Assembly (NCBI GenBank): GCA_949289005.1
Contig: CASEMQ010000007.1
Span: forward strand, 73,295-137,294
Length of the DNA: 64,000 nucleotides
Reading direction: 5' to 3'
Source: an uncultured Lentisphaeraceae bacterium
GTDB lineage: Bacteria > Verrucomicrobiota > Kiritimatiellia > RFP12 > DVOR01
Shown here: positions 1-64,000 of the stretch, one piece after another
Numbering within the stretch: the stretch's first letter is position 1
Layout of the letters: each line of letters opens with the position of its first letter
Position numbers and translations under genes: made by a program
The notes under the pieces: model-generated
The model's database searches: none
The model's input: only the letters and a program-made list of their open reading frames with translations
What the model was told of the DNA's origin: nothing

Positions 1-548
1 ACGCCGTGTCGCACGCGGTGGAGAGTTATTGGGCCAAGTCCGCGAACACGGTGTCGCGGGTGTTGGCGTTGGCGGCCATCCGGCGCGTGATGGGCAACAT
101 CGACGCGTTGTTCGCCGAGGACGAGGCGAGCATTGATGCCGCCCGCGCGGCGATGAGCGAGGGCGCGACCCTGGCCGGGCTGGCCTTCAGCAACACGCAC
201 ACCACGGCGTGCCATTCGCTCTCCTATCCGCTGACCCTGCGCTACGGCATTCCGCACGGCGTGGCGGTCGCGTTGCTGTTGGCCCCGGTGGCGCGGCTCA
301 ACGCGGAGGCCTGCGACGTGACGCCGCTGTTGCAAGCCTTTGGCGCGGACGCGCCGGAGGACATGGCAATCCGTGTCCGCGGGCTCTTGCGCCGTGCGGG
401 ACTGCACGCGCACTTGCGCAGTTGGGGCGCCGCGGAAGGCGACCTGCCCGGCTTGGCGGCCCATGGTTTCACCAAAGGCCGCGCGGACAACAATCCGGTT
501 GCGTTGGACGAGGCGCGTGCGCTGGGTATTTTGCGCGCGATTTTCTGA
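1..548 (+). CDS. Iron-containing alcohol dehydrogenase family protein, C-terminal part (5' end lies outside window)
   Basis: The ORF runs off the 5' edge; the C-terminal 180 aa carry HTTACHSLSYPLTLRYGIPHG, typical of Fe-ADH family enzymes; directly upstream of phnDCEE. Confidence 0.6.
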   Translation, partial: AVSHAVESYWAKSANTVSRVLALAAIRRVMGNIDALFAEDEASIDAARAAMSEGATLAGLAFSNTHTTACHSLSYPLTLRYGIPHGVAVALLLAPVARLNAEACDVTPLLQAFGADAPEDMAIRVRGLLRRAGLHAHLRSWGAAEGDLPGLAAHGFTKGRADNNPVALDEARALGILRAIF

Positions 549-557
549 GGAGTTCGC

Positions 558-1454
558 ATGAAGCTGTTTCGCCTTTTCGGCCTAGGTTTGCTTTGTTTGG
601 GGGTTGTGAGCGCCGGTTGCAAGCAGGAGGCCGACAACGTGCTCACAATCGCCTACGCGCCCAACGAGTCCACCGAGCAGAGCGTCGATGCCCGCAACGG
701 CATGGCCGCCGCGCTGGGGAAGGCGCTCGGGATACCGGTGCGCGAGGTCCACACCAGCGACTACACGGCAATTATCGAGGCCCTTCGCACCGGTCAGGCC
801 GACATGGCCTACATCGGCTCGCTGGCGGTGGGCATGGCGATGAAGCGCGCCAAGGCCACGCCCATCGTGATGAAGGCCCCCGGTGGCGACAAGGCCAAGG
901 CCATTTACCAGTCGGTGATCGTGGCGCGCGCGGACAACGACGCCATCCGCTCGCTCCGCGACCTCAAGGGCCGCACGATGACCTTTGTCGACCCCGACTC
1001 CACCTCGGGCAACCTGATCCCGACGGCCGACATCATCAAGGCCTTCCCGGAACTGAAACTCAATTCCGACCTGCTCCACGCCAACGGACGCTTCTTCGAG
1101 GCCGTCAGCTACTCCGGCAAACACCAGGCCGGCCTGCAGGCGGTGCTCAAGGGCGACATCGACGCCGCGCCGTGCTCGGACAATATCCTGGCCTTCGAGA
1201 TCGCGCGCGGCGCCGTCCCCCAGGGTGCGCTCAAGGTCATCCACACTTCCGCGCCCATCCCGGCGGAGGCATTTGTGGTGGGGCGCTCGGTGCCGCCCGA
1301 GACGCGCGAGAAAATCCGCGCCTTCCTCACGGCCTATGACGACGAAGCCTATTTCGCGCAGTTGCTCAAGGTGCCAGGGGCGCGCTTCGTGCCCTGTTCC
1401 GAGGCAGATTACCGGCCGATTTTGGATCTTTATCTCGCGTTGAATGGAGAGTGA
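558..1454 (+). CDS. phnD: Phosphonate ABC transporter substrate-binding protein
   Basis: 298 aa with N-terminal signal/lipoprotein-like peptide (LLCLGVVSAGC); PhnD-like periplasmic binding fold motifs (DMAYIGSLAV, TFVDPDSTSG); followed by phnC and two phnE genes. Confidence 0.75.
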   Translation: MKLFRLFGLGLLCLGVVSAGCKQEADNVLTIAYAPNESTEQSVDARNGMAAALGKALGIPVREVHTSDYTAIIEALRTGQADMAYIGSLAVGMAMKRAKATPIVMKAPGGDKAKAIYQSVIVARADNDAIRSLRDLKGRTMTFVDPDSTSGNLIPTADIIKAFPELKLNSDLLHANGRFFEAVSYSGKHQAGLQAVLKGDIDAAPCSDNILAFEIARGAVPQGALKVIHTSAPIPAEAFVVGRSVPPETREKIRAFLTAYDDEAYFAQLLKVPGARFVPCSEADYRPILDLYLALNGE

Positions 1455-1457
1455 TCC

Positions 1458-2276
1458 ATGGAGCAGCCAATCGTCTCCTTCCGCGCGGTCGGGAAGCGCT
1501 ATCCCAACGGTACCCATGCGTTGCGCGACATCTCACTTGACATCGCCCCCGGCGAGTTCGTCTCGATCATCGGCCCCTCGGGCTCCGGCAAATCGACCTT
1601 GTTGCGCCTGGTCAATCGCCTGATCGCGGCCACGGAGGGGGAGGTCGTGGTCGATGGGCAGGACATGGCGCGCCTCCGTGGCGCGGCTCTGCGCGCGCAA
1701 CGCCGCAAGGTGGGGATGGTCTTCCAGAACTACAACCTGGTCTATCGCCTTTCGGTGCTCCAGAATGCCCTTCACGGTCGATTGGGCCATCTCGGCGGGT
1801 TGCGCGGGCTCTTGGGGCTCTATCCCGAGGCGGACAAACGGCGCGCTTTCGACCTCTTGGTTTCCCTTGGGCTGGGGCCTTTCGGCTATGTGCGCGCGGG
1901 CGAACTCTCCGGCGGCCAGAAACAACGCGTCGGCATCGCCCGCGCCATCATGCAAGATCCCAAGGTGCTCCTCTGCGACGAGCCCATCGCCTCGCTCGAC
2001 CCGGCCTCCGCCAAGACGATCATGGATACGCTGCGCGACGAGACACGGCGCCGCGGCCTTGCCTGTCTGGTCAATCTGCACCAACTTGACGTGGCGCGCA
2101 AGTATTCCACGCGCATTGTCGGCCTCCGCAAGGGCCGGCTTGTCTTCGACGGAAAGCCGGAGACGTTGGACACCGCCGCCGTGGCGCGCATCTATGGGGC
2201 CGAGGGCGCCCCTGAAGCCCATCCCGACGAGAAAAACGATGACACCGATGACACCGCCGCCCGCCGTGCGGGCTGA
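1458..2276 (+). CDS. phnC: Phosphonate ABC transporter ATP-binding protein
   Basis: Walker A GPSGSGKST, ABC signature LSGGQKQR, Walker B LLCDEP; sits between phnD and phnE. Confidence 0.8.
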   Translation: MEQPIVSFRAVGKRYPNGTHALRDISLDIAPGEFVSIIGPSGSGKSTLLRLVNRLIAATEGEVVVDGQDMARLRGAALRAQRRKVGMVFQNYNLVYRLSVLQNALHGRLGHLGGLRGLLGLYPEADKRRAFDLLVSLGLGPFGYVRAGELSGGQKQRVGIARAIMQDPKVLLCDEPIASLDPASAKTIMDTLRDETRRRGLACLVNLHQLDVARKYSTRIVGLRKGRLVFDGKPETLDTAAVARIYGAEGAPEAHPDEKNDDTDDTAARRAG

Positions 2277-3045
2277 ACGGCGCGCCTATGCGTGCTTCTT
2301 CGCGGCGCTTGTGGCCGTCGTCATCCTGTGTACGTGGGGCACGGGCTTTAATCCCTTCGCCCTCTTCGCGCAGGGCGACGCCTTCTGGGCCTTTTTTGCC
2401 GAGGATTTTTGGCCGCCGCGCATGCCCGAGCGCGCCGGGCGGCTGGAGGCGATTTTGGGTGGCATCCTCGTGACGTTGGCGATGGCGATTGCCTCGGCCA
2501 CGGTGGCGGCGGTGTTGGCCTTTCTCACGGCGCTTTTCGCGAGCGAGCGCGTCTCGCCTTTCCCGCGGGTGGCACCGGTAGTGCGCGGGTTGGCCACTTT
2601 TGTGCGCAACATCCCGGCGTTGGTGTGGGCCTTCATCCTCTTCTCGTCGCTCGGGATCGGCACGGGGGTCGGCTTCGTGGCGCTCGGCCTCTCCAGCCAT
2701 GCGTTTTTGGTGCGCGCTTTCGCCGAGACGATGGAGGATATGTCCCAGGATTGCCTGGAGAGCCTGCTGGCCGTCGGGGCGACCTTCCCGCAACGCGTGG
2801 TGCATGGCATTCTGCCCTCCTGCATGGCGGGTTTGGTCTCGTGGTATCTGTATAGCCTGGAGGTGAACATCCGCGCCTCGGCGGTGGTGGGCATGGTGGG
2901 CGGTGGCGGCATTGGCCTGGTGCTTTTCTCCTACATCAAGTCCTTCAACTACCACGTGGCCTTTTTCATCATCCTGCTCATCGCCGCGCTGGTCATTGCG
3001 GTGGATTGGGTCACCGGCCGCCTGCGAAAGGAATTGGCGCAATGA
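2239..3045 (+). CDS. phnE: Phosphonate ABC transporter permease
   Basis: C-terminal 268 aa of the 1654..3045 ORF are hydrophobic multi-TM PhnE-like (EAILGGILVTLAMAIAS...). An ATG at 2239 (or 2248) is in frame; the start is uncertain and overlaps the phnC 3' end. Confidence 0.65.
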   Translation: MTPMTPPPAVRAERRAYACFFAALVAVVILCTWGTGFNPFALFAQGDAFWAFFAEDFWPPRMPERAGRLEAILGGILVTLAMAIASATVAAVLAFLTALFASERVSPFPRVAPVVRGLATFVRNIPALVWAFILFSSLGIGTGVGFVALGLSSHAFLVRAFAETMEDMSQDCLESLLAVGATFPQRVVHGILPSCMAGLVSWYLYSLEVNIRASAVVGMVGGGGIGLVLFSYIKSFNYHVAFFIILLIAALVIAVDWVTGRLRKELAQ

Positions 3046-3863
3046 ACACGCAAACGACGCCCGCGCCGCGTCTGGATCGCCTCGGGCATATCCGCATTGC
3101 CCCGGCGCGGCGGAGTTGGGCCCTGCCGCTGTTTTTGGCCGGGGCGGCGCTCGCCGCGTCCGCGAGCCTGGTTTACCTGGATTTGCCGTGGGCCAAGCTG
3201 GCCTCGCGCGTGCCCGACCTAGGCGAGGTCTTCTGGAAATTGGGACATTTGGACTTCACGCGCTGGGAGCTGATCCTCTCGGCCACGCGCGAGACGGTTT
3301 GCGTGGCGGTGCTCGCCACCTTCTACGGCATGTTGTTGGGGCTCGTCTTCGGGATGCTGGCTGCCGAGAACGTTCTGCGCATTCCTTTCCTTGCGCCGGC
3401 CATCAAAGCACTTTTCACCTTCCTGCGTGCGGTGCCGACGCCGGTCTGGGTGTTGCTCATGATGGTGTGCGTGGGCATGGGCCCCGCCGCGGGTATCGCG
3501 GGCCTGTGCGTCCACACCACGGCGTTTTTCACGCGCGCCTTCGCGCAGAGTTTCGAGGACATCCCCGCCGAGACGTTGGAGGCGCTGGAGGCCACGGGCA
3601 TCGGTCGCGTCGGCGTTTTCCTGAACGCCGTCCTGCCCTCGGCGTTGGCGCGCATCGTGGCATGGGTGGGCATGCGCCTGGAAATCAACGTGGCCGAGTG
3701 TGCCATCCTGGGCATGGTGGGCGCGGGCGGCGTCGGCTTCGTCATTGCCAACGGTATCCAAAATTACGAATACGGCTCGGCCGGTGTGGCCATTCTGTTG
3801 GTGTTTGCCTTGGCCTACTTCACCGAACGTCTTTTCGTCTTTCTCAAGCGCCGCCTACGCTGA
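3042..3863 (+). CDS. phnE: Phosphonate ABC transporter permease (second copy)
   Basis: ATG at 3042 overlaps the upstream stop (ATGA); 273 aa multi-TM protein paralogous to the upstream PhnE. Confidence 0.7.
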   Translation: MNTQTTPAPRLDRLGHIRIAPARRSWALPLFLAGAALAASASLVYLDLPWAKLASRVPDLGEVFWKLGHLDFTRWELILSATRETVCVAVLATFYGMLLGLVFGMLAAENVLRIPFLAPAIKALFTFLRAVPTPVWVLLMMVCVGMGPAAGIAGLCVHTTAFFTRAFAQSFEDIPAETLEALEATGIGRVGVFLNAVLPSALARIVAWVGMRLEINVAECAILGMVGAGGVGFVIANGIQNYEYGSAGVAILLVFALAYFTERLFVFLKRRLR

Positions 3864-3885
3864 CGCGTTGCCCGGGAAGAGACAA

Positions 3886-3925
3886 CAAAAGGGCGCGGCG
3901 CCAATCCGGCGCCGCGCCCTTTTGT
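3886..3925. terminator. Perfect 16-bp-stem hairpin between convergent phnE and the EEP gene (bidirectional terminator)
   Basis: aaaagggcgcggcgcc-aatcc-ggcgccgcgcccttttg; A/T runs on both sides. Confidence 0.6.
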
Positions 3926-3956
3926 TTGCGGGATGGGTTTTGTCGCCGCCCGTGGC

Positions 3957-4799
3957 TCACGGTTCGGTCGCTTTCGTCACCTGTGCACGGACGAGCACGG
4001 GCATATGGTCGGAGAGGGGCGCTTGTTTGTCGTAGACGCAACGGCGGGTGCCGGGCAGGGCCTTCCAGACCTCGCCCTTGGCGGCGCGCGCGAAGACGTG
4101 GTCGATGGCCTTGCTCGTTGGGTCGAGGTAGGTGAACGTGTCGGGATCCGGGGTGAGCGGGGTGAGGAGGGTGGCGAGCGTCTTGAGCTCGGGCGAGTCG
4201 AGGTCGGCGTTGAGGTCGCCCGCGAGGAGGACGCGGTCGGCGGGGTTGTCCTTGATGTATTGGACGATGGCCTTGGTCTGCGTTTGGCGGGCGGAGGAAG
4301 GGAAGTCCAGGTGCGTCACGAAGACGGCGAGGGTCTTGCCGTCGGCCATGCGGAAACGCGCGTCGAGAAGGACGCGGGGCTCGTTGGTCTTGGGCAGGGG
4401 CACCACCTTGGTCGAGAGCGGCTTGTATTTGGAAAGCAGCGCCACGCCGTATTCACCCCCGCGCAAGGGGATGGCCTTGGCGAAGACGTGGTGGGAATAG
4501 CCCGCGGCCTTGGCCAGTTCGCCCGCCGTGTCGCGCTTGGGGTTGCCGTTGCGCCCCACGAATTGATCCACCTCCTGGAGCGCCACGAAGTCCGCGCCCG
4601 TCTCCCGGATGGTTCGCGCCGCGCGCGGCAGGTCAAAGGGCGGCTTGAAGCCATAACGCGCCCCCGCGCCGCCGCCAATGTTGAAGGTGAGGTAAGCCAC
4701 CGCGGTGGGGACGTCGCCCCCCGCCTCGCCTGCCCGGGCAACGCCAACCCACGCCGAACAAAACGCCAGCGCCAACACGCCAAAACGCAACCAATTCAT
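3957..4799 (-). CDS. Secreted endonuclease/exonuclease/phosphatase (EEP) family protein
   Basis: The true start is the internal ATG at 4799 (MNWLRFGVLALAFCSAWVGVARA signal peptide); the low-complexity upstream extension of the long ORF is rejected. EEP-like motifs: ALQEV, LAGDLNAD, SDHMPV. Confidence 0.65.
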   Translation of the reverse strand: MNWLRFGVLALAFCSAWVGVARAGEAGGDVPTAVAYLTFNIGGGAGARYGFKPPFDLPRAARTIRETGADFVALQEVDQFVGRNGNPKRDTAGELAKAAGYSHHVFAKAIPLRGGEYGVALLSKYKPLSTKVVPLPKTNEPRVLLDARFRMADGKTLAVFVTHLDFPSSARQTQTKAIVQYIKDNPADRVLLAGDLNADLDSPELKTLATLLTPLTPDPDTFTYLDPTSKAIDHVFARAAKGEVWKALPGTRRCVYDKQAPLSDHMPVLVRAQVTKATEP

Positions 4800-4878
4800 C
4801 GAGCACTCCTTTCCGTTTTGAGAGAAGCCCAGTGTATCACGATTTTGTCCGTCGGCGCGCGCCGCGCCTCCCGCCGCG

Positions 4879-4911
4879 GGGTCGGCGCATACAAAAAGGC
4901 GCACCGCATCC
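4879..4911 (-). terminator. Rho-independent terminator downstream of nadA
   Basis: On the minus strand: GGCGCACC-aaggatgc-GGTGCGCC followed by TTTTTGTAT. Confidence 0.55.
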
Positions 4912-4953
4912 TTGGTGCGCCGCTTGGCCCCTGCAATGCTTCCGGCGAGCCCG

Positions 4954-6012
4954 TCAGGCGAGGGCGAGCATACGTTGGACGCAGGCGTGGGCGTCGGGAA
5001 GGAGAGCGTCCGGGACGCGGACGAGCGTGTCGTCGGGCCAGGCTTGGAGGACGCGCAGGAGCGCCTCGGGGGTGGTGCGGCCCATGTCTTGGCAGATGAT
5101 GGGGCGCAGGGGGTGGATGTCGAGGTCGGGGTGTGCGGCGGCGAGGCGCCGCACAAGGTGTTCCTCGGTGCCGATGAGGAGGTGGGTGCCCGGCTCGGCG
5201 CGGGAGACGGCCTCGATGATGGCCTTGGTGGAGCCCACGGCCTCGGCGAGCGCGGCGACCTTGACGGGGGCCTCGGGATGGATGAGGAGTTCGGCGCCGG
5301 GGTGACGGGTGCGCGCGGTTGCCACATCGCCGGGGGTGTAGCCGGCGTGGATGGGGCAACAGCCGTCCCATGCCACGGCCTTCGCCGCGCGGATGCGCGT
5401 GGCGTCGAGGCCGCCATTGTCCAAGGCGCGGCGCCAGAGGGCAACGGCATCGGCAGGGAGGCCGAGCAGGTGGGCGGTGTTGGCGCAGAGGTGCTGGTCG
5501 GGCGCGAAGAAGACTTTGCGCTTGGCCGCGAAGAGGTGCCCCAACACCTTGGTCGCGTTGCCGGAGGTACAGGCCATGCCGCCGTGGCGCCCGCAGAAGG
5601 CCTTGACCTCGGCGGAAGAGTTCACGTAGACCACCGGCACCCAGGCGGCCTTTGGGTCGGCCGCGATGAGGCGCGCCCAAGCGGCCTCGAGCGCTTCCGC
5701 GGTGGCCATGTCGGCCATCGGGCAACCGGCCTTGGGCGCGGGCAACCAGACGGTGCGGCCGTTGTCGCCGCCCATCGGGCCGCGTGCCAGAATGTCCGCC
5801 GTCTCCGCCATGAAACGCACGCCGCAGAAGACGATGCGCTCGGCCGTCGATTGGGCGGCGATGCGCGAGAGTTCCAACGAGTCGCCCACCGCATCGCAGA
5901 GAGCCACCACGGAGGAATCTTGGTAATGGTGCCCCAAAATCAGCAGGCGGTCGCCCCACTTGGCGCGTTCCGCCGCGAGGGCCGCTTGGCAATCGTTCGC
6001 CGTCATGTTCAT
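4954..6012 (-). CDS. nadA: Quinolinate synthase A
   Basis: 352 aa; LILGHHYQ, FCGVRFMAETA and conserved Cys ligands typical of NadA. Confidence 0.85.
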   Translation of the reverse strand: MNMTANDCQAALAAERAKWGDRLLILGHHYQDSSVVALCDAVGDSLELSRIAAQSTAERIVFCGVRFMAETADILARGPMGGDNGRTVWLPAPKAGCPMADMATAEALEAAWARLIAADPKAAWVPVVYVNSSAEVKAFCGRHGGMACTSGNATKVLGHLFAAKRKVFFAPDQHLCANTAHLLGLPADAVALWRRALDNGGLDATRIRAAKAVAWDGCCPIHAGYTPGDVATARTRHPGAELLIHPEAPVKVAALAEAVGSTKAIIEAVSRAEPGTHLLIGTEEHLVRRLAAAHPDLDIHPLRPIICQDMGRTTPEALLRVLQAWPDDTLVRVPDALLPDAHACVQRMLALA

Positions 6013-6449
6013 TCCTCCGTTACCGTCGCGTGGCGGTCTCCCGCGTCATCCAGGGTCAGGCGCAGGGTCAGGCGGTGCGGCACCTCCGCGCCCAACACCT
6101 CCCACGCGCGTTCGGGCCATTCGATGACGACGCGCGCGCCATCCTCAAGCGCCTCCTCCAGCCCCAGGTCATAGAGCCCCTGCGGCGAGGCCAGGCGGTA
6201 GAGATCCATGTGTACCAACGCGCCGCCGTGCGGCAAGGGATAGGCATTGGCCAAGGTGAAGGTGGGGCTCGTCACGGGGCGCGCCACGCCCAACGCCTTG
6301 GCGAGCGCCTGCGTGAAGGTCGTCTTCCCCGCACCCAAATCCCCCACCAGAAGCAAGACGCCTCCCGGGCGCAACCACGCGGCCACCTCGGCGGCCAGTT
6401 CGGCCGTGTCGGCCAAGGTGCGCAATGTCCGGGAGGCGAGTGTCTTCAC
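6009..6449 (-). CDS. tsaE: tRNA threonylcarbamoyladenosine biosynthesis protein TsaE
   Basis: P-loop GDLGAGKTTF and SPTF motifs; preferred start is GTG at 6449, overlapping the stop of the upstream gene (ATGTGA). The longer ORF to 6542 would overlap nfu by about 97 nt. Confidence 0.6.
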   Translation of the reverse strand: MKTLASRTLRTLADTAELAAEVAAWLRPGGVLLLVGDLGAGKTTFTQALAKALGVARPVTSPTFTLANAYPLPHGGALVHMDLYRLASPQGLYDLGLEEALEDGARVVIEWPERAWEVLGAEVPHRLTLRLTLDDAGDRHATVTEE

Positions 6450-6676
6450 ATCACGCGCTCCACCGTGATCTCGGGATCCAGCTCCTCGCGCAGGATGCGT
6501 TGGATGCCGTCCTTGATGGTCATCGTCGCGTGCGGGCAACACCCACAGGCGCCGCGCAGGCGCAGATGCACCGTCTTCCCCTCGATGTCGATTACCTCCA
6601 AGTCCCCGCCGTCCGCCTGAAGCATGCCGCGGAGTTCCTCCAATTTCGCACGAATCTTCGTGTTCAGCTCGTTCAT
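6446..6676 (-). CDS. NifU-like (Nfu-type) Fe-S cluster scaffold domain protein
   Basis: Internal ATG at 6676 gives a 76-aa protein, MNELNTKIRAKLEE...GACGCCPHATMT (the CxxC NifU C-terminal domain); the upstream low-complexity part of the ORF is rejected. Confidence 0.65.
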   Translation of the reverse strand: MNELNTKIRAKLEELRGMLQADGGDLEVIDIEGKTVHLRLRGACGCCPHATMTIKDGIQRILREELDPEITVERVM

Positions 6677-6821
6677 GTCCTTGTTTTCCTTTCGTCTTCC
6701 ATTATACCAAATCTCCCGCCCCGGTGAAGACCGTTTCCACGCCTCAAGCGGGCCTTGGGCGATGCGGTTTTGTCTTTCGGGGGTGGATATGCGATAATGG
6801 GGAACGAGAAAGGAGGCGCGT

Positions 6822-9065
6822 ATGCGCAGACGGGCGTTTTTGAAGGCGATGGGTGCGTGCGTGGCGGGTTTCGCCACGGGCGGCGGGGCATGGGCGATCG
6901 GGCCGATGGAGCGGCGTTTGGCGCCGAGCGAGGCGGTGCCGCCGCCGGGGCGGGGCGCACGGCCCAATGTGATTTTGGTGCTGTGCGACGATTTGGGCTG
7001 GGGCGACTTGGGTGCCTTCTGGCAGAACACGCGCGCGGCGGCCGGCCAGCCGCACATTCACACGCCGTATCTCGACGAGGCGATGCGCCGGGGCGTGATG
7101 CTCACCAACGCCTTCACCACGGCGCCGGTCTGTGCGCCCGCGCGCGCCTCGATGGTCACCGGCAAGCACCAGGGACACTGCAATCTGCGCGACAATATGT
7201 TCGACCGCCCCGTGGACGCGCACATGACCCTGGGCACCGTGATGAAGCGTGCGGGCTACGCCACTTGGCACGTCGGCAAATGGGGCATCGGCGGCGGCTA
7301 CGAGAGTGGCGGGCAGCCCCGCCGCGCGATGGCGTGCGACGCGGGCTTCGATTATTCCTACGGTTATCCCGCGCATGGCCACGGCCATTCCTTTTACCAC
7401 TGGGAACATGCCGATTGGCGCAATTCCAACGCCGGCTCGCCCCTCGTGGAAAACGTCTCCGCCGCCGCCAAGGACGACGCTTTTTACGCAAACCTTTCCG
7501 CCGGCGCCTGCGGTTGGGAGCGCGACACGGACGGCACCTACTGGCGGCGGCTCGTCGCCGACGCCGAGTGCCGCCATTGCTATGACACCGACCTCTTCAC
7601 GGCCAAAATCAAACAGCTCATCCTGGCCCACCAAGAGGCCGGGCGCGACGCGCCTTTCTTCTGCTATGCCTGCTATACCACGAGCCACGGCTCCGGCAAC
7701 ACCCACGGCGACCCCGACATGGCCTCGACGGCCAACTTCCACGTTCCCGGCAACGCCTATCCCGAGGCGGATGCGGCGGACACACAATGGGGCGGCGGCG
7801 TGACGTGGGAGAAGGACGCGCGCGGTTACCTTCCCTTCAAGGCCGTGGACGCCGAGGGCGCCAACACCTCCAACACCTGGATCCACCCCGATTACCAAAG
7901 CCTCGACACCGACTCCAAGCGCCGCTACGCCACCAATATCCGCCGCCTGGACGACGCGCTCGGCGACCTGCTCCGCTTCCTGAAGGTGCGTGGCCTCGAC
8001 CAAAACACCCTCTTCGTCTTCACCTCCGACAATGGCCCCGCGGGCGAGTACCTCACCCCCGCCGGCATCAACTGGGTGGAGAACGCCTTCGATTCCAACG
8101 GCCCCTATCGCGGCATGAAGCGCTGGAGTTACGATGGCGGCCTGCGCGAGCCCACCTTCGCCCTCTGGCCCGGCGTCATCCCCGCATCGGGCGGCGACAC
8201 GCCCCGCGTCTGCGCGGAACCCTTTCAGTTTCCCGCGTGGATGGCCACCTTGGCCGATGTGGCCGGCCTGCCCCAACCGGCCCATTGCGACGGCGTCTCG
8301 CTCCTCCCCGCCCTCACCGGCCAAGGCCGCCAGCTCCCCATGCGCCTCTACGCCGAATACAATGACGGCGGCTCCGGGCAGAACTTCGGCTTCGAGCAGA
8401 TGGTGCGCGACGGCGACTACGTCCTCATCCGCAACAACGGCATCAACGGCACGCGCGAGCTCTACGACGTGGCCGCCGACCCCGAGCAGGCGGACAACCT
8501 CGCCGCCGACCCCGCCCAGGCCGATCGCGTGCGGTGGATGACCGACCTGCTCGTTGCCTGCCGCGTCCCGGTGGCCAAGGTGCCCGACGCCTGCGGCGCG
8601 CCCGCCGCCTACGCGAACAGCCACCCCGGCATCGAGGGTGCGGCAATGCCCGCCACGCCCCTGCGCGGCGACCTGCCGCCCATCGAGGCGCGCCTCTTCC
8701 TGACGGGCGCAGCCGAGTGGCCTTGGGTGCCCAACTTCCGCACGCTCGCCCCCGACGCCGCCTTCCTGGCGCAGACCTTCGCCGCGGTGCGCGAGCGTCT
8801 CCCCGCCGGCTGCGCCTTCGGCCTGGAACTCTCCGGCTGGATCGACGTGCCGGCGGAGGGCGACGTCACCTTTTCCGCCACCGGCGCGGGCGGTTGCCAA
8901 CTGTGGTTGCACGAGGCCCACATCCTGGAATACGAGGCGGGCGACTGTGCCGCAGGCCGTGCCATTACCCTGCGCCTGGCCAAGGGCCGGCACCCGTGGC
9001 GCCTCGCCCTCACCTCCGCCGACGGCCCCGACGGCCTCTGCGCTGTCACCTCCCTGGGCCTCTGA
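6822..9065 (+). CDS. Tat-exported sulfatase (arylsulfatase family) with ~250 aa C-terminal extension
   Basis: Twin-arginine signal MRRRAFLKAMGA...; formylglycine motif CAPARASMVTG; sulfatase core LVLCDDLGWGD, FTSDNGP; the C-terminal third is an additional beta-rich domain. Confidence 0.8.
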   Translation: MRRRAFLKAMGACVAGFATGGGAWAIGPMERRLAPSEAVPPPGRGARPNVILVLCDDLGWGDLGAFWQNTRAAAGQPHIHTPYLDEAMRRGVMLTNAFTTAPVCAPARASMVTGKHQGHCNLRDNMFDRPVDAHMTLGTVMKRAGYATWHVGKWGIGGGYESGGQPRRAMACDAGFDYSYGYPAHGHGHSFYHWEHADWRNSNAGSPLVENVSAAAKDDAFYANLSAGACGWERDTDGTYWRRLVADAECRHCYDTDLFTAKIKQLILAHQEAGRDAPFFCYACYTTSHGSGNTHGDPDMASTANFHVPGNAYPEADAADTQWGGGVTWEKDARGYLPFKAVDAEGANTSNTWIHPDYQSLDTDSKRRYATNIRRLDDALGDLLRFLKVRGLDQNTLFVFTSDNGPAGEYLTPAGINWVENAFDSNGPYRGMKRWSYDGGLREPTFALWPGVIPASGGDTPRVCAEPFQFPAWMATLADVAGLPQPAHCDGVSLLPALTGQGRQLPMRLYAEYNDGGSGQNFGFEQMVRDGDYVLIRNNGINGTRELYDVAADPEQADNLAADPAQADRVRWMTDLLVACRVPVAKVPDACGAPAAYANSHPGIEGAAMPATPLRGDLPPIEARLFLTGAAEWPWVPNFRTLAPDAAFLAQTFAAVRERLPAGCAFGLELSGWIDVPAEGDVTFSATGAGGCQLWLHEAHILEYEAGDCAAGRAITLRLAKGRHPWRLALTSADGPDGLCAVTSLGL

Positions 9066-9144
9066 CGCGCGAAAAGGGCTTGACGTGGAGTGTGCTCAAA
9101 GGTGTACACTGTGGGCATTTTGATTGAGTGAAAGGAATTGCGTT

Positions 9145-9873
9145 ATGCATATGGAGTCCATGCTTGTCTCGACCGTGGTGGGCGCCTCGTTCTGGGGCGT
9201 CTCGGGGGCCTCTCTTGGCGTGGCGGCGCCGCGCATCGATCGCGCGAAGGTGCCGTTGGCGTTGGGCGCGGGCGCGTTTGTCTTTGGCGCGCAGATGATG
9301 AATTGCGCGGTGCCGGCGACGGGCGCGAGCGGCCACTTGGTGGGCGCGGTGCTGCTGACGGCGTTGGTGGGGCCGTGGGCGGCCTTCGCGACGATGGCCG
9401 CGATTTTGGGCATTCAGTGCCTGGGCTTCAACGACGGCGGCTTTTTGGCCTACGGCGCGAACCTCTTCAACATGGGGCTCATCGGCTGTTTGTGCGGGGC
9501 GTTGGCCTTCCGCAAGGAACATTCGCCGTTGATGACGATGGCGCTGGCGCTCGTCGCGTCGGTGGCCGCCATCGTGCTGGGCGCGGTGGCTGTCTGCGCG
9601 GAGGTGGCGCTCTCGGGCATCAGCACGTTGCACATGGGCGACTTCCTTGCGGCGATGGTGCCAATCCATGTGGCCATTGGCCTGGGCGAGGGGTTGCTCA
9701 CCGGCATGATTTTGGTGGCGGCGCGGGCGAAGGTCTTCTCGTGGAAGACGCTCACGGCCACCTTCGCCCTCTGCGCGGCGGTGATTGTCCTCGGTCTCTC
9801 GCACGTGGCCTCGACCCTGCCCGACGGGTTGGAGTGGTCGATTGCGCGCGCCACCGCCCCCGCGCAACAATGA
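9145..9873 (+). CDS. cbiM: CbiM/NikM-family Ni/Co ECF-type transporter substrate component (with PDGLE-like C-terminus)
   Basis: ATG at 9145 preceded by aaaggaa; multi-TM; SGHLVGAVL motif like CbiM; C-terminal LPDGLEW; translationally coupled to larB. Confidence 0.65.
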   Translation: MHMESMLVSTVVGASFWGVSGASLGVAAPRIDRAKVPLALGAGAFVFGAQMMNCAVPATGASGHLVGAVLLTALVGPWAAFATMAAILGIQCLGFNDGGFLAYGANLFNMGLIGCLCGALAFRKEHSPLMTMALALVASVAAIVLGAVAVCAEVALSGISTLHMGDFLAAMVPIHVAIGLGEGLLTGMILVAARAKVFSWKTLTATFALCAAVIVLGLSHVASTLPDGLEWSIARATAPAQQ

Positions 9874-10556
9874 GCGACGTTTCGCCCGACCTCGGTTTCG
9901 CGCGGCTGGATCTCTCCCGCCCGCGCCGCACGGGCATGGCCGAGACAGTCTATTGCCCCGGCAAGACGGCCGGGCAGCTCATCGCCATCCTTCGCGCCTT
10001 CGCGGCGGCCGGCCAATCGGTGCTGGGCACGCGGTGCACGCCCGACCAGGCCGAGGCCGCGCGCGCGGCCGGGCTGGACGTGGCATACGAGGCCGTCGCG
10101 CGCGTCCTCACGCTAGGCGCGCCGGCGCCGGCGACGCTCGGGCGCGTCGCCGTCCTCACGGGCGGAACGGCGGATCTCCCCGTCGCCGAGGAGGCCGCGC
10201 GCTCGGCGGCTTTTTTGGGGGCGGAAGTGACGCGGTGCTACGATGTGGGCGTGGCGGGGCTGCACCGCCTGCTCGCGCGGGTGGACGAGGTGCGCGCGGC
10301 GGACGTGCTCATTGTGGTGGCGGGGATGGAGGGAGCGCTCGGCAGCGTGGTGGCGGGGCTTGTCGAGGCGCCGGTCGTCGCGGTGCCGACCTCGGTGGGG
10401 TACGGCGCGGCCTTTGGTGGGCTCGCACCCTTGCTTTCCATGCTCAACGCCTGCGCCGAGGGGTTGGCCGTGGTGAACATCGACAACGGTTTCGGCGCGG
10501 CCGTGATGGCCTGCCGGATGTTGCGCCTGGCGCAGCGAAAGGCTTCCCATGAATGA
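9870..10556 (+). CDS. larB: Nickel-pincer nucleotide biosynthesis carboxylase LarB (PurE-like)
   Basis: C-terminal 228 aa of the 9138..10556 ORF; ATG at 9870 overlaps the cbiM stop (ATGA); PurE-like VAGMEGALGSVVAG; followed by larC and larE. Confidence 0.7.
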   Translation: MSDVSPDLGFARLDLSRPRRTGMAETVYCPGKTAGQLIAILRAFAAAGQSVLGTRCTPDQAEAARAAGLDVAYEAVARVLTLGAPAPATLGRVAVLTGGTADLPVAEEAARSAAFLGAEVTRCYDVGVAGLHRLLARVDEVRAADVLIVVAGMEGALGSVVAGLVEAPVVAVPTSVGYGAAFGGLAPLLSMLNACAEGLAVVNIDNGFGAAVMACRMLRLAQRKASHE

Positions 10557-11766
10557 GTTGCTCTATCTGGATGGTTCCTGCGGCATCAGCGGCGACATGG
10601 CCGTGGCCGCGTTGATGGCGCTTGGCGCCGACCGCGCGCCGCTTGATGCCGCGCTCGCGCCCCTCGCCGCCGAGGGTCTGGCCTATACCCTCGCGCCCAA
10701 GACGGTGAACGGGTTGGCCGGCTGGGACTTCGACGTTCGCCTGCCCGAGCACGACCACCATCACGGGGAGCACGGCCACCACCACGAAGGCCATGCGCAC
10801 CGCCACGAACATCGCCATTTGGCCGACGTCGAGGCGTTGCTCGCCGCGCTCCCGATGACCGACCGCGCCCGCGACCTGGCCTTGCGCGCCTTTCGCATCG
10901 TGGCCGAGGCCGAGGCCAAGGCGCACGGTTGCGCCCTCGGCGAGGTCCATTTCCATGAGGTCGGCGCGCTCGATTCCATCGCCGACATCGTGGGCGCCGC
11001 CACGCTTTTCGACAATCTGGGCGTGCGCGACTGCGTGGTCACGCGCCTTTGCGAGGGCACCGGCACCGTCCGTTGCGCACATGGCGAGTTGCCCGTGCCC
11101 GTGCCCGCCACCCTCAACATCGCCCAAGCCCATGCCATCCCCTTGGAAATCACGGACGTGCGTGGCGAGCGTGTCACGCCCACGGGCGCGGCCCTTGCCG
11201 CCGCCTTCCGCACGCGCACGGATTTGCCCGCGCCCTTCACGGTCGTCAAGACCGGCCTTGGCCACGGCAAACGCGACCTCGGCCGCGTCAATGCCCTCCG
11301 CGCCAGCCTTATTCGCGCGGACGATGCCCCCGAGGCACTCCATGTCCTCGAGGCGAACATCGACGACTGCTCGGGCGAGACGCTCGCCGCCGCCGCCGCG
11401 ACCCTCCTGGCGCAAGGCGCCCGCGACGTCGTCTGCCTCCCCTGCCTTATGAAGAAAGGGCGCCCCGGCACGCTTGTCCAGGTGTTGGCCGACGAACCGC
11501 TCCTGCCGCGCCTTGCCGAGAGCCTCTTCCGCGAAACCACCACCATCGGCGTGCGCACCTATCCCGTCCGCCGCACCGTGATGGCGCGCACCCCCTGCCT
11601 TCTCCGGACGCCCTACGGCGAAATCCGCGCCAAACGGTGCGTTTTCGGCGACTTGGTGCGCATCTACCCGGAGGCCGACAGCGTGCGCGATGTCGCGGCC
11701 ATCGCCGGTGTGCCCTTCCCGGATGTCTTCGCCGCCGCCCAATGCGCCGCCCGCACGACCCCATGA
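10549..11766 (+). CDS. larC: Nickel insertion protein LarC (pyridinium-3,5-bisthiocarboxylate mononucleotide nickel chelatase)
   Basis: N-terminal LYLDGSCGISGDM (DUF111/LarC hallmark), His-rich stretch HDHHHGEHGHHHEGHAHRHEHRH; 8-nt overlap with larB. Confidence 0.8.
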   Translation: MNELLYLDGSCGISGDMAVAALMALGADRAPLDAALAPLAAEGLAYTLAPKTVNGLAGWDFDVRLPEHDHHHGEHGHHHEGHAHRHEHRHLADVEALLAALPMTDRARDLALRAFRIVAEAEAKAHGCALGEVHFHEVGALDSIADIVGAATLFDNLGVRDCVVTRLCEGTGTVRCAHGELPVPVPATLNIAQAHAIPLEITDVRGERVTPTGAALAAAFRTRTDLPAPFTVVKTGLGHGKRDLGRVNALRASLIRADDAPEALHVLEANIDDCSGETLAAAAATLLAQGARDVVCLPCLMKKGRPGTLVQVLADEPLLPRLAESLFRETTTIGVRTYPVRRTVMARTPCLLRTPYGEIRAKRCVFGDLVRIYPEADSVRDVAAIAGVPFPDVFAAAQCAARTTP

Positions 11767-12542
11767 CCGCCCGCGACCGACTCGAAGCCTGCCTGCGCCC
11801 CTTCCGCGCGACCGGCGTGGCCGTGGCCTACTCGGGCGGCGTGGACAGCGCACTCTTGCTGGCGGTCTTGGCCGCGTGCCGCCGCGCGGGTGACTTTCCC
11901 CTGCGCGCGCTCATCTTCCATTCCCCCCTGCAATGCGTGGACGAGGCCGACGAGGCCGTCGCCCTCCCCCATGCGCTTGGCGTGCCGTGGCGCATCGTTG
12001 AGGCCGACCCGCTGGCGGTCGTGCCGGGCCTCGCGCAAAACCCGCCCGACCGTTGCTACCGGTGCAAACGCTTCCTGCTGGGTTGCCTCCTGCGCGCTGC
12101 CGACGGGCTCCCCTTGGTGGATGGCACGAACGCCGACGACCGCCGTGCCGGCGACCGTCCCGGCCTCCGCGCACTGGCCGAACGCGGCGTGCGTTCGCCC
12201 CTCGCCGAGGCCGGCCTGACCAAGGCCGAGGTGCGCGCCCTCGCCCGCGCCTTCGCCCTGCCGATGGCCGACCGCCCCGCGTCGCCCTGCCTCGCCACGC
12301 GCGTCCCCTTCGGCGTGCCCCTCACGCCTGCGCGTCTCCGCCGCGTGGAGACCGCCGAGGCATGCGTCCGCGCATGTCTTCCCGAGGTGGCCGACCTTCG
12401 CGTGCGCGACCGTTTTCCCGAGGCGTGCCTGGAGGTGCCGTCGCCCGCGCTGGCGTTGGTTGCCGCCCGCCGCCCCGCCCTCGAGGCCGCGCTCGCTCCC
12501 GTCGGCTTCGCCGCGCTCACGTTCGCCCCGCTCCATCCCTGA
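11763..12542 (+). CDS. larE: ATP-dependent sacrificial sulfur transferase LarE (PP-loop ATPase)
   Basis: ATG at 11763 overlaps the larC stop (ATGA); PP-loop SGGVDS; conserved Cys-containing C-terminal half; about 260 aa. Confidence 0.75.
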   Translation: MTARDRLEACLRPFRATGVAVAYSGGVDSALLLAVLAACRRAGDFPLRALIFHSPLQCVDEADEAVALPHALGVPWRIVEADPLAVVPGLAQNPPDRCYRCKRFLLGCLLRAADGLPLVDGTNADDRRAGDRPGLRALAERGVRSPLAEAGLTKAEVRALARAFALPMADRPASPCLATRVPFGVPLTPARLRRVETAEACVRACLPEVADLRVRDRFPEACLEVPSPALALVAARRPALEAALAPVGFAALTFAPLHP

Positions 12543-12599
12543 TCCCACGAAAATCCCGGCACGGCGTGCGGCGAGGCGCCGACTTGTTGACAACTTCCC

Positions 12600-12780
12600 C
12601 CGAACGTCCCGCTTTGGGACACGGCGTGTCGCGACCCGGGATGCGCCGTGTCTCGAGGGGAGGTACGCCGTGTCCCGGAAAATGACCCCGCTCCCTGATT
12701 GAAAAATGCCCTTTTGCCCCCCTCCGGGCCTCTCGCGCTTTCGACAGGTTTTCAACGGGTTTGCGAAAGTTATCGACAGG
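12600..12780 (+). repeat. Dispersed ~190 bp intergenic repeat element, copy 1 (three tandem ~22 nt units at approx 12621..12686, GATTGAAAA box, conserved 3' module GGTTTTCAACGGGTTTGCGAAAGTTATCGACAGG)
   Basis: Alignable by eye to the copies at 32281..32475, 42896..43080 (reverse) and 54510..54700 (reverse); lies about 90 nt upstream of ilvA. Confidence 0.8.
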
Positions 12781-12870
12781 ATGGCGCGGGCGGTCGTGGG
12801 GCGACGGAAGGAAACGCGAGGGGCGATTGTGCTATAGTAGTGGGGAAGTGAAAGAAGGGACGCAGTTGTT

Positions 12871-14079
12871 ATGTCGAAGCTGACGATTGAGAACATCCGC
12901 CATGCGGCCGAGGTTTTGCACGAGGTGGCGCGGAAGACCGATATGATTTTCGCGCCGAAACTGTCCACGAACGCGCAGGTGTGGCTGAAGACGGAAAACC
13001 TGCAGGTGACCGGCTCGTTCAAGGTGCGGGGGGCGTACTACAAGATTTCCAAACTGACGGACCAAGAGTTGGCGCGCGGCGTGATCGCGTGCAGCGCGGG
13101 CAACCATGCGCAGGGCGTGGCCTTGGGCGCGCAGCGGCGCGGGGCGCGCGCGGTGATTTGCATGCCGGATATCGCGCCCATCGCGAAAATCGAGGCCACG
13201 AAGAGTTACGGCGCGGAGGTGCACCTGGTGCCGGGGACGTACGACGACGCGAGCGCTTACGCGGCGAAGTTGTGCAAGGAGGAGGGGATGACCTTTGTGC
13301 ATCCCTTCGACGACCCGGACGTGATTGCGGGGCAGGGCACGGTGGGAATCGAGATTTTGGAGCAGTTGCCGGACGTGGATGCGGTGTTGGTGCCCATCGG
13401 CGGCGGCGGGCTGATCTCGGGCGTGGCCTATGCCATCAAGCACCTGAAGCCGACCTGCAAGGTCTATGGCGTGCAGGCCGCGGAGGCGCCGAGCATGAAG
13501 CGCTCGATCGAGGCGCAGGACAAGCTGACGCTCTCGACCGCGAACACGTTCGCCGACGGCATCGCGGTGAAGCATCCGGGCGACCTGACCTTTGAGCTGG
13601 TGAAGCGGTACGTGGATGGCATTGTGACGGTGTCGGAGGACGAAATCGCGGCGGCGGTGCTCTTCCTCATCGAGCAACGCAAGCTGGTCTGCGAGGGCGC
13701 GGGCGCGGTCTCGGTGGCGGCGATGATTTACGACAAGGTGCCGGGGCTGCACGGCAAGAAGGTGTGTTGCCTGCTTTCGGGCGGCAACATCGACGTGAAC
13801 ATCCTCAGCCGTGTGATTTACCGCGGTTTGCTGGCCAGCGGGCGGCGGGCGAGCATCAAGCTGTCGTTGCCTGACAAGCCGGGGCAACTGGCCATCGTGG
13901 CGGGCATCGTCTCGAAGTGCGGCGGCAACGTCATCAACGTGAGCTATGGCCCCTCGGGCGTGGACACGGCGTTGGCCAGTTGCGTGCTGAGCCTGGAGTT
14001 GGAGACGCGCGACTTTGAGCAGATCGGCGAGATCCACGGCGCGTTGGAGGCCGCGGGCTATCGGTTGATCCGGGAATGA
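12871..14079 (+). CDS. ilvA: Threonine ammonia-lyase (threonine dehydratase), PLP-dependent with C-terminal regulatory domain
   Basis: 402 aa; PLP-lysine motif TGSFKVRGA; glycine-rich PIGGGGLISG; C-terminal ACT-like domain. Confidence 0.8.
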   Translation: MSKLTIENIRHAAEVLHEVARKTDMIFAPKLSTNAQVWLKTENLQVTGSFKVRGAYYKISKLTDQELARGVIACSAGNHAQGVALGAQRRGARAVICMPDIAPIAKIEATKSYGAEVHLVPGTYDDASAYAAKLCKEEGMTFVHPFDDPDVIAGQGTVGIEILEQLPDVDAVLVPIGGGGLISGVAYAIKHLKPTCKVYGVQAAEAPSMKRSIEAQDKLTLSTANTFADGIAVKHPGDLTFELVKRYVDGIVTVSEDEIAAAVLFLIEQRKLVCEGAGAVSVAAMIYDKVPGLHGKKVCCLLSGGNIDVNILSRVIYRGLLASGRRASIKLSLPDKPGQLAIVAGIVSKCGGNVINVSYGPSGVDTALASCVLSLELETRDFEQIGEIHGALEAAGYRLIRE

Positions 14080-14098
14080 CGCCGGGGGGGACGACGCC

Positions 14099-14830
14099 GT
14101 GCTGACGCTGACGGGCGCAACTTTTCTCTACGCCGCGGATCGGGGCATTCGCGATGTTTCGTTGCGCGTGGCGCCGGGCGAGGTGGTGGGCGTGGTGGGG
14201 GCCAACGGCGCCGGCAAGAGCACGCTCTTGGGGTTGGCGGCCGCGGCGTTGGTGCCGCAGGCGGGGCGCGTCACGCTGGCGATCACGGATCTGGCCGGGC
14301 GCACGCGGCGCCTCCATTCCGACCAAGGCATCGGCTATCGCCGCCATGTGGGCTACCTGACGGAGCTGGCGCCGGTCTACGGCGAGATGCGCGTGAAGTC
14401 CTATCTCGCCTTTCGCGCGAAGTTGCGCGGGGTGGGCTTCATGCGGGTACGCGGCCGGGTGCGCGAGGCCATGCGGCGGTGCGGGCTCGGCGCGTGCCAG
14501 AAGGCGACGATCGGGACGCTGTCGCTGGGGATGCGGCGGCGCGTGGCATTGGCGGAGGCGTTGCTGACGTTGCCCCAAGTGCTGGTGCTGGACGACCCGT
14601 TCGCGGGGATCGACGCGGCGTTGCGCGCGGAGTTCGCGGAGGTGATTCGCGAGGTCGCCGCGCGGGCGCAGGTGCTCATCAGCGGGCATGACCCGCAGAT
14701 GTTGGCGGCGTGTTGCACGCGCTTCGCCCTCATCGAGAAGGGGCGGCTGGCGGCGGACGATCTGGATGCGCGGATGGCGTTGGCGCGGCTGACGGCGCCG
14801 GTGGCGCAGGCCGCGGGGAAGGGGGCGTGA
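14099..14830 (+). CDS. ABC transporter ATP-binding protein (ABC-2 exporter type)
   Basis: GTG start at 14099; Walker A GANGAGKST; divergent signature LSLGMRRR; Walker B LVLDDP. Confidence 0.7.
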   Translation: MLTLTGATFLYAADRGIRDVSLRVAPGEVVGVVGANGAGKSTLLGLAAAALVPQAGRVTLAITDLAGRTRRLHSDQGIGYRRHVGYLTELAPVYGEMRVKSYLAFRAKLRGVGFMRVRGRVREAMRRCGLGACQKATIGTLSLGMRRRVALAEALLTLPQVLVLDDPFAGIDAALRAEFAEVIREVAARAQVLISGHDPQMLAACCTRFALIEKGRLAADDLDARMALARLTAPVAQAAGKGA

Positions 14831-14833
14831 GCC

Positions 14834-15586
14834 ATGGTGTTTTGGACAATCCTGCGGCGCGAGGTCTTTCAGCTGTTTCGCTCGGTGCATGGGGTGGCGC
14901 CGCTTTTCTTGGCGCTGATGGGGGCGGGGGCGCTTTTTGTGGTGTTTCTCTATCGCGCGGAAGGGACGGCGGAGACGTTGCCGGCGCTCTGGGGGCTGGC
15001 GACGGCCTTCGGGCTGCCCTTTTTGGCGGCGGTGGCGGCCTCGCGCGGGTTCACGCAGGATCGCGAGGTGGGGATGCTGCGGCTGATGTTCGCGACGCCG
15101 GTGCGTGCGCGGTGGTGGGTGCTGGGCAAGGTCGCCGCGGCGTGGACGCTGTGCATGGTCTATGTGGGCGGCATGGGGCTGTCGTGCTGGGTGCTGACGC
15201 ATTGGCTGTTGCCGCCGGACGCTCAGGTTCCGGGGACGTGGCCGGGCTTTGGGCTGGCGGCGCTGGCGCTGGCGGCGCAGGCGTTGCTGTGGTGCGGGAT
15301 CGGGACGTTGGCCTCGTTGCTCTCGCGGAGTTCGGCCTCGACCTTTTTGGTGTCGTTGCTGACGTGCCTGTTGGCGCCGCCTTTGGCGTGGGCGGCGGTT
15401 TCGGCGGCGGTCGCCGGGCCGATGGCGCAGTGGCCGTGGTTCCCGCTTCAGACGGTGGTTTACGATTGCGCGGGGGGCGTGGTGGACATCCGGGCGCTCG
15501 TGGGTTGCGTGACGGGCGCCGCGGTGGTGATTTATGCCGCCGGCTTGGCCTTTGATGCCTTGCGGCTGTGCGCGACGGAGCGGTGA
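14834..15586 (+). CDS. ABC-2 family transporter permease
   Basis: 250 aa, 6 predicted TM segments; immediately downstream of the ATPase. Confidence 0.6.
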   Translation: MVFWTILRREVFQLFRSVHGVAPLFLALMGAGALFVVFLYRAEGTAETLPALWGLATAFGLPFLAAVAASRGFTQDREVGMLRLMFATPVRARWWVLGKVAAAWTLCMVYVGGMGLSCWVLTHWLLPPDAQVPGTWPGFGLAALALAAQALLWCGIGTLASLLSRSSASTFLVSLLTCLLAPPLAWAAVSAAVAGPMAQWPWFPLQTVVYDCAGGVVDIRALVGCVTGAAVVIYAAGLAFDALRLCATER

Positions 15587-16524
15587 TGGCGACTTCCGAT
15601 GCGGCCCTTCGCGAGAACTTGGCGCGCGCCTTCGCGGCGGGGCGCCCCGCGCAGGGTTATCTGATCGTCGGCCCGGTACGGCGCGAGGGGCGTGCGTTGG
15701 CGGAGTGGATCGGCGCGCAACTTTTGGGCGATGGGCCGACCATCGCGGAGCACGCGCACCCGGACATGCCGTGGTTCGAGCCGGAGAAGGTGAGCCGCAT
15801 CATCGGCGTGGACATGATGCGCGGGCGGATCTTGCCCTTGGCGCAGCAGAGTGCGCTCTCGGGCGGGTGGAAGGTGCTCGTCATCGTCTCGGCGGACCGG
15901 ATGCGCGCGGAGGCGGCGAACGCGTTTCTGAAGACGTTGGAGGAGCCGCCGCCGCAGACGTTGTTTTTGCTGTTGGTGGATTCGTTGGCGGAGGTCTTGC
16001 CCACCATCGTGTCGCGTTGCCAGGTAATCCAGGCGGGCGGCACGCGCGGGTTGGACGAGCCGTGGCGCACCCAGGTGCTGGAGTTGCTGGCGGGCATCGA
16101 TCGGAAGTCGGTGCTTTTGGACGCGGCGCGGGCGGATACGCTGTGCGCCATCCTGGAGGACATGGAGGCCGAGGCCGAGAAGTCCGTCCGCGAGGAGGCC
16201 AAGGACAATCGCTACGTGGAGGAGGATGCCGACACAATCAAGGCGTTGGTGGGGGCGAAGGCGAAGGCTTGGCGCACGGATTTGTTGCTGACGTTGGAGC
16301 AATGGATGCGCGACCTGCTCTGCCTGCGGGCCGCGGGCGAGGGTGCCGGGCCGCCGCTGGCGTTCCCGGGGCGGCGCGAGGCGTTGAGCCGCCGGGCGGC
16401 GGCGCACACCTTGGCGCACCTGGAGGAAAACCTGGCGATGCTGGAGACGCTTGCCACCCAGCTGGATCGCAACATCTCCCCCGCCCATATCCTGCCTTAT
16501 TGGATGGATCGCTTCTATTTGTGA
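15586..16524 (+). CDS. holB: DNA polymerase III subunit delta prime
   Basis: ATG at 15586 overlaps the upstream stop (TGATG); KTLEEPP and TIVSRCQ motifs of the clamp-loader delta-prime. Confidence 0.75.
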   Translation: MATSDAALRENLARAFAAGRPAQGYLIVGPVRREGRALAEWIGAQLLGDGPTIAEHAHPDMPWFEPEKVSRIIGVDMMRGRILPLAQQSALSGGWKVLVIVSADRMRAEAANAFLKTLEEPPPQTLFLLLVDSLAEVLPTIVSRCQVIQAGGTRGLDEPWRTQVLELLAGIDRKSVLLDAARADTLCAILEDMEAEAEKSVREEAKDNRYVEEDADTIKALVGAKAKAWRTDLLLTLEQWMRDLLCLRAAGEGAGPPLAFPGRREALSRRAAAHTLAHLEENLAMLETLATQLDRNISPAHILPYWMDRFYL

Positions 16525-16538
16525 AAGGAACCCGCACG

Positions 16539-16979
16539 ATGAAACTCTTGCTGCTCAATGGCCCCAACCTGCGCTTGCTCGGCACGCGGGAGCCTGATAT
16601 TTACGGCCGCTTCACGCTGGCGGACGCGGAGACGTTGGCGCGGCGGACGGCGGAGCGCCTCGGCGCCACGCTCGATTGCTTCCAGAGCGACATCGAGGGC
16701 GAGCTGGTCGCCAAGATCGGCGCGGCGCGCGGCGTTTACGATGGGCTTGTCATCAACCCCGCGGCCTACACGCACACGTCCGTGGCGTTGCGCGACGCCA
16801 TCGCGGCCAGCGAGTTGCCGGCGGTGGAGCTGCACATCTCCAACACGCATAAGCGCGAGGCCTTCCGCCACGTGTCGTACACGGCGCCGGTGTGCGTGGC
16901 GCAGTTGATGGGCTTTGGCCTGCAGGGTTATGCCTTGGCGGTGGAAGGGCTCGTCGCGCTGATTGGGGGGCACCGTTGA
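16539..16979 (+). CDS. aroQ: 3-dehydroquinate dehydratase, type II
   Basis: MKLLLLNGPNLRLLGTREPDIYG, HISN, and ~146 aa length typical of AroQ. Confidence 0.85.
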   Translation: MKLLLLNGPNLRLLGTREPDIYGRFTLADAETLARRTAERLGATLDCFQSDIEGELVAKIGAARGVYDGLVINPAAYTHTSVALRDAIAASELPAVELHISNTHKREAFRHVSYTAPVCVAQLMGFGLQGYALAVEGLVALIGGHR

Positions 16980-17665
16980 TGGAGGCGCTCGTGGATGGCG
17001 TGAACGCGCTGGCCGCGTTGGTGCCGGCCTATCTGTTGGGTGCCATTCCCTTCGGCCTGCTGATTGGCAAGGCGCGGGGCGTGGATGTCCGGGAGGTGGG
17101 CAGCCGCAACATCGGCGCGACCAACGTGTTCCGGTGCGTGGGCGCGGGGTGGGGGGTGTTGGCCTTCGCGCTGGATCTGCTCAAGGGCGTGGGCGGCGTC
17201 TGGTGCGCGGCTATCCCGCTGCTGTGGGGGGCGGCTTGGGGCGCGGGCGACGGACTGCTCCTGCGCGTGCTCTGCGGCACGGCGGCGATGTTGGGGCATA
17301 TCTTCCCGATTTGGCTCGGCTTCCGCGGGGGCAAGGGCGTCTCGACCGCGTTGGGGCTCTTGCTCGGGGTGGCGCCGCTGGCGGGCGTGATAGGCTTCGG
17401 GTGCTGGCTGGCGGTCTTTGGCATCGGCCGCTTCGTCTCGCTGGCCAGCTGCCTGGCGGCCGTGGCGGTGGGGGCGACCGTCTGGACGCCGCTCTACGCG
17501 GAACGCCCGCTTTGGTTCGCGATTTTGATCACGGCGTTGGCCGTGCTGGCCATCGTCAAGCACCGGGCAAACCTGGCGCGGCTCGTCCGCGGGCAGGAGA
17601 ACCGTTTCGCCTTCACCGCCGCCCAGCGCGCCGCGCGGGCCGCCAAACAGGAGAACCGTCCATGA
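16979..17665 (+). CDS. plsY: Glycerol-3-phosphate acyltransferase PlsY
   Basis: Start overlaps the aroQ stop (TGATG); SRNIGATNVFR, FRGGKGV motifs; multi-TM. Confidence 0.8.
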   Translation: MEALVDGVNALAALVPAYLLGAIPFGLLIGKARGVDVREVGSRNIGATNVFRCVGAGWGVLAFALDLLKGVGGVWCAAIPLLWGAAWGAGDGLLLRVLCGTAAMLGHIFPIWLGFRGGKGVSTALGLLLGVAPLAGVIGFGCWLAVFGIGRFVSLASCLAAVAVGATVWTPLYAERPLWFAILITALAVLAIVKHRANLARLVRGQENRFAFTAAQRAARAAKQENRP

Positions 17666-18651
17666 ACATTGCCGTCATCGGGGATGGAGGCTGGGGCACG
17701 GCCACGGCCATGCTGTTGGAGGCGCGCGGACATGCCGTCACCGTCTGGGGGCCCTTCGCGGAGTACATCGACGAGATTCGCGCCACGCGCCGCAACCCGC
17801 GCTACCTGCCTGGCCCCGAACTGCCGGAAGGCATCCGCTGGACGGCCGACCTGCGCGAGGCCGTGCCGGGCGCGGACGTGGTGGTGCTGGCCATTCCCTC
17901 GAAGTTCTACCGCACTGTCTGCGCGCAGCTCGCGCCCCATCTCGATGTGCGCCGCGCGCTTGTCGTCAGCCTCACCAAGGGCGTCTGCCCCGAGACCCAC
18001 CAGCGCATGAGCGAGGTGGCCAAGGCCCTGCTCGGGACCGATCGCGTGGTCGTCCTCTCGGGCCCCTCCCACGCCGAGGAGGTCGCCCGTGGCATTCCCA
18101 CCGCCGTGACCTGCGCCTGCGAGAACCACGCCTTGGCCATCGAGACGCAACGTCTCTTCAACGGTCCGCGCTTTCGCGTCTACACCACCGACGACGTGCT
18201 GGGCGTGGAGATCGGCGGCGTGGTCAAGAACGTCCTGGCCATCGCCGTGGGCGCCAGCGACGGTTTCGGCTTCGGCGACAACACCCGCGCCGCGCTCATC
18301 ACCCGCGGTCTGGCCGAGATGATGCGCCTGGGGCTGCGCCTGGGCGCCAAGCCGCAGACGCTGAGCGGGCTGGCCGGCGTGGGCGACCTCATCGTCACCT
18401 GCACCTCCAAGCACAGCCGCAACCATGCCGTCGGCGAGCGCCTTGGCCGCGGCGAGGCCATCGGCGACATCCTGGCCTCCATGAAGATGGTCGCCGAAGG
18501 CGTGGACAACGCCCGCCTTTTGCACGACCTGGCCCAGGAGCACGGCGTGGAAATGCCCATCGCCGAGGTCGTCTACCGCATTTGCCACCAAGGCCTCCCC
18601 GCCAAGGATGCCGTCCTCCTCCTTATGGAGCGCACCGCCAAGCCCGAGTGA
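17662..18651 (+). CDS. gpsA: NAD(P)H-dependent glycerol-3-phosphate dehydrogenase
   Basis: ATGA overlap with plsY; Rossmann motif IAVIGDGGWGTA; GpsA-like ALITRGLAEM. Confidence 0.8.
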   Translation: MNIAVIGDGGWGTATAMLLEARGHAVTVWGPFAEYIDEIRATRRNPRYLPGPELPEGIRWTADLREAVPGADVVVLAIPSKFYRTVCAQLAPHLDVRRALVVSLTKGVCPETHQRMSEVAKALLGTDRVVVLSGPSHAEEVARGIPTAVTCACENHALAIETQRLFNGPRFRVYTTDDVLGVEIGGVVKNVLAIAVGASDGFGFGDNTRAALITRGLAEMMRLGLRLGAKPQTLSGLAGVGDLIVTCTSKHSRNHAVGERLGRGEAIGDILASMKMVAEGVDNARLLHDLAQEHGVEMPIAEVVYRICHQGLPAKDAVLLLMERTAKPE

Positions 18652-18770
18652 CGCCCCTGCCCGCCCCGCGCCGGGCGCGGGGCGCCGGAGGCGGCTTGTG
18701 TTTGGGGGGAAAATCTGTTATCCTTCCCTCACGTTGCGCCCGCATGGGGCGCGGAAAAGGATTGAGTCGT

Positions 18771-20048
18771 ATGCCGAACACCGTGTTGATTGGGTCGCAA
18801 TGGGGCGACGAAGGCAAAGGTAAGATCATTGACGTGCTGACTGCGCAGGCGGATTTGATCGTGCGCTACCAGGGCGGTTCGAACGCTGGGCACACGGTCA
18901 TCGCCGAGGGCGAAAAGCGCGTGTTGCGCCTGGTGCCCTCGGGGATTTTGCATGAAGGCAAGACCTGTGTCATCGGCAACGGCGTGGTGATGAACCCGCT
19001 GGACTTGATCGAGGAGATCGAGATGCTCCGCAAGACGGGCATCGAGTGCCGCGGGCGCCTCTTCATCTCGACGCGTGCGCACATGGTCATGCTCTACCAT
19101 CGGGCGTTGGATCGCGCGGACGAGGCGGCGCGCCCGGAGGGCAAGAAGATCGGCACCACGGGTCGTGGCATCGGCCCGGCCTACGCGGCCAAAGTCTCGC
19201 GCTCGGGCTTGCGTTGCGGCGATATGCTCCTGCCGGAGTTCCCCGACTTGGTGCGCGAGCAGGTCGAGGAAACCAACCGCAAGCTGGCCATCCTGAACGC
19301 GGCCCCGCTCGATGCGGAGGAGATGGTGCGTACGTATATCGAGGCCGCCGAGCGTCTGCGCCCCTACATCGTGGACACCATCCCTCTCATCCACGCGGCG
19401 GACCGCGCCGGGAAGTCCATCCTCCTGGAAGGCGCGCAGGGCACCATGCTGGACATCGACTTTGGCACCTATCCCTTTGTGACCTCCTCCAATCCCACCT
19501 CCGGCGGCGCCTGCGTGGGCTCCGGGTTGAGCCCGCGCCGGATCGACCGCGTGGTCGGCGTCATCAAGGCCTATACCACGCGCGTGGGCGAGGGCCCCTT
19601 CCCCACGGAGGACTTTGGCGAGATCGGGCGCACGTTGGCCGAGCGCGGCCATGAGTTTGGCGCCGTCACCGGTCGCCCGCGTCGCTGCGGCTGGTTCGAT
19701 GCCGTGGTCGCGCGCTACGCGCAGATGGTCAATGGCGTCGACTTCTGGGCACTCACCAAGCTGGACGTGATGGACACCCTGCCCGAAATCAAGATTTGCG
19801 TGGCCTACGAGCTGGACGGCAAACGGATTGAGGATATGCCCGCCTCCGCCGGCCAACTCGCCCGTTGCAAGCCTATCTATGAGACTATGCCGGGCTGGCT
19901 GGAGGAGACGAGCCACATCACCGACCTTGCGCAACTGCCCCTCAAGGCCAAGGCCTACGTCGAGCGGCTCATCCAACTCTCCGGCGGCCGCTTGGGCATT
20001 CTCTCCATCGGCCCTGCCCGCGAATCCACCCTTCGCGTGGGTATCTGA
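18771..20048 (+). CDS. purA: Adenylosuccinate synthetase
   Basis: Internal ATG at 18771 with SD aaaagga; QWGDEGKGK P-loop, GTTGRGIGP; 425 aa. Confidence 0.85.
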   Translation: MPNTVLIGSQWGDEGKGKIIDVLTAQADLIVRYQGGSNAGHTVIAEGEKRVLRLVPSGILHEGKTCVIGNGVVMNPLDLIEEIEMLRKTGIECRGRLFISTRAHMVMLYHRALDRADEAARPEGKKIGTTGRGIGPAYAAKVSRSGLRCGDMLLPEFPDLVREQVEETNRKLAILNAAPLDAEEMVRTYIEAAERLRPYIVDTIPLIHAADRAGKSILLEGAQGTMLDIDFGTYPFVTSSNPTSGGACVGSGLSPRRIDRVVGVIKAYTTRVGEGPFPTEDFGEIGRTLAERGHEFGAVTGRPRRCGWFDAVVARYAQMVNGVDFWALTKLDVMDTLPEIKICVAYELDGKRIEDMPASAGQLARCKPIYETMPGWLEETSHITDLAQLPLKAKAYVERLIQLSGGRLGILSIGPARESTLRVGI

Positions 20049-20050
20049 CG

Positions 20051-20761
20051 GTGCGCCACCTCGCCATCATCATGGACGGCAACGGCCGCTGGGCGCAAGC
20101 CCGCGGCCTTCCCCGCGCCGAGGGACACCGTGCCGGCGGCAAGACCGTGCGGCGCGTCCTTGGCTACTGCCGCGATGCCGACATCCGTTACCTCACGCTT
20201 TACGCCTTCTCCGTCGAGAACTGGAAACGCCCCAAGGACGAGGTGGCGGCGCTCATGCATCTGCTCGTGGACTACCTCGCCCACGAGGAGCCCATGCTCC
20301 ACGAGCACCGCGTCCGCCTGCGCATCATGGGGCGGCGTGAGGATTTGCCACCTGAGGTCGACGCGGCGCTGACGCGCGTGGAGCGCGCCACCGCCGCCTA
20401 CGAGCGCCAGCTCATCCTCTGCCTCAGTTATGGCGGCCGCACTGAAATCGCCCACGCCGCGCGTGAACTCGCCCGCCTCGCCGCCAAAGGCGAACTCGAC
20501 CCCGAGTCCATCGACGAGGATGCCATCGCCCGCCATCTTTACCTGCCCGACGTGCCCGATCCCGACCTTATCATCCGTACCAGCGGCGAACTCCGCCTCA
20601 GCAACTTCCTTCTTTGGCAGGCCAGCTACGCCGAGCTCTACGTCACCCCGACACTCTGGCCCGACTTTGGCGAGGCCGACTTCAAGGCCGCCCTCGACGC
20701 CTTTGCCCGGCGCGACCGCCGCTACGGCGGCATCTCCGCGACCCCGTCGCCCCAGTCTTGA
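20051..20761 (+). CDS. uppS: Isoprenyl transferase (undecaprenyl-diphosphate synthase)
   Basis: GTG start; HLAIIMDGNGRWA, NWKRP, RTSGE-RLSNFLLWQ motifs. Confidence 0.8.
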   Translation: MRHLAIIMDGNGRWAQARGLPRAEGHRAGGKTVRRVLGYCRDADIRYLTLYAFSVENWKRPKDEVAALMHLLVDYLAHEEPMLHEHRVRLRIMGRREDLPPEVDAALTRVERATAAYERQLILCLSYGGRTEIAHAARELARLAAKGELDPESIDEDAIARHLYLPDVPDPDLIIRTSGELRLSNFLLWQASYAELYVTPTLWPDFGEADFKAALDAFARRDRRYGGISATPSPQS

Positions 20762-20763
20762 CC

Positions 20764-20844
20764 GACCGTGGTGTCGCCCCTACACGCAAAAGCCCCGGCG
20801 CTTTTCGGAAGGCCGGGGCTTTTGCGTGTAGGGGCGACGGTCAA
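20764..20844. terminator. Long imperfect inverted repeat (stem about 26 bp) between convergent uppS and the minus-strand hypothetical gene; bidirectional terminator-like
   Basis: cgcccctacacgcaaaagccccggc-gcttttcggaa-gccggggcttttgcgtgtaggggcg. Confidence 0.55.
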
Positions 20845-20863
20845 ATCATGGCGGGCAGCTTGT

Positions 20864-21454
20864 TCACCGTTCACCGTTTTCTGCTTTTAGTTCGCCGGGC
20901 TCGACTTGGATGGGCGTGGATTCGTTGAGGAGGGCGCGGAGGGTGAGGATGGCCCAAGCGGTGGGTTCGGGGGCGCCCCAGTGGCCGCCCCGGGCAGAGA
21001 TGCGTTGGCTGTCGATCAAGGCCAGGGCCAGGCGTTCGCGCCAATCGGCGGGGGGAGGGGGCTCGGCGGCGGGCAGGTCGCGTTGGAGCGCGAAGAGCGT
21101 CTTGGGGTCGGGCTTTTGCGCGAGGGTTGCGGTGAGGTTGGTGAGCGCGGCGGGGGCGACGGGGCCGGGAAGCGTCTCGCCCAGCGGCGTCACATGGCAC
21201 CGCGGCAGACGGAAGGTCTCGCCGGGCTTGGCGAGCGCGTAGCGGCGCAGAAGCACCTGTGCGAGGTCGTTGGTGGCGGGCGGCTGCACGGCCAGCCAGC
21301 GCTGGGCGCGGTCGATGGCGTTGTCGGCCTCCTGCGCGATGGAGAGCGGCAGGCGCCCCTCGGTCGCCACGCGGAAGACGCCGCCCTGGGCGTGGCACGG
21401 CAACGCGCCCGGCAGGAACGAGAGTGTGAGAACCGCAAGGAGGAGAGGGCGCAT
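20864..21454 (-). CDS. Hypothetical secreted protein
   Basis: 196 aa with N-terminal signal peptide MRPLLLAVLTLSFLPGALPCHAQ; no confident family assignment. Confidence 0.4.
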   Translation of the reverse strand: MRPLLLAVLTLSFLPGALPCHAQGGVFRVATEGRLPLSIAQEADNAIDRAQRWLAVQPPATNDLAQVLLRRYALAKPGETFRLPRCHVTPLGETLPGPVAPAALTNLTATLAQKPDPKTLFALQRDLPAAEPPPPADWRERLALALIDSQRISARGGHWGAPEPTAWAILTLRALLNESTPIQVEPGELKAENGER

Positions 21455-21472
21455 GAGGGGGCCTTTCGGTGG

Positions 21473-23404
21473 TCAGTAGAGGCCGTAGCGTTTGGTGACG
21501 AGGTCGTTGGGGATTTGTTTGATGAAGCGGGAGGGGAAGAGGTATTGCACGCCTTCCTTGCCGGGGACGCGGCGCGAGGCGGGCACGCAGAGGAGGAGGT
21601 CTTGCTTGGCGCGGGTGAGGGCGACGTAGAAGAGGCGGCGTTCCTCGCCGGCCAGGTCTTCCATGATGGCGCGGGCGGAGGGGAAGTAGTCTTCGTTGCA
21701 CCAGATGATGATGACGACGGGCCATTCGAGGCCCTTCGCCTGGTGGACGGTGGAGAGGCGGACGCCGGGGCGGTCGGCGAGGGCTTGGGCGTTTTCGGCC
21801 TCGAGGTTGGTCATGAGGGCGACCTCGTTGAGGAACTCGGGGACGGATTGGCCTTTGCGGAACTGGGCGGCGAGCGCGGCGAGGTCTTCGGCGCGGTCTT
21901 CGGCGTTGTCGTAGGTGCGTTGGAGGTAGGCGTTGTACCAGCCTTCGAGGAAGAGGGTGACGGCGCGGTTCCCGTTTTCCGCGAGCCCTTCGTCGCGGTA
22001 GCGCGCGAGGAGGCCATCGAGGGCGCGCCAGTCGTCTTGCGCTTTTTTGGGGATGCGTGCGGCGAGGCCGAGGCGGTCGGTTTCGCGCGCGGGGTCGAAG
22101 GTGCCGCCGAGTTGGGCCCAGATGCGCTCGGCGGTTTTTGGGCCGACGCCGGGCAGGAGCCCCAGGACGCGTTGGAGGGAGAAGAAGTCTGCCAGGCCGG
22201 AGCAGAGGCGCAGGAAGGCGACGGCATCCTTCACGTGGGCGCTCTCGAAGAGGCCTTGCCCAGAGGTGAGTGTGTAGGGCACGCGCAGGCGGCGCAGGTC
22301 GAGTTCCAGCTCCATGGCGTGGAAGTGCGCGCGGTAGAGCACGGCGATGTCCTCGGGGCGGTAACCGGATTGGAGCGCGCGCTGGATATGGCGGATGACC
22401 ATCTGGTTTTGCTCGGCGGCATCGCGCAGGAAGGCGACGAGTGGCTTGCGCCCGGCGGGGGGCAGGGTGGGCAGGAGGGTCTTTTGGAACTGCTCGGGGT
22501 TGTTTGCGATGGTGGCGTTGGCGATGGCCAGGATTTCTGGGGCGGAGCGGTAGTTGCGCTCCAGCTTGACGATGCGGCAGCCAGGCCAACGCTCGGGGAA
22601 GCCCATGATGTTGCGGAAGTCCGCCCCGCGCCATGAGTAAATGCATTGGAAATCGTCGCCCACCGCCATGAGGTTGCGGTGGTGCGAGGCCAGGGCGTCC
22701 ACCAATTGCGCTTGGATGGTGTTGGTGTCTTGGTATTCGTCCACCAAGACGTGGCGGAAGCGGTGCGCGTAGCGCGCCAAGGTTTCGGGATGTTCGCGGA
22801 AGAGGCGCAGGGTGAAGGTGAGCAGGTCATCGAAGTCCAGCGCGTTGGCCGCTTCTTTCAGCGCGGCGTAGCGCCCGGCCACCTCCAAGACCTTGTCGGG
22901 GTCCACCGCCTCCTCGAAGGCGATATTCTCGGCCAATTGCCGCAGGTTGCCCTCCGTGTTGGCCGCTTTGCCGATAAGCGAGGCCAGGACTTCCTTTTTG
23001 GGGAAATGGCGCGTGTCGGCGACCACTTCCTTGAGCGCGCGGTTCAGCAGACTCAGCGCGTCCGCCCGGTCCAGGATCGTGAACGAGGGGGTTCGCCCCG
23101 CCTCCCGCGCGTTTTGCCGCAGGATACGGTGGCAGACGTGGTGGAAGGTGCCCGACCACAACGTGCCGATCGCCGGCCCCACCAACGCCTCCGCCCGCTC
23201 CAGCATTTCCCGCGCCGCGCGGTTGGTGAAGGTCAGCAGCAGGATGTCCCGCGGGTCCACGCCCTGCTCCATCAGCCACGCCACGCGGTGGGTGAGCGTC
23301 CGAGTCTTGCCCGTGCCCGCCGCCGCCAGGACCAAGACCGGCCCATCGGGCGCCGTCACGGCCTCCAGCTGCTCCGGATTCAACAATGCCGCCCAATCCG
23401 TCAT
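21473..23404 (-). CDS. ATP-dependent DNA helicase, UvrD/PcrA/Rep family
   Basis: 643 aa; Walker A AAAGTGKT, DEYQDTN, UvrD-like helicase motifs throughout. Confidence 0.8.
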   Translation of the reverse strand: MTDWAALLNPEQLEAVTAPDGPVLVLAAAGTGKTRTLTHRVAWLMEQGVDPRDILLLTFTNRAAREMLERAEALVGPAIGTLWSGTFHHVCHRILRQNAREAGRTPSFTILDRADALSLLNRALKEVVADTRHFPKKEVLASLIGKAANTEGNLRQLAENIAFEEAVDPDKVLEVAGRYAALKEAANALDFDDLLTFTLRLFREHPETLARYAHRFRHVLVDEYQDTNTIQAQLVDALASHHRNLMAVGDDFQCIYSWRGADFRNIMGFPERWPGCRIVKLERNYRSAPEILAIANATIANNPEQFQKTLLPTLPPAGRKPLVAFLRDAAEQNQMVIRHIQRALQSGYRPEDIAVLYRAHFHAMELELDLRRLRVPYTLTSGQGLFESAHVKDAVAFLRLCSGLADFFSLQRVLGLLPGVGPKTAERIWAQLGGTFDPARETDRLGLAARIPKKAQDDWRALDGLLARYRDEGLAENGNRAVTLFLEGWYNAYLQRTYDNAEDRAEDLAALAAQFRKGQSVPEFLNEVALMTNLEAENAQALADRPGVRLSTVHQAKGLEWPVVIIIWCNEDYFPSARAIMEDLAGEERRLFYVALTRAKQDLLLCVPASRRVPGKEGVQYLFPSRFIKQIPNDLVTKRYGLY

Positions 23405-23426
23405 TGCCGTCTGATCCCCTTCGCGT

Positions 23427-24413
23427 TCACGCGTTCATGTACCCGGCGGCCGGCCCTTCGCGGAAATAGGCCACCGTTCGCGACAAGCCTTCGCGCAGAT
23501 GCACCCGAGGCTCCCAACCCAGACAATCCCGCGCCCACGCGATGTCCGGTCGGCGCCGGTGCGGGTCGTCCTTCGGCAAGGGACGCGACACGATGCCGCC
23601 GCCGGAGGGCACCAGGCGCAGCACCTCGTCCGCCAATTCCCGCACCGTGATTTCCTCGGGATTGCCCAAGTTCAACACCGGCAACGCCATGCCTTTCGCC
23701 GCGAAAAAGGCGTCTACCTCCGCCCGCGGCTTTGCCACGTAGGCCATGAATCCCGCCAACAAATCGTCCACGAATTGAAAGCCGCGCGTTTGTCGCCCTT
23801 CCCCATAGAGCGTCAGCGCCTCCCCGTGGAGCGCCTGCATGATGAAGTTCGAGACCACCCGGCCATCCGCCGGGTCCATGAACGGCCCATAGGTGTTGAA
23901 GATACGTGCCACGCGCACGTCCACGCCCCACGCCCGCCGCGCTTCCATCGCCAACGTCTCCGCCACGCGCTTCCCCTCGTCGTAGCAACTGCGCGGCCCC
24001 AAGGGATTCACGTGCCCCCAATACGTCTCTGTCTGCGGATGCATTAATGGGTCGCCATAAATCTCGCTCGTCGAGGCATGCACCACCCGTGCGCCGCACC
24101 GTCGCGCCAACGCCAACACTTGCCGCATCCCATCGATGGACGTCGTAAGCGTGAACACCGGGTCACGCTGATACCGCGGCGGCGAGGCCGGGCACGCCAG
24201 GTTGAACACCCAGTCGTACCGCCCCGCGATCGGCTCGCGCACATCCCCCTCAATCAGACGCACGTCCATCCCGGCCATGTTCGCGCGCCGCCCAGACCAA
24301 AAGTTGTCCAACACCGTGACCGAATGGCCCGCGGCGACCAAACGCCGCGCCAAGTTCGCCCCGATAAATCCGGCCCCGCCGGCAATCAACACCTCTGCCA
24401 TAACGTGCACCAT
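23427..24413 (-). CDS. NAD-dependent epimerase/dehydratase (UDP-glucuronate decarboxylase / UDP-xylose synthase-like)
   Basis: Rossmann motif GGAGFIGANL; YDEGKR catalytic motif; start taken at ATG 24413 (alternative 24401). Confidence 0.65.
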   Translation of the reverse strand: MVHVMAEVLIAGGAGFIGANLARRLVAAGHSVTVLDNFWSGRRANMAGMDVRLIEGDVREPIAGRYDWVFNLACPASPPRYQRDPVFTLTTSIDGMRQVLALARRCGARVVHASTSEIYGDPLMHPQTETYWGHVNPLGPRSCYDEGKRVAETLAMEARRAWGVDVRVARIFNTYGPFMDPADGRVVSNFIMQALHGEALTLYGEGRQTRGFQFVDDLLAGFMAYVAKPRAEVDAFFAAKGMALPVLNLGNPEEITVRELADEVLRLVPSGGGIVSRPLPKDDPHRRRPDIAWARDCLGWEPRVHLREGLSRTVAYFREGPAAGYMNA

Positions 24414-24598
24414 TCTACCAAACCCAGCCCCCACGCGCCGCCTCCTTGTCGAAGGGGCCCGGACTGCCCGAAGCGCAATTTCTCCCGGATACGCTTGGGC
24501 GTGGGGTGGGGTTGGTGGCGAAAGGCGCGAAGATGTGCTATCTTTTTGTGCGTTGGGCACGGAAGCGTCCGTGCCCGCGGGATAAATGGGAGATGATT

Positions 24599-25537
24599 AT
24601 GGCAACGGAAGCGAACGCGGTTTATCTGAGCGGCTTTTTCTCAGAGGCGGATATTGCCTTTGACCAGACGGTGCCTTCGGCCTACAACATGGTGTACGCA
24701 TTGGTGGAGCGGGTGGTGGCCAACCATTTGCCCGGCGTGCAGGCAGAGAAAATCGTGGACGCGGTGTTGCGGCGCGAACGGTTGTCGCCGACGGTGGTGG
24801 GCGAGGGCGTGGCGTTGCCGCATGCGCGCATCGAAGGCATCGAGCGGCCGTATATGGCGCTGGGCATCTATCCCTCGGGTATTCCCGCGCCTGAGGGGGG
24901 CAAGCCCGTGCAACTGGTCTTCCTGCTCTTGGTTCCCGAGCAACAGCCCGCGCGCTACCTTCAGATTTTGCGGGCGTTGGCCAATCTGTTGCGTGAGCCC
25001 GGGACCGTGGAGCGCTTGGCGACCATGCGCGATGCCGCGGAGGTGATGCGTTTCCTGCGGCGCAGCGAGATGAAGTTGCCGGATTATATCTGCGCGGGCG
25101 ACTTGATGAGTGTGGAGACGGACGCGGTGCGCGCGGATGCGCCGCTCTCGACCGCGCTGGATGCCTTCATGGATCTGAACAAGGTGGAGCTGCCGATTGT
25201 GGATGAGGAGGGGCATTTGGTGGGCGCGGTGGACACGCACGCCTTGCTGGGGTGTTTCATCCCCAAAGGGTTCCGCAAACTCTTCCCCACACTCCAGGCA
25301 ACCCCCGCCAACACGATGGAGCCGCTGGCCGAACGTCTGCGCGAGACGCATCGCATCCGTGTGCGCGAGGCCATGAACATCGATGTCTGCACCTGCTTGG
25401 TGGACACGCCCGCGCGCGAGATTGCCGCCGACTTGGCCGAGCGCAACGCGGTGAAGTGCTATGTGGTGGACAAGGCCGGCGTGCTCGTCGGGGTGATCCC
25501 GCTGGCGCAGTTCTTCCGTCGTATCCTGCGCGATTGA
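24599..25537 (+). CDS. PTS EIIA(Ntr)-type (EIIA-2) domain protein fused to a CBS-domain pair
   Basis: N-terminal ~150 aa with EIIA-2 features (VALPHARIEG active-site-His region); C-terminal two CBS-like modules; encoded immediately upstream of the ClC gene. Confidence 0.55.
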   Translation: MATEANAVYLSGFFSEADIAFDQTVPSAYNMVYALVERVVANHLPGVQAEKIVDAVLRRERLSPTVVGEGVALPHARIEGIERPYMALGIYPSGIPAPEGGKPVQLVFLLLVPEQQPARYLQILRALANLLREPGTVERLATMRDAAEVMRFLRRSEMKLPDYICAGDLMSVETDAVRADAPLSTALDAFMDLNKVELPIVDEEGHLVGAVDTHALLGCFIPKGFRKLFPTLQATPANTMEPLAERLRETHRIRVREAMNIDVCTCLVDTPAREIAADLAERNAVKCYVVDKAGVLVGVIPLAQFFRRILRD

Positions 25538-25561
25538 GCCGCTTCCCCGCGACGCACGGCC

Positions 25562-27109
25562 ATGCCTAGCCGCCCCCATCTTCCGCCGGTGAGCGACCTC
25601 CTGCACGGGAGCCGCCAGTCGTGGCGGTGGTTTCGCTTTTGGATGCCGGCGGAGGGCGAGACGCTGCGCATGGGGCGCATTGTCTGCATTTGCGCGGCGG
25701 TCGGGGTGTTGGCGGGGCTGATGGCCATTTGGTTCTTCTCGATGATTGAATGGGTGCGTGTCTACGCGCTGGAAGGGCTCGGGCGGATCACCCTCCCCGC
25801 GGCGGCGGGCGAAATCGCGATTGCCCATACGCCCGAATTGCGCTATACCCTCCTGGAGCGCATCCACCCTGCGCTCGCCACGTCCTTCGCGGGGTTTGTC
25901 CGCCTGCTCTTGCCGGCCGTGGGTGCGCTCTTGGCCTGCCTGCTGGCGCGGCGGTTCGCGCCTTCGGCGGGCGGGCACGGCACGGACACCGTCATCGCGG
26001 CTTATCACCACAGCGCCACCAACATTCCCGTGGCCGTCGCGCCCGTCAAGGTCTTGGCCTCCAGCCTCGTCATCGGCACCGGGGGAAGTGCGGGCGCGGA
26101 GGGCCCCATCACGCAAATCGGCGCGGCGTGCGGCGCCTTCGTGGGGCGTACGCTCCATCTGTCGCTCTACGAACGGCGCGTGCTTTTGGCTGCCGGCATG
26201 GCTGCCGGCATCGGTGCCATCTTCCGTGCGCCGATGGCCGGTGCGCTTTTCTCGGCCGAGGTGCTCTATCGCGGCTTCGATTTGGAAGGCGACGTGCTCA
26301 TCCCCTCGATGGTCGCCTCCACCATCTCGTACATGACCTTTGCCTGTGTTTTTGGGTGGGAACCGCTCTTCAGCACGCCCCATGAACTCTTCGCAGCCCC
26401 GCCCCGTTTCGTGTGCTACACCTGCCTGGCCTTCCTCATCGCCGCCGCCGTCCGCTTCAATATCCTCTTCTTCAGGCAGACCGAGATCGTTTTCCGCCGG
26501 CTCGCCTTGCCCCCGTGGTCCAAGCCCGCCATCGGCGGCCTGCTCGTGGGCGCCATTGGTCTCTGCTTTCCGCAAATCCTCTCCTCGGGCTACGGCTACA
26601 TCCAGCAGACACTTCAGGCCAACGCCGAAGTCCTCGCCTCCCCCGCCTTTCTTCCCAACGCCATCCTCGTGCTCTTCGCGCTCGGCGCGCTCAAGGCCGT
26701 CGCCACCGCCTTTACCGTGGGTAGCGGAGGCGCGGGCGGCATGCTCGGCCCCGCGCTCTTCAGCGGCGCGATGTATGGCGCGGGCTGTGGCGCGCTCTTC
26801 GCCACACTCTTTCCCGGGCTGGGCCTTTCGCTTTCCAACTGCGCCATGCTCGGCATGGCCGGCTATCTCACCGCCGCCGTCCGCACGCCTTTGGCAGCCA
26901 TCCTCATGGTCAGCGAGTTCACGGGCAACCACGGGCTCCTTCTTCCGGCCATGTGGGTCTGCGGGCTCTCCTTCCTCCTTTCCCCCGGCTGGACGCTCTA
27001 CCGCAGCCAAGTCCGCGACCGCGACTCCTCCCCTGCCCATCTCCGCCGCCACGCCTCCCTTCGCCACGATGTCTCCGTCCACGTCAAGCGCCGCAAGCGC
27101 CGCCGCTGA
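25562..27109 (+). CDS. ClC family chloride channel / H+-Cl- antiporter
   Basis: Multi-TM; ClC selectivity-filter-like motifs GTGGSAGAEGP and GIFRAPMAGALF; no C-terminal CBS domains. The start could be the internal ATG at 25670. Confidence 0.7.
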   Translation: MPSRPHLPPVSDLLHGSRQSWRWFRFWMPAEGETLRMGRIVCICAAVGVLAGLMAIWFFSMIEWVRVYALEGLGRITLPAAAGEIAIAHTPELRYTLLERIHPALATSFAGFVRLLLPAVGALLACLLARRFAPSAGGHGTDTVIAAYHHSATNIPVAVAPVKVLASSLVIGTGGSAGAEGPITQIGAACGAFVGRTLHLSLYERRVLLAAGMAAGIGAIFRAPMAGALFSAEVLYRGFDLEGDVLIPSMVASTISYMTFACVFGWEPLFSTPHELFAAPPRFVCYTCLAFLIAAAVRFNILFFRQTEIVFRRLALPPWSKPAIGGLLVGAIGLCFPQILSSGYGYIQQTLQANAEVLASPAFLPNAILVLFALGALKAVATAFTVGSGGAGGMLGPALFSGAMYGAGCGALFATLFPGLGLSLSNCAMLGMAGYLTAAVRTPLAAILMVSEFTGNHGLLLPAMWVCGLSFLLSPGWTLYRSQVRDRDSSPAHLRRHASLRHDVSVHVKRRKRRR

Positions 27110-27154
27110 GCCTGGAGCCCTCGCTTTATCCTTCTCCCTTGACACTGTAGGCCT

Positions 27155-28357
27155 ATGATTATGAACGACGAGACAGAGACATTGCCCGGTGAACTGTGCG
27201 AGGAAATCCGTGCGCGGGTTTTCGGGCCGGGTTTCATTCGCTTGACGCAGACGCTGACACGCGAGGGGCAACCCTTCCGGATTTCTCTGCGCCCCGTGCG
27301 CATCAAAGGACAGGAGCTCATCCAAGCGGAAATGCGCGATGGCACGCAGGCGCAGACACGCAACCTCACCGAGGGCCCCGCGCGCAAGGGATTGGAGCAG
27401 ATTCTGGCCCAACGCGGCAAGCGCGAGTTGCATCTTGTGACGACGGAGGGCGACCTGCACGTCCGCGTGACGAAGAAGGGCAGGCCGCTCGTCTCGCGCG
27501 GCAAGCCGAAGGCCACAGCCATGCCGGCACCTTCCGCCGGGCATGACCGCGTGAAGCGCCAGCCGCTGACCGACTTTGATTCCGCGCCGCTTCTGCGCGT
27601 CTTGGGGCTGGCGGCGGAGGATGGCGCCTTGCGTACCTCCATGCGCGGGAAGTACGACCAAGTGAACGCATTGATCCGTGCGGTGGAGCCGCTCTTGCCC
27701 GAGGCGCCGCCGCCGGCCTTCACGGTGGTGGACTGCGGATGCGGCAAGGCGTATCTGACCTTGGCGCTGCAACGGTTCCTCACGCTCGCAAAGGGGTGGC
27801 CCAAGGTGCGCGTGATCGGCATTGACCGCAATGCCGACGTTATCGCGAGCGCCCGTGCGCAGGCGGCGGCGTTGGGCTTGGGCGAGGACGAGGCGACCTT
27901 CCAGGCGGCGGAGATCGCCTCGGCGGATTGGCCGCAGGCACCCGACCTGGTGATGAGCCTCCATGCCTGCGACACAGCCACGGACGACGCGCTCATCGCG
28001 GCGGTGCGCACCGGCGCCGCGCGTATCCTCTGCGTGCCTTGCTGCCAACACGAACTCCACCACGCATTGGCGGGCGGCGGCCCCATGCGGGCGGTGCTGC
28101 GCCACGGCATCCTGCGCGAGCGCTTGGCGGATTTGCTCACCGACACCTTCCGCGCGCAGGTCTTGCGCATTTGCGGCTATCGCGCCCGCGTGATGGAGTT
28201 CGTCTCCCCCGAGGCCACGGGACGCAACATTCTCATCCGCGCCGAGCGCGGCGTGCGCCCGGGCCTGGGCGAGGCCGTCTCCGAGTTTCGTGAACTGTGC
28301 GACCTCTGGGGCGTCAAGCCCTACATCGGCCAACTGGTGCCATCCGATGAACAGTGA
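27155..28357 (+). CDS. Class I SAM-dependent methyltransferase
   Basis: SAM-binding motif VVDCGCGKAYLTLAL; about 400 aa; specificity unknown. Confidence 0.5.
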   Translation: MIMNDETETLPGELCEEIRARVFGPGFIRLTQTLTREGQPFRISLRPVRIKGQELIQAEMRDGTQAQTRNLTEGPARKGLEQILAQRGKRELHLVTTEGDLHVRVTKKGRPLVSRGKPKATAMPAPSAGHDRVKRQPLTDFDSAPLLRVLGLAAEDGALRTSMRGKYDQVNALIRAVEPLLPEAPPPAFTVVDCGCGKAYLTLALQRFLTLAKGWPKVRVIGIDRNADVIASARAQAAALGLGEDEATFQAAEIASADWPQAPDLVMSLHACDTATDDALIAAVRTGAARILCVPCCQHELHHALAGGGPMRAVLRHGILRERLADLLTDTFRAQVLRICGYRARVMEFVSPEATGRNILIRAERGVRPGLGEAVSEFRELCDLWGVKPYIGQLVPSDEQ

Positions 28358-28434
28358 ACCGCAATAAACAGTCGTCGGAACGCCCGGCAAGCGTGTGACA
28401 TTTTCCCGGACACCACTGCAACATCTCGGCGCGT

Positions 28435-28443
28435 TTGTTACAA
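28435..28443 (+). promoter_or_regulatory. Candidate extended -10 element TGTTACAAT upstream of metY
   Basis: Matches TGnTAnAAT. Related TTTGTTAYAAT-like boxes occur upstream of glnS (43215) and lacZ (about 37365). Confidence 0.3.
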
Positions 28444-28512
28444 TGGGCGCCGTTTTGCGGGTCGCGACGATTCGCGGGCGCGAGATGACCACAGCGAAAG
28501 GAGTTTTGCCAG

Positions 28513-29787
28513 ATGAAGTTCGAGACCAAATGCGTGCAAGCGGGGTGGGTGCCGAAAAACGGCGAGGCGCGCGTCCTGCCAATTTACCAGAGCACCACCT
28601 TTGCCTTCGATTCGGCGCAACACGTGGCCGACCTTTTCGACCTCAAGGTGGGCGGCCACTTCTACACCCGCCTCAGCAACCCCACGCTCGATGCCGTGGA
28701 GCAGCGCATCGCGGCGCTCGAAGGTGGCGTCGGCGCCATGCTCACCAGCGCCGGCCAGGCCGCCAGCATGATTTCCCTGCTCACCGTGGCTCATGCCGGC
28801 GACCACATCGTCTCCAGCTCCGAAATCTACGGCGGCACCGTCAATCTCTTCGGCGTCACGCTGGAGAAGCTGGGCATCCAATTCACCTGGGTCCACCCCG
28901 ACGCCTCCGATGCCGAGATTGAGGCGGCCATCCGCCCGAACACCAAGGCCATCTTCGGCGAAACCCTCGCGAACCCCGCGCTCTCGGTGCTCGACGTGGA
29001 GCGTTGGGCCAAGGTGGCGCACAGGAACGGCCTGCCCCTCATCCTCGACAACACCTTCCCCACGCCCGCCCTCTGCCGGCCCTTCGAATGGGGCGCGGAC
29101 ATCATCGTCCACGCCAGCACGAAGTACCTCGACGGCCACGCGGTGAGCCTCGGCGGCATCATCGTGGACAGCGGCAACTTCGACTGGGCGGCCTCCGGGC
29201 GCTTCGCGGACTTCACCGAGCCAGACCCCTCCTACCACGGCCTCGTCTACACCCAAGCCTTCGGCAAGATGGCCTACATCGTCAAGGCCCGCGCCCAGCT
29301 GATGCGCGACATGGGCGCCCAGGCGGCCCCCTTCAACGCCTTCCTCCTCAACCTCGGCATGGAGACCCTGCCCCTGCGCATGGCCCGCCACAGCGAAAAC
29401 GCCCTCAAAGTGGCCGAGTGGCTCTCCAACAACCCCCACGTCCGCAACGTCCGCTACCCCGGCCTCAAGGGTGACAAATACTACGCCCTTGCCCAAAAAT
29501 ACCTGCCGCAGGGCGCTTCCGGCGTCGTCACCTTCGAGGTCGACGGCTCCCGCGCCGACACCCAGCGCCTGATGGACGCCTTCAAGCTGGCCAAGATCGT
29601 CGTGCACGTGGCCGACGCGCGCACCTGCGTGCTCCACCCCGCCAGCATGACCCACCGCCAGCTCACCGACGAACAGCTCGTCGCCGCCGGCATCTCCCCC
29701 ACCACCGTCCGCTTCTCCTGCGGCATCGAACACATCGACGACATCCTCGAAGACCTCGACCAAGCCTTCAAGGCCACCTTTAACTAA
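28513..29787 (+). CDS. metY: O-acetylhomoserine aminocarboxypropyltransferase (O-acetylhomoserine sulfhydrylase)
   Basis: 424 aa Cys/Met-metabolism PLP enzyme; HASTKYLDGH PLP-lysine region; SD gaaaggag. Confidence 0.8.
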   Translation: MKFETKCVQAGWVPKNGEARVLPIYQSTTFAFDSAQHVADLFDLKVGGHFYTRLSNPTLDAVEQRIAALEGGVGAMLTSAGQAASMISLLTVAHAGDHIVSSSEIYGGTVNLFGVTLEKLGIQFTWVHPDASDAEIEAAIRPNTKAIFGETLANPALSVLDVERWAKVAHRNGLPLILDNTFPTPALCRPFEWGADIIVHASTKYLDGHAVSLGGIIVDSGNFDWAASGRFADFTEPDPSYHGLVYTQAFGKMAYIVKARAQLMRDMGAQAAPFNAFLLNLGMETLPLRMARHSENALKVAEWLSNNPHVRNVRYPGLKGDKYYALAQKYLPQGASGVVTFEVDGSRADTQRLMDAFKLAKIVVHVADARTCVLHPASMTHRQLTDEQLVAAGISPTTVRFSCGIEHIDDILEDLDQAFKATFN

Positions 29788-29865
29788 GAACTAAGCGCGC
29801 CACGCACACATAAACAGGGCGCCTTCGCCGGCGCGACGGACACGCCAAACGAGAAAGGTTACGCG

Positions 29866-30579
29866 ATGCGTACGTCAACCTTCCGCACAAGCACCCGCCC
29901 GTCGCCCGCGCGTCGGGCGCCCTGCCTCCTTTTCATCTCCCTTGCACTCCTTCTCGCCGCCTGCGTCTCGGGTCCAAACCTCCGCGCGCTCAACCCCGAC
30001 GAGGCCAAAATCGATGTCTACGCCGATGGCACCGTCCACGTCCTTGGCGAACCCGTCGCGATGGGCGACCTCTCCGGTATTGTCAAAGGCTCCACCACCC
30101 AGCCCGCCGACACCATCCTCATCCGCCTCCACGGCGACCCCGACAGCCCCGAATTCACCGAGCTGCGCAAATACGTCACCGATCAGATGATCCGCGCCGG
30201 CCACTACAAGTTTCGCTTCTTCTCCACTCCCCAAGCCTCCATCACCACCTACGACCCCCGCACCGGCAAAGCCGAGACCTCCGTCTCCGGCCTCCCCGTG
30301 CGCCAACTCTCCGGCCGCGAAATCGAAGCCGAGGCCCAACGCATGAGCGCCGACTCCGACGCCTACAGCGCCGGCACCTACGTCTCCGAAGCCGCCAACC
30401 GCAAGCCCTCCCAAATCTCCCAAGGCCGCCCCGACGCACTCGCCATCGCCCCCCAAGCCGTCGACCTCAAAACCGCCCCTGGCGCCGCCAAGGCCGCCCC
30501 CGCCAAGCCGATCGATGACGAAGACTCCCTCCGCGCCCGCTACCTCCGCCAGCAACGCCAACTGAAAGGCCGCCCATGA
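29866..30579 (+). CDS. Hypothetical lipoprotein
   Basis: Signal peptide with lipobox LLAAC; low-complexity Ala/Pro-rich C-terminus; 4-nt overlap with murE. Confidence 0.4.
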   Translation: MRTSTFRTSTRPSPARRAPCLLFISLALLLAACVSGPNLRALNPDEAKIDVYADGTVHVLGEPVAMGDLSGIVKGSTTQPADTILIRLHGDPDSPEFTELRKYVTDQMIRAGHYKFRFFSTPQASITTYDPRTGKAETSVSGLPVRQLSGREIEAEAQRMSADSDAYSAGTYVSEAANRKPSQISQGRPDALAIAPQAVDLKTAPGAAKAAPAKPIDDEDSLRARYLRQQRQLKGRP

Positions 30580-31976
30580 CCCGCTACACCGACGTTGCCT
30601 GCGATTCACGCCGGGTCACCCCCGGCGCCCTTTTTGTCGCCATCCCCGGCACCCACGACGACGGCGCCCGCCACATCGCCGAGGCCCGCGCCCGCGGCGC
30701 CGCCGCCGTCATGGGCGCCGCCCCCGAATGCGACATCCGCGTGGCCGACCCCCGCGCCGCCTTCGCCGAAGCCTGCGCCGAACACTTCGGCCGCCCCTCC
30801 GAGAAACTCCTCCTCTGCGGCATCACCGGCACCAACGGCAAAACCACCACCGCTTGGCTCCTGCGCGACATGCTCGCCCAAGCCGGCCTCAACCCCGGTC
30901 TCCTCACCACCGTCCGCGAACAATGGCCCGGCCACGACGCCCCCGCCGACCGCACCACCCCCGACGCCCACACCCTCCAGTCCGCCCTCGCTCAAATGGT
31001 TGCCGCCGGCTGCCGCGCCGCCGTCATCGAAGTCTCCAGCCACGCCATCGACCAAGCCCGCGTCGGCGCCTGCCGTTTCGCCCTCACCGCCTTCACCAAC
31101 CTCACCCAAGACCACCTCGACTACCACAAAACCATGGAGGCCTACTTCGCCGCCAAAGCCCGCCTCTTCCTCGAACACCCCGAAGCCTCCGCCATCATCA
31201 ACGCCGACGACCCCTACGGCCGCCGCCTCCTCACCCGCCTCGCCGACCGCCCCAACCTCTTCCCCTACGCCCCCTCCGCCATCCCCGCCACCCTCACCCC
31301 CGCCGGCACCGACGCCACCCTCACCTTCGGCACCAGCCGCCTCGCCTTCCACACCACCCTTGCCGGCCGCTACAACCTCGCCAACATCCTCTGCGCCGCC
31401 ACTGCCGCGCACGCACTCGGCGCCACCCCGGATGCCATCCTCTGCGCCATCGCCAACGCCAAGCCCAAATGGGGCCGCCTCCAACCCATCGCCCCACACA
31501 TCTTCGTCGACTACGCCCATACCGACGACGCCCTCACCAACGTCCTCGCCACCCTCCGCACCCTCACCACAGGCCGCCTCATCTGCGTCTTCGGCTGCGG
31601 CGGAGACCGCGACCGCGCCAAACGCCCCAAAATGGCCGCCGCCGTCGACCGCGCCGCCGACCTCGCCATCGTCACCACCGACAACCCTCGCACCGAGGCC
31701 CCCCTCGCCATCATCGCCGACATCCTCCCCGGTTTCACCCGCCACACCCCACTCGTCGAGCCCGACCGCCGAGCCGCCATCCGCCGCGCACTCGCCCTGC
31801 GCCAAAACGACGACATCGTCCTTGTCGCCGGAAAAGGCCACGAAACCTACCAGGAAATCAACGGCATTCGCCACCCCTTCTCCGATGCCGACGAAATCCG
31901 CGCCGCCCTCACCCCATGCCCCCACCCAATCGTACCCAGAGCGCCGAACGTTGCCGATCGAACTCCCGGAAGATGA
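30576..31976 (+). CDS. murE: UDP-N-acetylmuramoyl-L-alanyl-D-glutamate--2,6-diaminopimelate ligase
   Basis: ITGTNGKTTT P-loop, DYAHTDDAL, Mur ligase three-domain layout; 466 aa. Confidence 0.8.
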   Translation: MTRYTDVACDSRRVTPGALFVAIPGTHDDGARHIAEARARGAAAVMGAAPECDIRVADPRAAFAEACAEHFGRPSEKLLLCGITGTNGKTTTAWLLRDMLAQAGLNPGLLTTVREQWPGHDAPADRTTPDAHTLQSALAQMVAAGCRAAVIEVSSHAIDQARVGACRFALTAFTNLTQDHLDYHKTMEAYFAAKARLFLEHPEASAIINADDPYGRRLLTRLADRPNLFPYAPSAIPATLTPAGTDATLTFGTSRLAFHTTLAGRYNLANILCAATAAHALGATPDAILCAIANAKPKWGRLQPIAPHIFVDYAHTDDALTNVLATLRTLTTGRLICVFGCGGDRDRAKRPKMAAAVDRAADLAIVTTDNPRTEAPLAIIADILPGFTRHTPLVEPDRRAAIRRALALRQNDDIVLVAGKGHETYQEINGIRHPFSDADEIRAALTPCPHPIVPRAPNVADRTPGR

Positions 31977-32039
31977 GGAACGACCACGCGATTGTCCTTT
32001 CCCCCAACACGGCGGGCGCGATGGCGTCCGGGCGATAAC

Positions 32040-32259
32040 CTTCTCCCTCTTCCGCGGTTATCTTGCGCAACTTATCGAATACGGCAAGAAGTTTCCAATT
32101 ATCGGCAATCAGAACGCCATCATCTACAAAGAAACCTTCTTGCTCCTTCAACAAGACAAGGTTTGGTTGGGGTATCACTTTGGGGACATGGCCTTCAAGA
32201 TTCCTGACTATTACGAATGCCGCGCGGCGACGTGGGGCTTTTTCGTTTGCAGGTTGTGA
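32040..32259 (+). pseudogene. Low-GC (about 45%) 3' gene remnant without a start codon
   Basis: The in-frame tail ...LFRGYLAQLIEYGKKFPIIGNQNAIIYKETFLLLQQDKVWLGYHFGDMAFKIPDYYECRAATWGFFVCRL* has codon usage unlike the rest of the window; no ATG/GTG start before the stop at 32257..32259. Confidence 0.4.
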
Positions 32260-32280
32260 AGGCATAAAGCGGGCAAGTGG

Positions 32281-32475
32281 CGGACGTTTTCGACAGGCGG
32301 GGCGTTTTGGAACGCGGCGTGTCCCGGGGGGAGAGACGGCGTGTCTCGATGGGAGGTACGGCGCGTCTCGAAAAACGACCCCGCGTATAGATTGAAAACG
32401 TGGTTTTTGGCCTCTGTCGGCCCCGTCCGTTCTCAACAGGTTTTCAACAGGTTTCGCAAAGTTATCGACAAGCCT
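32281..32475 (+). repeat. Dispersed ~190 bp intergenic repeat element, copy 2
   Basis: Same module order as copy 1: three tandem units (cgcggcgtgtcccgg..., acggcgtgtctcgatgggaggt, acggcgcgtctcgaaaaa), GATTGAAAAC box, then 3' module CAACAGGTTTTCAACAGGTTTCGCAAAGTTATCGACAAG. Confidence 0.8.
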
Positions 32476-32507
32476 GCGGAATGCGGTGGGGGGCGGTCCG
32501 GGGCGCC

Positions 32508-33815
32508 TCAGGTGCCGGTGGCGAGGGGGCAGGTGGCGCAGGTGAGGGAGGGGTTGGAGCAGAAGTCGGCGTGGATTTGGAGGAGGCCTTGTTGGCGGAG
32601 GCCGTCTTTGGGGAGGGCGCGGAGGCTGGCGGTGAGGTGGTGCCACGCTTGGCGCATGGGTTGGGAGAGGTCTTCGCCGGGGAGGTCGCCGAGGCGTTCG
32701 GGGTCGAGCGTGCCGAGCGCGAGGCGGCAGGGGACGATGAGGTTGAGGAGGATGCCGTGTGCGCGGTTGGCGCCGATGGGCGTGCCTTTCAGCCCCAGGG
32801 GGACGCAGAGCGCGCGGGAGTCTTCGACGAGGGTTTTGGCGAGGGTGTCGAGCGGCGCGTGGAGCAGGCTGTCAAGGCGGTCGAGCAACGGGGCGGCGCC
32901 GGCGAGGCGGCGGCGGGGATGGTTTTGGGGGCGGAGGGCGCGGAGGTCCCAGTCGTAGGGTTGGAGGGGTGGGGGGAGGCCGGTCTGCCACCAGAGGTCC
33001 CAGAGGGCGCGATCGCGGGTGGGGTGGAGGAGCCCGGCGTGACCGGCGAGGAGGGCGAAGCGGCGGAGCGGGGTCAGGGGCAGGAGGCGATCGAGGGGGA
33101 GTTCGCGCGCGAGGCGGCGCATGGGCTCGGCGTTGCGGCGGTAGCCGAGGGCCGCGAAGAGGTTTTCGTGAAGCGTCCGGGCGGGGCTCTGGGTTTGGAG
33201 GGCTTGGGCGAGGCGCTGGGTTTTGGCGTGGAGGCGGTAGTGGCCGGCGGCGCGGAGGAGTGCGTCGAGCGCGGCCGGGTCATCGCGCAGGCGCAGGTGG
33301 CAGGGGCGGGGCAGGGCCTCGGCCTCGGCGGGGGAATCGGGGAGCGCGAGCGCGGCGAAGTCGAGCGGGCCTTGGCGTTCGGCGAAGGGGCGGAGGACAA
33401 GGGTGGGGACGGCGGGCGGCAAGGTTTTGGCGGGCGGGCCCGGGAACCAGGCCACGTGGAGGATGAGCCCGGCGTAGGCCGGGTCGCCGGCGTGGCCGTG
33501 CATATCCCAATCGGCGGGGCGGAGGTGGAGTTCCACGTCGCCGCGGCGAAGGGCTCCACCGACGGCGATGAGCGCGCCCCGGAAGTCTGGCCCCGGGGCG
33601 CGGTTCCAGCGGCCGGGGTCGAGGATTTCGACGGGGGTGCCATCGGGCAGGGCGAGGTCGGTGGGTCGGCCCCGGCTGACCCAGAGGGCTTGGAGGCGCG
33701 ACTCGGTCGGGGGCGCGGCAGGTTCGCGGAGCGGAAGCGGCGCCCGTGTGCGCGGTAGGCGCGCGACGTAGGGGGCGGCGTGCGCGGCAAGGCGTTCCGC
33801 TGGGGTCTGGTCCAT
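32508..33815 (-). CDS. DUF2851-like protein of unknown function
   Basis: Internal ATG at 33815 overlaps the corA stop (TGATG); HLRPADWDMHGH and ILHVAWFP segments resemble DUF2851; this is my recollection of the family, not a search result. Confidence 0.4.
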   Translation of the reverse strand: MDQTPAERLAAHAAPYVARLPRTRAPLPLREPAAPPTESRLQALWVSRGRPTDLALPDGTPVEILDPGRWNRAPGPDFRGALIAVGGALRRGDVELHLRPADWDMHGHAGDPAYAGLILHVAWFPGPPAKTLPPAVPTLVLRPFAERQGPLDFAALALPDSPAEAEALPRPCHLRLRDDPAALDALLRAAGHYRLHAKTQRLAQALQTQSPARTLHENLFAALGYRRNAEPMRRLARELPLDRLLPLTPLRRFALLAGHAGLLHPTRDRALWDLWWQTGLPPPLQPYDWDLRALRPQNHPRRRLAGAAPLLDRLDSLLHAPLDTLAKTLVEDSRALCVPLGLKGTPIGANRAHGILLNLIVPCRLALGTLDPERLGDLPGEDLSQPMRQAWHHLTASLRALPKDGLRQQGLLQIHADFCSNPSLTCATCPLATGT

Positions 33816-34753
33816 CAGAAGAAGCGTTTGCGGGAGAAGAAGATGACAGTGGCGGCCACGAGCAGGAGCGAGAGCCCGACGATGGCACAGAAACCCCATG
33901 CGCCGCTTTTGGCGAAGGGCAGCCAGGTGTTCATGCCGAAGAGTGAGGCAATCAGCATGGGCACGGTGAGGACAATCGTCATGGAGGTGAGGAACTTCAT
34001 GACGTTGTTGAGGTTATTGCTGATGATGGAGGCGAAGGCGTCAAGCGTGCCGGTCAAGATGTTGCTGTGGATGGAGGCCATTTCCAGCGCCTGCTGGTAT
34101 TCGACGCGCACGTCCTCGAGCACGTCCAGGTCGTCCTCGTCGATATCCAGCTGGCGCGTGGTGCGGATGCGCGAGAGGAGGATGTCGTCGGCCTTGAGCG
34201 AGGTGGTGAAGTAGACGAGGGACTTTTCGATGTTAAGGAGGCGGATGAGGCCTTCGTTGGAGATGGTCTCGTGCAGTTCCTGCTCCACAAGGTCGGCGCG
34301 TTGGCGGATGTCGCGCAGATAGCGCAAATAGAGGATGGCCGCGTGCCAGAGGAGGTGGAAGGTGAAGCGGAACTTCTGCTCCGGCGGGCAGACGCGCCGG
34401 ATTTGGTCCAAGAAGGAGGCTGCGATGGGCGTGGGGCGGTTGCAGACGGTGATGACGGCGTTGGTCGTGTGCACCACGCCCAGCGGCAGGGTGTTGAAGG
34501 GATGCAGATTTTCGTTGGGCTCGTGGTAGGGCACATGGACGACGATGAGGACGGTGCCATCGTCGTCCACGTCCAGACGCGGCCGTTCGTCGCGGTCGAG
34601 CGGGTCGGAAAGATACTCGCGCGTCACGCCGGTCAGCGTCTGCACACGCAGGATTTCCTCGGAGGTCGGGTCCGCGAGATTGATCCAGCAGGGGCCCTCC
34701 GGGGTCACAACCTCGCGCAGGCTGCCATCGACCCATTGGTAAATGGTGAGCAT
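33815..34753 (-). CDS. corA: Magnesium/cobalt transporter CorA
   Basis: 312 aa; C-terminal two TM segments with the GMN signature (LFGMNTW). Confidence 0.8.
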   Translation of the reverse strand: MLTIYQWVDGSLREVVTPEGPCWINLADPTSEEILRVQTLTGVTREYLSDPLDRDERPRLDVDDDGTVLIVVHVPYHEPNENLHPFNTLPLGVVHTTNAVITVCNRPTPIAASFLDQIRRVCPPEQKFRFTFHLLWHAAILYLRYLRDIRQRADLVEQELHETISNEGLIRLLNIEKSLVYFTTSLKADDILLSRIRTTRQLDIDEDDLDVLEDVRVEYQQALEMASIHSNILTGTLDAFASIISNNLNNVMKFLTSMTIVLTVPMLIASLFGMNTWLPFAKSGAWGFCAIVGLSLLLVAATVIFFSRKRFF

Positions 34754-34754
34754 C

Positions 34755-35516
34755 TCACTGATCTCCTTGGGCGAAACGCGCGCTCAGCGCGCGTTCGTAG
34801 TCCTTGGGTTGCCGTTTGGCGAAGAGCGCGTAGCCCTTGAACACCCAGAGGCGCCGCAGGCGCAGGTGCGCCAGGAAGAGGCGCGCCCGGTTTCGCGGAA
34901 AGGCCCCCGGCCCTTCGTTGAAGCCGCCCGCGCCGTCGAAATAATAATGGTAGTAGTGCTTGTAGACCGACGACAAATCCGCCAGGCAGAGAATCCGCCG
35001 TGCCCATCGCGGGAACCAGCGCCGCAACGGCACGCCTGACTGGAAGTCGATCAGCGCGGGGTGCTCCCCCGGCAACACGATGACGTTCTTTGCGTTGCGC
35101 AAATCCAGGTGCGTCACCCCGCGCCGGTGCATCGCGCACACCAGCCGCTCCAGCTCCCGGAAGAAACGCGGCCGCAACCTGGGATACGCGGCCTTGCCCG
35201 CCCATTCGGACGCGTTGCGGTCGCCCAACGAAATCCCCGGCAGGCACGCCATCGCCAATGCATAGGCATCCACCCGCTCCACGCGCCCCGGGATGCCTGG
35301 GAGGCCCTGAAGGTGTTGCAGCAACGCGACTTCGTGGCGCACCATCCACCGCCCCCAGGTCCAGCGAATCAAGGCCGGGCATCGACGGAAGTCCTTGATG
35401 ACCATCGGCCCCGCCGGCGTCTCGATGCGCCAGACGCATGCGTTGCCCGCCCTGCCCATGCTCAGGCATTGCGCCGCGCCCGTTTCCCAGTCTTGCCTTG
35501 TCACGCTCGTTCCCAT
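34755..35516 (-). CDS. Lipopolysaccharide kinase (Kdo/WaaP) family protein
   Basis: Protein-kinase-like catalytic loop HLDLRNAKNVIV and IDFQS; start chosen at ATG 35516. Confidence 0.5.
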   Translation of the reverse strand: MGTSVTRQDWETGAAQCLSMGRAGNACVWRIETPAGPMVIKDFRRCPALIRWTWGRWMVRHEVALLQHLQGLPGIPGRVERVDAYALAMACLPGISLGDRNASEWAGKAAYPRLRPRFFRELERLVCAMHRRGVTHLDLRNAKNVIVLPGEHPALIDFQSGVPLRRWFPRWARRILCLADLSSVYKHYYHYYFDGAGGFNEGPGAFPRNRARLFLAHLRLRRLWVFKGYALFAKRQPKDYERALSARFAQGDQ

Positions 35517-35651
35517 GCTTGTTCCGTTTTCCCACAGTATAGCACAACGCGTTTGTTCGCGGGAACGTCGTCGGGGCGGCCGGGGCGAACGCATGGGCAC
35601 TTGCCCCGGGTTGCCGGCGGATGTGGCCGGCGGTCGCCGCGCTCGGCGCGC

Positions 35652-37250
35652 TCACTTGCCCAGGGCGGCGGAGGCAGCGGCGGAGGCCATGTCGGCGAAG
35701 GGGCGTTTCTCGGCGGGGTGGACGTTGTGGGTGTCGCCCAGGCCGCGGGAGAAGGTGTCAAGGTAAATGGCGCCGGTTTCAGCGCAGACTTGCTTTTGGA
35801 GGGCGCGGTAGCGGTCCCAGGGGCGGTTGAGGACGGGAAGGCCTACCATGAGCACGGGGGCCTGTTTGCCGGCGAGTCCTTGCAAGGTCGCCACGATGGC
35901 GCGGAGGGTCTCTTCCATGTAGGGGCCGTCGAGCGGCTTGTCGTCCGGGCCCATGGCGATGGAGGCGTTGGATTCGCCCTGGTACCAGAGGATGCCGGTG
36001 AGCGGGAGGTGGCGCACGCGCGCGAGTCCTTTGTCCCACAGCACGCCGGGCGCCCAACCGCGCCAGGCCCTGTCGCCTTTGCCGTAGACGGCCTTGACCC
36101 AAGAGTAGGGGAAGTCTTCGTTTTGGTTGAGGGGTTTGCGATTGGTGAGGATGCGCAGGAGGCGGGGATAACGCGGCGCGCCCTTGGCGTCCACGGCGGC
36201 CATGACGGGCGCGGGGAGGAAGGCTTCGGTGGGGGCGCCGCCGACATCGACGAGGAGGATGGCGATGGGCTTGCCGGTGGCCTTGGCGCGGCGGATGGCG
36301 AAGGAGACGGCGATTGCGCTCCATTGCTTGGCGTTGGCGGGGGTGAGGCGGCGCCATTGGCCGGTGACGAAGTCCCAGAGGCGGATGTCGTGTTGGGCGG
36401 TGGCGGCGGCCTCGGCATCGGCGCCGGCGCATTGGCCAAGCGTCCAGTACATGTTGGATTGGCCGGCGCAGAGCCAAGTCTCGCAGCGGTCGGCGATGTC
36501 GGCAGGGAGGGCGATGGGGAGCGCGGGCCAAGGCTCGGCCCAGCCGGTGGCGGTCTGGGGGCGGTTCGCGGCAGGTGCGGCAGGCGCGGGCGCGGGGCCG
36601 AGGGCTTTGGCGACGGTTTGGGCGATGACCTCGGCGGCCGTGGCGTCGGGGTGGATGGCATCGGGGAAGTGGTCGAGGAGCAAGGGCAGGAGGGGCGTCT
36701 CCATGTCGATGGCGGTGGCGGGCGCATGGCGGGCGACCTCGTCCAACGCGGCCTGCATGAGGAAGGGCTCGGGGCTGCGGTAGAAGGTTTGCCCCGGCGC
36801 GAGGGGGGCCAACTTGCCCCAGATGTAGAGTTTTGGCTTGGTGGGGAGCGCGGCGTAGTCGGCGAGCAACTTCAGGTAGTCGTCGCGGAAAGTGCCGGGG
36901 CGCGCGGCCTCGGTCTTGAGGAAGGCGCCGTTGTCGTTGATGCCCAGGTTGCAAATCACGATGTCGGGTTGCCAGGCCAGCGCGGCTTTGTGCTCGGGCA
37001 TATGGCGGAAACCGCGCATTTCGGCGCCGCGCTTGGTGTGGAGATAGACGCCGCGGCCGGGGTTGCCGAAGTTGCGCACCTCGTAGTCCTTGCCCAAGAG
37101 CGCTTGGAGGCGGGCGGGATAGGCCTGCGTGGCGCGGTCGGGCAGCCCCGTGCCATAGGTGATGGAGTCTCCGATACAGGCCACGCGGGTGACCGCTTGG
37201 ACGGCGAGGGGCGCGACGAGCGCCACGGCAAGCAAAAAAATCGTCTTCAT
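35652..37250 (-). CDS. Secreted SGNH/GDSL hydrolase fused to a sialate O-acetylesterase-like domain
   Basis: Signal peptide MKTIFLLAVALVAPLAVQA; GDSITYG active-site block; C-terminal carbohydrate-esterase (DUF303-type) domain. Confidence 0.65.
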   Translation of the reverse strand: MKTIFLLAVALVAPLAVQAVTRVACIGDSITYGTGLPDRATQAYPARLQALLGKDYEVRNFGNPGRGVYLHTKRGAEMRGFRHMPEHKAALAWQPDIVICNLGINDNGAFLKTEAARPGTFRDDYLKLLADYAALPTKPKLYIWGKLAPLAPGQTFYRSPEPFLMQAALDEVARHAPATAIDMETPLLPLLLDHFPDAIHPDATAAEVIAQTVAKALGPAPAPAAPAANRPQTATGWAEPWPALPIALPADIADRCETWLCAGQSNMYWTLGQCAGADAEAAATAQHDIRLWDFVTGQWRRLTPANAKQWSAIAVSFAIRRAKATGKPIAILLVDVGGAPTEAFLPAPVMAAVDAKGAPRYPRLLRILTNRKPLNQNEDFPYSWVKAVYGKGDRAWRGWAPGVLWDKGLARVRHLPLTGILWYQGESNASIAMGPDDKPLDGPYMEETLRAIVATLQGLAGKQAPVLMVGLPVLNRPWDRYRALQKQVCAETGAIYLDTFSRGLGDTHNVHPAEKRPFADMASAAASAALGK

Positions 37251-37412
37251 GGTGGGATAAGCATAGCGCACCCCGGCCGGCGTGGCAATCCCCGGGGCGG
37301 CTCCCGAGGAGGCTGCGTATCGATGTATGCAGGGAAGGCGCGTGGCGGTGCCTTGTTTGCGGGCGCGGGCGCGTTTGTGTTACTCTGAACGTAAAGAGAG
37401 AAGGAGCAGACG

Positions 37413-40400
37413 ATGACAAAGAACTTGGCTTTGGCGGGTGCATTGGCGGTTGGTTGCCTGGCGATAGGTCGCCTGGCGGCCGCGCCCGAATGGGAAGACG
37501 AGGCGATCTTCCAGGTGAACCGCGAGCCTGCGCGTGCGGCCTTGATGCCGACCGCCGAGGGCGCGGTGTTTTCGCTGAACGGCAAGTGGAAGTTCCATTT
37601 CGCCATGAAGCCGGCGGAGCGCCCGGTGGATTTTTGGAAGACGACCTTCGATGTGTCGGGGTGGGACACGATTGACGTGCCGCTGAGCTGGCAGATGGCG
37701 GGCTATGGCACGCCGATTTATTCCAACGAGATCTATCCTTTCAAGATTGACCCGCCGCGCGTGACCTCCGCGCCGCCGAAGGACTGGACGTCGTTCAACG
37801 AACGGCCGTCGGTGGGCAGTTACCGTCGCACCTTCACCCTGCCCGATGGTTTCAACAAAGGGCGCGTCTACGTGCGCTTCGATGGCGTCGAGGCCGGTTA
37901 CTACGTTTGGGTGAACGATACGTACATCGGCTACGGCGAGGATTCCTTCACCGCCGGCGAATACGACATCACCAAGGCACTCAAGCCCGGCGAGAACACG
38001 ATTTCCGTGGAAGTCTACCGCTGGACGGATGGCAGCTATCTGGAGGATCAGGACTTTTGGCGCCTCAGCGGCATTTTCCGCGACGTCACGCTTTTCACCA
38101 CCCCTGCCCTGCAGATCCGCGATGTCTGGGTGTGCGCCGGCTTGGCCGATGACTATGCCACCGGCACCGTGGCGGGCGACGTTTGGGTGCGCAATGCCGG
38201 CGACACGCCCACCCAGGGCACCGAGGTCACCCTCTCCATCGGCAAGGTCTACGCCGCCACCTTGCAGGTGCCCGTGCTTCAGCCCGGCGCCGAGGCCAAA
38301 CTTGCCCTGCCCGCCGGCAAGGTGGAGCAGGTGTTGCGCTGGACCGCCGAGACGCCGCACCTCTACGACGTGGCCGTCAGCCTGCCCAACGGCGACGCGC
38401 GCGCGTTCAAGACGGGTTTCCGCCGCATCGAGGTGGGCAAGCAGGGCGAGCTGCTTGTCAATGGCGTCAGCGTCAAACTCAAGGGCGTGAACCGCCACGA
38501 GATGGATCCCGACCGTGGCCGCTACCTTACGCGCGAGAAGATGGAGGCCGATGCCCTCTGGATCAAGAAGGGTAATTTCAACGCCGTCCGCACCGCCCAC
38601 TATCCCAACCATCCCTATTGGTACGAGCTCTGCGACCGCATGGGCATCTACGTGATGGACGAGGCCAACATCGAAGCCCACCAGATCCGTGGCCGCCGCG
38701 AGTGCCTCAACAACGTCCCCTCCTGGCACGCCGCCTATGCCTTCCGCGTGCAGAATATGTTCCAACGCGACAAGAACCACGCCTCCATCATCATGTGGTC
38801 GCTCGGCAACGAGACAGGCCCCGGCAAGAATCTCGAGGACCAGGGCGACTGGCTCAAAAAGACCGACCCTTCCCGTCTCGTCCATTACTGTGACTTCCCG
38901 TGGGGCAGCCCCCACAACGACATGGACAGCGCCATGTACCGTGCGCATGGCAACCTCCACACCATCGCCAAACAGCACACCGACCGCCCCTTCGTTCACG
39001 TCGAGTATGCGCACTCCATGGGCAACGCCTGCGGCATGTTCGATGAATATATCAAGATTTACGAACAATATCCCCGCATGATCGGTGGCTTCGTCTGGGA
39101 CTTCATCGACCAAGGGCTCCGCGCCGAGAAGGATCCCGCCACCGGCCGCTTCCGCCTGCGTCCCTTCACCGGCAAGTCCCTCGCCTTCGGCGGGCTTTTC
39201 GGCGATCGCCCCAACTTCGGCGACTTCTGCGACAACGGCGTCATCACCGCCGAGCATAAGCCAAAAGGCCAGTTCTGGGCCATCAAGCGCGCCCAGCAAT
39301 ATTTTGCCTTCGCCTGGGACGCCCAGAAGCAGGCGCTCACCCTCACCAGCAAGTTCTTCCACAAGACCGCCTCCGGCTATGCCCTCTACAACAAGCAGGG
39401 CAAGGTGCTCGCCCAAATCCCCGACCTCAAGCCCGGCGAAAGCGCCACCATTCCCCTCGTGCCCGCCGCCGCGCCCGGCGAGGACTTCGCCGTCTTCGTC
39501 GCGCCCGCCGAGGGTATTGACCCCGCCGCCATCGTCACCGACTGCGAGGCGTGGTTCGCCATCCCCTCCGCCAAGCCCCTCCCGCCGCCCCACAAAACCG
39601 CCGGCCTCCTCCCCAAAATCGCCCTCGCCGTCGCCCAGACGCCCGATGGCGCACTCCAAATCTCCGGCGCCGACCAGACCGAGACCCGCCTCACCTTCCG
39701 CGACGGCGTCCTCGCCCAGGTGCGTTACAACGGCAAGGAGCTCCTCGCCTCGCCCCCGCGCTTCACCCTCTACCGCGCCCGCATCAACAACGATCGCTAC
39801 ATTAAGGACTCCCCCACCTGGCGCTCACTCCGTGACCAGAAGAACCGTTGTCTCTCCATGAAGTGGCGCAAACTCGAGGCCGACCAAGAGGCCGTCCAGG
39901 TTATCGCCGAGATGGAGACCGATGGCGGCAACGTCCCTTACAAATACACCCTCGTTTGGACCGTTCTCCTCAACACCGTCACCTGCGAGGGCGTCTTCTA
40001 CCCGCAATCCCCCGAGGAAATCATCCCGCGCCTCGGCTTCGAGCTTGCCGTCGACAAGCGCCTCGACACCGTCCACTACTCCGCGCTTGGACCCTTCGAG
40101 AACTATGTCGACCGCAAGTTCCACGTCTGGCACGATCGTTTTACCGCCAAGGTCGCCGACTTCTTCGTTCCCTATCCCGAGACGCAGGAATATGGTAACC
40201 GCGAGGAGGCCAAGTGGGTCTTCCTCTCCGACGGCGAGGATTCCATCTGCTTCTTCCCCAACAGCATTGGCAAGACCTTCGCCTTCTCCGTCAACCAGTG
40301 GGATGCCGTCACCCTCTACGACGCCATGCTTCCCTCCCTCTTGCCCACCCCCGACAAGACCTGGCTCCACCTTGACTACGCCCAGACCGGGCTCGGCAAC

Positions 40401-41165
40401 GGATCCTGCGGCCCCCGCCCTTGGGCGGAACACCTCGTCTACAACAAGCCCTTCACCTTCGGCTTCGCCCTGCGCTTTGGTTCCCGCCCCTTCAAGGCCG
40501 AGCCGTTCCGCTCGACCGCCGGCCTGGCCCTTGTCACGCGCGACACCAAAAACCTCGTCACCCTCACCCCCGACCGTCCCGGCGCCCAAATGACCTACGC
40601 CATCGATGGGGCCGAGCCCAAGCCCTACACCGCGCCCTTCCGCCTTGACAGCGGCACCGTCACCGCCACCGTCCTTCCCGAGGGAGACCTCCTCCCCACG
40701 CCCCCCACCTCCCGCACTTTCGCCAAGGAAGCCGCGCGCACCGCCTGGAAGGTAGTCGCCGTCTCCTCCGAGGAGCCCGGCGAGGGCAACGTCGCCAACA
40801 TCTTCGATGGCAACCCAAAAACCTATTGGCACACCGACTGGCGCAACGTTCATCCCGATTATCCTCACTCCTTCACCCTCGACCTTGGCGAAGCCCAGGA
40901 CATCCTAGGCATCCGCCTCCTCCCTCGTTCCGACGAGGTCAATGGCCTCATCGGCACCTGCCGTGTCGAGGTCAGTGCCGACGCCAAGACCTGGGCCACC
41001 GCCTTCGAGGGCAAGACCGGTTGGACCGCCAACAACCGCAAGTGGAAAGACTTGGACTTCGCCGCTCCCGCCAAGGCGCGCTACCTCCGCTTCACCGCCC
41101 TTGCCCCCGCCATCCAAGGCCACATTTGGGCTACTCTCAGCGAACTCACCCTCAAAGTGAAGTGA
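37413..41165 (+). CDS. Beta-galactosidase, GH2 family, with C-terminal F5/8 type C (discoidin) domain
   Basis: 1250 aa; signal peptide; GH2 sugar-binding/TIM-barrel signature regions (WSLGNE, NRHE); the last ~150 aa carry a discoidin-like NIFDGNPKTYWHTDW motif; SD agagaaggag. Confidence 0.8.
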   Translation: MTKNLALAGALAVGCLAIGRLAAAPEWEDEAIFQVNREPARAALMPTAEGAVFSLNGKWKFHFAMKPAERPVDFWKTTFDVSGWDTIDVPLSWQMAGYGTPIYSNEIYPFKIDPPRVTSAPPKDWTSFNERPSVGSYRRTFTLPDGFNKGRVYVRFDGVEAGYYVWVNDTYIGYGEDSFTAGEYDITKALKPGENTISVEVYRWTDGSYLEDQDFWRLSGIFRDVTLFTTPALQIRDVWVCAGLADDYATGTVAGDVWVRNAGDTPTQGTEVTLSIGKVYAATLQVPVLQPGAEAKLALPAGKVEQVLRWTAETPHLYDVAVSLPNGDARAFKTGFRRIEVGKQGELLVNGVSVKLKGVNRHEMDPDRGRYLTREKMEADALWIKKGNFNAVRTAHYPNHPYWYELCDRMGIYVMDEANIEAHQIRGRRECLNNVPSWHAAYAFRVQNMFQRDKNHASIIMWSLGNETGPGKNLEDQGDWLKKTDPSRLVHYCDFPWGSPHNDMDSAMYRAHGNLHTIAKQHTDRPFVHVEYAHSMGNACGMFDEYIKIYEQYPRMIGGFVWDFIDQGLRAEKDPATGRFRLRPFTGKSLAFGGLFGDRPNFGDFCDNGVITAEHKPKGQFWAIKRAQQYFAFAWDAQKQALTLTSKFFHKTASGYALYNKQGKVLAQIPDLKPGESATIPLVPAAAPGEDFAVFVAPAEGIDPAAIVTDCEAWFAIPSAKPLPPPHKTAGLLPKIALAVAQTPDGALQISGADQTETRLTFRDGVLAQVRYNGKELLASPPRFTLYRARINNDRYIKDSPTWRSLRDQKNRCLSMKWRKLEADQEAVQVIAEMETDGGNVPYKYTLVWTVLLNTVTCEGVFYPQSPEEIIPRLGFELAVDKRLDTVHYSALGPFENYVDRKFHVWHDRFTAKVADFFVPYPETQEYGNREEAKWVFLSDGEDSICFFPNSIGKTFAFSVNQWDAVTLYDAMLPSLLPTPDKTWLHLDYAQTGLGNGSCGPRPWAEHLVYNKPFTFGFALRFGSRPFKAEPFRSTAGLALVTRDTKNLVTLTPDRPGAQMTYAIDGAEPKPYTAPFRLDSGTVTATVLPEGDLLPTPPTSRTFAKEAARTAWKVVAVSSEEPGEGNVANIFDGNPKTYWHTDWRNVHPDYPHSFTLDLGEAQDILGIRLLPRSDEVNGLIGTCRVEVSADAKTWATAFEGKTGWTANNRKWKDLDFAAPAKARYLRFTALAPAIQGHIWATLSELTLKVK

Positions 41166-41184
41166 CCCTCACGCGAACAAAAAG

Positions 41185-41219
41185 CCGCGCACCGCCTTTG
41201 GTGGTGCGCGTTTTTTTTT
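41185..41219 (+). terminator. Rho-independent terminator after the GH2 gene
   Basis: CGCGCACC-gcctttgg-GGTGCGCG followed by T9. Confidence 0.7.
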
Positions 41220-41340
41220 GTTTGTGTCACGGATTCGACCGCAGGAGAGCGGGCGCTTGTGCGCGTCGCGCACGACAAATCCCGGCACTTGCTGTCGCCC
41301 AAAGGTGAAGTTTGGTAGACTGGGCGCGAAAGGAACGACG

Positions 41341-42873
<1,533 letters not shown>

Positions 42874-42895
42874 ATCTTGCGTGGTGCGAGGGGGT

Positions 42896-43080
42896 ATGTC
42901 GGGCCTGTCAATAACTTTGCGAAATCCGTTGAAAACCTGTTGAAGGAGGGTAGGGCCGGAGGCGCCCCAAAACAACTTTTTCAATCAGGGAGCGGGGTCG
43001 TTTTTCGAGACACGCCGTATCGCGTCTTGAGACGCGGCGTGTCTCGGCACGAGGTGCGCCGTATCGTTCGCCGGGGTTGC
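42896..43080 (-). repeat. Dispersed ~190 bp intergenic repeat element, copy 3 (reverse orientation)
   Basis: Its reverse complement has the tandem acggcg..gtctcg units, GACCCCGCTCCCTGATTGAAAAA and CAACAGGTTTTCAACGGATTTCGCAAAGTTATTGACAGG. Confidence 0.8.
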
Positions 43081-43214
43081 CCGGCGGATCTTTCGGGAAA
43101 TGGGGTTCCCAACGGTCCGGGCACGCATTCGTTCTATGGCGTTGCGCCGTTTTCCTCCGGCTCTCCGTCGCCCGAATGGGGCGTTCGCTGTCCGCTGTTT
43201 ACTGTTCATTCATT

Positions 43215-43223
43215 TGTTATAAT
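43215..43223 (+). promoter_or_regulatory. Candidate extended -10 element TGTTATAAT in an AT-rich patch upstream of glnS
   Basis: Perfect TGnTATAAT 31 nt upstream of the glnS ATG; a local AT-rich island in a 70% GC genome. Confidence 0.4.
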
Positions 43224-43253
43224 ATCCGGCAGTTTATGAGGACTTGCGACGTT

Positions 43254-44969
<1,716 letters not shown>

Positions 44970-44994
44970 CGAGATTATCCAACGAGGATTCGTC

Positions 44995-45873
44995 ATGCTT
45001 ACGCTCAAAGGTGTTTACAGCGCGCTTGTCACGCCCTTCAACACGGATGGTTCCGTGGACTACGGAGCCCTGCGTGCGCTTGTCCAGTGGCAGATTGCCG
45101 AGGGTGTCGCGGGCGTGAGCCCCGTCGGCACGACGGGCGAGTCGCCCACGCTCAGCCCATCGGATCACCTGAAGGTGATCGAGGCGACCGTGGAGGCCGT
45201 GGGCGGCAAGGCGCAAATCATCGCCGGCACGGGGGCCAACTCCACCGAGGAGGCCATCCATCTCACCAAGGAAATCATCGGACTGGGCGTGGATGCCTCG
45301 CTCCAGGTGACGCCCTACTACAACAAACCGAACGCGGAGGGCCTCTACCGCCACTTCGCCGCGGTGGCGGATTTGGGTGTCCCGGTGGTGCTCTACAACG
45401 TGCCCGGGCGCAGCGCCAAGGAAATCCCGCTTGGCGTGGTGGCGCGCTTGGCCAAGCACCCGAACGTCTGCGCCATCAAAGAGGCGGCCGGCAGCGTGGA
45501 TCGCGTCTCGGCCATCCGCCAGCTTTGCCCGGGACTCACCGTGCTCTCGGGTGACGACGCGCTTACGTTGCCGATGCTCGCTGTGGGTGCGCGCGGCGTG
45601 ATTTCCGTCTGCTCCAACGTCATTCCCCGCGCCATGAGCGAGATGGTCAACTTGGCGTTGGATGGCGACTTCGTGAAGGCGCGCGAGTACCACGAGCGCT
45701 ACTACCGCCTCTTCCGCGACCTTTTCTGCGACACCAACCCGATCCCCGTCAAGGCCGCGCTCGGGATGATGGGCAAGATCCACCCCGTCTACCGCCTGCC
45801 GCTCTGCCCGCCGGATGAGGCGTGCGCCGCGACCATTCGCGACACGCTGCTCGCGCTCGGGCTCATCAAGTGA
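44995..45873 (+). CDS. dapA: 4-hydroxy-tetrahydrodipicolinate synthase
   Basis: ALVTPF, GTTGES, active-site Lys region CAIKEA; 292 aa. Confidence 0.8.
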   Translation: MLTLKGVYSALVTPFNTDGSVDYGALRALVQWQIAEGVAGVSPVGTTGESPTLSPSDHLKVIEATVEAVGGKAQIIAGTGANSTEEAIHLTKEIIGLGVDASLQVTPYYNKPNAEGLYRHFAAVADLGVPVVLYNVPGRSAKEIPLGVVARLAKHPNVCAIKEAAGSVDRVSAIRQLCPGLTVLSGDDALTLPMLAVGARGVISVCSNVIPRAMSEMVNLALDGDFVKAREYHERYYRLFRDLFCDTNPIPVKAALGMMGKIHPVYRLPLCPPDEACAATIRDTLLALGLIK

Positions 45874-45892
45874 CACCTCCGGGAGGAAACGT

Positions 45893-46663
45893 ATGAAACT
45901 TGCCATTCTGGGCGGTGCCGGCCGCATGGGGCAGATGCTCCTGGCCTGCGCCAAGACACAGGAAATCGAGGTTGTGGCCGTCACCGAGGCGCCCGGTTCC
46001 CCCCACGTCGGGCAACCCGCCGCGCCGGGGCTCTGCTATCAGGATGTCTGGCCGGCCAATGCCGATACCGTCATCGACTTCACCTTCCATTCCTGCGTGC
46101 GCGACAACCTGGCCAACGCGGTGGCCTGCCGTCAGGCCTACGTGCTCGGCACCACGGGCCTTACCGCCGAAGAACGTGCCGCGGTCGACGAAGCCTCCAA
46201 AACCATTCCCCTCTGCTTCGCCCCCAACTTCTCCCTGGGCATCAACCTGCTCTTGGAACTGGTTCGTCGCGCCGCCGCTGTGCTTGACGAAAGTTACGAC
46301 GCGGAAATCGTCGAGATGCACCATCGCCACAAGAAGGATGCCCCCAGCGGCACCGCGCTCGGCCTCGCCGAGGCCCTTGCCGAAGGCCGCAACGTCAATC
46401 TTGACGCCGTGGCCTGCTATGGTCGCCACGGCATCGTCGGCGAGCGCCCTGCCGGGGAAATCGGCATCCACGCCATCCGCGGCGGCGCGGTGGTGGGCGA
46501 CCATACCGTCATCTTCGCCGCCGACGAGGAACGCGTCGAGATCGCCCACAAGGCAGCCTCGCGCGCAGCCTTCGCCAAGGGCGCCATCAAGGCCGCGCAG
46601 TGGCTCTTGGGGCGGGCGCCCGGCCTCTATGACATGCGCGATGTGCTTGGCTTCCGGGGCTGA
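45893..46663 (+). CDS. dapB: 4-hydroxy-tetrahydrodipicolinate reductase
   Basis: ATG at 45893 with SD gggagga; MKLAILGGAGRMG Rossmann N-terminus; EIVEMHHRHKKDAPSGTA DapB signature. Confidence 0.8.
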   Translation: MKLAILGGAGRMGQMLLACAKTQEIEVVAVTEAPGSPHVGQPAAPGLCYQDVWPANADTVIDFTFHSCVRDNLANAVACRQAYVLGTTGLTAEERAAVDEASKTIPLCFAPNFSLGINLLLELVRRAAAVLDESYDAEIVEMHHRHKKDAPSGTALGLAEALAEGRNVNLDAVACYGRHGIVGERPAGEIGIHAIRGGAVVGDHTVIFAADEERVEIAHKAASRAAFAKGAIKAAQWLLGRAPGLYDMRDVLGFRG

Positions 46664-46666
46664 CCG

Positions 46667-47110
46667 ATGCCCCGCGCCGTCATTGCGCTCGGTAGCAACC
46701 TGGGCCTCCGCGAGGAGGCCCTTTCGCTTGCCACAGCCGCCATCGCCCACCTCCCCGGCACCACGCTCCTGGCCACCGCCAAGCGCTACGAGACGGCGCC
46801 CGTGGACGTCCCGCCGCGCTTTGCCCGGCTCACTTTTCTCAATTCCGCCTTGCTTGTCGAGACTTCCCTTGCGCCCGAGGCGTTGCTGGGGCACCTCCTG
46901 CGCATCGAGGCCGAGGCCGGTCGCGTCCGCACCGTCCGCAACGGCCCGCGCCCCATCGACCTCGATCTCATCCTCTACGAAGGCGTTGCGTGCGACACGC
47001 CGCGCCTCACCCTGCCGCACCCCCGCGCCCACTTGCGCGACTTCGTGCTCCGCCCCCTCGCCGATCTCGGCATCGCGCGCGAAGACCTTCTCGCCAACCG
47101 AATCCCATGA
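46667..47110 (+). CDS. folK: 2-amino-4-hydroxy-6-hydroxymethyldihydropteridine diphosphokinase
   Basis: VIALGSNLG N-terminus, GPRPIDLDLI, LTLPHP motifs of HPPK. Confidence 0.8.
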   Translation: MPRAVIALGSNLGLREEALSLATAAIAHLPGTTLLATAKRYETAPVDVPPRFARLTFLNSALLVETSLAPEALLGHLLRIEAEAGRVRTVRNGPRPIDLDLILYEGVACDTPRLTLPHPRAHLRDFVLRPLADLGIAREDLLANRIP

Positions 47111-47242
47111 GTGCCCGGCGGCATGAAGGTCGGAGCGGGCGGTTTGGAGACTGATTGTTTGGTGCGCGCGACGGAGTGGCTGATGGTGCGCGTGAGCGGT
47201 CGGTTGTCGGCTTGGGGCGTTGCCGTCATCGGCCGAACAAAA

Positions 47243-47323
47243 TGGGCCCGGAGGGGGTCGAACCCTCACGCCTGGGGCACAGGAACCTAAATCCTGCGTG
47301 TCTGCCAATTCCACCACGAGCCC
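47243..47323 (-). tRNA. tRNA-Leu (anticodon TAG), class II with long variable arm; CCA not encoded
   Basis: Minus-strand sequence GGGCTCG-TG-GTGGAATTGGCAGACAC-G-CAGGA-TTTAGGT-TCCTG-TGCCCCAGGCGTGA-GGGTTCGACCCCC-TCCGGGCCC-A folds into a cloverleaf with a 7-bp acceptor stem (one G-U pair), 3-bp D stem and TTCGA T-loop. Confidence 0.8.
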
Positions 47324-47409
47324 GTAAAATGCTCGCAGTATAGCACATTCCCCAATCCTTTGCCGCCGCACGCCGATTGCCCAATCGTACGCGGGTCAAG
47401 CTGGCGTTC

Positions 47410-49020
47410 ATGGCCAACCAGGAAAATCTGGCGGAGATGGGCAGGGCTGGGCGGGTCCTTGACACGCTCGCCAAATTGGTACGCGCGCTCGCGGAGGCGC
47501 TCCACGCCGTCAGGCCAAGGCAGGGATTGGATGGCGCGGGCTCGGTGCTTGACGCGTTCCTGAAGGAGACGGCGCCTTCGCAGGGGGCCGAGCGGACGCT
47601 CCGCGAAAGCGGCGTCCCCGTGGACGAAATCAACGAAATGGAAGCGGCGCAAGCCCCGCAAGAGCCCGCGCCGGAAACGTCCGCGCCGGAAGAAAAGCAA
47701 CGGGCGCAGGCCAAACGCCGCGACCTGATGGAGCGCCGCAGAAGGAAGTATTCCACAGAAAGCGTGTGGGATGAGCCAACCGTTACCGTGCGGAGTGTGC
47801 GCAACCCGGACGTCCGCTGGAGCACGGAAGACGTGGGTGATGATGTCTTGAACGCGATGGATATGCTTGCCCAAGGACGGGACACGACTATTCAGAGCAA
47901 CGCGCTGGGCGAGGTCGTCTATCCGTTTGGCAAGTTCGGCAAGGGTGGAAGTGGGTTCTTGCACATTGTCGAGCGGCGCATGGAACAGGGGCATACGCTT
48001 GAGGAGGCTATCGAGATTGCCTTGCGCGTGGGCGAGGCGGCGGCAAGAGGTGAGAAAACTTCTGAACAGGGAAACATTCGTTGGCTTGACCGTAATGGGC
48101 ACAGAGCGGTCGTGGCAATAAATGAGAATGATAAACCGATTATAACTGGGTATGATATTTATCCAAAAGAAAGCGCGGGTGATGAACGGATGCCTATACT
48201 CCCGCCGTCCAACTCCGCACCTATTCCCCCGGGCCGCAAAGAAGAGGTGGTTGCCGCGCTGAAACAGATTGTAGCAAACATCCGTTCGGCCCGTGGTGTG
48301 CGGCACTCGACGGAGGACGTGGGCTCGTCGCGTTTTTCGGAGACGCGGGAGGGGAAGCGGATTGTGGCGGCGCTGGTGGACAACCTGATTGCGCACCAGG
48401 CTGACTTGGCGTTCGGGAACGAGGCGCTGGCGGAGCGTCTGGCGCAGAAGGGGAACGCGGGCGTGGGGAAGTGGAACAAGGTGACGCGGGTCTCGGAGAA
48501 CGGGACGGTGTTGCCGGGGAACGCGGAGGAGCTGGCGCGGGAGGAGGCGTTCAGGGCGTGGCAGTTCGGGCGGCCGGGTGGCGAAGACCTGAAGGGCTTG
48601 GTACGCGCGTGCGGGGGCGCGGCGAACTGGCTAGACGTGGTGGGGACGGCGTACGAGGTGCTGTCGGCGATACGTTCTGGGAACCTGCTCGGTGGGCTAA
48701 ACAAGACGGTGGCGGAACGTTTCGGGAAGAACGAGAAGGAGGCGGTGGGGTGGTACGTGCAGAGGATTGTGTCCGCGCGCGCGACGGACTTTGGGCAGAA
48801 GTGCTACCTGATGGGGCGGAAGTTCGCGACGGATTTGATGCGGGAGGCGAACGCGAGCGCGATTGCGGAGCTGCGCCGTGAGTACAAGGGAAAACTTTCG
48901 GAGGAGCGCGGGAAGACGCGGAAGGCGAAGGAGCGTGCATGTGGGCTTGAGCGGACGGCAGAGCGGCGCGAGGCGAACCTTCGCGCGGCGGAAGCCAGCC
49001 CCATAAGAACGTTCCGGTAG
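47410..49020 (+). CDS. Hypothetical protein, compositionally atypical (low GC), internal duplication
   Basis: ATG at 47410 (a TTG at 47377 is also in frame); GC is visibly lower (about 55%) than its surroundings; two related segments (VRNPDVRWSTEDVGDDV and ARGVRHSTEDVGSSRF); no family recognised. Confidence 0.5.
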   Translation: MANQENLAEMGRAGRVLDTLAKLVRALAEALHAVRPRQGLDGAGSVLDAFLKETAPSQGAERTLRESGVPVDEINEMEAAQAPQEPAPETSAPEEKQRAQAKRRDLMERRRRKYSTESVWDEPTVTVRSVRNPDVRWSTEDVGDDVLNAMDMLAQGRDTTIQSNALGEVVYPFGKFGKGGSGFLHIVERRMEQGHTLEEAIEIALRVGEAAARGEKTSEQGNIRWLDRNGHRAVVAINENDKPIITGYDIYPKESAGDERMPILPPSNSAPIPPGRKEEVVAALKQIVANIRSARGVRHSTEDVGSSRFSETREGKRIVAALVDNLIAHQADLAFGNEALAERLAQKGNAGVGKWNKVTRVSENGTVLPGNAEELAREEAFRAWQFGRPGGEDLKGLVRACGGAANWLDVVGTAYEVLSAIRSGNLLGGLNKTVAERFGKNEKEAVGWYVQRIVSARATDFGQKCYLMGRKFATDLMREANASAIAELRREYKGKLSEERGKTRKAKERACGLERTAERREANLRAAEASPIRTFR

Positions 49021-49107
49021 CGTTGGCCGGTCGCGGCGGGTGTGCGTTGTGGGTGTGCGCTGTGGTATACTATCGGGATTCGTGAAACGAAGGAAGGAAG
49101 CCGAAGC

Positions 49108-50424
49108 ATGACACAGTTGGAAGCCGCCCGTTCTGGAATTGTCACCGAGGCCATGCGTGCCGTTGCCGCCGACGAGGGGCTGACGGGTGAGGCCGTGTGC
49201 GAGGCGGTGGCCTCCGGGCGTGCCGTCATCCCGCTCAATCCTGCGCATAAGGGGGTGCGGCCGACGGGGGTGGGGCGGATGTTCACCACGAAGATCAACG
49301 CGAACCTGGGGCGTTCGCCCACGCGTTCGGGCAAGGGGGACGAGCTGGACAAGTTGCAGGTGGCGTTGGACGCAGGGGCGCAGTTTGTGATGGATTTGTC
49401 TGTGGGGACGGGCAAGGGCGCGGAGGAGATTCGCGCGGAGTTGCGTGACATCCGGCAGGGCATGCTGGAGCGTTCGCCGGCGCCGTTGGGCACCGTTCCG
49501 GTCTATGAGACGATTTCGCGGCTGGATGGCGAAATTCCGGAGATGGACCCGGCGTATCTGCTGGACGTGATCCGCGAGCAGGCCGAGCAGGGCGTGGACT
49601 TCATGACGTTGCACGCGGGTTTGGTCCGCGCCAATTTGCCGTTGGCCGACGGTCGCAAAATGGGCATTGTCTCGCGCGGCGGCGCCATCATGGCTGAGTG
49701 GATGCGCCGCCACAACGCCGAGAACCCGCTCTATGCCCATTGGGACGAGGTGATGGACATTTTGGCCGAGCACGACGTGACGGTCTCGTTGGGCGATGGC
49801 CTGCGCCCGGGATGCCTGGCGGACGCGGGCGACGATGCGCAGTATGCGGAGCTGGCGGTGCTTGGCGAGCTGGTGCGGCGGTGCCGCGCGCGGGGCGTCC
49901 AGGCGATGGTCGAGGGGCCTGGCCATGTGCCCTTCAACCAAATCCGCGAGCAGATGGAGCGCGAGCAGGAATTGTGCGACGGCGCGCCTTTCTATGTGTT
50001 GGGCCCGATCGTGACGGACATCGCGGCGGGTTACGACCACATCGCCTCGGCCATTGGGGCCACGGCGGCCGCCACCTATGGCGCCTCCTTGCTGTGCTAC
50101 GTAACGCCCGCCGAGCACCTCGGCCTGCCCGACGCCTCGGAGGTTCACCAAGGGTGCGTCGCCCACCTCATCGCCGCCCATGCGGGCGATGTGGCGCGTG
50201 GCTTGCCGGGTGCCCGCGCGCGGGATGACCGCATGGCGCAGGCGCGATATGACTTCGACTGGAAGGCGCAGTTCGAGCAGGCGCTCGACCCTTGCACCGC
50301 GCGTGAGCGGTGGCTGCGCACGCGCGCCGAGAACGGCGCCGCGTTGGACGACGACCATTGCTCGATGTGCGGCAAGGCCTTCTGCGCCGTCCGCACCACC
50401 AAGCGCATGCGCCAGGGTTTATAA
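49108..50424 (+). CDS. thiC: Phosphomethylpyrimidine synthase
   Basis: ATG at 49108 with SD aaggaagga; radical-SAM-like ThiC C-terminal CSMCGKAFC; 438 aa. Confidence 0.85.
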   Translation: MTQLEAARSGIVTEAMRAVAADEGLTGEAVCEAVASGRAVIPLNPAHKGVRPTGVGRMFTTKINANLGRSPTRSGKGDELDKLQVALDAGAQFVMDLSVGTGKGAEEIRAELRDIRQGMLERSPAPLGTVPVYETISRLDGEIPEMDPAYLLDVIREQAEQGVDFMTLHAGLVRANLPLADGRKMGIVSRGGAIMAEWMRRHNAENPLYAHWDEVMDILAEHDVTVSLGDGLRPGCLADAGDDAQYAELAVLGELVRRCRARGVQAMVEGPGHVPFNQIREQMEREQELCDGAPFYVLGPIVTDIAAGYDHIASAIGATAAATYGASLLCYVTPAEHLGLPDASEVHQGCVAHLIAAHAGDVARGLPGARARDDRMAQARYDFDWKAQFEQALDPCTARERWLRTRAENGAALDDDHCSMCGKAFCAVRTTKRMRQGL

Positions 50425-50440
50425 GTCGACAGAGACTAGC

Positions 50441-50530
50441 GAACAGTGAACGGTGCGTCCCTCCGGGGCGACAGGTCAATCTCCTGAACGGAGACGCATC
50501 CGTCGCCCGAGGGGCGTTCCGTTCACTGTT
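50441..50530. terminator. ~90 nt nested inverted repeat between convergent thiC and the GNAT gene
   Basis: Outer arms aacagtgaacgg / ccgttcactgtt; inner hairpin acgga-gacgca-tccgt; the right arm overlaps the GNAT stop codon. Confidence 0.5.
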
Positions 50531-50969
50531 TGGACAGCGCCAGGTGGAGGATGGGGTGGGGGCGACCGGCGGGGTCGCGGGGGTCGCGGGCGGCGATGGC
50601 GAAGCCGTTGGCTTGGTAGAAGGCGAGGGCGGGGGGATTTTCCTCGTTCACGTCCACGGTTCGCGCGCCCTCGGCGAGGGCTTGGCGCAGGAGGCGCGTG
50701 CCGAGGCCGCGGCGGAAGAGGGATGGGTCGATGAAGAGGGCCTCGATGTGGGTGCCGTTTTGCGCCAGGAAACCGAGTGGCGTGCCCTCGACGCGCAGGA
50801 CGAGCGGATTGATGGCCGCGAGCATGCCGCGCACTTGTGGGGCATAGAGGGCGATTTCGTCCTCGGAGACGAAGGCGTGGGTGGCGCGGACGGCGCGTTC
50901 CCAGACGGCGGCGAGGGCGTCCACGGGCGGGGAGGGTTCGTGGGCGATGGCGGGCGAGTCGGTGTCCAT
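50523..50969 (-). CDS. GNAT family N-acetyltransferase
   Basis: Internal ATG at 50969 gives a 148-aa protein with acetyl-CoA-binding motif RRGLGTRLLRQAL; the upstream Arg/Pro-rich extension is rejected. Confidence 0.65.
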   Translation of the reverse strand: MDTDSPAIAHEPSPPVDALAAVWERAVRATHAFVSEDEIALYAPQVRGMLAAINPLVLRVEGTPLGFLAQNGTHIEALFIDPSLFRRGLGTRLLRQALAEGARTVDVNEENPPALAFYQANGFAIAARDPRDPAGRPHPILHLALSKQ

Positions 50970-51016
50970 GTGGGTTTCCTTGGGGCGGTTTTTGGGGGCG
51001 GGGCGCGTGAAAAGTC

Positions 51017-54000
51017 TCAGGCGAGGAGGTCCTCGATCTCGGCCATGGTGAGGGAGGAGGCGATGGAGGCGTCGGACGCGTTGACGGTGGCTTCGATGAG
51101 CGCCTGCTTTTTGCGTTGGAGGTCGAGCACTTTTTCCTCGATGGTGTCCTGGGCGATGAGTTTGATGGCCTGGACGGTCTTTTTCTGGCCGATGCGGTGG
51201 GCTCGGTCGGTGGCCTGTTCCTCGGCGGCGGGGTTCCACCAAGGGTCGAAGTGGACGACGGTGTCCGCGCCGGTGAGGTTGAGCCCGGTACCGCCGGCCT
51301 TAAGGGAGATAAGGAAGGCGGGGATGGAGGGGGTTTGGTTGAAGCGGGCGCACTGCCCGAGGCGATCTTTGGTGGCACCGTCCAGATAACAATAGGCGAG
51401 GCCCTCGGCGTCGAGGCGATCGGCGATGAGGCGGAGCATCGAGGTGAATTGCGAGAAGACGAGCAGGCGGTGGCCGCCCGCGATCGTCTCGTCCAGGAGT
51501 TCCATCAACGCGTCCAGTTTGGCGGAGGGCGCCTCGCCGGGGCGCGGGGGGCGATTCTTGATCAGGCGCAGGTCGCAGCAGACTTGCCGTAGGCGCATGA
51601 GTAGGGCCAAGACCTCGAACTTGGACTTCTCAAAGCCTTTTTCGCGCACGAGGCCGCGCATTTTCTCGCGCAGTTCGGCGCGATAGTCCTCGTAGAGGCG
51701 GCGCTGGTCGGGGGTGAGCGCGCAGTAGGTGACGGAGCGGATTTTGTCGGGCAGGTCGTTGGCGACCTCTTTTTTGACGCGGCGCAGGAGGAAGGGGTGG
51801 AGTTTTTCGCGCAGGAGGCGTTGGGCGTTCTCCGCGGCCTGGCCACCCTCGGCGATGGGCATCTCGTAGCGGATTTGGAAATCCTCGTAGGGGCCGAGGT
51901 AGCGCGGCATCAGAAAGTCCATGATGGACCAGAGGTCGGAGACGCCGTTCTCGATGGGCGTGCCGGAGAGGACGAGGCGGGTGTCGGCCACCAAGCGCTT
52001 GACGGCCTGGGCGTTTTGCGTGCGTTGGTTTTTGATGGCCTGCGCCTCGTCGAGCACCGCCACGGAATAACGGCAATCGGCATGGAAGGCGATGTCGCGC
52101 CGGATGAGCGCGTAGCTGGTGATGACGAGGTCGTGATCCGGCACTTGCGCGAAGAGGGGGGCGCGGTCGGGCCCGGAGAGTGTCAGCACCTTTAGCCACG
52201 GTGTGAACTTGGCCGCCTCGCGCCGCCAGTTCTCGACCAACGAGGTGGGGCAGACGATCAGGGCGGGTACGCGGCGGGCATCCGCGCGGCAACGCTCCAG
52301 TTGGAGCCACGTCAGTGTCTGCAAGGTCTTGCCCAGACCCATCTCGTCGGCCAAAATCCCGCAGAAGCCACATTCCTCCAGGAAGCGCAGCCAGTAGACG
52401 CCCTCCTTCTGGTAGGGGCGGAGCGTGTCTTCCAGGCGGCCGAGGGGGACGGGCTCGGGGCGACGGCGACGGTTCTGCCGCTCCGCGCGCGCCCGCCAAT
52501 CGGGCGCCGTCTCGAAGTCGATGCCGTCCAGCCGCTCCAACGCCGCTTGCACGAAGGGCGCGTGCACGGCCTCGACGCGCACCGAGCCCTCCACCGTGCC
52601 GCGCCGCGCCTGGCACGCGGCCAATGTCTCGCGCAACGCGCGGATGGCCCCGATGTCCAGCAGCGCCGTGTGGCCGCCGCAATCGACGAATGCCTCGTGC
52701 GCGGCGAGCGCGCGGTCGACTTCGGCGGGGGAGAGACGCAGGTTGCCGTTGGCCGAGACGTAGTCCGCGGCGACTTCGAAGCCATCCTTGGCATTGCGCA
52801 CGCGCACCACGGGCACGATGACCTCGGCGTTCTCCCAGAAGGTGGCCAAGAGGCCCTTCACCTCCACCTTCCAACCCTCGCGGCGGAGGGCGGTGAGGTG
52901 TTCGCCCAAGAGGTTGCGCACGTTGCGGATGCCTGTGAGCGCGCCTAAATCGTCCCCCCGCGCCGCGGGGAAGCCCATTGCCCGCATCCGCGCCAACGCC
53001 TCCTTCTCGGCGGTCTCGTTGCGGCCGAAGCTGTGGTAGAAATCGTCCGGGTCCGGCAGGGCCACCGTCTCGTGGCCGCCCGCCGGCAACCAGTCCTCGC
53101 CGTAACCCGCGAAGAGCCGGGCCGCCACCGACACCTCAGAACCGTTCAGGACCAATCGGAAACGCGGTTCGGCCGGTGTGACGGAGAAGCAATCCGCCGG
53201 GACGCACCGTTCCGGATCCGGCGGCGCCCATGCCGCCAACTTGGGCACCTCGCGGGTGAGGAAGTCCACCGCCCGTGCCCGCGGCACAGCCTCGGGCTTC
53301 GCGTAGAGCCCCTGGAGCGGCGCGGGCAGGACGTGCGCGAGCCGCCGGGCTTCGCCATGCTCGCCCAGCCAGTAGGCGGCGTGGCCGGCGGCCAGCACCA
53401 CCCCGCCGGGCGGCAATTCCAGCGACACGCGGAGCGCGTCGTTCGCCGGGTCGGCCTCCACCGCCAACGGCGTCTCCAACGGCTCCTTGAGCACGCGCAG
53501 GCGGCGGCGCGTCGCGCCATCGCCCACCCAGCTCCCCGTCCCGCACCGGATCACCGCCAGGAAGTCCGCCGGCGACAACTCCAACGTGTCGCCGAAGGCG
53601 CCCCCCGCGATGTCCTCGAAAATCCCGATCAGCGCGTTGTCCGCCTCCGAGAAGGCGTGGTCGACCGGCGGCAAATCCTGTGGGCGATAGGGCTTGCCCT
53701 CAACGTAGAGGCGCACGCCCACGCGCACGCGGCCGGCGGCGAACTGCCGGGCCGCCTCGGCGGGGAGGAAGACGCGGAGCAAGGCGGGGCGCCCTGTCGG
53801 CGCGCGGCGGATCAGCCCCGTGGCGGCTGCCAGGCGCGCGGCGTGGGCGCGGTCGCTCGCCGCGGCCTGCCGGCGCGCCTCGCCCCCGAAGAGGCGCATG
53901 ACGCCGAGCGCCACCGCGATGACGTGCTCGCAGAGCAGGCCGCGGTCGCGGTTGGTCGCGCAAGGGCAATGCCCTTCCACCAAGCCATTCTTGAGCATCG

Positions 54001-54493
54001 TGAAGGTCGCCAGGATGGGCGCCCCGCCGCTCAGCACGTAACCCTTGCCCGTGGGGTAGGCGAAGGCCAGGCGCGACACCGCCCCGCGCCGCACGAGCTC
54101 TTCCGCCCGCGCCAAGAGTTGCGGCCCCGCCCAACGCGCGATCTCCAGGCGCGTGGGGGCGCGCTCCGCCGCGAAAAGCGTCTCTTCCGGCGTGTCGCCG
54201 CCGTGATCGTGCGCCCATTGCAACCCCACCGCGACCGCGTGGCGGCAGACTTTGCCGCCCTTTGCCGCGCCGCATGGGCACAGTACCTCCACCGCGCGCC
54301 CCTCACGCACGCGCAACCGCGTGACCAACCGCGACGCCCCCATCCGCACCGAGCCCGCCAAAAGTTCCCCTTGCGCCCGCACGCCCTGCACGGCGCCGGA
54401 TGCCTGCAACTTCGCACCCTCCGCAAGCACGTCCGAGGGCGCCCATCTCATCACCTGTCCACGCGACAAATCCATGTCGGGAAAGTTTACCAT
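51017..54493 (-). CDS. SNF2-family helicase with N-terminal SWIM zinc finger
   Basis: SWIM CPCGAAKGGKVCRHAVAV; SNF2 N-domain LADEMGLGKT, DEAQAIKN; helicase-C block near the C-terminus. Start set at ATG 54493 because the longer ORF to 54769 would read through the repeat element. Confidence 0.7.
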   Translation of the reverse strand: MVNFPDMDLSRGQVMRWAPSDVLAEGAKLQASGAVQGVRAQGELLAGSVRMGASRLVTRLRVREGRAVEVLCPCGAAKGGKVCRHAVAVGLQWAHDHGGDTPEETLFAAERAPTRLEIARWAGPQLLARAEELVRRGAVSRLAFAYPTGKGYVLSGGAPILATFTMLKNGLVEGHCPCATNRDRGLLCEHVIAVALGVMRLFGGEARRQAAASDRAHAARLAAATGLIRRAPTGRPALLRVFLPAEAARQFAAGRVRVGVRLYVEGKPYRPQDLPPVDHAFSEADNALIGIFEDIAGGAFGDTLELSPADFLAVIRCGTGSWVGDGATRRRLRVLKEPLETPLAVEADPANDALRVSLELPPGGVVLAAGHAAYWLGEHGEARRLAHVLPAPLQGLYAKPEAVPRARAVDFLTREVPKLAAWAPPDPERCVPADCFSVTPAEPRFRLVLNGSEVSVAARLFAGYGEDWLPAGGHETVALPDPDDFYHSFGRNETAEKEALARMRAMGFPAARGDDLGALTGIRNVRNLLGEHLTALRREGWKVEVKGLLATFWENAEVIVPVVRVRNAKDGFEVAADYVSANGNLRLSPAEVDRALAAHEAFVDCGGHTALLDIGAIRALRETLAACQARRGTVEGSVRVEAVHAPFVQAALERLDGIDFETAPDWRARAERQNRRRRPEPVPLGRLEDTLRPYQKEGVYWLRFLEECGFCGILADEMGLGKTLQTLTWLQLERCRADARRVPALIVCPTSLVENWRREAAKFTPWLKVLTLSGPDRAPLFAQVPDHDLVITSYALIRRDIAFHADCRYSVAVLDEAQAIKNQRTQNAQAVKRLVADTRLVLSGTPIENGVSDLWSIMDFLMPRYLGPYEDFQIRYEMPIAEGGQAAENAQRLLREKLHPFLLRRVKKEVANDLPDKIRSVTYCALTPDQRRLYEDYRAELREKMRGLVREKGFEKSKFEVLALLMRLRQVCCDLRLIKNRPPRPGEAPSAKLDALMELLDETIAGGHRLLVFSQFTSMLRLIADRLDAEGLAYCYLDGATKDRLGQCARFNQTPSIPAFLISLKAGGTGLNLTGADTVVHFDPWWNPAAEEQATDRAHRIGQKKTVQAIKLIAQDTIEEKVLDLQRKKQALIEATVNASDASIASSLTMAEIEDLLA

Positions 54494-54509
54494 ATTTCCA
54501 TCCCATCCA

Positions 54510-54700
54510 GACCTGTCGAAAACTTTGCGAAACCTGTTGAAAACCTGTTGAGACCGCCTCGCCCCGGAGGCACCCGAAATCCGGCTTTTCAATCTATACG
54601 CGGGGTCATTTTCCGGGATGCGCCGTATCTCCCCCCGAGGCACGCCGCATCCCGCATCGAGGCACGCCGCGTCCCGGGACGCGGCGGCCGCGGGGCTTTC
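54510..54700 (-). repeat. Dispersed ~190 bp intergenic repeat element, copy 4 (reverse orientation), ending 17 nt upstream of the helicase start
   Basis: Its reverse complement has three tandem units (ggacgcggcgtgcctcgatgcgg, gatgcggcgtgcctcggggggagat, acggcgcatcccggaaaa), GACCCCGCGTATAGATTGAAAAG and CAACAGGTTTTCAACAGGTTTCGCAAAGTTTTCGACAGG. Confidence 0.8.
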
Positions 54701-54848
54701 TCCCTGCGCACACAGCCCCTGGACAGGGCTGCGACTTTTGGTATCCGCCCGGTTTTTTACGCTTGCCATCGCGTGGGGGAAGGTCTATAATAGCCACCTG
54801 TAACGTACGACTAGGGCTTGTGCCCAAGACAAGGAAAGGACAAGACAC

Positions 54849-55565
54849 ATGGACATGTCGCGGATGGTGCGTTTCGGCGCGTTGGCGGTTTTGGCCGCCT
54901 CGACGATTGGGATTTCCGCAGGTTGCGCGGGCACCGCGCAGTGCGATAAACAGGAGATTGTGCAAATGGACAACAAAGCGTTCTACACGGCCGACGGCAA
55001 ACTTGACACTGCCAAGTGCAAGGAGGCCTATTTCGAGATGATGAAGAAGGTCGGCGCGCCCGTTTACCCCCGTTACAAGACCGAGGAGGGCTTCCTCTGG
55101 ACGGTGGACTTCGGGCAAGGCGACTTCGCGAAGTTTGGCATGGGCGGCGTCTTTTGGGTGAACGACCGCAAGCACCAGTACTTCGGCCACGAGATTTTCC
55201 TGCTTCCCGGCCAGTCGATCGCGGAGCATCGCCATCTGCCCACCACCGACGACAAGGGCCCCTTGCAGGCCAAGCATGAGAGCTGGCAGGTGCGCTTTGG
55301 CACGGTCTATGGCTTCAGCGAGGTGGGCGAGCCCAACCTCGACAAGTATCCCGAGGTGAAGGCGCTTCTGGCCGACTTCCAGCTGAAGCAGCTCAACAGC
55401 GTCCACGTCGAGAAGTGGGAGGCCGACGGGCAGATCCACGTGCTGCCGAAGGAAGAGACCTGGCACTTCATGATGGGCGGCCCCGACGGCGCCGTCGTCA
55501 CGGAGTATGGTTGCTACCACGACAACGCCGGGCTGCGCTTCTCCGTTCCCGGTTCCAGCCTTTGA
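54849..55565 (+). CDS. Cupin-fold lipoprotein (possible sugar isomerase-like)
   Basis: Signal peptide with lipobox ISAGC; cupin-like metal-site region PGQSIAEHRH and a conserved Trp/Gly-rich barrel; function unknown. Confidence 0.45.
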   Translation: MDMSRMVRFGALAVLAASTIGISAGCAGTAQCDKQEIVQMDNKAFYTADGKLDTAKCKEAYFEMMKKVGAPVYPRYKTEEGFLWTVDFGQGDFAKFGMGGVFWVNDRKHQYFGHEIFLLPGQSIAEHRHLPTTDDKGPLQAKHESWQVRFGTVYGFSEVGEPNLDKYPEVKALLADFQLKQLNSVHVEKWEADGQIHVLPKEETWHFMMGGPDGAVVTEYGCYHDNAGLRFSVPGSSL

Positions 55566-55628
55566 GTTTTTCCGGCGCGGCGGGCCGAGCCCGCCGCGCC
55601 CCGATCGCGACACGAAAGGAAGACTGCG

Positions 55629-55940
55629 ATGAAGTATCTGCACACGGGCATGATCGTCGGCGAGAAGTTGCCGGAGATGATTTACATGGAGCCGCTCAAG
55701 GTCTGGGTGACCGACGCCACCAAGGACAAGTATGCCATTGAGTTCCTGTACTTCGAGATTGATTCCCCGATGGCCGCCGCCATCCAAGAGCAGCCCCACG
55801 TGGCCTACGAGGTGGAGGACATCGACGCGGCGCTGGAGGGCAAGTCGATCCTCTGGCAGAAGATGGACGTGGGCAACGCCTACATCGCCTTTGTCTACGA
55901 CAACGACACGGTGGTCGAGTTCTACCAGCCCAAGAAGTGA
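55629..55940 (+). CDS. Small hypothetical protein (103 aa)
   Basis: ORF with SD aaggaag 8 nt upstream; sits between the cupin lipoprotein and dhaK; no family recognised. Confidence 0.4.
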   Translation: MKYLHTGMIVGEKLPEMIYMEPLKVWVTDATKDKYAIEFLYFEIDSPMAAAIQEQPHVAYEVEDIDAALEGKSILWQKMDVGNAYIAFVYDNDTVVEFYQPKK

Positions 55941-55951
55941 GAGGTGTCGCC

Positions 55952-56956
55952 ATGCCGATGAAGAAGTTTCTGAACAATCCCGAGACCCTCACTGCCGAGA
56001 TGCTGGAAGGGCTCGCGTTGGCCTATTCCGACAAGGTCAAGGTGGTCAACGAGCGCATCGTCGTCCGAGCCCAGCCCAAGCCGCAGGACAAAGTGGCCTT
56101 GGTCTGCTTCGGCGGCACGGGCCATGAGCCGGCGATGCATGGTTTCGTGGGCGAGGGCATGGCCGATGCCGCCGTGGCGGGCGATGTCTTCGCGGCGCCC
56201 GGCGGCCCCAAGGTCTTCGAGGCGCTGGAGTTGCTCAACCGCCCCGCGGGCATCATCCTGCTCACCCTCAACCACAACGGCGACCGGATGTCCGCCCGCA
56301 AGGCGTTGCGCCTGGCCGAGAAGGCGGGCATCCCCGTCAAGGAGATCATCGTCCAGGAAGACATCGCCCCCGGCATTGACGCCGACCCCGAGGACCGGCG
56401 CGGCCTCGGCGGGTGCATCCCGCTGATGAAGGTGATGGGCGCGGCCTGCGAGCAAGGCAAGAGCATCGACGAGGTGCTGGAAATCGGCAAGGCCTTTCAC
56501 AGCCACCTTGCCACGCTCTCCGTCGCCCTCAAGGTGGCCACCCACCCGCAGAACGGCGCGGAAATCGGCACGCTCGCCGATGACGAGATGGAAATCGGCA
56601 TGGGGCAGCACGGCGAGGGCGGCGGCGGCATCATGAAGATGCAGTCGGCCGACGCCACCGTCAAAATCATGGTCGAGAAGTTGGTCGCCGCCACCAAACT
56701 CCAGGCCGGCGACCGTGCCCTGTTGATCATCAACGGCTCGGGCGCCACCACCACCATGGAAATGCTCATTTGCTATCGCGCGGCCGCCAAGGAGCTTGCC
56801 GGGCGCGGCATCACCCTGATGAACGGCATCGCCGACGAGTTGCTCACCGTCCAGGAAATGGCCGGCTTCCAGATGATTCTCGCCAAGGTGTGCCCCACCT
56901 GCGAGGCGTTGCTCAAGGCCAAGGCCAACACCCCGTATTGGACCTGCAACGGTTGA
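55952..56956 (+). CDS. dhaK: Dihydroxyacetone kinase, DhaK subunit
   Basis: LVCFGGTGHEP (active-site His region) and Dak1 fold; 334 aa. Confidence 0.75.
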   Translation: MPMKKFLNNPETLTAEMLEGLALAYSDKVKVVNERIVVRAQPKPQDKVALVCFGGTGHEPAMHGFVGEGMADAAVAGDVFAAPGGPKVFEALELLNRPAGIILLTLNHNGDRMSARKALRLAEKAGIPVKEIIVQEDIAPGIDADPEDRRGLGGCIPLMKVMGAACEQGKSIDEVLEIGKAFHSHLATLSVALKVATHPQNGAEIGTLADDEMEIGMGQHGEGGGGIMKMQSADATVKIMVEKLVAATKLQAGDRALLIINGSGATTTMEMLICYRAAAKELAGRGITLMNGIADELLTVQEMAGFQMILAKVCPTCEALLKAKANTPYWTCNG

Positions 56957-57026
56957 CCCCGCCGCGCGCCACGGCACGCGGCCGTGGCGCGCCATTCCCT
57001 TGTAACGACACGTTTGACGACTCGCT

Positions 57027-57629
57027 ATGACGCTTGAACAATTCAAGGCCGTTTGGCAACAGGCGCAGGTGGCCATCGAGGCCAACGAAAAGCATTTTTC
57101 CGAGCTGGACGCGGCCACGGGCGGCGACGGCGACCACGGCACCGCCATCGTCGCGGCCGTGCGTGCCATCAACCATGCCGAGGGCGCGGACTTCCCCACG
57201 CTCTTGGCCGACATGGCCGAAAAGTTGGAGACCGAGGCCTCCGGCTCCACCTCGTCGCTCTACGGCGCGTGGTGCGAGGGCATGGCCGACGCCGCGCCCA
57301 AGGGCGCGACCGCGCTCGATGCCGACCAACTGGCTGACCTCTTTCAGGGTGGGTACGACGAGGTGTGCGCCATCACCCGCGCCCGCAAGGGCGACAAGAC
57401 GATGATGGACGCCCTTCAGCCCGCCACGGAGGCGCTCGTCGCCGCCAAGGGTGAGGGCGAGGCCGCCATGTTCGCCGCGGCCGCCAAGGCCGCCCGCGCC
57501 GGTTCCGATGCCACCGCCCGGATGCAGGCACGCTTCGGCCGCGCCAAGAACCTCGGTGAGCGCTCCATCGGCGCCATCGATGCGGGCTCCGCCTCGATGG
57601 CCACCATCTTTGAGACCTTCGCACAATAA
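57027..57629 (+). CDS. dhaL: Dihydroxyacetone kinase, DhaL (ADP-binding) subunit
   Basis: Dak2 motifs LDAATGGDGDHGT and TMMDAL; 200 aa. Confidence 0.75.
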   Translation: MTLEQFKAVWQQAQVAIEANEKHFSELDAATGGDGDHGTAIVAAVRAINHAEGADFPTLLADMAEKLETEASGSTSSLYGAWCEGMADAAPKGATALDADQLADLFQGGYDEVCAITRARKGDKTMMDALQPATEALVAAKGEGEAAMFAAAAKAARAGSDATARMQARFGRAKNLGERSIGAIDAGSASMATIFETFAQ

Positions 57630-57655
57630 ATTATCCTTCAGAAAGGAACGTTTTC

Positions 57656-58534
57656 ATGCCCGATATGGACAACTTCAAGGAAGCCGCTTCCTTCGGCGTC
57701 GGCACGCCCCAAGAGACGGTCGGTTTCCCCCTCAAGGGGTGCGGCAATTTGGATTGGGGCGTGAAGAGCCGCCTCGCGCGGATTTCCGACCCCAAGGACG
57801 GTCGTTCGCTCATGCTGGCCTGCGATCATGGCTTCATCATGGGGCCGACGGGCGGCGTGGAGCGCATTGACCTCTCCATCGTGCCGCTGCTGCAATATGC
57901 GGACTGCTTGATGTGCTCCCGCGGCGTGTTGCGCGCGTTGATCCCGCCCACGAGCAACATCCCCGTCTGCCTCCGTTCCGACGCCGGCACCTCCGTCGTT
58001 ACCGAGCTGAACGACAACGTGGTCATCGACCCGGAGGATGCCATCCGCCTCAACGCCTCGGCGATGGCCGTGATGGTCGCCATCGGCGACGCGAACTTCG
58101 AGGGCAAGACCGTCGCGAACCTCTACCACGCCGTGGACGTGGGCCAGCGCTATGGCATCCCCGTCATGGGCGTGACGGCCGTGGGCAAGCAGATGACCCG
58201 CGACGCGCGCTACTTCCGCCTGGCCACGCGCATCTGCGCGGAGAACGGCGCCAACATCGTCAAGACCTACTACACCGAGGGCTTCGAGACGGTCACTGCC
58301 TCTTGCCCCGTGCCGATCGTCATCGCCGGCGGCAAGAAGATCCCCGAGGCCGACGCGCTCGAGCTGGCCTACAAGGCCATCAACGACGGCGCCGCGGGCG
58401 TGGACATGGGGCGCAACGTCTTCCAGTCCACCGACCCCGCCGCCATGATCCAGGCCGTCCGTGCCGTCATCCACGATGGCCTCAAGCCCGATCAGGCCTA
58501 TCAGATGTTCCAGGATCTCTCCGCCGCCAAGTAA
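57656..58534 (+). CDS. Class I aldolase, DhnA/FbaB/LsrF-type
   Basis: 292 aa TIM-barrel aldolase; Schiff-base Lys region ANIVKTYYTEGF and LMLACDHG block typical of archaeal-type class I FBP aldolases and LsrF. Confidence 0.6.
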   Translation: MPDMDNFKEAASFGVGTPQETVGFPLKGCGNLDWGVKSRLARISDPKDGRSLMLACDHGFIMGPTGGVERIDLSIVPLLQYADCLMCSRGVLRALIPPTSNIPVCLRSDAGTSVVTELNDNVVIDPEDAIRLNASAMAVMVAIGDANFEGKTVANLYHAVDVGQRYGIPVMGVTAVGKQMTRDARYFRLATRICAENGANIVKTYYTEGFETVTASCPVPIVIAGGKKIPEADALELAYKAINDGAAGVDMGRNVFQSTDPAAMIQAVRAVIHDGLKPDQAYQMFQDLSAAK

Positions 58535-58731
58535 GCGCACGGCGAGACGCCAACAAAAAAGCCCCACGCCGACGGACTCGGCATGGGGCTTTTTGTTGGC
58601 GTGCGGGGGCAAGGGGAGCTTAAATGATTTTTTTGGTTGCGCGCGCGACGTGTGCATTGTATAATGCAGCCACTTTTTGATGGGTTTTGTTGTTTGCGCG
58701 TTGGAGAGGTTTGTGGGATACTGTCTTTGAG

Positions 58732-58807
58732 CGCCCTGTAGCTCAGTGGATAGAGCAGCGGTTTCCTAAACCGCGTGTCGCAGGTTCGATTCCTGTCTGG
58801 GCGACCA
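58732..58807 (+). tRNA. tRNA-Arg (anticodon CCT), CCA encoded
   Basis: CGCCCTG-TA-GCTCAGTGGATAGAGC-A-GCGGT-TTCCTAA-ACCGC-GTGTC-GCAGG-TTCGATT-CCTGT-CTGGGCG-A-CCA; cloverleaf with one acceptor-stem mismatch. Confidence 0.75.
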
Positions 58808-58832
58808 TTTCGGAGACATTTGGAGCAGACGC

Positions 58833-60104
58833 ATGAAGAAGGTGCTGTTGATTGTTGTGGCGTTGGCCCTGGTGGGCGGCGGCGTGGCGTGGTGGCTGTC
58901 GCGCCCGAAGGCGGAACAGGCCGCGGTGGCGTACAAGACGGTGCCGCTGACGAAGGGGCGGGCGACTCAGACCATCCGGGCGACGGGCACGATCGAGCCG
59001 GAGGATTTGATCGACATCGGCGCGCAAATCACGGGGCAGATCATGGCCTTCGGCAAGGATGTGGACGGCAATGAGGTGGATTATTGCTCGGTGGTGAAGA
59101 AGGGGCAGTTGCTCGCGCGCATCGATGACGTGACCTACAAGGCGGAGGTGACCATCGCGAAGGCGACGCTGACGAGCGCGGAGGCGCAATTGGCAAGCGC
59201 GAAGGCGGACGTGATCCAGTCCACGGCAAGCCTGCGCCAGGCGGAGCGCGACTGGGCGCGCGCGCAGAAGCTGGGTGTGGGCGACGCGTTGTCGCAGAAG
59301 GATTACGATGCGTATCAGAGCGCATATGAGATCGCGGCGGCGAACCTGGACGTGAGCAAGGCCGAGGTGGAGCAGGCCGAGGCCGCGATCGCGCAGGCGC
59401 AGGCGCAGCTGGAGAAGGCGGAGCGCAACCTGTCGTACTGCGACATCCTGTCGACGGTGGATGGGGTGATCATCGACCGCCGTGTGAACATCGGCCAGAC
59501 GGTGACGGCATCGATGAGCACGCCGTCGCTCTTCCTAGTGGCGAAGGATTTGAAGCGGATCGAGATTTGGGTGCCGGTGAACGAGGCGGACATCGGGTCG
59601 ATTCGCGTGGGGCAAGAGGTGCGCTTCACGGTGGATGCCTTCGCGAACCGCGAGTTCAAGGGCAAAGTGGGGCGTATCCGCCTGAACGCGACGATGACCT
59701 CGAACGTGGTGACGTACACGGTGGAGGTGGTGACGGACAATCCTGACGGCGTGCTGTTGCCGTACCTGACGGCGATCGTGAGCTTCATCTTGGCGGAGTC
59801 GCCGGAGGATGCGCTGTTGGCGCCGGTGGCGGCGATGAGCTGGCGGCCCGAGGGGTGGGAGACGCCGGAGAAGCTGGTGGGCAAGGATTTGGTTTTTGTG
59901 CAGAACGCCGCGGGCGAGCCGCGCCCCGTGCCCGTCAAGGCGGGCGTGGCCGACGACGTCCACGTGGCCATCGAGGCGGATGCCTTGGTGCCGGGCGACG
60001 TGGTGATCACGGGCACGCTGACGCCCATCGAGGTGCAGCAGGCATCGGACGCGGGGAAAAATCCCTTCCTGCCGCAGCCGCCGCAACGTCGTCGCCGCCG
60101 TTGA
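58833..60104 (+). CDS. Efflux transporter periplasmic adaptor subunit (MacA/HlyD family)
   Basis: N-terminal TM anchor, long coiled-coil (AEAQLASAKA...), beta-barrel domain; followed by the ABC ATPase and FtsX-type permease. Confidence 0.7.
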   Translation: MKKVLLIVVALALVGGGVAWWLSRPKAEQAAVAYKTVPLTKGRATQTIRATGTIEPEDLIDIGAQITGQIMAFGKDVDGNEVDYCSVVKKGQLLARIDDVTYKAEVTIAKATLTSAEAQLASAKADVIQSTASLRQAERDWARAQKLGVGDALSQKDYDAYQSAYEIAAANLDVSKAEVEQAEAAIAQAQAQLEKAERNLSYCDILSTVDGVIIDRRVNIGQTVTASMSTPSLFLVAKDLKRIEIWVPVNEADIGSIRVGQEVRFTVDAFANREFKGKVGRIRLNATMTSNVVTYTVEVVTDNPDGVLLPYLTAIVSFILAESPEDALLAPVAAMSWRPEGWETPEKLVGKDLVFVQNAAGEPRPVPVKAGVADDVHVAIEADALVPGDVVITGTLTPIEVQQASDAGKNPFLPQPPQRRRRR

Positions 60105-60120
60105 TTCCGGGAGGGCGCGC

Positions 60121-60822
60121 ATGAACGAGTGCCTGATCGAGTTGAAGGACTTGCAGAAGTCCTACAAATTGGGGGACGTGGACGTGCCCGTGCTCAAGGG
60201 CATCACGTTGAAGATTCACGAGGGGACGTTGCTGGCGTTGATGGGCCCCTCGGGCGGCGGCAAGTCCACGCTCATGAACATCCTGGGCTTTCTGGACACG
60301 CCGACGGGCGGGCAGTATCTGTTGGACGGGCGGGACGTGACGACGCTCTCGGCGAACGAGCGCGCGGATTTGCGCAACGCGCGTATCGGCTTCGTCTTTC
60401 AGAACTTCAACCTGCTGGCGCGCACGAGCGCGTTGAAGAACGTGCTCATGCCGTTGGAGTACGCCAAGCGGCGGCGAAGCGCGCGGGAGGAGCGCGCCTG
60501 GGCCGAGAGTTTGTTGCGGCGCGTGGGGCTGGGCGACCGGATGGAGCACCAGCCCTCGCAGATGTCCGGCGGCCAACAGCAACGCGTGGCCATCGCGCGG
60601 GCGTTGGTGAACCGGCCGAAAATCCTCTTTGCCGACGAGCCGACGGGCAACCTGGACTCGAAGACCTCCGAGGAGGTGCTCAAGATGTTTCAGGAGCTGA
60701 ATGAGCAGGAGGGCATTACCATCGTGTTGGTGACGCATTCGCCCGAGGTGGGCGCCTTCGCCAAGGAGGCCTACCATATCAAAGACGGCTTGGTCGTGGG
60801 CGGAACGTACGACGAGAAGTGA
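60121..60822 (+). CDS. ABC transporter ATP-binding protein (MacB/LolD type)
   Basis: Walker [10 protein letters not shown], signature MSGGQQQR, Walker B LFADEP. Confidence 0.8.
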
Positions 60823-60830
60823 GGGGCGCC

Positions 60831-62207
60831 ATGTTTTTGCTTTCGCAAATCGCTTCCGCGTTTGTTTCGTTGCGCCGCAACGTGTTGCGCTCGCTGCTCA
60901 CGATGCTGGGGATTGTCATCGGCGTGGGCGTGGTAATCACGATGATGGAAATCGGCGCGGGTGCCTCGGAGTCCATCAAGGCCTCCATCTCCAATATGGG
61001 CACCAACGTGATGATGATCTGGCCGTGGGCCGTCCGTACCGCGGGCGTCAGCTCCGGGTCCGGAGGCTCGGTGCGCCTTACCGAGCAGGATTGTGCCGCC
61101 ATCGAGGCGGAATGTCTCTCGGTGGAGGCCGTGACGCCCTCGCTTTCGCGGCGCGGCATCCAGGCCGTGGCGGGCAACCGTAACTGGACGCCCTTCACGG
61201 TCTATTCCGGCAACGAGAAGTATTTCACCGTGCAATCGTGGAAGACGCCCGTGAGCGGGCGTTACTTCACCAAGCGCGAGGTGGACGTGGCCGCGTGCGT
61301 CGCCGTGATTGGGCAAACCGTCAAGCGCGAGCTTTTCCCAGACACGGATCCCGTGGGCAAGGACATTCAGCTGCGCGGCGTGCTCTTTCGCGTCATCGGC
61401 GTGTTGCCCGTCAAGGGTGCGAACATGATGGGTATGGATCAGGACGACACGGTCATCGTGCCGTGGACGACGATGCGCCAGCGCCTCTCCAATTCCGGCG
61501 GTTCGGCCACGGGTTCCTCGGGCTCGTCCTCCAATTCCTCGGAGACGACCTCCGACACGAGCGACGTCTACCCCTCTTCCTCGGCCTCCATTTATCCCGC
61601 GCGCGATTCCGTCCAGGCGCAGAACTATCCGCTCCCCGTTCGTTTCCGCAATGTCAACCAAATCACCGTCTCGGCCAAGACGCCCGAGCAGGTGCCCGAC
61701 GCCATCGAGCAAATCACGCAGGTGCTTCGCCGCCGTCACGGCATTGAGCCGGGCGAGGAGGACGACTTTGTGATTCGCGATATGTCGGAGATGCTCAAGA
61801 CGATGACCGCCACGAGCGGGCTTATGACCACGTTGCTTCTGATTGTGGCGTTGCTGTCGCTGGTGGTGGGTGGCGTGGGCATCATGAACATCATGCTTGT
61901 GAGCGTGACGGAGCGCACGCGCGAGATTGGCCTGCGCATGGCCGTCGGGGCGCGCGGCAGCCGTATCCTGATGCAATTTCTGACGGAGTCGGTGTTGCTC
62001 TGCCTGTTGGGCGGGTTGGTCGGCATCGCGGTGGGGCGCTGCGCCAGCATGATCATCGCCCACGTGTTGGGGTGGCCCGTGGCGGTGTCGCTGGGCGCCA
62101 TCGTGATCTCGGCGGGCGTCTCGGCGGCCATTGGCGTGGTCTTCGGCTTCTATCCCGCCTGGCGCGCCAGCCGCCTCAACCCCATCGATGCGTTGCGTCA
62201 TGAGTGA
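60831..62207 (+). CDS. ABC transporter permease, MacB/FtsX family with large periplasmic domain
   Basis: ATG at 60831 with SD gagggg; N-terminal TM, about 250 aa periplasmic domain with a Ser-rich linker, C-terminal FtsX 3-TM bundle. Confidence 0.7.
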   Translation: MFLLSQIASAFVSLRRNVLRSLLTMLGIVIGVGVVITMMEIGAGASESIKASISNMGTNVMMIWPWAVRTAGVSSGSGGSVRLTEQDCAAIEAECLSVEAVTPSLSRRGIQAVAGNRNWTPFTVYSGNEKYFTVQSWKTPVSGRYFTKREVDVAACVAVIGQTVKRELFPDTDPVGKDIQLRGVLFRVIGVLPVKGANMMGMDQDDTVIVPWTTMRQRLSNSGGSATGSSGSSSNSSETTSDTSDVYPSSSASIYPARDSVQAQNYPLPVRFRNVNQITVSAKTPEQVPDAIEQITQVLRRRHGIEPGEEDDFVIRDMSEMLKTMTATSGLMTTLLLIVALLSLVVGGVGIMNIMLVSVTERTREIGLRMAVGARGSRILMQFLTESVLLCLLGGLVGIAVGRCASMIIAHVLGWPVAVSLGAIVISAGVSAAIGVVFGFYPAWRASRLNPIDALRHE

Positions 62208-62234
62208 GAACGTGGGAGGTGGCTGACGAAGGCG

Positions 62235-63209
62235 GTGAACAGACGGTTTTTCTTGGCGTCGGCGGCGGGAGCCGCGGCGATGGGGCTGACGGGCATGGCT
62301 CGGGCGGGGAGGGCGGAGACACCGGCCGCCGCGTGGCCGCTTGGCAAGATGGGCGCGTGCGCCTCCGTCACGTTGGAGGGGGAACGCCTGACCGTGCGTA
62401 CGCCCTTGGTGCGCACGGCGTGCCGGCTGACCTTTGTCGGCGATGCGCATTATGCCACGGACGATGCGCGCGGCGAGCTTTACCGACAGTATTCCAAGCG
62501 GATGTCTGGCGGCCCGCGTGACATGGCCGGCCTGCGGAAGGATTTGGAGCGGGTCAAGCGTTCCGGCGGGCAGGCGGCCTTTTTCTTGGGGGATATGCTG
62601 AACTTCCCGAGCGAGGCTGGCGTGGAGCGATTGGCCGCGGTCATCCGTCAGGCGCCCTTGCCTACCCATTATGTCGCGGGGAACCACGATTGGCATTACG
62701 AGGGCTTGCCTGGCGCGGAGGTTGACTTGCGCGCCGAATGGATCAAAAAACGGCTCTTGCCGCTCTATGGCGGACGTGACCCGATGGGTTACGCGGTGCG
62801 TGTGGGCGACGTGAAGGTGGTGCTGGTGGATGATTCCACCTACCGAATGTTGCCCGAGCAAGTGGCCTTCTTGCGCAGGGAGTTGGCCGAGGGCGTGCCC
62901 ACGGTGTTGGGCGTGCATGTCCCGCTTTACGTGCCGTGGCGGCGTGCGGACATTTTCTTTGGCGTGGGGCACCCCGATTGGGATGCCGCGCACGATCCCT
63001 ACTGGGAAATCGAGCGCCGGGAACGGTGGCCCGTGGACGGCCACGACGCCACGACCTATGCTTTTTGGCGCGAGGCGTTTGCCGCGCCCAACTTGCTGGG
63101 CGTGGTGGCAGGGCACATCCACGCGCAAAGCCTCGATTGTTTCCACGGCCGCTTTCAGTTCGTCTTGCCCAAGGCGCAGCCGCGCGAGGTGTGGATAACC
63201 ACCGCGTAA
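62235..63209 (+). CDS. Tat-exported metallophosphoesterase (calcineurin-like)
   Basis: Twin-arginine signal MNRRFFLASAAGAAAMG; GDAHY, GDMLN and GNHDWH metal-binding motifs. Confidence 0.65.
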   Translation: MNRRFFLASAAGAAAMGLTGMARAGRAETPAAAWPLGKMGACASVTLEGERLTVRTPLVRTACRLTFVGDAHYATDDARGELYRQYSKRMSGGPRDMAGLRKDLERVKRSGGQAAFFLGDMLNFPSEAGVERLAAVIRQAPLPTHYVAGNHDWHYEGLPGAEVDLRAEWIKKRLLPLYGGRDPMGYAVRVGDVKVVLVDDSTYRMLPEQVAFLRRELAEGVPTVLGVHVPLYVPWRRADIFFGVGHPDWDAAHDPYWEIERRERWPVDGHDATTYAFWREAFAAPNLLGVVAGHIHAQSLDCFHGRFQFVLPKAQPREVWITTA

Positions 63210-63263
63210 GACTTTTTCGGTATAATACGCCTCCCGATGAACCCCAACCATCGGGAGACGTCT

Positions 63264-64000
63264 ATGCGCAATCGCCGTAGTCTTTTGTTGTCACGCTTCT
63301 TTTTACCGGCGCTGCCCGACTTGATTCGCACGCGGGTGGCGATTGGGTGTTCTTTCTTTATCCAAGGGATGGTCTTCGCCACTTGGTGTGCGCGCATTCC
63401 AGACATCCGCGCCAGCCTGGGGCTCAACGAGGCGCAGCTGGGCACCTTGCTCTTGGCGATTCCCGTGGGGCAATTGGTCTCGATGGCGCCCAACGGCATT
63501 CTGGTGACGCGCTTTGGCAGTCGGCGGATGCTCATCCTCGCGGGCTTCCTCTATCCCTGCATTCTGCTCTTCTTGGGCATCGCGCCGACGGTGTGGGCGC
63601 TGGCAATCGGGCTGTTGGCGGCGGGTTTCGCGGCGAACCTCTCGAACACCGCCGCGAATACGCAGGGCGTGGAGCTGGAGCATTACTACCGCCGCTCGAT
63701 CATCGCCCTCTTCCACGGGATGTGGTCGTTGGCTGGGCTGGTCGCCGTGGTCGTGGCGCTGCTGTTGGCATTGGCCGACGTGCCCACGTGGCTGCACTTT
63801 GCGTTGGTGGCCGGTGGCATGGCGGTGCTTCTCTCGTTCTCGGGCGGGGCGCTGTTGCCCTTCGACCGCCACCCCGCGTCCGACCCTGCCGCGCGCCATT
63901 CGCCGTGGCGGCTCACGCCTTATCTCTTCTGGATTGGCATTTCCGCATTGGGGTGCATGGCCTGTGAAGGTGCCATCTACGACTGGAGCGGCGTCTACTT
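63264..64000 (+). CDS. MFS transporter (3' end outside window)
   Basis: ATG at 63264; hydrophobic multi-TM translation continues to the window edge without a stop. Not in the supplied ORF list because it is open at 64000. Confidence 0.55.
   Translation, partial: MRNRRSLLLSRFFLPALPDLIRTRVAIGCSFFIQGMVFATWCARIPDIRASLGLNEAQLGTLLLAIPVGQLVSMAPNGILVTRFGSRRMLILAGFLYPCILLFLGIAPTVWALAIGLLAAGFAANLSNTAANTQGVELEHYYRRSIIALFHGMWSLAGLVAVVVALLLALADVPTWLHFALVAGGMAVLLSFSGGALLPFDRHPASDPAARHSPWRLTPYLFWIGISALGCMACEGAIYDWSGVY

Follow-up and report, generated by a model that had tools for sequence, protein, structure and literature searches.

The lar locus of Lactiplantibacillus plantarum comprises larA-larB-larC1/C2-larD-larE together with larR-lar(MN)-larQ-larO. 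Biology has few organometallic cofactors. The nickel-pincer nucleotide (NPN) is one of them, and the search for its enzymes is an active field. Clusters of lar genes without larA are well documented and have already been mined for new nickel enzymes; that the cofactor user is not encoded nearby is also known to be common. PMC13524815 describes AKR-fold NPN enzymes (NphT) and an NPAD-dependent ornithine cyclodeaminase, both found from larBCE clusters lacking larA. In LarE of T. maritima, a CxxC...C motif provides the ligands of a [4Fe-4S] cluster, and the majority of LarE homologs are of this type (PMC9283937). For the nickel-binding component TtNikM2, the metal-site and loop-contact residues are M1, H2, H67, Q94, G101, G102 and N109 (PMC3945884).

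The window, i.e. the whole 64 kb stretch of DNA that was analyzed, holds four genes at 9145-12542, all on the + strand. We consider them very probably to form an operon for nickel-pincer cofactor synthesis that includes a nickel importer of its own, the cofactor user being encoded elsewhere, because family scores, residue alignments, fold, conservation of gene order, the upstream block and dN/dS all point to this reading. The features are as follows.

9079-9110, + strand: promoter-like block, within the 79-nt gap between the upstream sulfatase gene and cbiM
9130-9137, + strand: Shine-Dalgarno-like GAAAGGAA, read directly, 7 nt 5' of ATG 9145
9145-9873, + strand: cbiM-like gene, 242 aa, PF01891
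9870-10556, + strand: larB, NF033503
10549-11766, + strand: larC, 405 aa, PF01969 plus LarC1/LarC2 NCBIfam
11763-12542, + strand: larE, 259 aa, TIGR00268

The same three biosynthetic enzymes as in L. plantarum are encoded, catalytic residues included, along with an M-type nickel S component; larA, larD, larR, LarQ and LarO are missing from the cluster. An initial sequence-only reading had named the four genes cbiM, larB, larC and larE and described them as tightly translationally coupled. Pfam and NCBIfam scores and alignments to solved proteins agree with the names, and the overlaps, read directly from the sequence, with the coupling. The cbiM-like and larB genes share caacaATGAgcg at 9870 (ATGA type), and larC and larE meet in cccATGAccg at 11763. 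Between them, the larC ATG at 10549 precedes the larB TGA at 10554-10556, leaving 8 nt in common (10549-10556; cccATGAATGAgtt). The most upstream start possible for the cbiM-like gene is TTG 9124; we place the start at ATG 9145 because the product then begins with the Met-His that the family requires, because GAAAGGAA stands 7 nt before this ATG and because the public 242-aa call agrees. Position 9066, at which the sequence-only reading began the segment, is the base directly after the stop of the sulfatase gene.

The GAAAGGAA element is kept in all five aligned species. Further upstream, a -35-like TTGACG (9080-9085) and a -10-like TACACT (9105-9110) flank a 19-nt spacer, within which lies an imperfect inverted repeat, GAGTGTGCTC, at 9088-9097; in L008 and L011 this repeat is the perfect palindrome GAGTATACTC. 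The pattern CTTGACGTGGAGT...CTC...GT.TA.A.T is kept upstream of cbiM in five species, the remaining flanking sequence being unalignable. The block may well function as a promoter; a strict sigma-70 promoter scan did not call it. Rfam at gathering thresholds returned only two tRNAs in the whole window and no riboswitch or other RNA upstream of the operon. Two terminator-like matches were seen, fewer than expected from shuffling.

The larB product scores 268 bits against NF033503 (cut-off 175) and only 41 against the PurE model (150). Its residues 7-221 align with the L. plantarum LarB structures 7MJ0/8SOQ (E 4e-65), with GMEGAL and the Cys of LNaCAeG aligned and kept. LNACAEG pairs with MLNSCASG, and its Cys falls on chain residue 221; Cys221, with Glu180, is the active-site position of the L. 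plantarum enzyme, and both are kept here. Score, full-length alignment and active-site Cys all place the protein with the LarB carboxylase/hydrolases and not with PurE. A reference given in PMC9283937 describes a transient cysteinyl-pyridine adduct on the LarB active-site Cys. The protein would carboxylate nicotinic acid adenine dinucleotide at C5 and hydrolyze off AMP.

LarC scores 400 bits against PF01969, 189 against LarC1 (cut-off 90) and 123 against LarC2 (cut-off 50). A single 405-aa frame encodes both domains as a fusion, whereas in L. plantarum two frames are joined by a programmed frameshift. The protein contains LLYLDGSCGISGDM and the His-rich EHDHHHGEHGHHHEGHAHRHEHRH; the N-terminal motif and the His-rich tract (residues 67-91) noted at the outset are thus both present. 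It aligns over its full length with Moorella LarC (12BI, E 2e-55), the two sharing HRH, AE, VHFHEVGA.D...D, C.HG and GDM, residues that are essential (PMC13510736). With the His cluster and acidic pocket of LarC1 conserved and the CTP-binding LarC2 domain in place, the larC product is predicted to be a CTP-dependent nickel insertase (cyclometallase). Nickel insertion, with formation of the C-Ni bond, would draw on CTP and on the His-rich surface of the protein.

LarE exceeds the TIGR00268 cut-off (195 versus 150 bits) and aligns with L. plantarum LarE 5UDQ/6B2O. The anticipated SGGVDS PP-loop lies at residues 24-29 and, with the family score, marks the protein as an ATP-dependent sulfur insertase, which would adenylylate both carboxylates and convert them to thiocarboxylates. 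Like T. maritima LarE (PMC9283937), which has an SGGxDS PP-loop, it carries a CxxC...C motif: Cys98-x-x-Cys101 plus the distal Cys176, equivalent to Cys92/Cys95/Cys172 by motif and not by residue-by-residue alignment. All three cysteines are kept in six of six species; larE appears truncated in one distant member (L010/L002). L. plantarum LarE instead has a single sacrificial Cys. SGGVDS and CxxC...C together therefore suggest the catalytic [4Fe-4S] class and not the sacrificial L. plantarum type. Sulfur transfer would probably be catalytic, via a [4Fe-4S] cluster on Cys98, Cys101 and Cys176 that is recharged by a cysteine desulfurase. The NCBIfam name of the family still says 'sacrificial'. 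Loss of catalytic residues in LarB, LarC or LarE had been set in advance as grounds for giving up the assignment; those checked are all kept.

The cluster might instead make NPAD, the adenine-dinucleotide variant, or another derivative for a non-LarA enzyme. Such a product would be in keeping with the lack of larA near the cluster and with the cyclodeaminase and AKR-fold enzymes found from larA-less clusters. However, LarB is a full equivalog of the carboxylase/hydrolase that aligns end to end with its L. plantarum counterpart, and neither the window nor the adjoining 10 kb on its left has a PF02423 or PF00248 gene, so that we regard a product other than NPN as quite unlikely.

The first gene of the proposed NPN operon encodes a membrane protein that matches PF01891 (131 bits, E 6e-38). 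From the N-terminus, it consists of a Met-His loop, the NikM core, an additional helix and, at residues 226-230, the PDGLE motif (within TLPDGLEWS); the chain ends 12 residues on. The PDGLE model PF13190 scores 25.7 bits, slightly below its cut-off of 27, and is covered at profile positions 4-37 of 102 only; a complete auxiliary two-helix element (CbiN or a full PDGLE domain) is absent from the protein. TtNikM2 (4M58/4M5B) is nearest among solved sequences, and the AlphaFold model (pLDDT 90.5) superposes in Foldseek with TM 0.70-0.74 on 4M58/4M5B and 0.73 on the CbiM of Rhodobacter CbiMQO (5X3X). S components of this type have a seven-helix fold in which an extracellular Met1-His2 loop and a His on the α2-α3 linker make up a four-nitrogen site. 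The protein has this fold and the corresponding Met1/His2/His64 nickel site. Among 104 homologs, H64, Q91, D97, G98, G99, N106, H175, E182 and PDGLE are invariant, and the equivalents of the TtNikM2 site (M1, H2, H64, Q91, G98, G99, N106) are invariant or nearly so. In outline, this short CbiM/NikM-type protein would capture external Ni2+ in a square-planar site and move the ion inward.

Despite the common fold, Met-His loop and second His ligand, identity to TtNikM2 and Rhodobacter CbiM is about 28% and 20%, respectively. The N-terminus reads MHMES here and MHIP(D/E)G in those proteins, and of these proteins only the one described here has the extra C-terminal helix and the PDGLE motif. Neither a Q/O module nor a gene for an N, K or L partner lies beside it. 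None of the NCBIfam CbiM equivalog models comes near its cut-off (the best gives 88 bits, against 219), so substrate specificity is not automatically transferable; the protein belongs to a separate CbiM-PDGLE subfamily. The same subfamily includes the CbiM-PDGLE nickel ECF transporters L004, L044, L061 and L066, which are 40-47% identical to it and share the MHM.. N-terminus and the invariant PDGLE. Often these transporters have lar neighbors, and CbiQ and CbiO come after them; the clade described here has neither of the two.

The order cbiM-larB-larC-larE recurs in four other species representatives of GTDB and in contigs from metagenomes, with unrelated flanks, and a fifth species, L010, has a variant gene order; the operon is thus conserved in six species-level lineages. 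The larB gene is separated from the others in one distant member (L010/L002). Scanning metagenomes for further members of the clade added a single one, L093. Within this Kiritimatiellaeota-labelled clade, the CbiM-PDGLE proteins are 239-242 aa long and are encoded inside the lar operon without CbiQ/CbiO. They end at a fixed point, 10-12 residues after PDGLE, in ten representatives with identities down to 66%. Their long relatives (297-365 aa) continue for 48-106 residues after PDGLE, including the last membrane helix; CbiQ and CbiO come next at 73 of 78 non-clade genome loci and 66 of 73 complete metagenome loci. Nine of the 78 genome loci and about 22 of the 73 metagenome loci have larBCE as well as CbiQ/CbiO beside the long form. 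The PDGLE-like tail of the sequence-only reading is therefore correct as to the motif, but the tail as a whole reflects a truncation, specific to this clade, of a CbiM-PDGLE protein whose usual length is 300-365 aa.

Compared with the long relatives, clade members are missing the final 50-100 residues. Truncation together with the missing CbiQ/CbiO, which follow nearly all long relatives, could mean that the gene is a decaying Lar(MN)QO remnant without transport, nickel reaching LarC by another route. Decay is hard to reconcile with an end point held constant in all ten clade representatives, with invariant metal-site residues and PDGLE, and with dN/dS of 0.13-0.40, under which the short cbiM is subject to purifying selection. 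The gene also overlaps or abuts larB and stands first in the operon, behind the conserved promoter-like block and ribosome-binding site. Furthermore, L050 has a similarly truncated form (264 aa) followed by intact CbiQ and CbiO, and the short architecture is therefore compatible with a working transporter. A remnant thus seems very unlikely to us. Short CbiM-PDGLE proteins without CbiQ/CbiO neighbors also occur in Fibrimonadaceae-like and Cetobacterium contigs. A strict rule by which truncation equals loss of CbiQ/CbiO is ruled out by L050, which is short and has both, and by L030, L078 and L094, which are long and have neither.

Gene neighborhood also bears on the metal. CbiM and NikM are indistinguishable by sequence alone, Co2+ fits the same planar site (PMC3945884), and a related short form in Cetobacterium (L025) adjoins ethanolamine-utilization genes, a B12-dependent pathway; the protein might thus import cobalt, or have some other non-NPN role, its place in the operon being accidental. 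Yet all clade members have cbiM inside the lar cluster, even where the order is rearranged to larC-cbiM-larE, and the window contains neither cobalamin genes nor a cobalamin riboswitch. Some long homologs adjoin urease genes with CbiQ/CbiO, and urease or larBCE neighborhoods recur, which ties the CbiM-PDGLE subfamily to nickel and NPN synthesis. We find cobalt import or an unrelated role with accidental placement highly improbable, and nickel rather than cobalt appears to be the substrate of the importer.

As in the larA-less larBCE clusters of PMC13524815, LarB, LarC and LarE occur here with no LarA within 20 genes of LarC. The absence of LarA from the window, put forward in the sequence-only reading along with that of CbiQ/CbiO, holds by every search made. 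No called gene of the window has a Pfam match to LarA, CbiQ (PF02361), CbiO or CbiN. Searching with the L. plantarum LarA sequence (verified against PDB 5HUQ) by tblastn matched neither the window nor the clade loci, and a six-frame hmmsearch with a small LarA profile and a CbiQ profile gave nothing at E<=10 in either. LarA (PF09861) is likewise missing from L088, the 10 kb on the left side, and, in L003 and L007-L011, from the sequence up to 10 kb away from the cluster; the sole LarA among the loci searched is in L066, an unrelated long-form locus. CbiQ/CbiO/CbiN, an NphT-type aldo-keto reductase and an ornithine cyclodeaminase were found neither in the window, nor in the 10 kb leftward, nor, for five related species, in the sequence up to 10 kb from the cluster. 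No gene of the window or L088 matches PF00248 or PF02423. In contrast to the clusters of PMC13524815, no PF00248 gene or conserved NAD(P)-type oxidoreductase stands beside the cluster, whose flanks vary by species.

When the genes up to 10 kb from the cluster were compared across the five related species, nothing beyond the four operon genes was shared, and synteny therefore points to no cofactor user. NadA, TsaE and NifU lie upstream and suggested a link through NaAD precursor and Fe-S supply, but their adjacency is not kept in other species and we treat it as coincidence. The question of which enzyme uses the cofactor, raised in the sequence-only reading, can no longer be restricted to LarA homologs, since other users are now known, none of them near the cluster. 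Whichever enzyme takes up the cofactor, its gene must lie elsewhere. A LarA-family racemase or epimerase is most likely, and a newer non-LarA user or something else could also serve.

The three ABC ATPases of the window belong to phosphonate, ABC-2 and MacB-type systems. A complete ECF Ni/Co transporter, with dedicated CbiQ and CbiO encoded together with M, is not present at the locus; as no CbiQ/EcfT or CbiO/EcfA occurs in the 64 kb and the adjoining 10 kb, ATP-driven import is unsupported locally. The short CbiM could be energized by CbiQ/CbiO or a shared ECF module encoded elsewhere, or might sustain module-independent basal transport. A bolder reading, which we think unlikely, is that this gut Kiritimatiellaeota/'Ca. 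Spyradenecus'-like lineage has a minimal nickel-to-cofactor module in which a truncated CbiM-PDGLE works without an ECF module and NPN goes to a user outside LarA, AKR/NphT and ornithine cyclodeaminase.

As no gene beside it is a candidate for the cofactor user, the locus brings no direct advance in the search for such enzymes. It is a PVC-group example of a pathway with an apparently Fe-S-type LarE and a stripped-down nickel-binding membrane protein, and the short CbiM-PDGLE could be a handy test case for metal S components without a dedicated ECF module.

Four closely packed genes on the forward strand, in a 64-kb window of about 67% G+C, make up the operon:

9145-9873 (+), cbiM-like membrane protein gene
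9870-10556 (+), larB
10549-11766 (+), larC
11763-12542 (+), larE

Direct inspection of the junctions (caacaATGAgcg at 9870, cccATGAATGAgtt at 10549-10556 and cccATGAccg at 11763) confirmed the two 4-nt overlaps and one 8-nt overlap described in the sequence-only reading. The first frame could begin as early as a TTG at 9124. ATG 9145 is the credible start because GAAAGGAA lies upstream at the correct distance, because it yields the N-terminal Met-His required by the family, and because an identical protein of 242 aa starts there in public gene calls.

Product identities were scored with Pfam and NCBIfam profiles against their cut-offs.

Profile scores of the operon products
CbiM-like; PF01891; 131 bits; cut-off 23.1
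CbiM-like; PF13190 (PDGLE), profile positions 4-37 of 102 only; 25.7 bits, below cut-off 27
LarB; NF033503; 268 bits; cut-off 175
LarC; PF01969; 400 bits; cut-off 22.1
LarC; LarC1 NCBIfam model; 189 bits; cut-off 90
LarC; LarC2 NCBIfam model; 123 bits; cut-off 50
LarE; TIGR00268; 195 bits; cut-off 150

LarB aligns along its length with the L. plantarum LarB structure (E 4e-65) and retains GMEGAL and the cysteine at chain position 221, taken to be the residue through which the cysteinyl-pyridine intermediate forms. LarC is encoded in one fused frame, includes a His-rich tract of 25 residues, and can be aligned from end to end with the recent full-length structure from Moorella (E 2e-55). The motifs GDM, HRH, AE, VHFHEVGA.D...D and C.HG are retained and correspond to D15, H70/R71/H72, E104, H108, H116, H118, E119, D124, D128 and H160, all required for LarC activity (PMC13510736).

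LarE can be aligned to its L. plantarum counterpart and carries SGGVDS at 24-29, Cys98-Tyr-Arg-Cys101 and Cys176, conserved in six species. SGGxDS with CxxC...C is the pattern of most LarE homologues, and in T. maritima LarE the three cysteines bind a [4Fe-4S] cluster, making the enzyme catalytic rather than sacrificial (PMC9283937). Since the LarE encoded at 11763-12542 shares the CxxC...C motif of this catalytic class, the NCBIfam name of TIGR00268, 'ATP-dependent sacrificial sulfur transferase LarE', is probably wrong for it.

The closest solved relatives of the CbiM-like protein are the TtNikM2 structures 4M58 and 4M5B (E 6e-14). An AlphaFold model drawing on 104 homologues reaches pLDDT 90.5, a confident prediction, and has TM scores of 0.70-0.74 to 4M5B, to 4M58 and to the CbiM subunit in the CbiMQO structure 5X3X. 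In TtNikM2, the nickel ligands are the amine of Met1, both backbone and side chain of His2, and His67; Gln94, Gly101, Gly102 and Asn109 anchor the N-terminal loop (PMC3945884). The equivalents here (M1, H2, H64, Q91, G98, G99 and N106) show little or no variation across the alignment. Together, the predicted fold and the conserved ligand and loop residues identify the protein as an M-type metal S component. Every NCBIfam CbiM equivalog model scores well under its cut-off, which on sequence sets the protein apart in a subfamily of its own, where CbiM carries a fused PDGLE domain. The sequence-only reading was thus right in both its observation and its interpretation of the cluster: LarB, LarC and LarE with a linked M-type nickel component correspond to the known Lar system.

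Among the 120 best homologues of the CbiM-like protein, 10 share its short form (239-242 aa, N-terminus MHMES, MHMET or MHLES), ending 10-12 residues past PDGLE; the one of these with a named source, P0009, is from a Kiritimatiellia MAG. The other 110 are long forms of 265-365 aa with a mostly MHM(A/S)DAL N-terminus and 48-106 residues past PDGLE, including a last hydrophobic helix. Between the groups, identity falls from 66% to 46%. The short clade is present in five Kiritimatiellaeota-labelled MAGs that are GTDB species representatives (L007-L011), and the lar clusters closest to that of the window carry the same label. A protein grouped with the window's PurA is named from 'Candidatus Spyradenecus sp.', classified by NCBI in Lentisphaerota; the two labels differ, yet both fall within the PVC group. 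The titles of several related contigs name animal-gut samples.

In all five representatives the short cbiM lies inside a lar cluster; four have the order cbiM-larB-larC-larE, whereas L010, the most distant, has larC-cbiM-larE, and neither CbiQ nor CbiO occurs within 10 kb (0/5). The gene is not decaying, because its dN/dS between species is 0.13-0.40 and its stop position is fixed. The L010 cluster (8844-11264; the same locus as L002) has a larE called at only 186 aa, stopping shortly past the third cysteine, and no larB was found within 10 kb; this arrangement may reflect genuine variation or faulty MAG assembly.

Outside the short clade, CbiQ and/or CbiO follow immediately downstream in 73 of 78 genome loci. 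Nine of these 73 also have lar genes, with LarA in one of the nine, and one long form terminates a urease cluster. A metagenome scan gave the same picture, with CbiQ/CbiO in 66 of 73 complete long forms and lar genes in about 22. Truncation and loss of CbiQ/CbiO are associated, with no absolute rule. At L050 (9840-12138), CbiQ and CbiO come directly after a 264-aa CbiM that stops 12 residues past PDGLE, so at least one complete ECF-type operon does without the PDGLE domain's second helix. A few long forms, at L030, L078 and L094, are solitary, without CbiQ/CbiO. Short forms also occur in a second clade of about 250 aa from Fibrimonadaceae-like contigs (L017:10001-10753, L104 and L169) and in a 253-aa protein of Cetobacterium sp. 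2A (L025:10001-10762). These span 250-253 aa, end 12-14 residues past PDGLE, and have neither CbiQ/CbiO within 10 kb nor adjoining lar genes. In Cetobacterium the ORFs downstream, judged solely by their N-terminal sequences, are candidate ethanolamine-utilisation genes; in the Fibrimonadaceae-like contigs the ORF downstream is a candidate short-chain dehydrogenase gene.

Rfam matches in the window are limited to two tRNAs. In the 79-nt gap before cbiM, one block is conserved across five species amid otherwise unalignable surroundings:

9079-9140 of the window, conserved promoter-like block
about 9930-10000 in L007, L008 and L009, same block
about 290-360 in L011, same block

The block reads CTTGACG, a short inverted repeat in the spacer, TA(C/T)A(C/G)T (TAYAST), GAAAGGAA and then ATG. 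The repeat is GAGTGTGCTC in the window and a perfect GAGTATACTC in L008 and L011. Its layout resembles that of a promoter whose spacer holds an operator, and the putative operator may serve some regulator, perhaps a nickel-responsive one.

Every credible gene of the window was scanned against Pfam. To the left of the operon lie sulfatase, NifU, TsaE, NadA, phosphatase and a phosphonate-type ABC system; to the right, threonine ammonia-lyase, an ABC-2 pair, HolB, PlsY, GpsA, PurA, UppS and others. The scan returned no LarA (PF09861), aldo-keto reductase (PF00248), ornithine cyclodeaminase (PF02423), CbiQ or CbiN in the window; six-frame profile searches concur, and 10 kb farther left on a near-identical contig held nothing relevant. 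Outside the four operon genes, the window shares no neighbours with the five related species, whose own neighbourhoods are unshared except in the close pair L008/L011, so guilt by association yields no acceptor candidate. A divergently oriented group at 4954-6676 (minus strand), upstream of the sulfatase and lar operon, encodes NadA (quinolinate synthase), TsaE and a NifU-like protein of 76 aa. NadA contributes to NaAD synthesis, and NifU to Fe-S assembly; their proximity is probably coincidental, since it is not conserved in the related species.

Other features of the window were recorded:

20864-21472 (-), ORF without Pfam match; N-terminus reads like a candidate signal peptide
24404-25537, PTS EIIA-2 domain fused to CBS domains
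25538-27109, ClC-type chloride channel gene, immediately following
29788-30579 (+), 34755-35651 (-) and 54804-55940 (+), ORFs without Pfam match
47243-47323 (-), tRNA-Leu gene
47344-49020 (+), 558-aa ORF without Pfam match
51017-54784 (-), 1255-aa SNF2-family helicase; no Pfam family for the first ~790 residues

The unusual EIIA-2/CBS and ClC pairing suggests regulated anion transport. The 558-aa ORF directly after the tRNA, with a third-position G+C of 0.75, somewhat under that of its neighbours, may be foreign DNA. Five ORFs without a Pfam match, including the four located here at 20864, 29788, 34755 and 54804, are well supported by high third-position G+C.

Clusters of lar genes without larA are well documented in 'hundreds of prokaryotes' (PMC13524815). 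Two enzymes other than LarA that use the cofactor have already come from such clusters: NphT, of AKR fold, and an ornithine cyclodeaminase that works with NPAD, the adenine-dinucleotide variant (PMC13524815). The one feature for which we found no published description is the short CbiM-PDGLE protein that lacks CbiQ/CbiO neighbours and is fixed in the lar operon of this clade. Its fixation there, without these energising components alongside, is of modest interest, chiefly to transporter specialists.

What the first reader, a model, noticed from the sequence alone, without database searches (positions are those of the whole stretch)
12600..54700. A ~190 bp intergenic repeat family with internal iteron-like tandem units occurs four times in 64 kb
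Four intergenic elements share one modular architecture: copies at 12600..12780 (+), 32281..32475 (+), 42896..43080 (-) and 54510..54700 (-). Each has (i) three head-to-tail ~21-22 nt units of approximate consensus ACGGCGTGTCYCG-rgGGGAGrt, (ii) a GACCCCGC..GATTGAAAA box, (iii) a ~40 nt variable spacer, and (iv) a nearly invariant 3' module CAACAGGTTTTCAACAGGTTTCGCAAAGTTATCGACAGG that itself holds a short direct repeat (TGTTGAAAACCTGTTGA). They fall in different contexts: upstream of ilvA, next to a low-GC gene remnant, between nnr and glnS, and immediately upstream of the SWIM-SNF2 helicase. The triple tandem units resemble iterons or arrayed binding sites for a DNA-binding protein, while the conserved 3' module could be a small structured RNA or a MITE terminus. 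This is not CRISPR (only three units, no uniform spacers) and not a known REP or BIME consensus that I recognise.
Basis: seen in the sequence. Interest (0 to 1): 0.7.

Follow-up and report, generated by a model that had tools for sequence, protein, structure and literature searches.

The report
Lineage-specific modular intergenic repeat (MITE-like)
The four look-alike ~180-bp intergenic segments are real copies of a new, non-coding, probably transposon-derived repeat family found only in a narrow group of uncultured gut Lentisphaerota; this is an ordinary kind of bacterial genome feature with an unusually orderly internal build.

Summary
Observation confirmed. Four ~178-bp copies (12607-12784 +, 32301-32477 +, 42900-43074 -, 54508-54684 -) each match a joint profile at E~1e-51. 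The host is a 66.6% GC metagenomic Lentisphaerota close to Ca. Spyradenecus.

The element is non-coding, has no Rfam match and no promoter or terminator. Only the 22-nt unit array has excess fold potential.

The family is clade-restricted. Pattern scans of GTDB representative genomes, JGI metagenomes and IMG/VR found nothing, and sister species lack it at the ilvA locus. At least 16 further copies exist in ENA/Logan assemblies.

The 3' module is a phased array of an 11-nt motif (TTWTCRACAGG) ending in ...ACA. In about a third of copies the same motif sits inverted at the other end (5'-TGT...), which gives terminal inverted repeats. Strain differences:
- Unit number varies (3 or 4).
- One copy (c2) lies in a strain-specific replaced intergenic segment carrying a foreign methylase fragment.
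- Two copies (c1, c4) are present in every strain sampled.

Blocks conserved across copies evolve about 4-10 times slower than variable columns and flanks.

Best reading: an old MITE-like, BOX-like non-autonomous repeat made of phased protein-binding sites, possibly co-opted by the host. No target-site duplication and no parent transposase were found. Moderate-to-low interest.

The parts
12607..12784 (+). Copy c1, core element. Unit cores at 12621-33, 12643-55, 12665-77. Box 12684-12705. Spacer. Three M motifs at 12738-48, 12749-59, 12770-80.
   Evidence: nhmmer E=1e-51; pattern hits. Present at the same site in all 7 strain contigs fetched.
12583..12593 (-). Inverted M-like motif left of c1. 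Read as a terminus, TGTTGACAACTT matches the right-end reverse complement TGTCGATAACTT at 10 of 12 positions.
   Evidence: Motif scan; sequence read directly. My estimate of a chance match of this quality within 60 nt is about 0.01.
32301..32477 (+). Copy c2, core element. Unit cores at 32314-26, 32336-48, 32358-70. Box 32377-98. M motifs at 32430-40, 32441-51, 32462-72.
   Evidence: nhmmer E=6e-54; TRF period 22 and period 11. Absent from three other strains.
32287..32297 (+). Extra solo M motif (TTTTCGACAGG) in direct orientation, 17 nt before the first unit core of c2.
   Evidence: Exact match to the motif.
31905..32504 (.). Strain-specific intergenic block holding c2 and a low-GC fragment of an EcoRI-like adenine methylase (32041-32229). 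Other strains have 133 bp between the two genes here, unrelated in sequence.
   Evidence: Alignment of the window with L115, L116 and L117; Pfam PF13651, E=7e-22, profile positions 148-212 of 345.
42900..43074 (-). Copy c3, core element. M motifs at 42904-14, 42925-35, 42936-46. Box 42978-99. Unit cores at 43006-18, 43028-40, 43050-62.
   Evidence: nhmmer E=5e-51; pattern hits.
43104..43115 (+). Weak inverted M-like motif on the unit side of c3 (GGTTCCCAACGG against CCGTTGAAAACC, 83% complementary).
   Evidence: the repeat finder pair I2; marginal.
54508..54684 (-). Copy c4, core element. M motifs at 54512-22, 54533-43, 54544-54. Box 54586-54607. Unit cores at 54614-26, 54636-48, 54658-70.
   Evidence: nhmmer E=3e-52. 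Present in all 10 strain contigs fetched. One strain (L105) carries a fourth 22-nt unit.
12830..12838 (+). Extended -10 (TGCTATAGT) of the ilvA promoter, 50 nt beyond the end of c1's last M motif and outside the element.
   Evidence: Read from the sequence. The same promoter is kept in a sister species that lacks the element (L113).
54484..54492 (-). Extended -10 (TGGTAAACT) of the SNF2 helicase promoter, 19 nt after the end of c4.
   Evidence: Motif TGNTAWAMT found 6 times against 0.57 expected.
43215..43223 (+). Extended -10 (TGTTATAAT) of the glnS promoter, about 140 nt from the unit side of c3.

Best explanation
This is a family of ~180-200-bp non-coding, non-autonomous interspersed repeats of the MITE / BOX-element kind. 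It is confined to a narrow clade of uncultured gut Lentisphaerota near Ca. Spyradenecus.

Each copy is built almost entirely of helically phased short repeats:
- Right end: three copies of an 11-nt motif M (TTWTCRACAGG), spaced 11 and 21 nt apart, ending in ...ACA.
- Left end, in roughly a third of copies: one or two inverted M motifs beginning 5'-TGT. Together these form terminal inverted repeats with several subterminal sites.
- Interior: three (sometimes four) tandem 22-nt quasi-palindromic units, of which units 2 and 3 form a 17-pair imperfect palindrome.
- Interior: a GACCCC-N7-GATTGAAA box with two alleles.
- Interior: a fast-evolving ~36-nt spacer.

Inferred mechanism: the M motifs are binding sites for a transposase encoded elsewhere. 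From my own knowledge, 5'-TG...CA-3' ends with multiple subterminal sites are typical of DDE enzymes of the IS21, Mu, Tn7 and Tn402 groups. This enzyme once spread the element through intergenic DNA.

The copies in the window are old and mostly fixed. Because the conserved blocks are still evolving much more slowly than their surroundings, the sites are probably still bound or used. That could mean the host has co-opted them as protein-docking arrays next to promoters, or that gene conversion among copies keeps them uniform.

Shown: the repeat family, its anatomy, non-coding status, clade restriction, unit-number variation, one polymorphic copy, and site-specific constraint. Inferred: transposition, and the identity of whatever binds.
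For: Family and anatomy.

More copies elsewhere: translating the open reverse frame retrieved two spurious ORFs whose contigs hold new DNA copies, c5 (L107) and c6 (L108). A full HMMER scan then found 14 more ORFs at E<=1e-12 that carry the same conserved stretches.

Assembly behaviour: two Logan contigs stop inside the 3' module (L001 and L096). The ORF-bearing contigs are mostly 1-4 kb. Both fit a multi-copy repeat.

Terminal inverted repeats:
- c6 has two inverted M motifs directly left of the units.
- c1 has one, matching 10 of 12 positions.
- P0129, P0130, P0131 and P0135 encode YRQV(I/M)(D/N)-type peptides just past the units, which back-translate to TATCGACAGGTTATTGAC.
- Conservation stops sharply at CC|TGTCGATAAC on the right in nearly all copies.

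Non-coding: no 3-nt periodicity, and one 1-nt indel.

All 6 copies seen as DNA are intergenic, next to unrelated genes and in both orientations.

Clade restriction: 0 hits in GTDB representatives, JGI metagenomes and IMG/VR. There is no copy in about 55 kb around ilvA in relatives with 88-91% identical IlvA. A sister species keeps the ilvA promoter without the element.

Variation between strains: a 22-nt unit gain in L105; c2 absent from three strains.

Constraint: ortholog substitutions hit 2/78 and 1/78 family-invariant columns against 23/101 and 19/101 other columns (Fisher 6e-5 and 1.6e-4). Flanks differ by 2.6-10.7%, pooled 7.3% by my own sum of the counts. Third codon positions differ by 4.5-7.5%.
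Against: - No target-site duplication is visible at c1 or c6 (sequence read directly).
- An inverted M motif is clear in only 2 of the 6 DNA copies. It is weak in c3 and c4, absent in c5, and in direct orientation in c2.
- No transposase gene lies in the window or the fetched loci, so no autonomous partner is known.
- The one presence/absence polymorphism (c2) is a replacement of the whole intergenic region, not a clean insertion. It does not prove transposition.
- Slow evolution of the conserved blocks at fixed loci is not expected for a purely selfish, dead element.
- The peptide-based evidence for inverted repeats rests on back-translation.
Confidence: 0.5

Rival explanations
1. A host cis-acting module that never moved by transposition. 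It would be an array of phased sites for a transcription factor or nucleoid-associated protein, spread by recombination and kept because it tunes or insulates neighbouring promoters. Candidates include an OmpR/PhoB-type response regulator on the 11-nt direct repeats, or a dimeric regulator on the 22-nt palindromic units.
For: - Strict 11-, 21- and 22-nt phasing.
- The reverse complement of the 3' module reads as four ~11-nt CTGTYGAnAAC direct repeats. From my own knowledge this resembles a Pho-box layout.
- Five of the 6 DNA copies lie 19-140 nt from an extended -10 promoter.
- The conserved blocks are under site-specific constraint at fixed loci.
Against: - The neighbouring genes share no function: ilvA, glnS, a SNF2 helicase, an ACT/DUF711 pair, and a gene I only guessed to be rpiB-like.
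- The element faces either way relative to them.
- c2 lies between two convergent gene ends, where there is no promoter to serve.
- The whole ~180 bp is shared, including non-site spacer, which is unlike a regulon.
- A sister species has the same ilvA promoter without the element.
Confidence: 0.2
2. A structured RNA element: either a multi-copy small RNA, or a REP-like hairpin that stabilises or terminates neighbouring transcripts.
For: - The unit array folds better than shuffled sequence (z = -2.1 to -6.3 in all six copies).
- Units 2 and 3 form a 17-pair helix that is 93% paired across 8 sequences, against 58% or less when the partner is slid.
- Three pairs show changes on both sides.
Against: - No Rfam match, even at E<=10.
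- No promoter-like or terminator-like site was found around c1, the one copy scanned, and I saw none on reading the others.
- The remaining ~100 nt has z about 0 on both strands.
- Covariation is not above the shuffle control (28/500 and 47/500). My own 2x2 tally from 20 copies gives Fisher p of about 0.09; it was counted by hand from the peptides.
- Copies lie upstream of the neighbouring promoters and on either strand, so no consistent transcript would contain them.
Confidence: 0.1
3. Relics or decoys of a plasmid or phage replication origin. The 22-nt units would act as iterons and the M motifs as DnaA-box-like sites (TTATCGACA matches TTATCCACA at 8 of 9 positions), titrating a Rep protein or DnaA.
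For: The architecture is right: 3-4 units of 22 nt, a relatively A/T-rich stretch, and three 9-mers resembling DnaA boxes, all within about 180 bp. From my own knowledge this order resembles the pSC101, P1 and F origins. c2 sits beside a fragment of foreign DNA.
Against: - No rep gene is next to any copy; housekeeping genes lie on both sides.
- There are many chromosomal copies, and c1 and c4 are fixed across strains.
- M departs from the DnaA box at the normally invariant C.
- There is no similarity to any plasmid or phage record.
Confidence: 0.05

Closest known systems
BOX elements of Streptococcus pneumoniae (boxA - n x boxB - boxC)
   Same: Both are small, non-coding, intergenic, multi-copy and modular. 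Both have conserved end modules and an internal tandem module whose copy number varies between strains (here 3 or 4 units). Both are open in a reading frame without being genes. BOX properties are taken from PMC3049150.
   Different: There is no sequence relationship, and the host phylum differs. The internal unit here is 22 nt, whereas boxB is about 45 nt by my own recollection. The end module here is itself an 11-nt phased repeat. TIRs and TSDs are established for BOX but only partly seen (TIR) or not seen (TSD) here.
Bacterial MITEs (for example Correia/NEMIS, RUP, ERIC)
   Same: Shared features are size, non-coding nature, intergenic location, many diverged copies, a lineage-restricted distribution, inverted terminal motifs in a subset of copies, and internal palindromic potential.
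   Different: No TSD and no parent IS were identified. The left inverted repeat is missing or displaced in most DNA copies. The interior is a tandem array rather than one long hairpin.
Ends of IS21, Mu, Tn7 and Tn402-type transposons (own knowledge; not tested)
   Same: Both have 5'-TG...CA-3' termini and two to four copies of a short transposase-binding repeat near each end, arranged asymmetrically between the left and right ends.
   Different: The binding repeats in those elements are about 19-22 bp long, and the ends flank transposase genes. Here the repeat is 11 nt (or 2 x 21 nt), no transposase is known, and no sequence similarity was shown.
REP / BIME elements of proteobacteria
   Same: Both are short GC-rich imperfect palindromes, repeated in intergenic DNA and able to form hairpins.
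   Different: The units here are head-to-tail at a fixed 22-nt period rather than in alternating orientation. They lack a GTAG head, no RAYT gene was seen, and they carry an additional A/T-rich phased tail.
Iteron-type plasmid origins (pSC101, P1, F, R6K)
   Same: Both have 3-4 direct repeats at 22-nt spacing plus DnaA-box-like 9-mers within about 200 bp.
   Different: No adjacent rep gene is present. There are many chromosomal copies at unrelated housekeeping loci, and the 9-mers deviate from the DnaA box.

Membership tests
MITE (miniature inverted-repeat transposable element) | Small (under ~500 bp), non-coding, multiple dispersed copies | tested here: met
   ~178-200 bp. No codon periodicity. 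There are 4 copies in the window, 2 more as DNA, and 14 more seen as ORF translations.
MITE (miniature inverted-repeat transposable element) | Terminal inverted repeats | tested here: inconclusive
   Clear in c6 (two inverted M motifs) and c1 (10 of 12). Implied by peptides in 4 more copies. Weak in c3 and c4, absent in c5, and direct in c2.
MITE (miniature inverted-repeat transposable element) | Target-site duplication flanking the element | tested here: not met
   The flanks of c1 (CGACT / GGATG) and c6 (CGATT / GGTTT) do not match. The copies are old (63-76% identity), so decay cannot be excluded.
MITE (miniature inverted-repeat transposable element) | Clean empty site in a related genome | tested here: inconclusive
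   c2 is absent from three strains, but the whole intergenic region is replaced. Sister-species ilvA loci lack the element, but their upstream synteny differs.
MITE (miniature inverted-repeat transposable element) | Autonomous partner with the same ends and a transposase | not testable with these tools
   There is no transposase in the window or the fetched loci. The whole genome is not available, and the collection scans and look-ups were exhausted.
BOX-type modular repeat | Conserved end modules around a tandem internal module of variable copy number | tested here: met
   The 22-nt unit array has 3 copies, and 4 in strain L105. The box and the 3' module are conserved.
BOX-type modular repeat | Sequence homology to boxA, boxB or boxC | not tested
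   No BOX sequences were compared. The different phylum and 66% GC content make homology implausible.
REP/BIME | 20-40-nt palindromic units with a conserved GTAG head, in alternating orientation, associated with a RAYT gene | tested here: not met
   The units are all in one orientation at 22-nt steps. On reading the unit sequences I saw no GTAG head. No Y1-transposase gene lies in the window.
Rfam RNA family | Match to a curated covariance model | tested here: not met
   Only two tRNAs reach gathering score in the window. At E<=10 nothing approaches any family's gathering score.
Iteron plasmid origin | Iterons next to the cognate rep gene, one origin per replicon | tested here: not met
   Housekeeping genes flank every copy. 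There are 4 copies in 64 kb.
CRISPR array | Repeats of 23-50 nt separated by unique spacers of similar length | tested here: not met
   The period is 22 nt: a 13-nt core plus a 9-nt semi-conserved linker, in 3-4 units.

The most novel reading that the evidence does not exclude
The element is not just a dead transposon relic. It would be a selection-maintained, multi-protein docking site that this Lentisphaerota lineage has domesticated. Two kinds of phased sites (22-nt palindromic units and 11-nt M repeats) would assemble a nucleoprotein complex next to promoters. That complex could act as a chromosome-architecture or insulator element, or as an iteron-like decoy that titrates the replication or transposition protein of an invading plasmid, phage or transposon.
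Probability: 0.12. Interest if true: 0.65.

Novelty: new member of a known kind. Interest (0 to 1): 0.33.

Why it matters
If it holds, it adds the first described interspersed repeat family for the poorly known, uncultured gut Lentisphaerota.

Practical uses:
- It explains why assemblies of these genomes break in intergenic DNA.
- It gives a strain-typing marker, through unit number and the presence or absence of c2.

The element is built almost wholly from helically phased repeats, and its conserved blocks are still under constraint. That makes it a tractable case for asking whether a transposon-derived repeat has been co-opted as a protein-binding platform. It does not overturn anything known about bacterial repeats.

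Tried and rejected
**Known RNA.** Rfam at gathering score and at E<=10 gave nothing.

**Searches of public collections for more copies.**
- Two different exact-pattern scans of GTDB representatives, JGI metagenomes and IMG/VR gave 0 hits.
- BLASTN of the c2 block against plasmids and phages found no match.
- The methylase fragment found no relative in IMG/VR.
- A 2103-aa query made by joining the translated frames of six copies (the four reverse-frame segments searched left out) scored nothing. Only the reverse-frame profile worked.
- A literature search for the motif strings returned only primers and other unrelated sequences, judging by titles.

**Coding mini-gene.** The reverse frame is open in 5 of 6 copies. 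However, there is no codon periodicity and c1 has a 1-nt indel. Rejected.

**Promoter or terminator inside the element.** The consensus scan around c1 found none. Reading all the copies by eye, I found no sigma-70, sigma-54, ECF or FliA-like pair that was conserved. Rejected.

**T-box or leader RNA for ilvA or glnS.** The orientation is wrong at glnS, there is no Rfam hit, and the element also sits at a helicase gene. Rejected.

**Orientation tied to replication direction (as with KOPS or Chi).** Cumulative GC skew shows no inflection between c2 and c3. Rejected.

**Conserved hairpin in the variable spacer.** A stem is present in c1, c2 and c3 but not in c4. Dropped.

**Covariation in the unit 2/3 palindrome.** Suggestive but not significant (plus my hand tally from peptides).

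**Target-site duplications.** None seen.

**Paralogy of the two 1250-aa ORFs.** One is a beta-galactosidase. The other is the SNF2 gene with a spurious N-terminal extension running through c4. The equal length is a coincidence.
Full report
**Observation.** Read directly, each shows the same order of parts:
- three unit cores (ACGSCGTGTCYCG) at exact 22-nt steps;
- GAAAAYGACCCCGC, then one of two 5-mers (TCCCT or GTATA), then GATTGAAAA;
- a spacer of about 36 nt;
- TCRACAGGTTTTCAACRGRTTT(CGC/GCG)AAAGTTWTYGACAGG.

A profile built from the four copies recovers exactly these four in the 64-kb window, at E = 6e-54 to 5e-51. The 3' module pattern and the box pattern each occur four times, against 0.00 and 0.18 expected by chance. 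TRF reports period 22 for the units and period 11 inside the 3' module. Pairwise identity among the four is 68-76%. Refined cores are 12607-12784 (+), 32301-32477 (+), 42900-43074 (-) and 54508-54684 (-).

**Host and gene contexts.** The window is 66.6% GC. Its GlnS is 87% identical to that of a Ca. Spyradenecus MAG (Lentisphaerota), the closest GTDB representative. That genus has been reported from chicken, pig and horse gut.
- c1 lies between a PP-loop-like gene and a threonine dehydratase gene.
- c2 lies between a Mur ligase gene and a convergent DUF2851 gene, beside a 63-residue fragment of an EcoRI-type methylase.
- c3 lies between nnr and glnS, pointing away from glnS.
- c4 lies directly upstream of a SNF2 helicase gene and is divergent from a 238-aa gene.

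The other window genes I checked are housekeeping genes, and no transposase or integrase is present.

**What it is not.**
- No known RNA family. Rfam gives only two tRNAs at gathering score, and nothing near threshold at E<=10.
- No consensus promoter or terminator in the region around c1, the one copy scanned.
- Not coding. A reverse-strand frame is open in most copies. However, variation shows no 3-nt periodicity and c1 carries a 1-nt indel.
- Mostly unstructured. Only the unit array folds better than shuffled sequence (z -2.1 to -6.3). The other ~100 nt has z about 0 on both strands.
- Units 2 and 3 do form a 17-pair imperfect palindrome. It is 93% paired across eight sequences, against 58% or less for slid controls. 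Compensatory change does not exceed the shuffle control (28/500). My hand tally over 20 copies gives p of about 0.09.
- GC skew shows no replication landmark that would explain the + + - - orientations.

**Distribution.** Exact-pattern scans of GTDB representative genomes, JGI metagenomes and IMG/VR found nothing with either of two patterns. Plasmid and phage BLASTN also found nothing.

More copies turned up by an indirect route. The open reverse frame, used as a protein profile, hit two spurious ORFs. Their contigs hold new DNA copies: c5 (L107) and the more divergent c6 (L108). A full HMMER scan of 1.84 billion representative proteins then found 14 further ORFs at E<=1e-12. These carry the same conserved stretches (PVDNFxKxVENLL ... 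FQS[GS|IR|IQ]GVVFRDxPYL..RH..S). All come from ENA or Logan metagenome assemblies, mostly on 1-4-kb contigs. Both alleles of the 5-mer box occur throughout, about 9 to 11 by my count across the 20 copies.

Two Logan contigs (L001, L096) end inside the 3' module. That is expected of a repeat that breaks assemblies.

Relatives with 88-91% identical IlvA have no copy in about 55 kb around ilvA. These genomes are 47.6%, 68.8% and 70% GC. One sister species keeps the same ilvA promoter (GATGTGCTATAGT) without the element.

**Strain comparisons.**
- c1 is present in all 7 contigs from other samples, and c4 in all 10.
- One strain (L105) has four units at c4 through an exact 22-nt duplication.
- c2 is absent from three strains. 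There the Mur ligase and DUF2851 genes are separated by 133 bp that do not align with the window's roughly 590-bp block (31905-32504). That block holds the methylase fragment and c2. This is a whole-segment replacement, so it links c2 to foreign DNA without proving transposition.
- Between orthologous copies, substitutions avoid the columns that are invariant among the six paralogs. The counts are 2/78 and 1/78 in invariant columns, against 23/101 and 19/101 elsewhere (Fisher 6e-5 and 1.6e-4).
- Flanks differ by 2.6-10.7%, pooled 7.3% by my own sum of the counts. Third codon positions differ by 4.5-7.5%.
- The conserved blocks are therefore constrained in place, or kept uniform by gene conversion. 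Conversion would also explain the clustered changes in the spacer.

**Ends.** The 3' module consists of three copies of an 11-nt motif M (TTWTCRACAGG) spaced 11 and 21 nt apart. It can equally be read as two 21-nt repeats, 14 of 21 positions identical by my own manual alignment. Outside the elements M is rare in the window. Conservation stops sharply after ...GACA(GG), both in the DNA copies and in nearly all the ORF translations (CC|TGTCGATAAC on the other strand).

Inverted M motifs occur on the far side of the units in these copies:
- c6 has two, directly adjacent to the units.
- c1 has one: TGTTGACAACTT against TGTCGATAACTT, 10 of 12.
- c3 and c4 have weak ones.
- P0129, P0130, P0131 and P0135 imply them through peptides that back-translate to TATCGACAGGTTATTGAC.

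In c2 the extra M is in direct orientation, and c5 has none. All inferred termini read 5'-TGT...ACA-3'. I found no target-site duplication.

**Interpretation.** The best-supported reading is an old, non-autonomous, MITE-like interspersed repeat with a BOX-like modular build. It has end modules made of repeated short sites, presumably for a transposase acting in trans. It also has an internal tandem array that changes length by slippage, and a fast-evolving spacer.

From my own knowledge, TG...CA termini with several subterminal binding repeats recall the IS21, Mu, Tn7 and Tn402 types of transposon end. That is a lead, not a test. The in-place constraint and the promoter-proximal positions leave room for co-option as a host protein-binding platform. 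Extended -10 motifs lie 19-140 nt away in five of the six DNA copies.

The rival readings are weaker, for the reasons set out with each:
- a pure host regulatory module;
- a structured RNA;
- origin-like iteron relics.

**Verdict.** The element is a new family of a known kind of bacterial repeat, and is of moderate-to-low general interest.

Noticed in passing
L113 about 4850-4960 and L114 about 1650-1750 (sister species, 70% GC): Four tandem ~21-nt units, each containing the palindrome AAACCCTAAGGGTTT, lie about 80 nt upstream of a TTTGCTATACT promoter. This is an unrelated phased palindrome array. It suggests such arrays are a recurring feature of intergenic DNA in this clade.
   Followed up: no
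window 32041-32229 (+), inside the block 31905-32504: A low-GC fragment of an EcoRI-type adenine methylase (Pfam E=7e-22, profile positions 148-212 of 345) sits in a strain-specific replacement of the Mur ligase / DUF2851 intergenic region. The last ~20 codons of the Mur ligase gene also differ between strains.
   Followed up: partly
L106 1-949 (ENA ERZ16268227 scaffold_1193), corresponding to window ~54087: In one strain the SNF2 helicase gene is cut about 400 bp after its start and continues into unrelated DNA. That DNA carries an Xre-type HTH gene preceded by a long A/T-rich palindrome (TACACGTCATAATATAACATGTTATGATATGACGTGT). This could be an insertion or an assembly chimera.
   Followed up: partly
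window 6701, 35536, 43215, 47337, 49063, 54484; also 12830: The extended -10 motif TGNTAWAMT occurs 6 times against 0.57 expected. All of these sites lie just upstream of genes or a tRNA. No clear -35 element is visible, which suggests that promoters in this lineage rely on the extended -10.
   Followed up: partly
L109/L110 (ENA ERZ26859199 NODE_1, 532 kb): A relative whose IlvA is 88% identical has only 47.6% GC, against 66.6% in the window. That is a very large shift in base composition between fairly close relatives.
   Followed up: no
protein P0140 (74 aa, from the representative library): A low-GC ORF with the repeated peptide KNPIENF(E/W)KPIENL weakly matches the translated M-repeat module (E=1e-4). 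It may reflect an analogous phased repeat in a low-GC organism.
   Followed up: no
window 12561-12573: A stray unit-like 13-mer (ACGGCGTGCGGCG, 3 mismatches) lies 60 nt upstream of the first unit of c1, outside the putative left terminus. It could be chance, since about 42 such matches are expected per window.
   Followed up: partly
window 32214-32250 (+): A small GC hairpin followed by a T-run (GCCGCGCGGCGACGTGGGGCTTTTTCG) lies between the methylase fragment and c2. It gave a weak ctRNA_p42d match (18 bits, E=0.21), far below that family's threshold.
   Followed up: no

Follow-up and report, generated by a model that had tools for sequence, protein, structure and literature searches.

The 64-kb window (the whole stretch of DNA analysed here) contains, on the plus strand at 47410..49020, an intact open reading frame between tRNA-Leu and thiC. 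Its coordinates are those of the first-pass annotation, and it encodes 536 amino acids counted from its ATG (protein P0001); TTG at 47377 is an alternative start. The adjacent tRNA gene also proved to be as annotated: ARAGORN and Rfam identified it as tRNA-Leu(TAG). The frame is separated from the tRNA by 86 bp and from thiC by 87 bp, and neither gap contains a small ORF or an immunity gene. The thiC gene was identified by the ThiC_Rad_SAM match of its counterpart on the sister contig L014 (98% identical). Further neighbours at the locus are glnS, dapA, dapB, folK, a GNAT gene and an SNF2 gene, and no phage or conjugation genes were found nearby. This context is host-resident, one of the settings defined for polyvalent proteins, the others being phage late genes and T4SS elements.

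[quoted passage not shown] Minus-strand ORFs overlapping the gene were set aside as by-products of high GC. No hydrophobic segment was found in the 536-aa protein, which rules out a secreted or membrane protein. A protein cluster look-up returned neither a name nor an accession for P0001.

Table 1. Features of the gene and its immediate neighbours (window coordinates).
Feature	Position	Strand	Remarks
tRNA-Leu(TAG)	47243..47323	-	5' end toward the polyvalent gene; within nearly invariant left flank
Left boundary of variable segment	47392..47409	+	substitutions relative to L003 start abruptly at 47392
Leader	47410..47745	+	helical, then acidic/Pro-rich
Junction region 1	47746..47838	+	KYSTESVWDE...TVRSVRNPDVRWSTEDVG
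9-bp GTGCGCAAC	47797-47805	+	crossover point of the missing B+ART
PBECR1-type BECR-fold core (predicted)	47884..48177	+	low-GC cassette
His185	47962-47964	+	helix after Gly-rich loop
Arg190	47977-47979	+	helix after Gly-rich loop
Thr246-Gly247	48145-48150	+	last strand
Module A C-terminal helix and junction 2	48238..48324	+	AF2 helix at module residues 147-174
Junction 2 RHSTEDVG	48301-48324	+	blastn break at 48310-48317
Module C	48325..48993	+	all-helical domain running into charged coiled coil
ORF end	48994..49020	+	last 8 codons (SPIRTFR) and stop; 3' truncation point
thiC	49108..50424	+	right housekeeping neighbour

Modular layout and base composition

P0001 is built of a helical leader, a divergent PBECR1 domain (a predicted BECR-fold RNase; module A) and an all-helical C-terminal module (module C). 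The segment that varies among strains begins upstream of the ATG. The flank at 46600..47391 differs from that of the sister allele L003 by one substitution and one 1-base indel, and the in-frame codons at 47392..47409 still resemble the interior of the full-length relative P0010 (residue 83 onward); the tblastn match to P0010 residues 83-409 begins at 47392. Only 9 proteins related to the leader were found (phmmer, aa 1-130). The leader is N-terminal in P0004-8, P0011 and P0043, and in P0010 it is internal, following an HExxH motif.

The motifs quoted in the first-pass annotation are all present: RWSTEDVG at aa 136-143, RHSTEDVG at aa 298-305 and the Gly-rich loop GKGGSGFLHIVERRM at aa 177-191. 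The two STEDVG segments, which that annotation took for related internal segments, are indeed a real pair, but their nature is that of junctions between modules. They also form a 14-nt DNA repeat (47824-47837 and 48310-48323, 93% identical), and the junction motif [KR][FYW][SH][ILVTM] occurs 69 times versus 18 expected. Junction 2 is the place where module D (zincin and LPD1) of L003 is absent from the window allele.

Module C has the consensus RFSETxxG...W.DVLGT.YE...ARAT.LG.K.YLMGR.FA (alignment A2) and ends in the Lys/Arg/Glu-rich, basic C-terminus reported in the first-pass annotation. Its AF2 model is helical, with a pLDDT of only 56, and was excluded from the fold search. The module is shortened in the window allele; full-length relatives continue for a further 240-330 aa. 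Relatives at other loci (L005, L009/P0010) lack anything equivalent to the last 8 codons, the homology to L005 stops at 48995, and the 3' truncation point is shared with L014. The gene is truncated both 5' and 3' relative to its nearest full-length relatives (P0010 and L009).

The whole gene had been described as lower in GC than its neighbours. We found that this holds for only the middle ~0.5 kb, both ends being at host composition. GC is 0.66 in the leader, 0.56 in module A (47797..48317) and 0.67 in module C, giving 0.63 for the whole ORF versus a mean of 0.666 for the window; GC3 is 0.77, 0.60 and 0.855 in the three parts, versus 0.81-0.88 in neighbouring genes. The dip at 47800..48299 has a z of -3.0; GC as low as this is reached in only 0.16% of all 500-bp windows across the 64 kb. 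The AT-rich run singled out in the first-pass annotation corresponds to the last strands of the predicted RNase core, including the conserved Thr246. Foreign composition is confined to the central cassette or cassettes, and both gene ends are host-like.

The middle module and its predicted RNase fold

Homologues, profile comparison and predicted structure point to the middle module being a divergent PBECR1 domain. The first-pass annotation could assign no family to the protein. This stands for direct searches: P0001 had no match at E <= 1 in Pfam, PHROGs, NCBIfam or PADLOC, and when the PDB was searched by sequence, neither the protein nor profiles A1 and A2 brought up more than weak, implausible matches. 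The window module did not match the PBECR1 family PF18809 even at E = 10, and did not reach the gathering cutoff of 27.6 bits; together with its closest relatives (13-15 bits), it scored 0-15 bits.

Transitive and profile searches, however, did yield an assignment. More distant module A homologues scored 19-38 bits against PF18809, with one above the cutoff (38.2 bits), and 23 of the 28 homologues matched the family. Members that match PF18809 were reached by phmmer from the window protein alone (E < 1e-3 among 1.84 billion sequences). Similarly, hhalign of the window subfamily (A4) against the PF18809-hitting subfamily (A5) gave 99.3% probability and, across 110 columns, E = 3.3e-20; the His and Thr-Gly motifs lined up. 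Across the 28 sequences of alignment A1, His185 and Thr246 (His55 and Thr116 of the module) are invariant, and the window allele retains each of the five invariant PBECR1 residues.

The AF2 model of the module (pLDDT 84, pTM 0.78) contains two helices (52-62 and 67-83) followed by four strands (85-90, 93-98, 101-107 and 113-120). His55 lies in helix 52-62 and Thr116 in strand 113-120, the positions expected of BECR residues, so that the predicted structure, a helix bearing His and Arg followed by four strands of which the last holds the Thr, agrees with the PBECR definition of Iyer et al. (2017, PMC5512222). In a Foldseek search of the PDB, the best match was 7m5f_C, a contact-dependent-inhibition (CDI) entry (probability 0.98), followed by RelE/ParE/HigB toxins, at low TM-scores of 0.2-0.44; matches in BFVD were phage polyvalent proteins. 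The PBECR1 core is predicted to be a metal-independent endoRNase. If the protein is made, its sole recognisable activity would be metal-independent RNA cleavage via His185, Arg190 and Thr246.

CDI toxins and RelE-type toxins typically have the BECR fold, and it is these that provide the best PDB fold matches. They raise the alternative that the gene encodes a polymorphic toxin or a toxin-antitoxin RNase, its BECR domain being held in check by an immunity or antitoxin protein encoded next to it. However, the gaps to thiC (87 bp) and to the tRNA (86 bp) leave no space for a partner gene, we found neither a domain for secretion or trafficking nor a hydrophobic segment in the protein, the RNase module lies in mid-protein rather than at the C-terminus, and the relatives are polyvalent proteins with ART-PolyVal, LPD1/3/38, Kinase-PolyVal or MuF_C. 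We therefore give this alternative almost no credence.

Relatives and sister alleles

Among 1.84 billion cluster representatives, we found 107 relatives of P0001, which hold parts of the window protein in differing orders. The Pfam domain ART-PolyVal occurs in P0003-5, P0010 and P0011, and LPD1/3/38, Kinase-PolyVal or MuF_C also occur among the relatives. Module C has 30 carriers, and its genome matches are to Kiritimatiellaeota, Lentisphaeraceae and Ca. Spyradenecus only. One relative of module A, P0022, adjoins T7_gp14 on a phage-like contig; at six chromosomal sites with such genes, the neighbours are housekeeping or metabolic only. No tblastn match to module A was found in INPHARED phages or PLSDB plasmids, scans of IMG/VR with module C (A2) and module A (A4) revealed no relatives, and scans of JGI metagenomes (exact 30-mer; A2) found nothing.

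Within the species, which judging from its relatives is probably a Kiritimatiellota bacterium, 21 contigs were recovered via an identical FolK; 10 were inspected, and all 10 carry the gene at the same site, with no empty folK-tRNA-thiC site among them. The orthologue that the first-pass annotation had proposed to seek at this position in related genomes is thus present within the species; beyond it, homologues sit elsewhere. In more distant Kiritimatiellota they occupy other chromosomal sites, indicating that the gene is not housekeeping.

These data bear on the proposal of an acquired orphan, which is not supported given the 107 relatives and the allele at the same site in 10/10 inspected conspecific contigs. 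They also bear on the possibility that the gene is orphan toxin or anti-defence cargo of a tRNA-targeted genomic island, recently inserted beside tRNA-Leu. Such an island would fit the adjacent tRNA and the foreign composition of the middle segment (GC3 0.60). Yet the 10 kb upstream and the 5 kb downstream contain no integrase, repeats of the tRNA are limited to chance 12-mers, the gene is located 5' of the tRNA, both of its ends have host composition, it is not an orphan, and the site is occupied in every conspecific contig inspected (10 of the 21 found). The island is largely refuted already, and we consider it very unlikely. The idea of the tRNA as a landing site, to which the first-pass annotation itself attached the caveats of the 5' position, the missing integrase and the missing repeat of the tRNA 3' end, fails on those same grounds: each caveat was confirmed, and no att-like repeat was found.

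Comparison with the sister alleles revealed what the window allele lacks. Flank identity to L003 and L014 is 97.7-98.3% and breaks exactly at module junctions. The usual order in sister alleles is leader, B, ART-PolyVal, PBECR1, sometimes a module with zincin and LPD1, then C, and all inspected FolK-recovered contigs that reach past the leader run on into B+ART. In the window allele, B+ART is missing relative to L003, L014 and L018-L025, and the blastn alignments break with a 13-bp overlap. The window allele is a derived form, in which a deletion between two GTGCGCAAC copies at the junctions took out B+ART in frame. After this ~820-880 bp deletion, leader, PBECR1 and C stand in one open 536-aa frame. 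A zincin-like metallopeptidase, a processing enzyme that many though not all polyvalent proteins have, is likewise absent from the window allele; L003 carries LPD1 (35 bits versus a cutoff of 27) beside the motif HEWFHALEH, and P0010 has HELAHN. The window allele therefore contains one recognised domain and two uncharacterised modules, and the sister alleles contain ART-PolyVal, PBECR1 and HExxH/LPD1. Because the sister alleles combine at least two distinct effector or LPD domains, the locus qualifies as polyvalent, with the window allele as a reduced derivative.

The ART module has been hit by five different deletions in five alleles: 8 bp in L018, 23 bp in L003 and 83 bp in L014, each shifting the frame; 48 bp between 12-bp repeats in L019, in frame; and removal of the whole module in the window allele. 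The comparison sequences are all metagenome assemblies in which many contigs break inside the gene, so that these indels are known at assembly level. The statistical case for a targeting of ART is modest, with p ~0.004-0.04 as a rough estimate from covered lengths. Short direct repeats or microhomology are present at the ends of every deletion. The frameshifts of L003, L014 and L018 would end translation before PBECR1 and C. In L014, in addition, the stop codon TAG has become CAG and is lost, so that the frame runs into thiC. Together, the three frameshifted sister alleles and the stop loss make the locus look dispensable.

The locus may be simply decaying: microhomology-mediated deletions would be wearing down a captured polyvalent gene, with the window allele as a non-functional intermediate that is in frame by chance. 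The 5' and 3' truncation relative to P0010 and L009 fits such decay, as do the segregating frameshifts (L003, L014 and L018) with the lost stop of L014, the short direct repeats or microhomology at all deletion ends, and the lack of a metallopeptidase, delivery domain or partner gene in the window. Against it, the frame is open over 536 aa with the five invariant PBECR1 residues kept, the frames downstream of the frameshifts are stop-free for ~1.9-2.8 kb, and the frame survives two of the five ART lesions (48 bp and ~820-880 bp), which points to selection for retaining the downstream modules. Low dN/dS relative to the sister alleles (leader 0.08, module A 0.21, module C 0.12) also speaks against decay of these three parts. 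The gene's dS is 0.13-0.17 versus 0.008-0.042 in glnS, dapA, dapB and folK. Functional paralogues (e.g. the L005 locus) could also account for the low dN/dS, through divergence or gene conversion from them instead of selection here. Overall, we regard decay as a possible but somewhat doubtful explanation.

Interpretation and comparison with known systems

We conclude that the gene is very probably a chromosomal, strain-variable allele of a polyvalent protein of the host-resident class, with no mobile-element genes nearby. Of the options raised in the first-pass annotation, it is the polyvalent-protein domain that was borne out, given the PBECR1 kinship of the middle module and the ART-PolyVal and zincin+LPD1 of the sister alleles. 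We propose that the ancestral protein would have been an array of effectors, packaged or injected, whose own metallopeptidase cleaved it into modules at aromatic-Ser-Thr-Glu junctions. Once chromosomal, an ADP-ribosyltransferase could have been harmful or useless and have been lost repeatedly; the series of lesions suggests that this module is selectively lost after the gene has become chromosomal. The remainder might be retained as a host-side weapon against invaders, or be heading to decay.

A broader reading, which we regard as unlikely, is that Kiritimatiellota and Lentisphaerota keep polyvalent-type genes, standing alone in the chromosome, as a multi-effector system of the host with a constant scaffold and swapped or deleted cassettes. 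The lineage-specific constant scaffold may be the leader and module C with its long helical tail, and the foreign, lower-GC cassettes PBECR1, ART and zincin/LPD1 may be exchanged or deleted at the conserved aromatic-Ser-Thr-Glu junctions. If so, the five independent ART knock-outs would represent ongoing selection tuning the cassette set, not decay, and the junction motif would serve as both recombination point and proteolytic processing site.

Polyvalent proteins are multi-effector proteins delivered with the DNA of phages and conjugative elements. To our knowledge, they are known almost wholly from comparative genomics, and host-resident copies have barely been studied. The locus described here, read as a host-resident polyvalent gene, offers a natural series within a single species, with alleles that look intact, carry frameshifts, are trimmed in frame or lack ART altogether, and the series shows module content changing by short-repeat deletions at module junctions. 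The 536-aa protein is a compact construct for studying the predicted RNase activity of PBECR1 and its RNA target, and module C is a helical C-terminal module absent from Pfam, found only in Kiritimatiellota and Lentisphaerota assemblies.

Compared with CDI and RelE/ParE/HigB toxins, the PBECR1 module model finds its best solved-structure matches there, but the window gene lacks an immunity or antitoxin partner and a CdiA-type delivery region. Compared with PBECR1 itself (PF18809, a phage Barnase-EndoU-ColicinE5/D-RelE-like predicted RNase), the module shares the helix and four strands, the His in the helix and the Thr in the last strand. The window subfamily is divergent, however: a helix and a hairpin are added at its N-terminus, an invariant Arg follows the His by five residues, and its C-terminal helix is long.

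In their survey of polyvalent proteins, Iyer, Burroughs, Anand, de Souza and Aravind (2017, J Bacteriol, PMC5512222) describe a host-genome-resident 'third context', in which such proteins are solitary and without phage or T4SS genes. The present gene is likewise a solitary chromosomal gene with no phage or T4SS genes near it. Similarly to the polyvalent proteins of that survey (PMC5512222), the locus and its relatives contain PBECR1, ART-PolyVal, zincin HExxH with LPD1, and MuF_C, and unrelated modules are joined at this locus in one polypeptide. In contrast to them, the window allele keeps one recognisable effector domain only, its leader and its lineage-restricted module C are absent from Pfam, and no close phage or plasmid relative was found in INPHARED, PLSDB or IMG/VR. 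A close parallel to the allele series is jhp1044, a polyvalent protein of a Helicobacter prophage that has mosaic orthologues (Iyer et al. 2017, PMC5512222): in both cases, orthologues at one locus vary by strain through gain, loss or rearrangement of modules, PBECR domains included. Unlike jhp1044, the window locus is not in a prophage, and its variation is mainly reductive, with microhomology deletions falling repeatedly in ART. These findings extend the known polyvalent class into a poorly studied phylum and leave current ideas about it standing.

Gene composition and module structure

The gene between tRNA-Leu, which was located with ARAGORN and Rfam, and thiC is an unbroken ORF, and every peptide feature that a first-pass annotation had quoted from it was found there. 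That annotation had also described the gene as low in GC. We found that this holds for one middle cassette, module A, and not for the gene as a whole: against a window mean of 0.666, its dip reaches z = -3.0, a significant value, and is equalled in just 0.16% of 500-bp windows. Three copies of a dispersed intergenic repeat (~140-170 nt; core CCTGTCGATAACTTTGCGAAACCTGTTGAAAACCTGTTGA ... TTTTCAATC ... GGGGTCATTTTCCGAGACACGCCG; copies pairwise 74-83% identical) lie at or beside other 500-bp GC minima of the window. The repeat, which has no match in Rfam, sits upstream of glnS in the window and directly upstream of a paralogous polyvalent gene on contig L005; candidate identities are a promoter or leader element, a small RNA and a MITE.

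Coordinates and composition of the gene, its modules and associated features
Feature	Sequence	Coordinates	Amino acids	GC	GC3
tRNA-Leu(TAG)	window	47243..47323 (-)			
Polyvalent gene (ATG 47410, stop 49018-49020)	window	47410..49020 (+)	536		
Leader	window	47410..47796	1 to ~112	0.66	0.77
Junction 1 (KYSTESV...VRNPDVRWSTEDVG)	window		between leader and module A		
Module A (middle), ending in junction 2 (RHSTEDVG)	window	47797..48317	up to 305	0.56	0.60
Module C	window	48318..49020	306-528	0.67	0.855
Neighbouring genes	window				0.81-0.88
SNF2-family helicase	window	51017-54769 (-)	1250		
Dispersed repeat	window	42902-43017 (+), 54512-54653 (+), 32357-32474 (-), 12644-12780 (-)			
Dispersed repeat	L003; L014; L005	5488-5625; 409-546; 2155-2321			
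Lost stop codon (equivalent window 49018-49020)	L014	~7430-7450	943 (fusion)		
yjeF-like gene (equivalent of window neighbour)	L003	3926-5458			
Paralogous polyvalent locus	L005 (ENA ERZ16268131 scaffold_13892)	2625-4556			
Polyvalent gene, second clade	L007; L011	1847-6697; 7118-11650	1014-1616		
Interrupted polyvalent gene	L004	3476-3859 and 3905-5236			

A word-indexed homology search recovered nine relatives only, and these hold pieces of the window protein in differing orders, indicating that the protein is modular. Searching 1.84 billion cluster representatives exhaustively yielded 107 relatives. When these were re-searched with each module separately, module A was present in 88, some of them giant proteins 3,000-4,800 aa long, module C in 30, each time near the C-terminus, and the leader in just 9. 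The relatives also match Pfam domains from the polyvalent-protein vocabulary, namely ART-PolyVal, LPD1, LPD3, LPD38, Kinase-PolyVal, PBECR5, MuF_C, SNF2 and N6 methylase. The junction motif [KR][FYW][SH][ILVTM] was observed 69 times where 18 were expected, an approximately four-fold enrichment, and stands at 24% of module A N-terminal boundaries versus 3% of background.

The model of module C is all-helical at low confidence (pLDDT 56), and the module has no match in Pfam or the PDB. When prokaryotes were scanned at one genome per species, the only carriers were three MAGs of Kiritimatiellaeota, one Lentisphaeraceae genome and Ca. Spyradenecus; scans of IMG/VR and JGI metagenomes did not find it. 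The basic C-terminus recorded at first pass is present, and represents the start of a coiled coil that full-length relatives carry further. Because these relatives run 240-330 aa past the end point of the window protein, and because likeness to the interior of P0010 reaches six codons upstream of the ATG, the gene is truncated at both ends relative to the nearest full-length form. Its last eight codons lack homologues at other loci.

Module A as a predicted PBECR1 ribonuclease

Searched directly against Pfam, PHROGs, NCBIfam, PADLOC and PDB sequences, the window protein returned zero matches, in keeping with the earlier view that no family could be assigned; that view fails once relatives and hhalign are brought in, which lead to PBECR1. 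The Pfam model PF18809 is matched by 23 of the 28 module A sequences aligned; one member reaches 38.2 bits, above the cutoff of 27.6 bits, and scores for the window copy and the relatives nearest to it lie at 0-15 bits. Comparison of the window subfamily with the PBECR1-positive subfamily gave 99.3% probability (hhalign, E = 3e-20) and brought the His and Thr-Gly motifs into register. Invariant across the alignment are Gly52, His55, Arg60, Thr116 and Gly117, the His, Arg and Thr being His185, Arg190 and Thr246 in protein numbering.

The AlphaFold2 model of module A is confident (pLDDT 84, pTM 0.78) and places the His and Arg in a helix (52-62) that is followed by four strands, with the Thr in the last. 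PBECR domains are defined by such a helix-then-four-strands layout with His and Thr so placed (Iyer et al., PMC5512222), and the modelled configuration matches it. Among solved structures, the top Foldseek hit was an entry for a contact-dependent-inhibition (CDI) system, with RelE, ParE and HigB toxins next; the best BFVD matches were large uncultured-phage proteins, several of them annotated as polyvalent. From sequence and model together, we assign module A to PBECR1 as a divergent member, predicted to act as a metal-independent RNase. The Gly-rich loop FGKFGKGGSGFLHIVERRMEQGH, present but formerly considered unassignable, is thus the loop and catalytic helix of this predicted enzyme, and the AT-rich run singled out at first pass codes for its last strands. 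On a phage-like contig, one module A relative adjoins a T7_gp14-like gene; another is chromosomal.

Alleles and ART lesions at the locus

Several contigs share the order glnS, dapA, dapB, folK, tRNA-Leu, polyvalent gene, with flanks 97.7-98.3% identical; in L014 the order continues into thiC, GNAT and the SNF2 gene. The exact FolK protein of the window recovered 21 contigs, most of which end within the polyvalent gene. The gene was present in 10 of 10 inspected, and, with 107 relatives as well, the first proposal of an acquired orphan is not supported. The L003 allele reads leader, B, ART-PolyVal, junction, PBECR1, junction, module D, junction, C, where D carries HEWFHALEH and an LPD1 match (35 bits); L014 lacks D, and the window allele lacks both D and B+ART. 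Allele break points fall on the junctions, one at the 9-bp GTGCGCAAC (coding VRN) and the other at ACxGAGGA of the STE codons. The two related internal segments reported earlier do exist, and this coincidence identifies them as seams between differing alleles. Since every inspected allele that reaches past the leader continues into B+ART, the window allele is the derived, rarer form.

Scored against the intact ART copies of L005 and L001, five alleles carry five different ART lesions: an 8-bp deletion directly after the VYHG motif (L018), a 23-bp deletion (L003) and an 83-bp deletion (L014), which shift the frame, and a 48-bp deletion between exact 12-bp repeats (L019) and loss of the entire B+ART (window, ~820-880 bp), which preserve it. 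Alleles L018, L019 and L021 are identical over 870 bp apart from lesions, indicating that the deletions are recent and independent. The alleles compared showed lesions in neither the leader nor PBECR1 nor C, and by our rough estimate, allowing for gene length covered per contig, the chance of such clustering in ART is ~0.004-0.04. These comparisons suggest selection against active ART at the locus, and suggest that two lineages removed it with the downstream modules kept in frame.

Between alleles, dN/dS is 0.08 in the leader, 0.21 in PBECR1 and 0.12 in C. The dS of the gene is 0.13-0.17 versus 0.008-0.042 in glnS, dapA, dapB and folK, and the change at its edge is sharp: a single substitution from 46600 to 47391, but 17 substitutions plus one 15-bp indel over the 418 bp that follow. 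By these figures the gene forms an island of old alleles, prone to recombination, within a young background. The yjeF-like neighbour has a dS of 0.17 against L003, matching the polyvalent gene (0.008-0.04 in glnS, dapA, dapB and folK), and may be a second recombination tract. L005, from the same or a closely related population, has an intact ART fused straight to a module C that is 95.8% identical to the window's, and its 3' end is in-frame with a lipoprotein-like signal sequence (MRKIFRSGLALLLAAFAGGGC); this locus could serve as donor in gene conversion.

Elsewhere in Kiritimatiellota, a second clade (GC ~0.61) carries a polyvalent gene of variable length at a conserved chromosomal site. The L007 copy has a replaced 5' end, and a Pyr_redox_2-like N-terminus comes after a thioredoxin gene, which suggests rearrangement at the gene. 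In L004 the gene is interrupted just before module C by what looks, by eye, like a putative DDE transposase fragment.

Status of the gene and relation to known polyvalent proteins

Annotated flanks at the window locus and at five other chromosomal sites of relatives contain no integrase, phage or conjugation genes, and a search for repeats of the tRNA-Leu found nothing above chance; the first-pass annotation, too, had seen neither an integrase nor a direct repeat of the tRNA 3' end. The flanking 86-bp and 87-bp gaps fit neither a small partner gene nor a riboswitch. The tRNA-island reading lacks a defining feature, and so do the toxin-immunity and toxin-antitoxin readings. Two genes downstream, the SNF2-family helicase, kept in L014, has two Cys/His clusters in its N-terminal half (SWIM-like by eye only) and appears unrelated to the polyvalent gene.

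The serious rival, which we consider somewhat improbable, is that the locus is merely decaying and the gene a pure remnant. Truncation at both ends, frameshifts segregating among alleles and the missing stop codon of the conspecific contig L014, where TAG is CAG and the gene caller fuses the frame with thiC, are consistent with decay; on the other hand, the 536-aa frame is open, the catalytic residues are intact, dN/dS is low and two of the five ART lesions leave the frame in place. The gene may be either an ART-less RNase effector that has been kept or a late-stage remnant. That the gene derives from a polyvalent protein, retains a PBECR1 module and has undergone a derived B+ART deletion is, taken jointly, a reading we hold with good confidence, and the polyvalent option among those first proposed is supported by the PBECR1 module and by relatives with ART-PolyVal, LPD1 and MuF_C.

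Iyer et al. 2017 (PMC5512222) had already described polyvalent proteins and their PBECR domains, along with mosaic orthologues (jhp1044) and copies resident in host genomes. To these, sequence comparison adds as new the leader and module C, the latter confined to Kiritimatiellota and Lentisphaerota, a divergent predicted PBECR1 subfamily, the junction motif and a population series of ART lesions.
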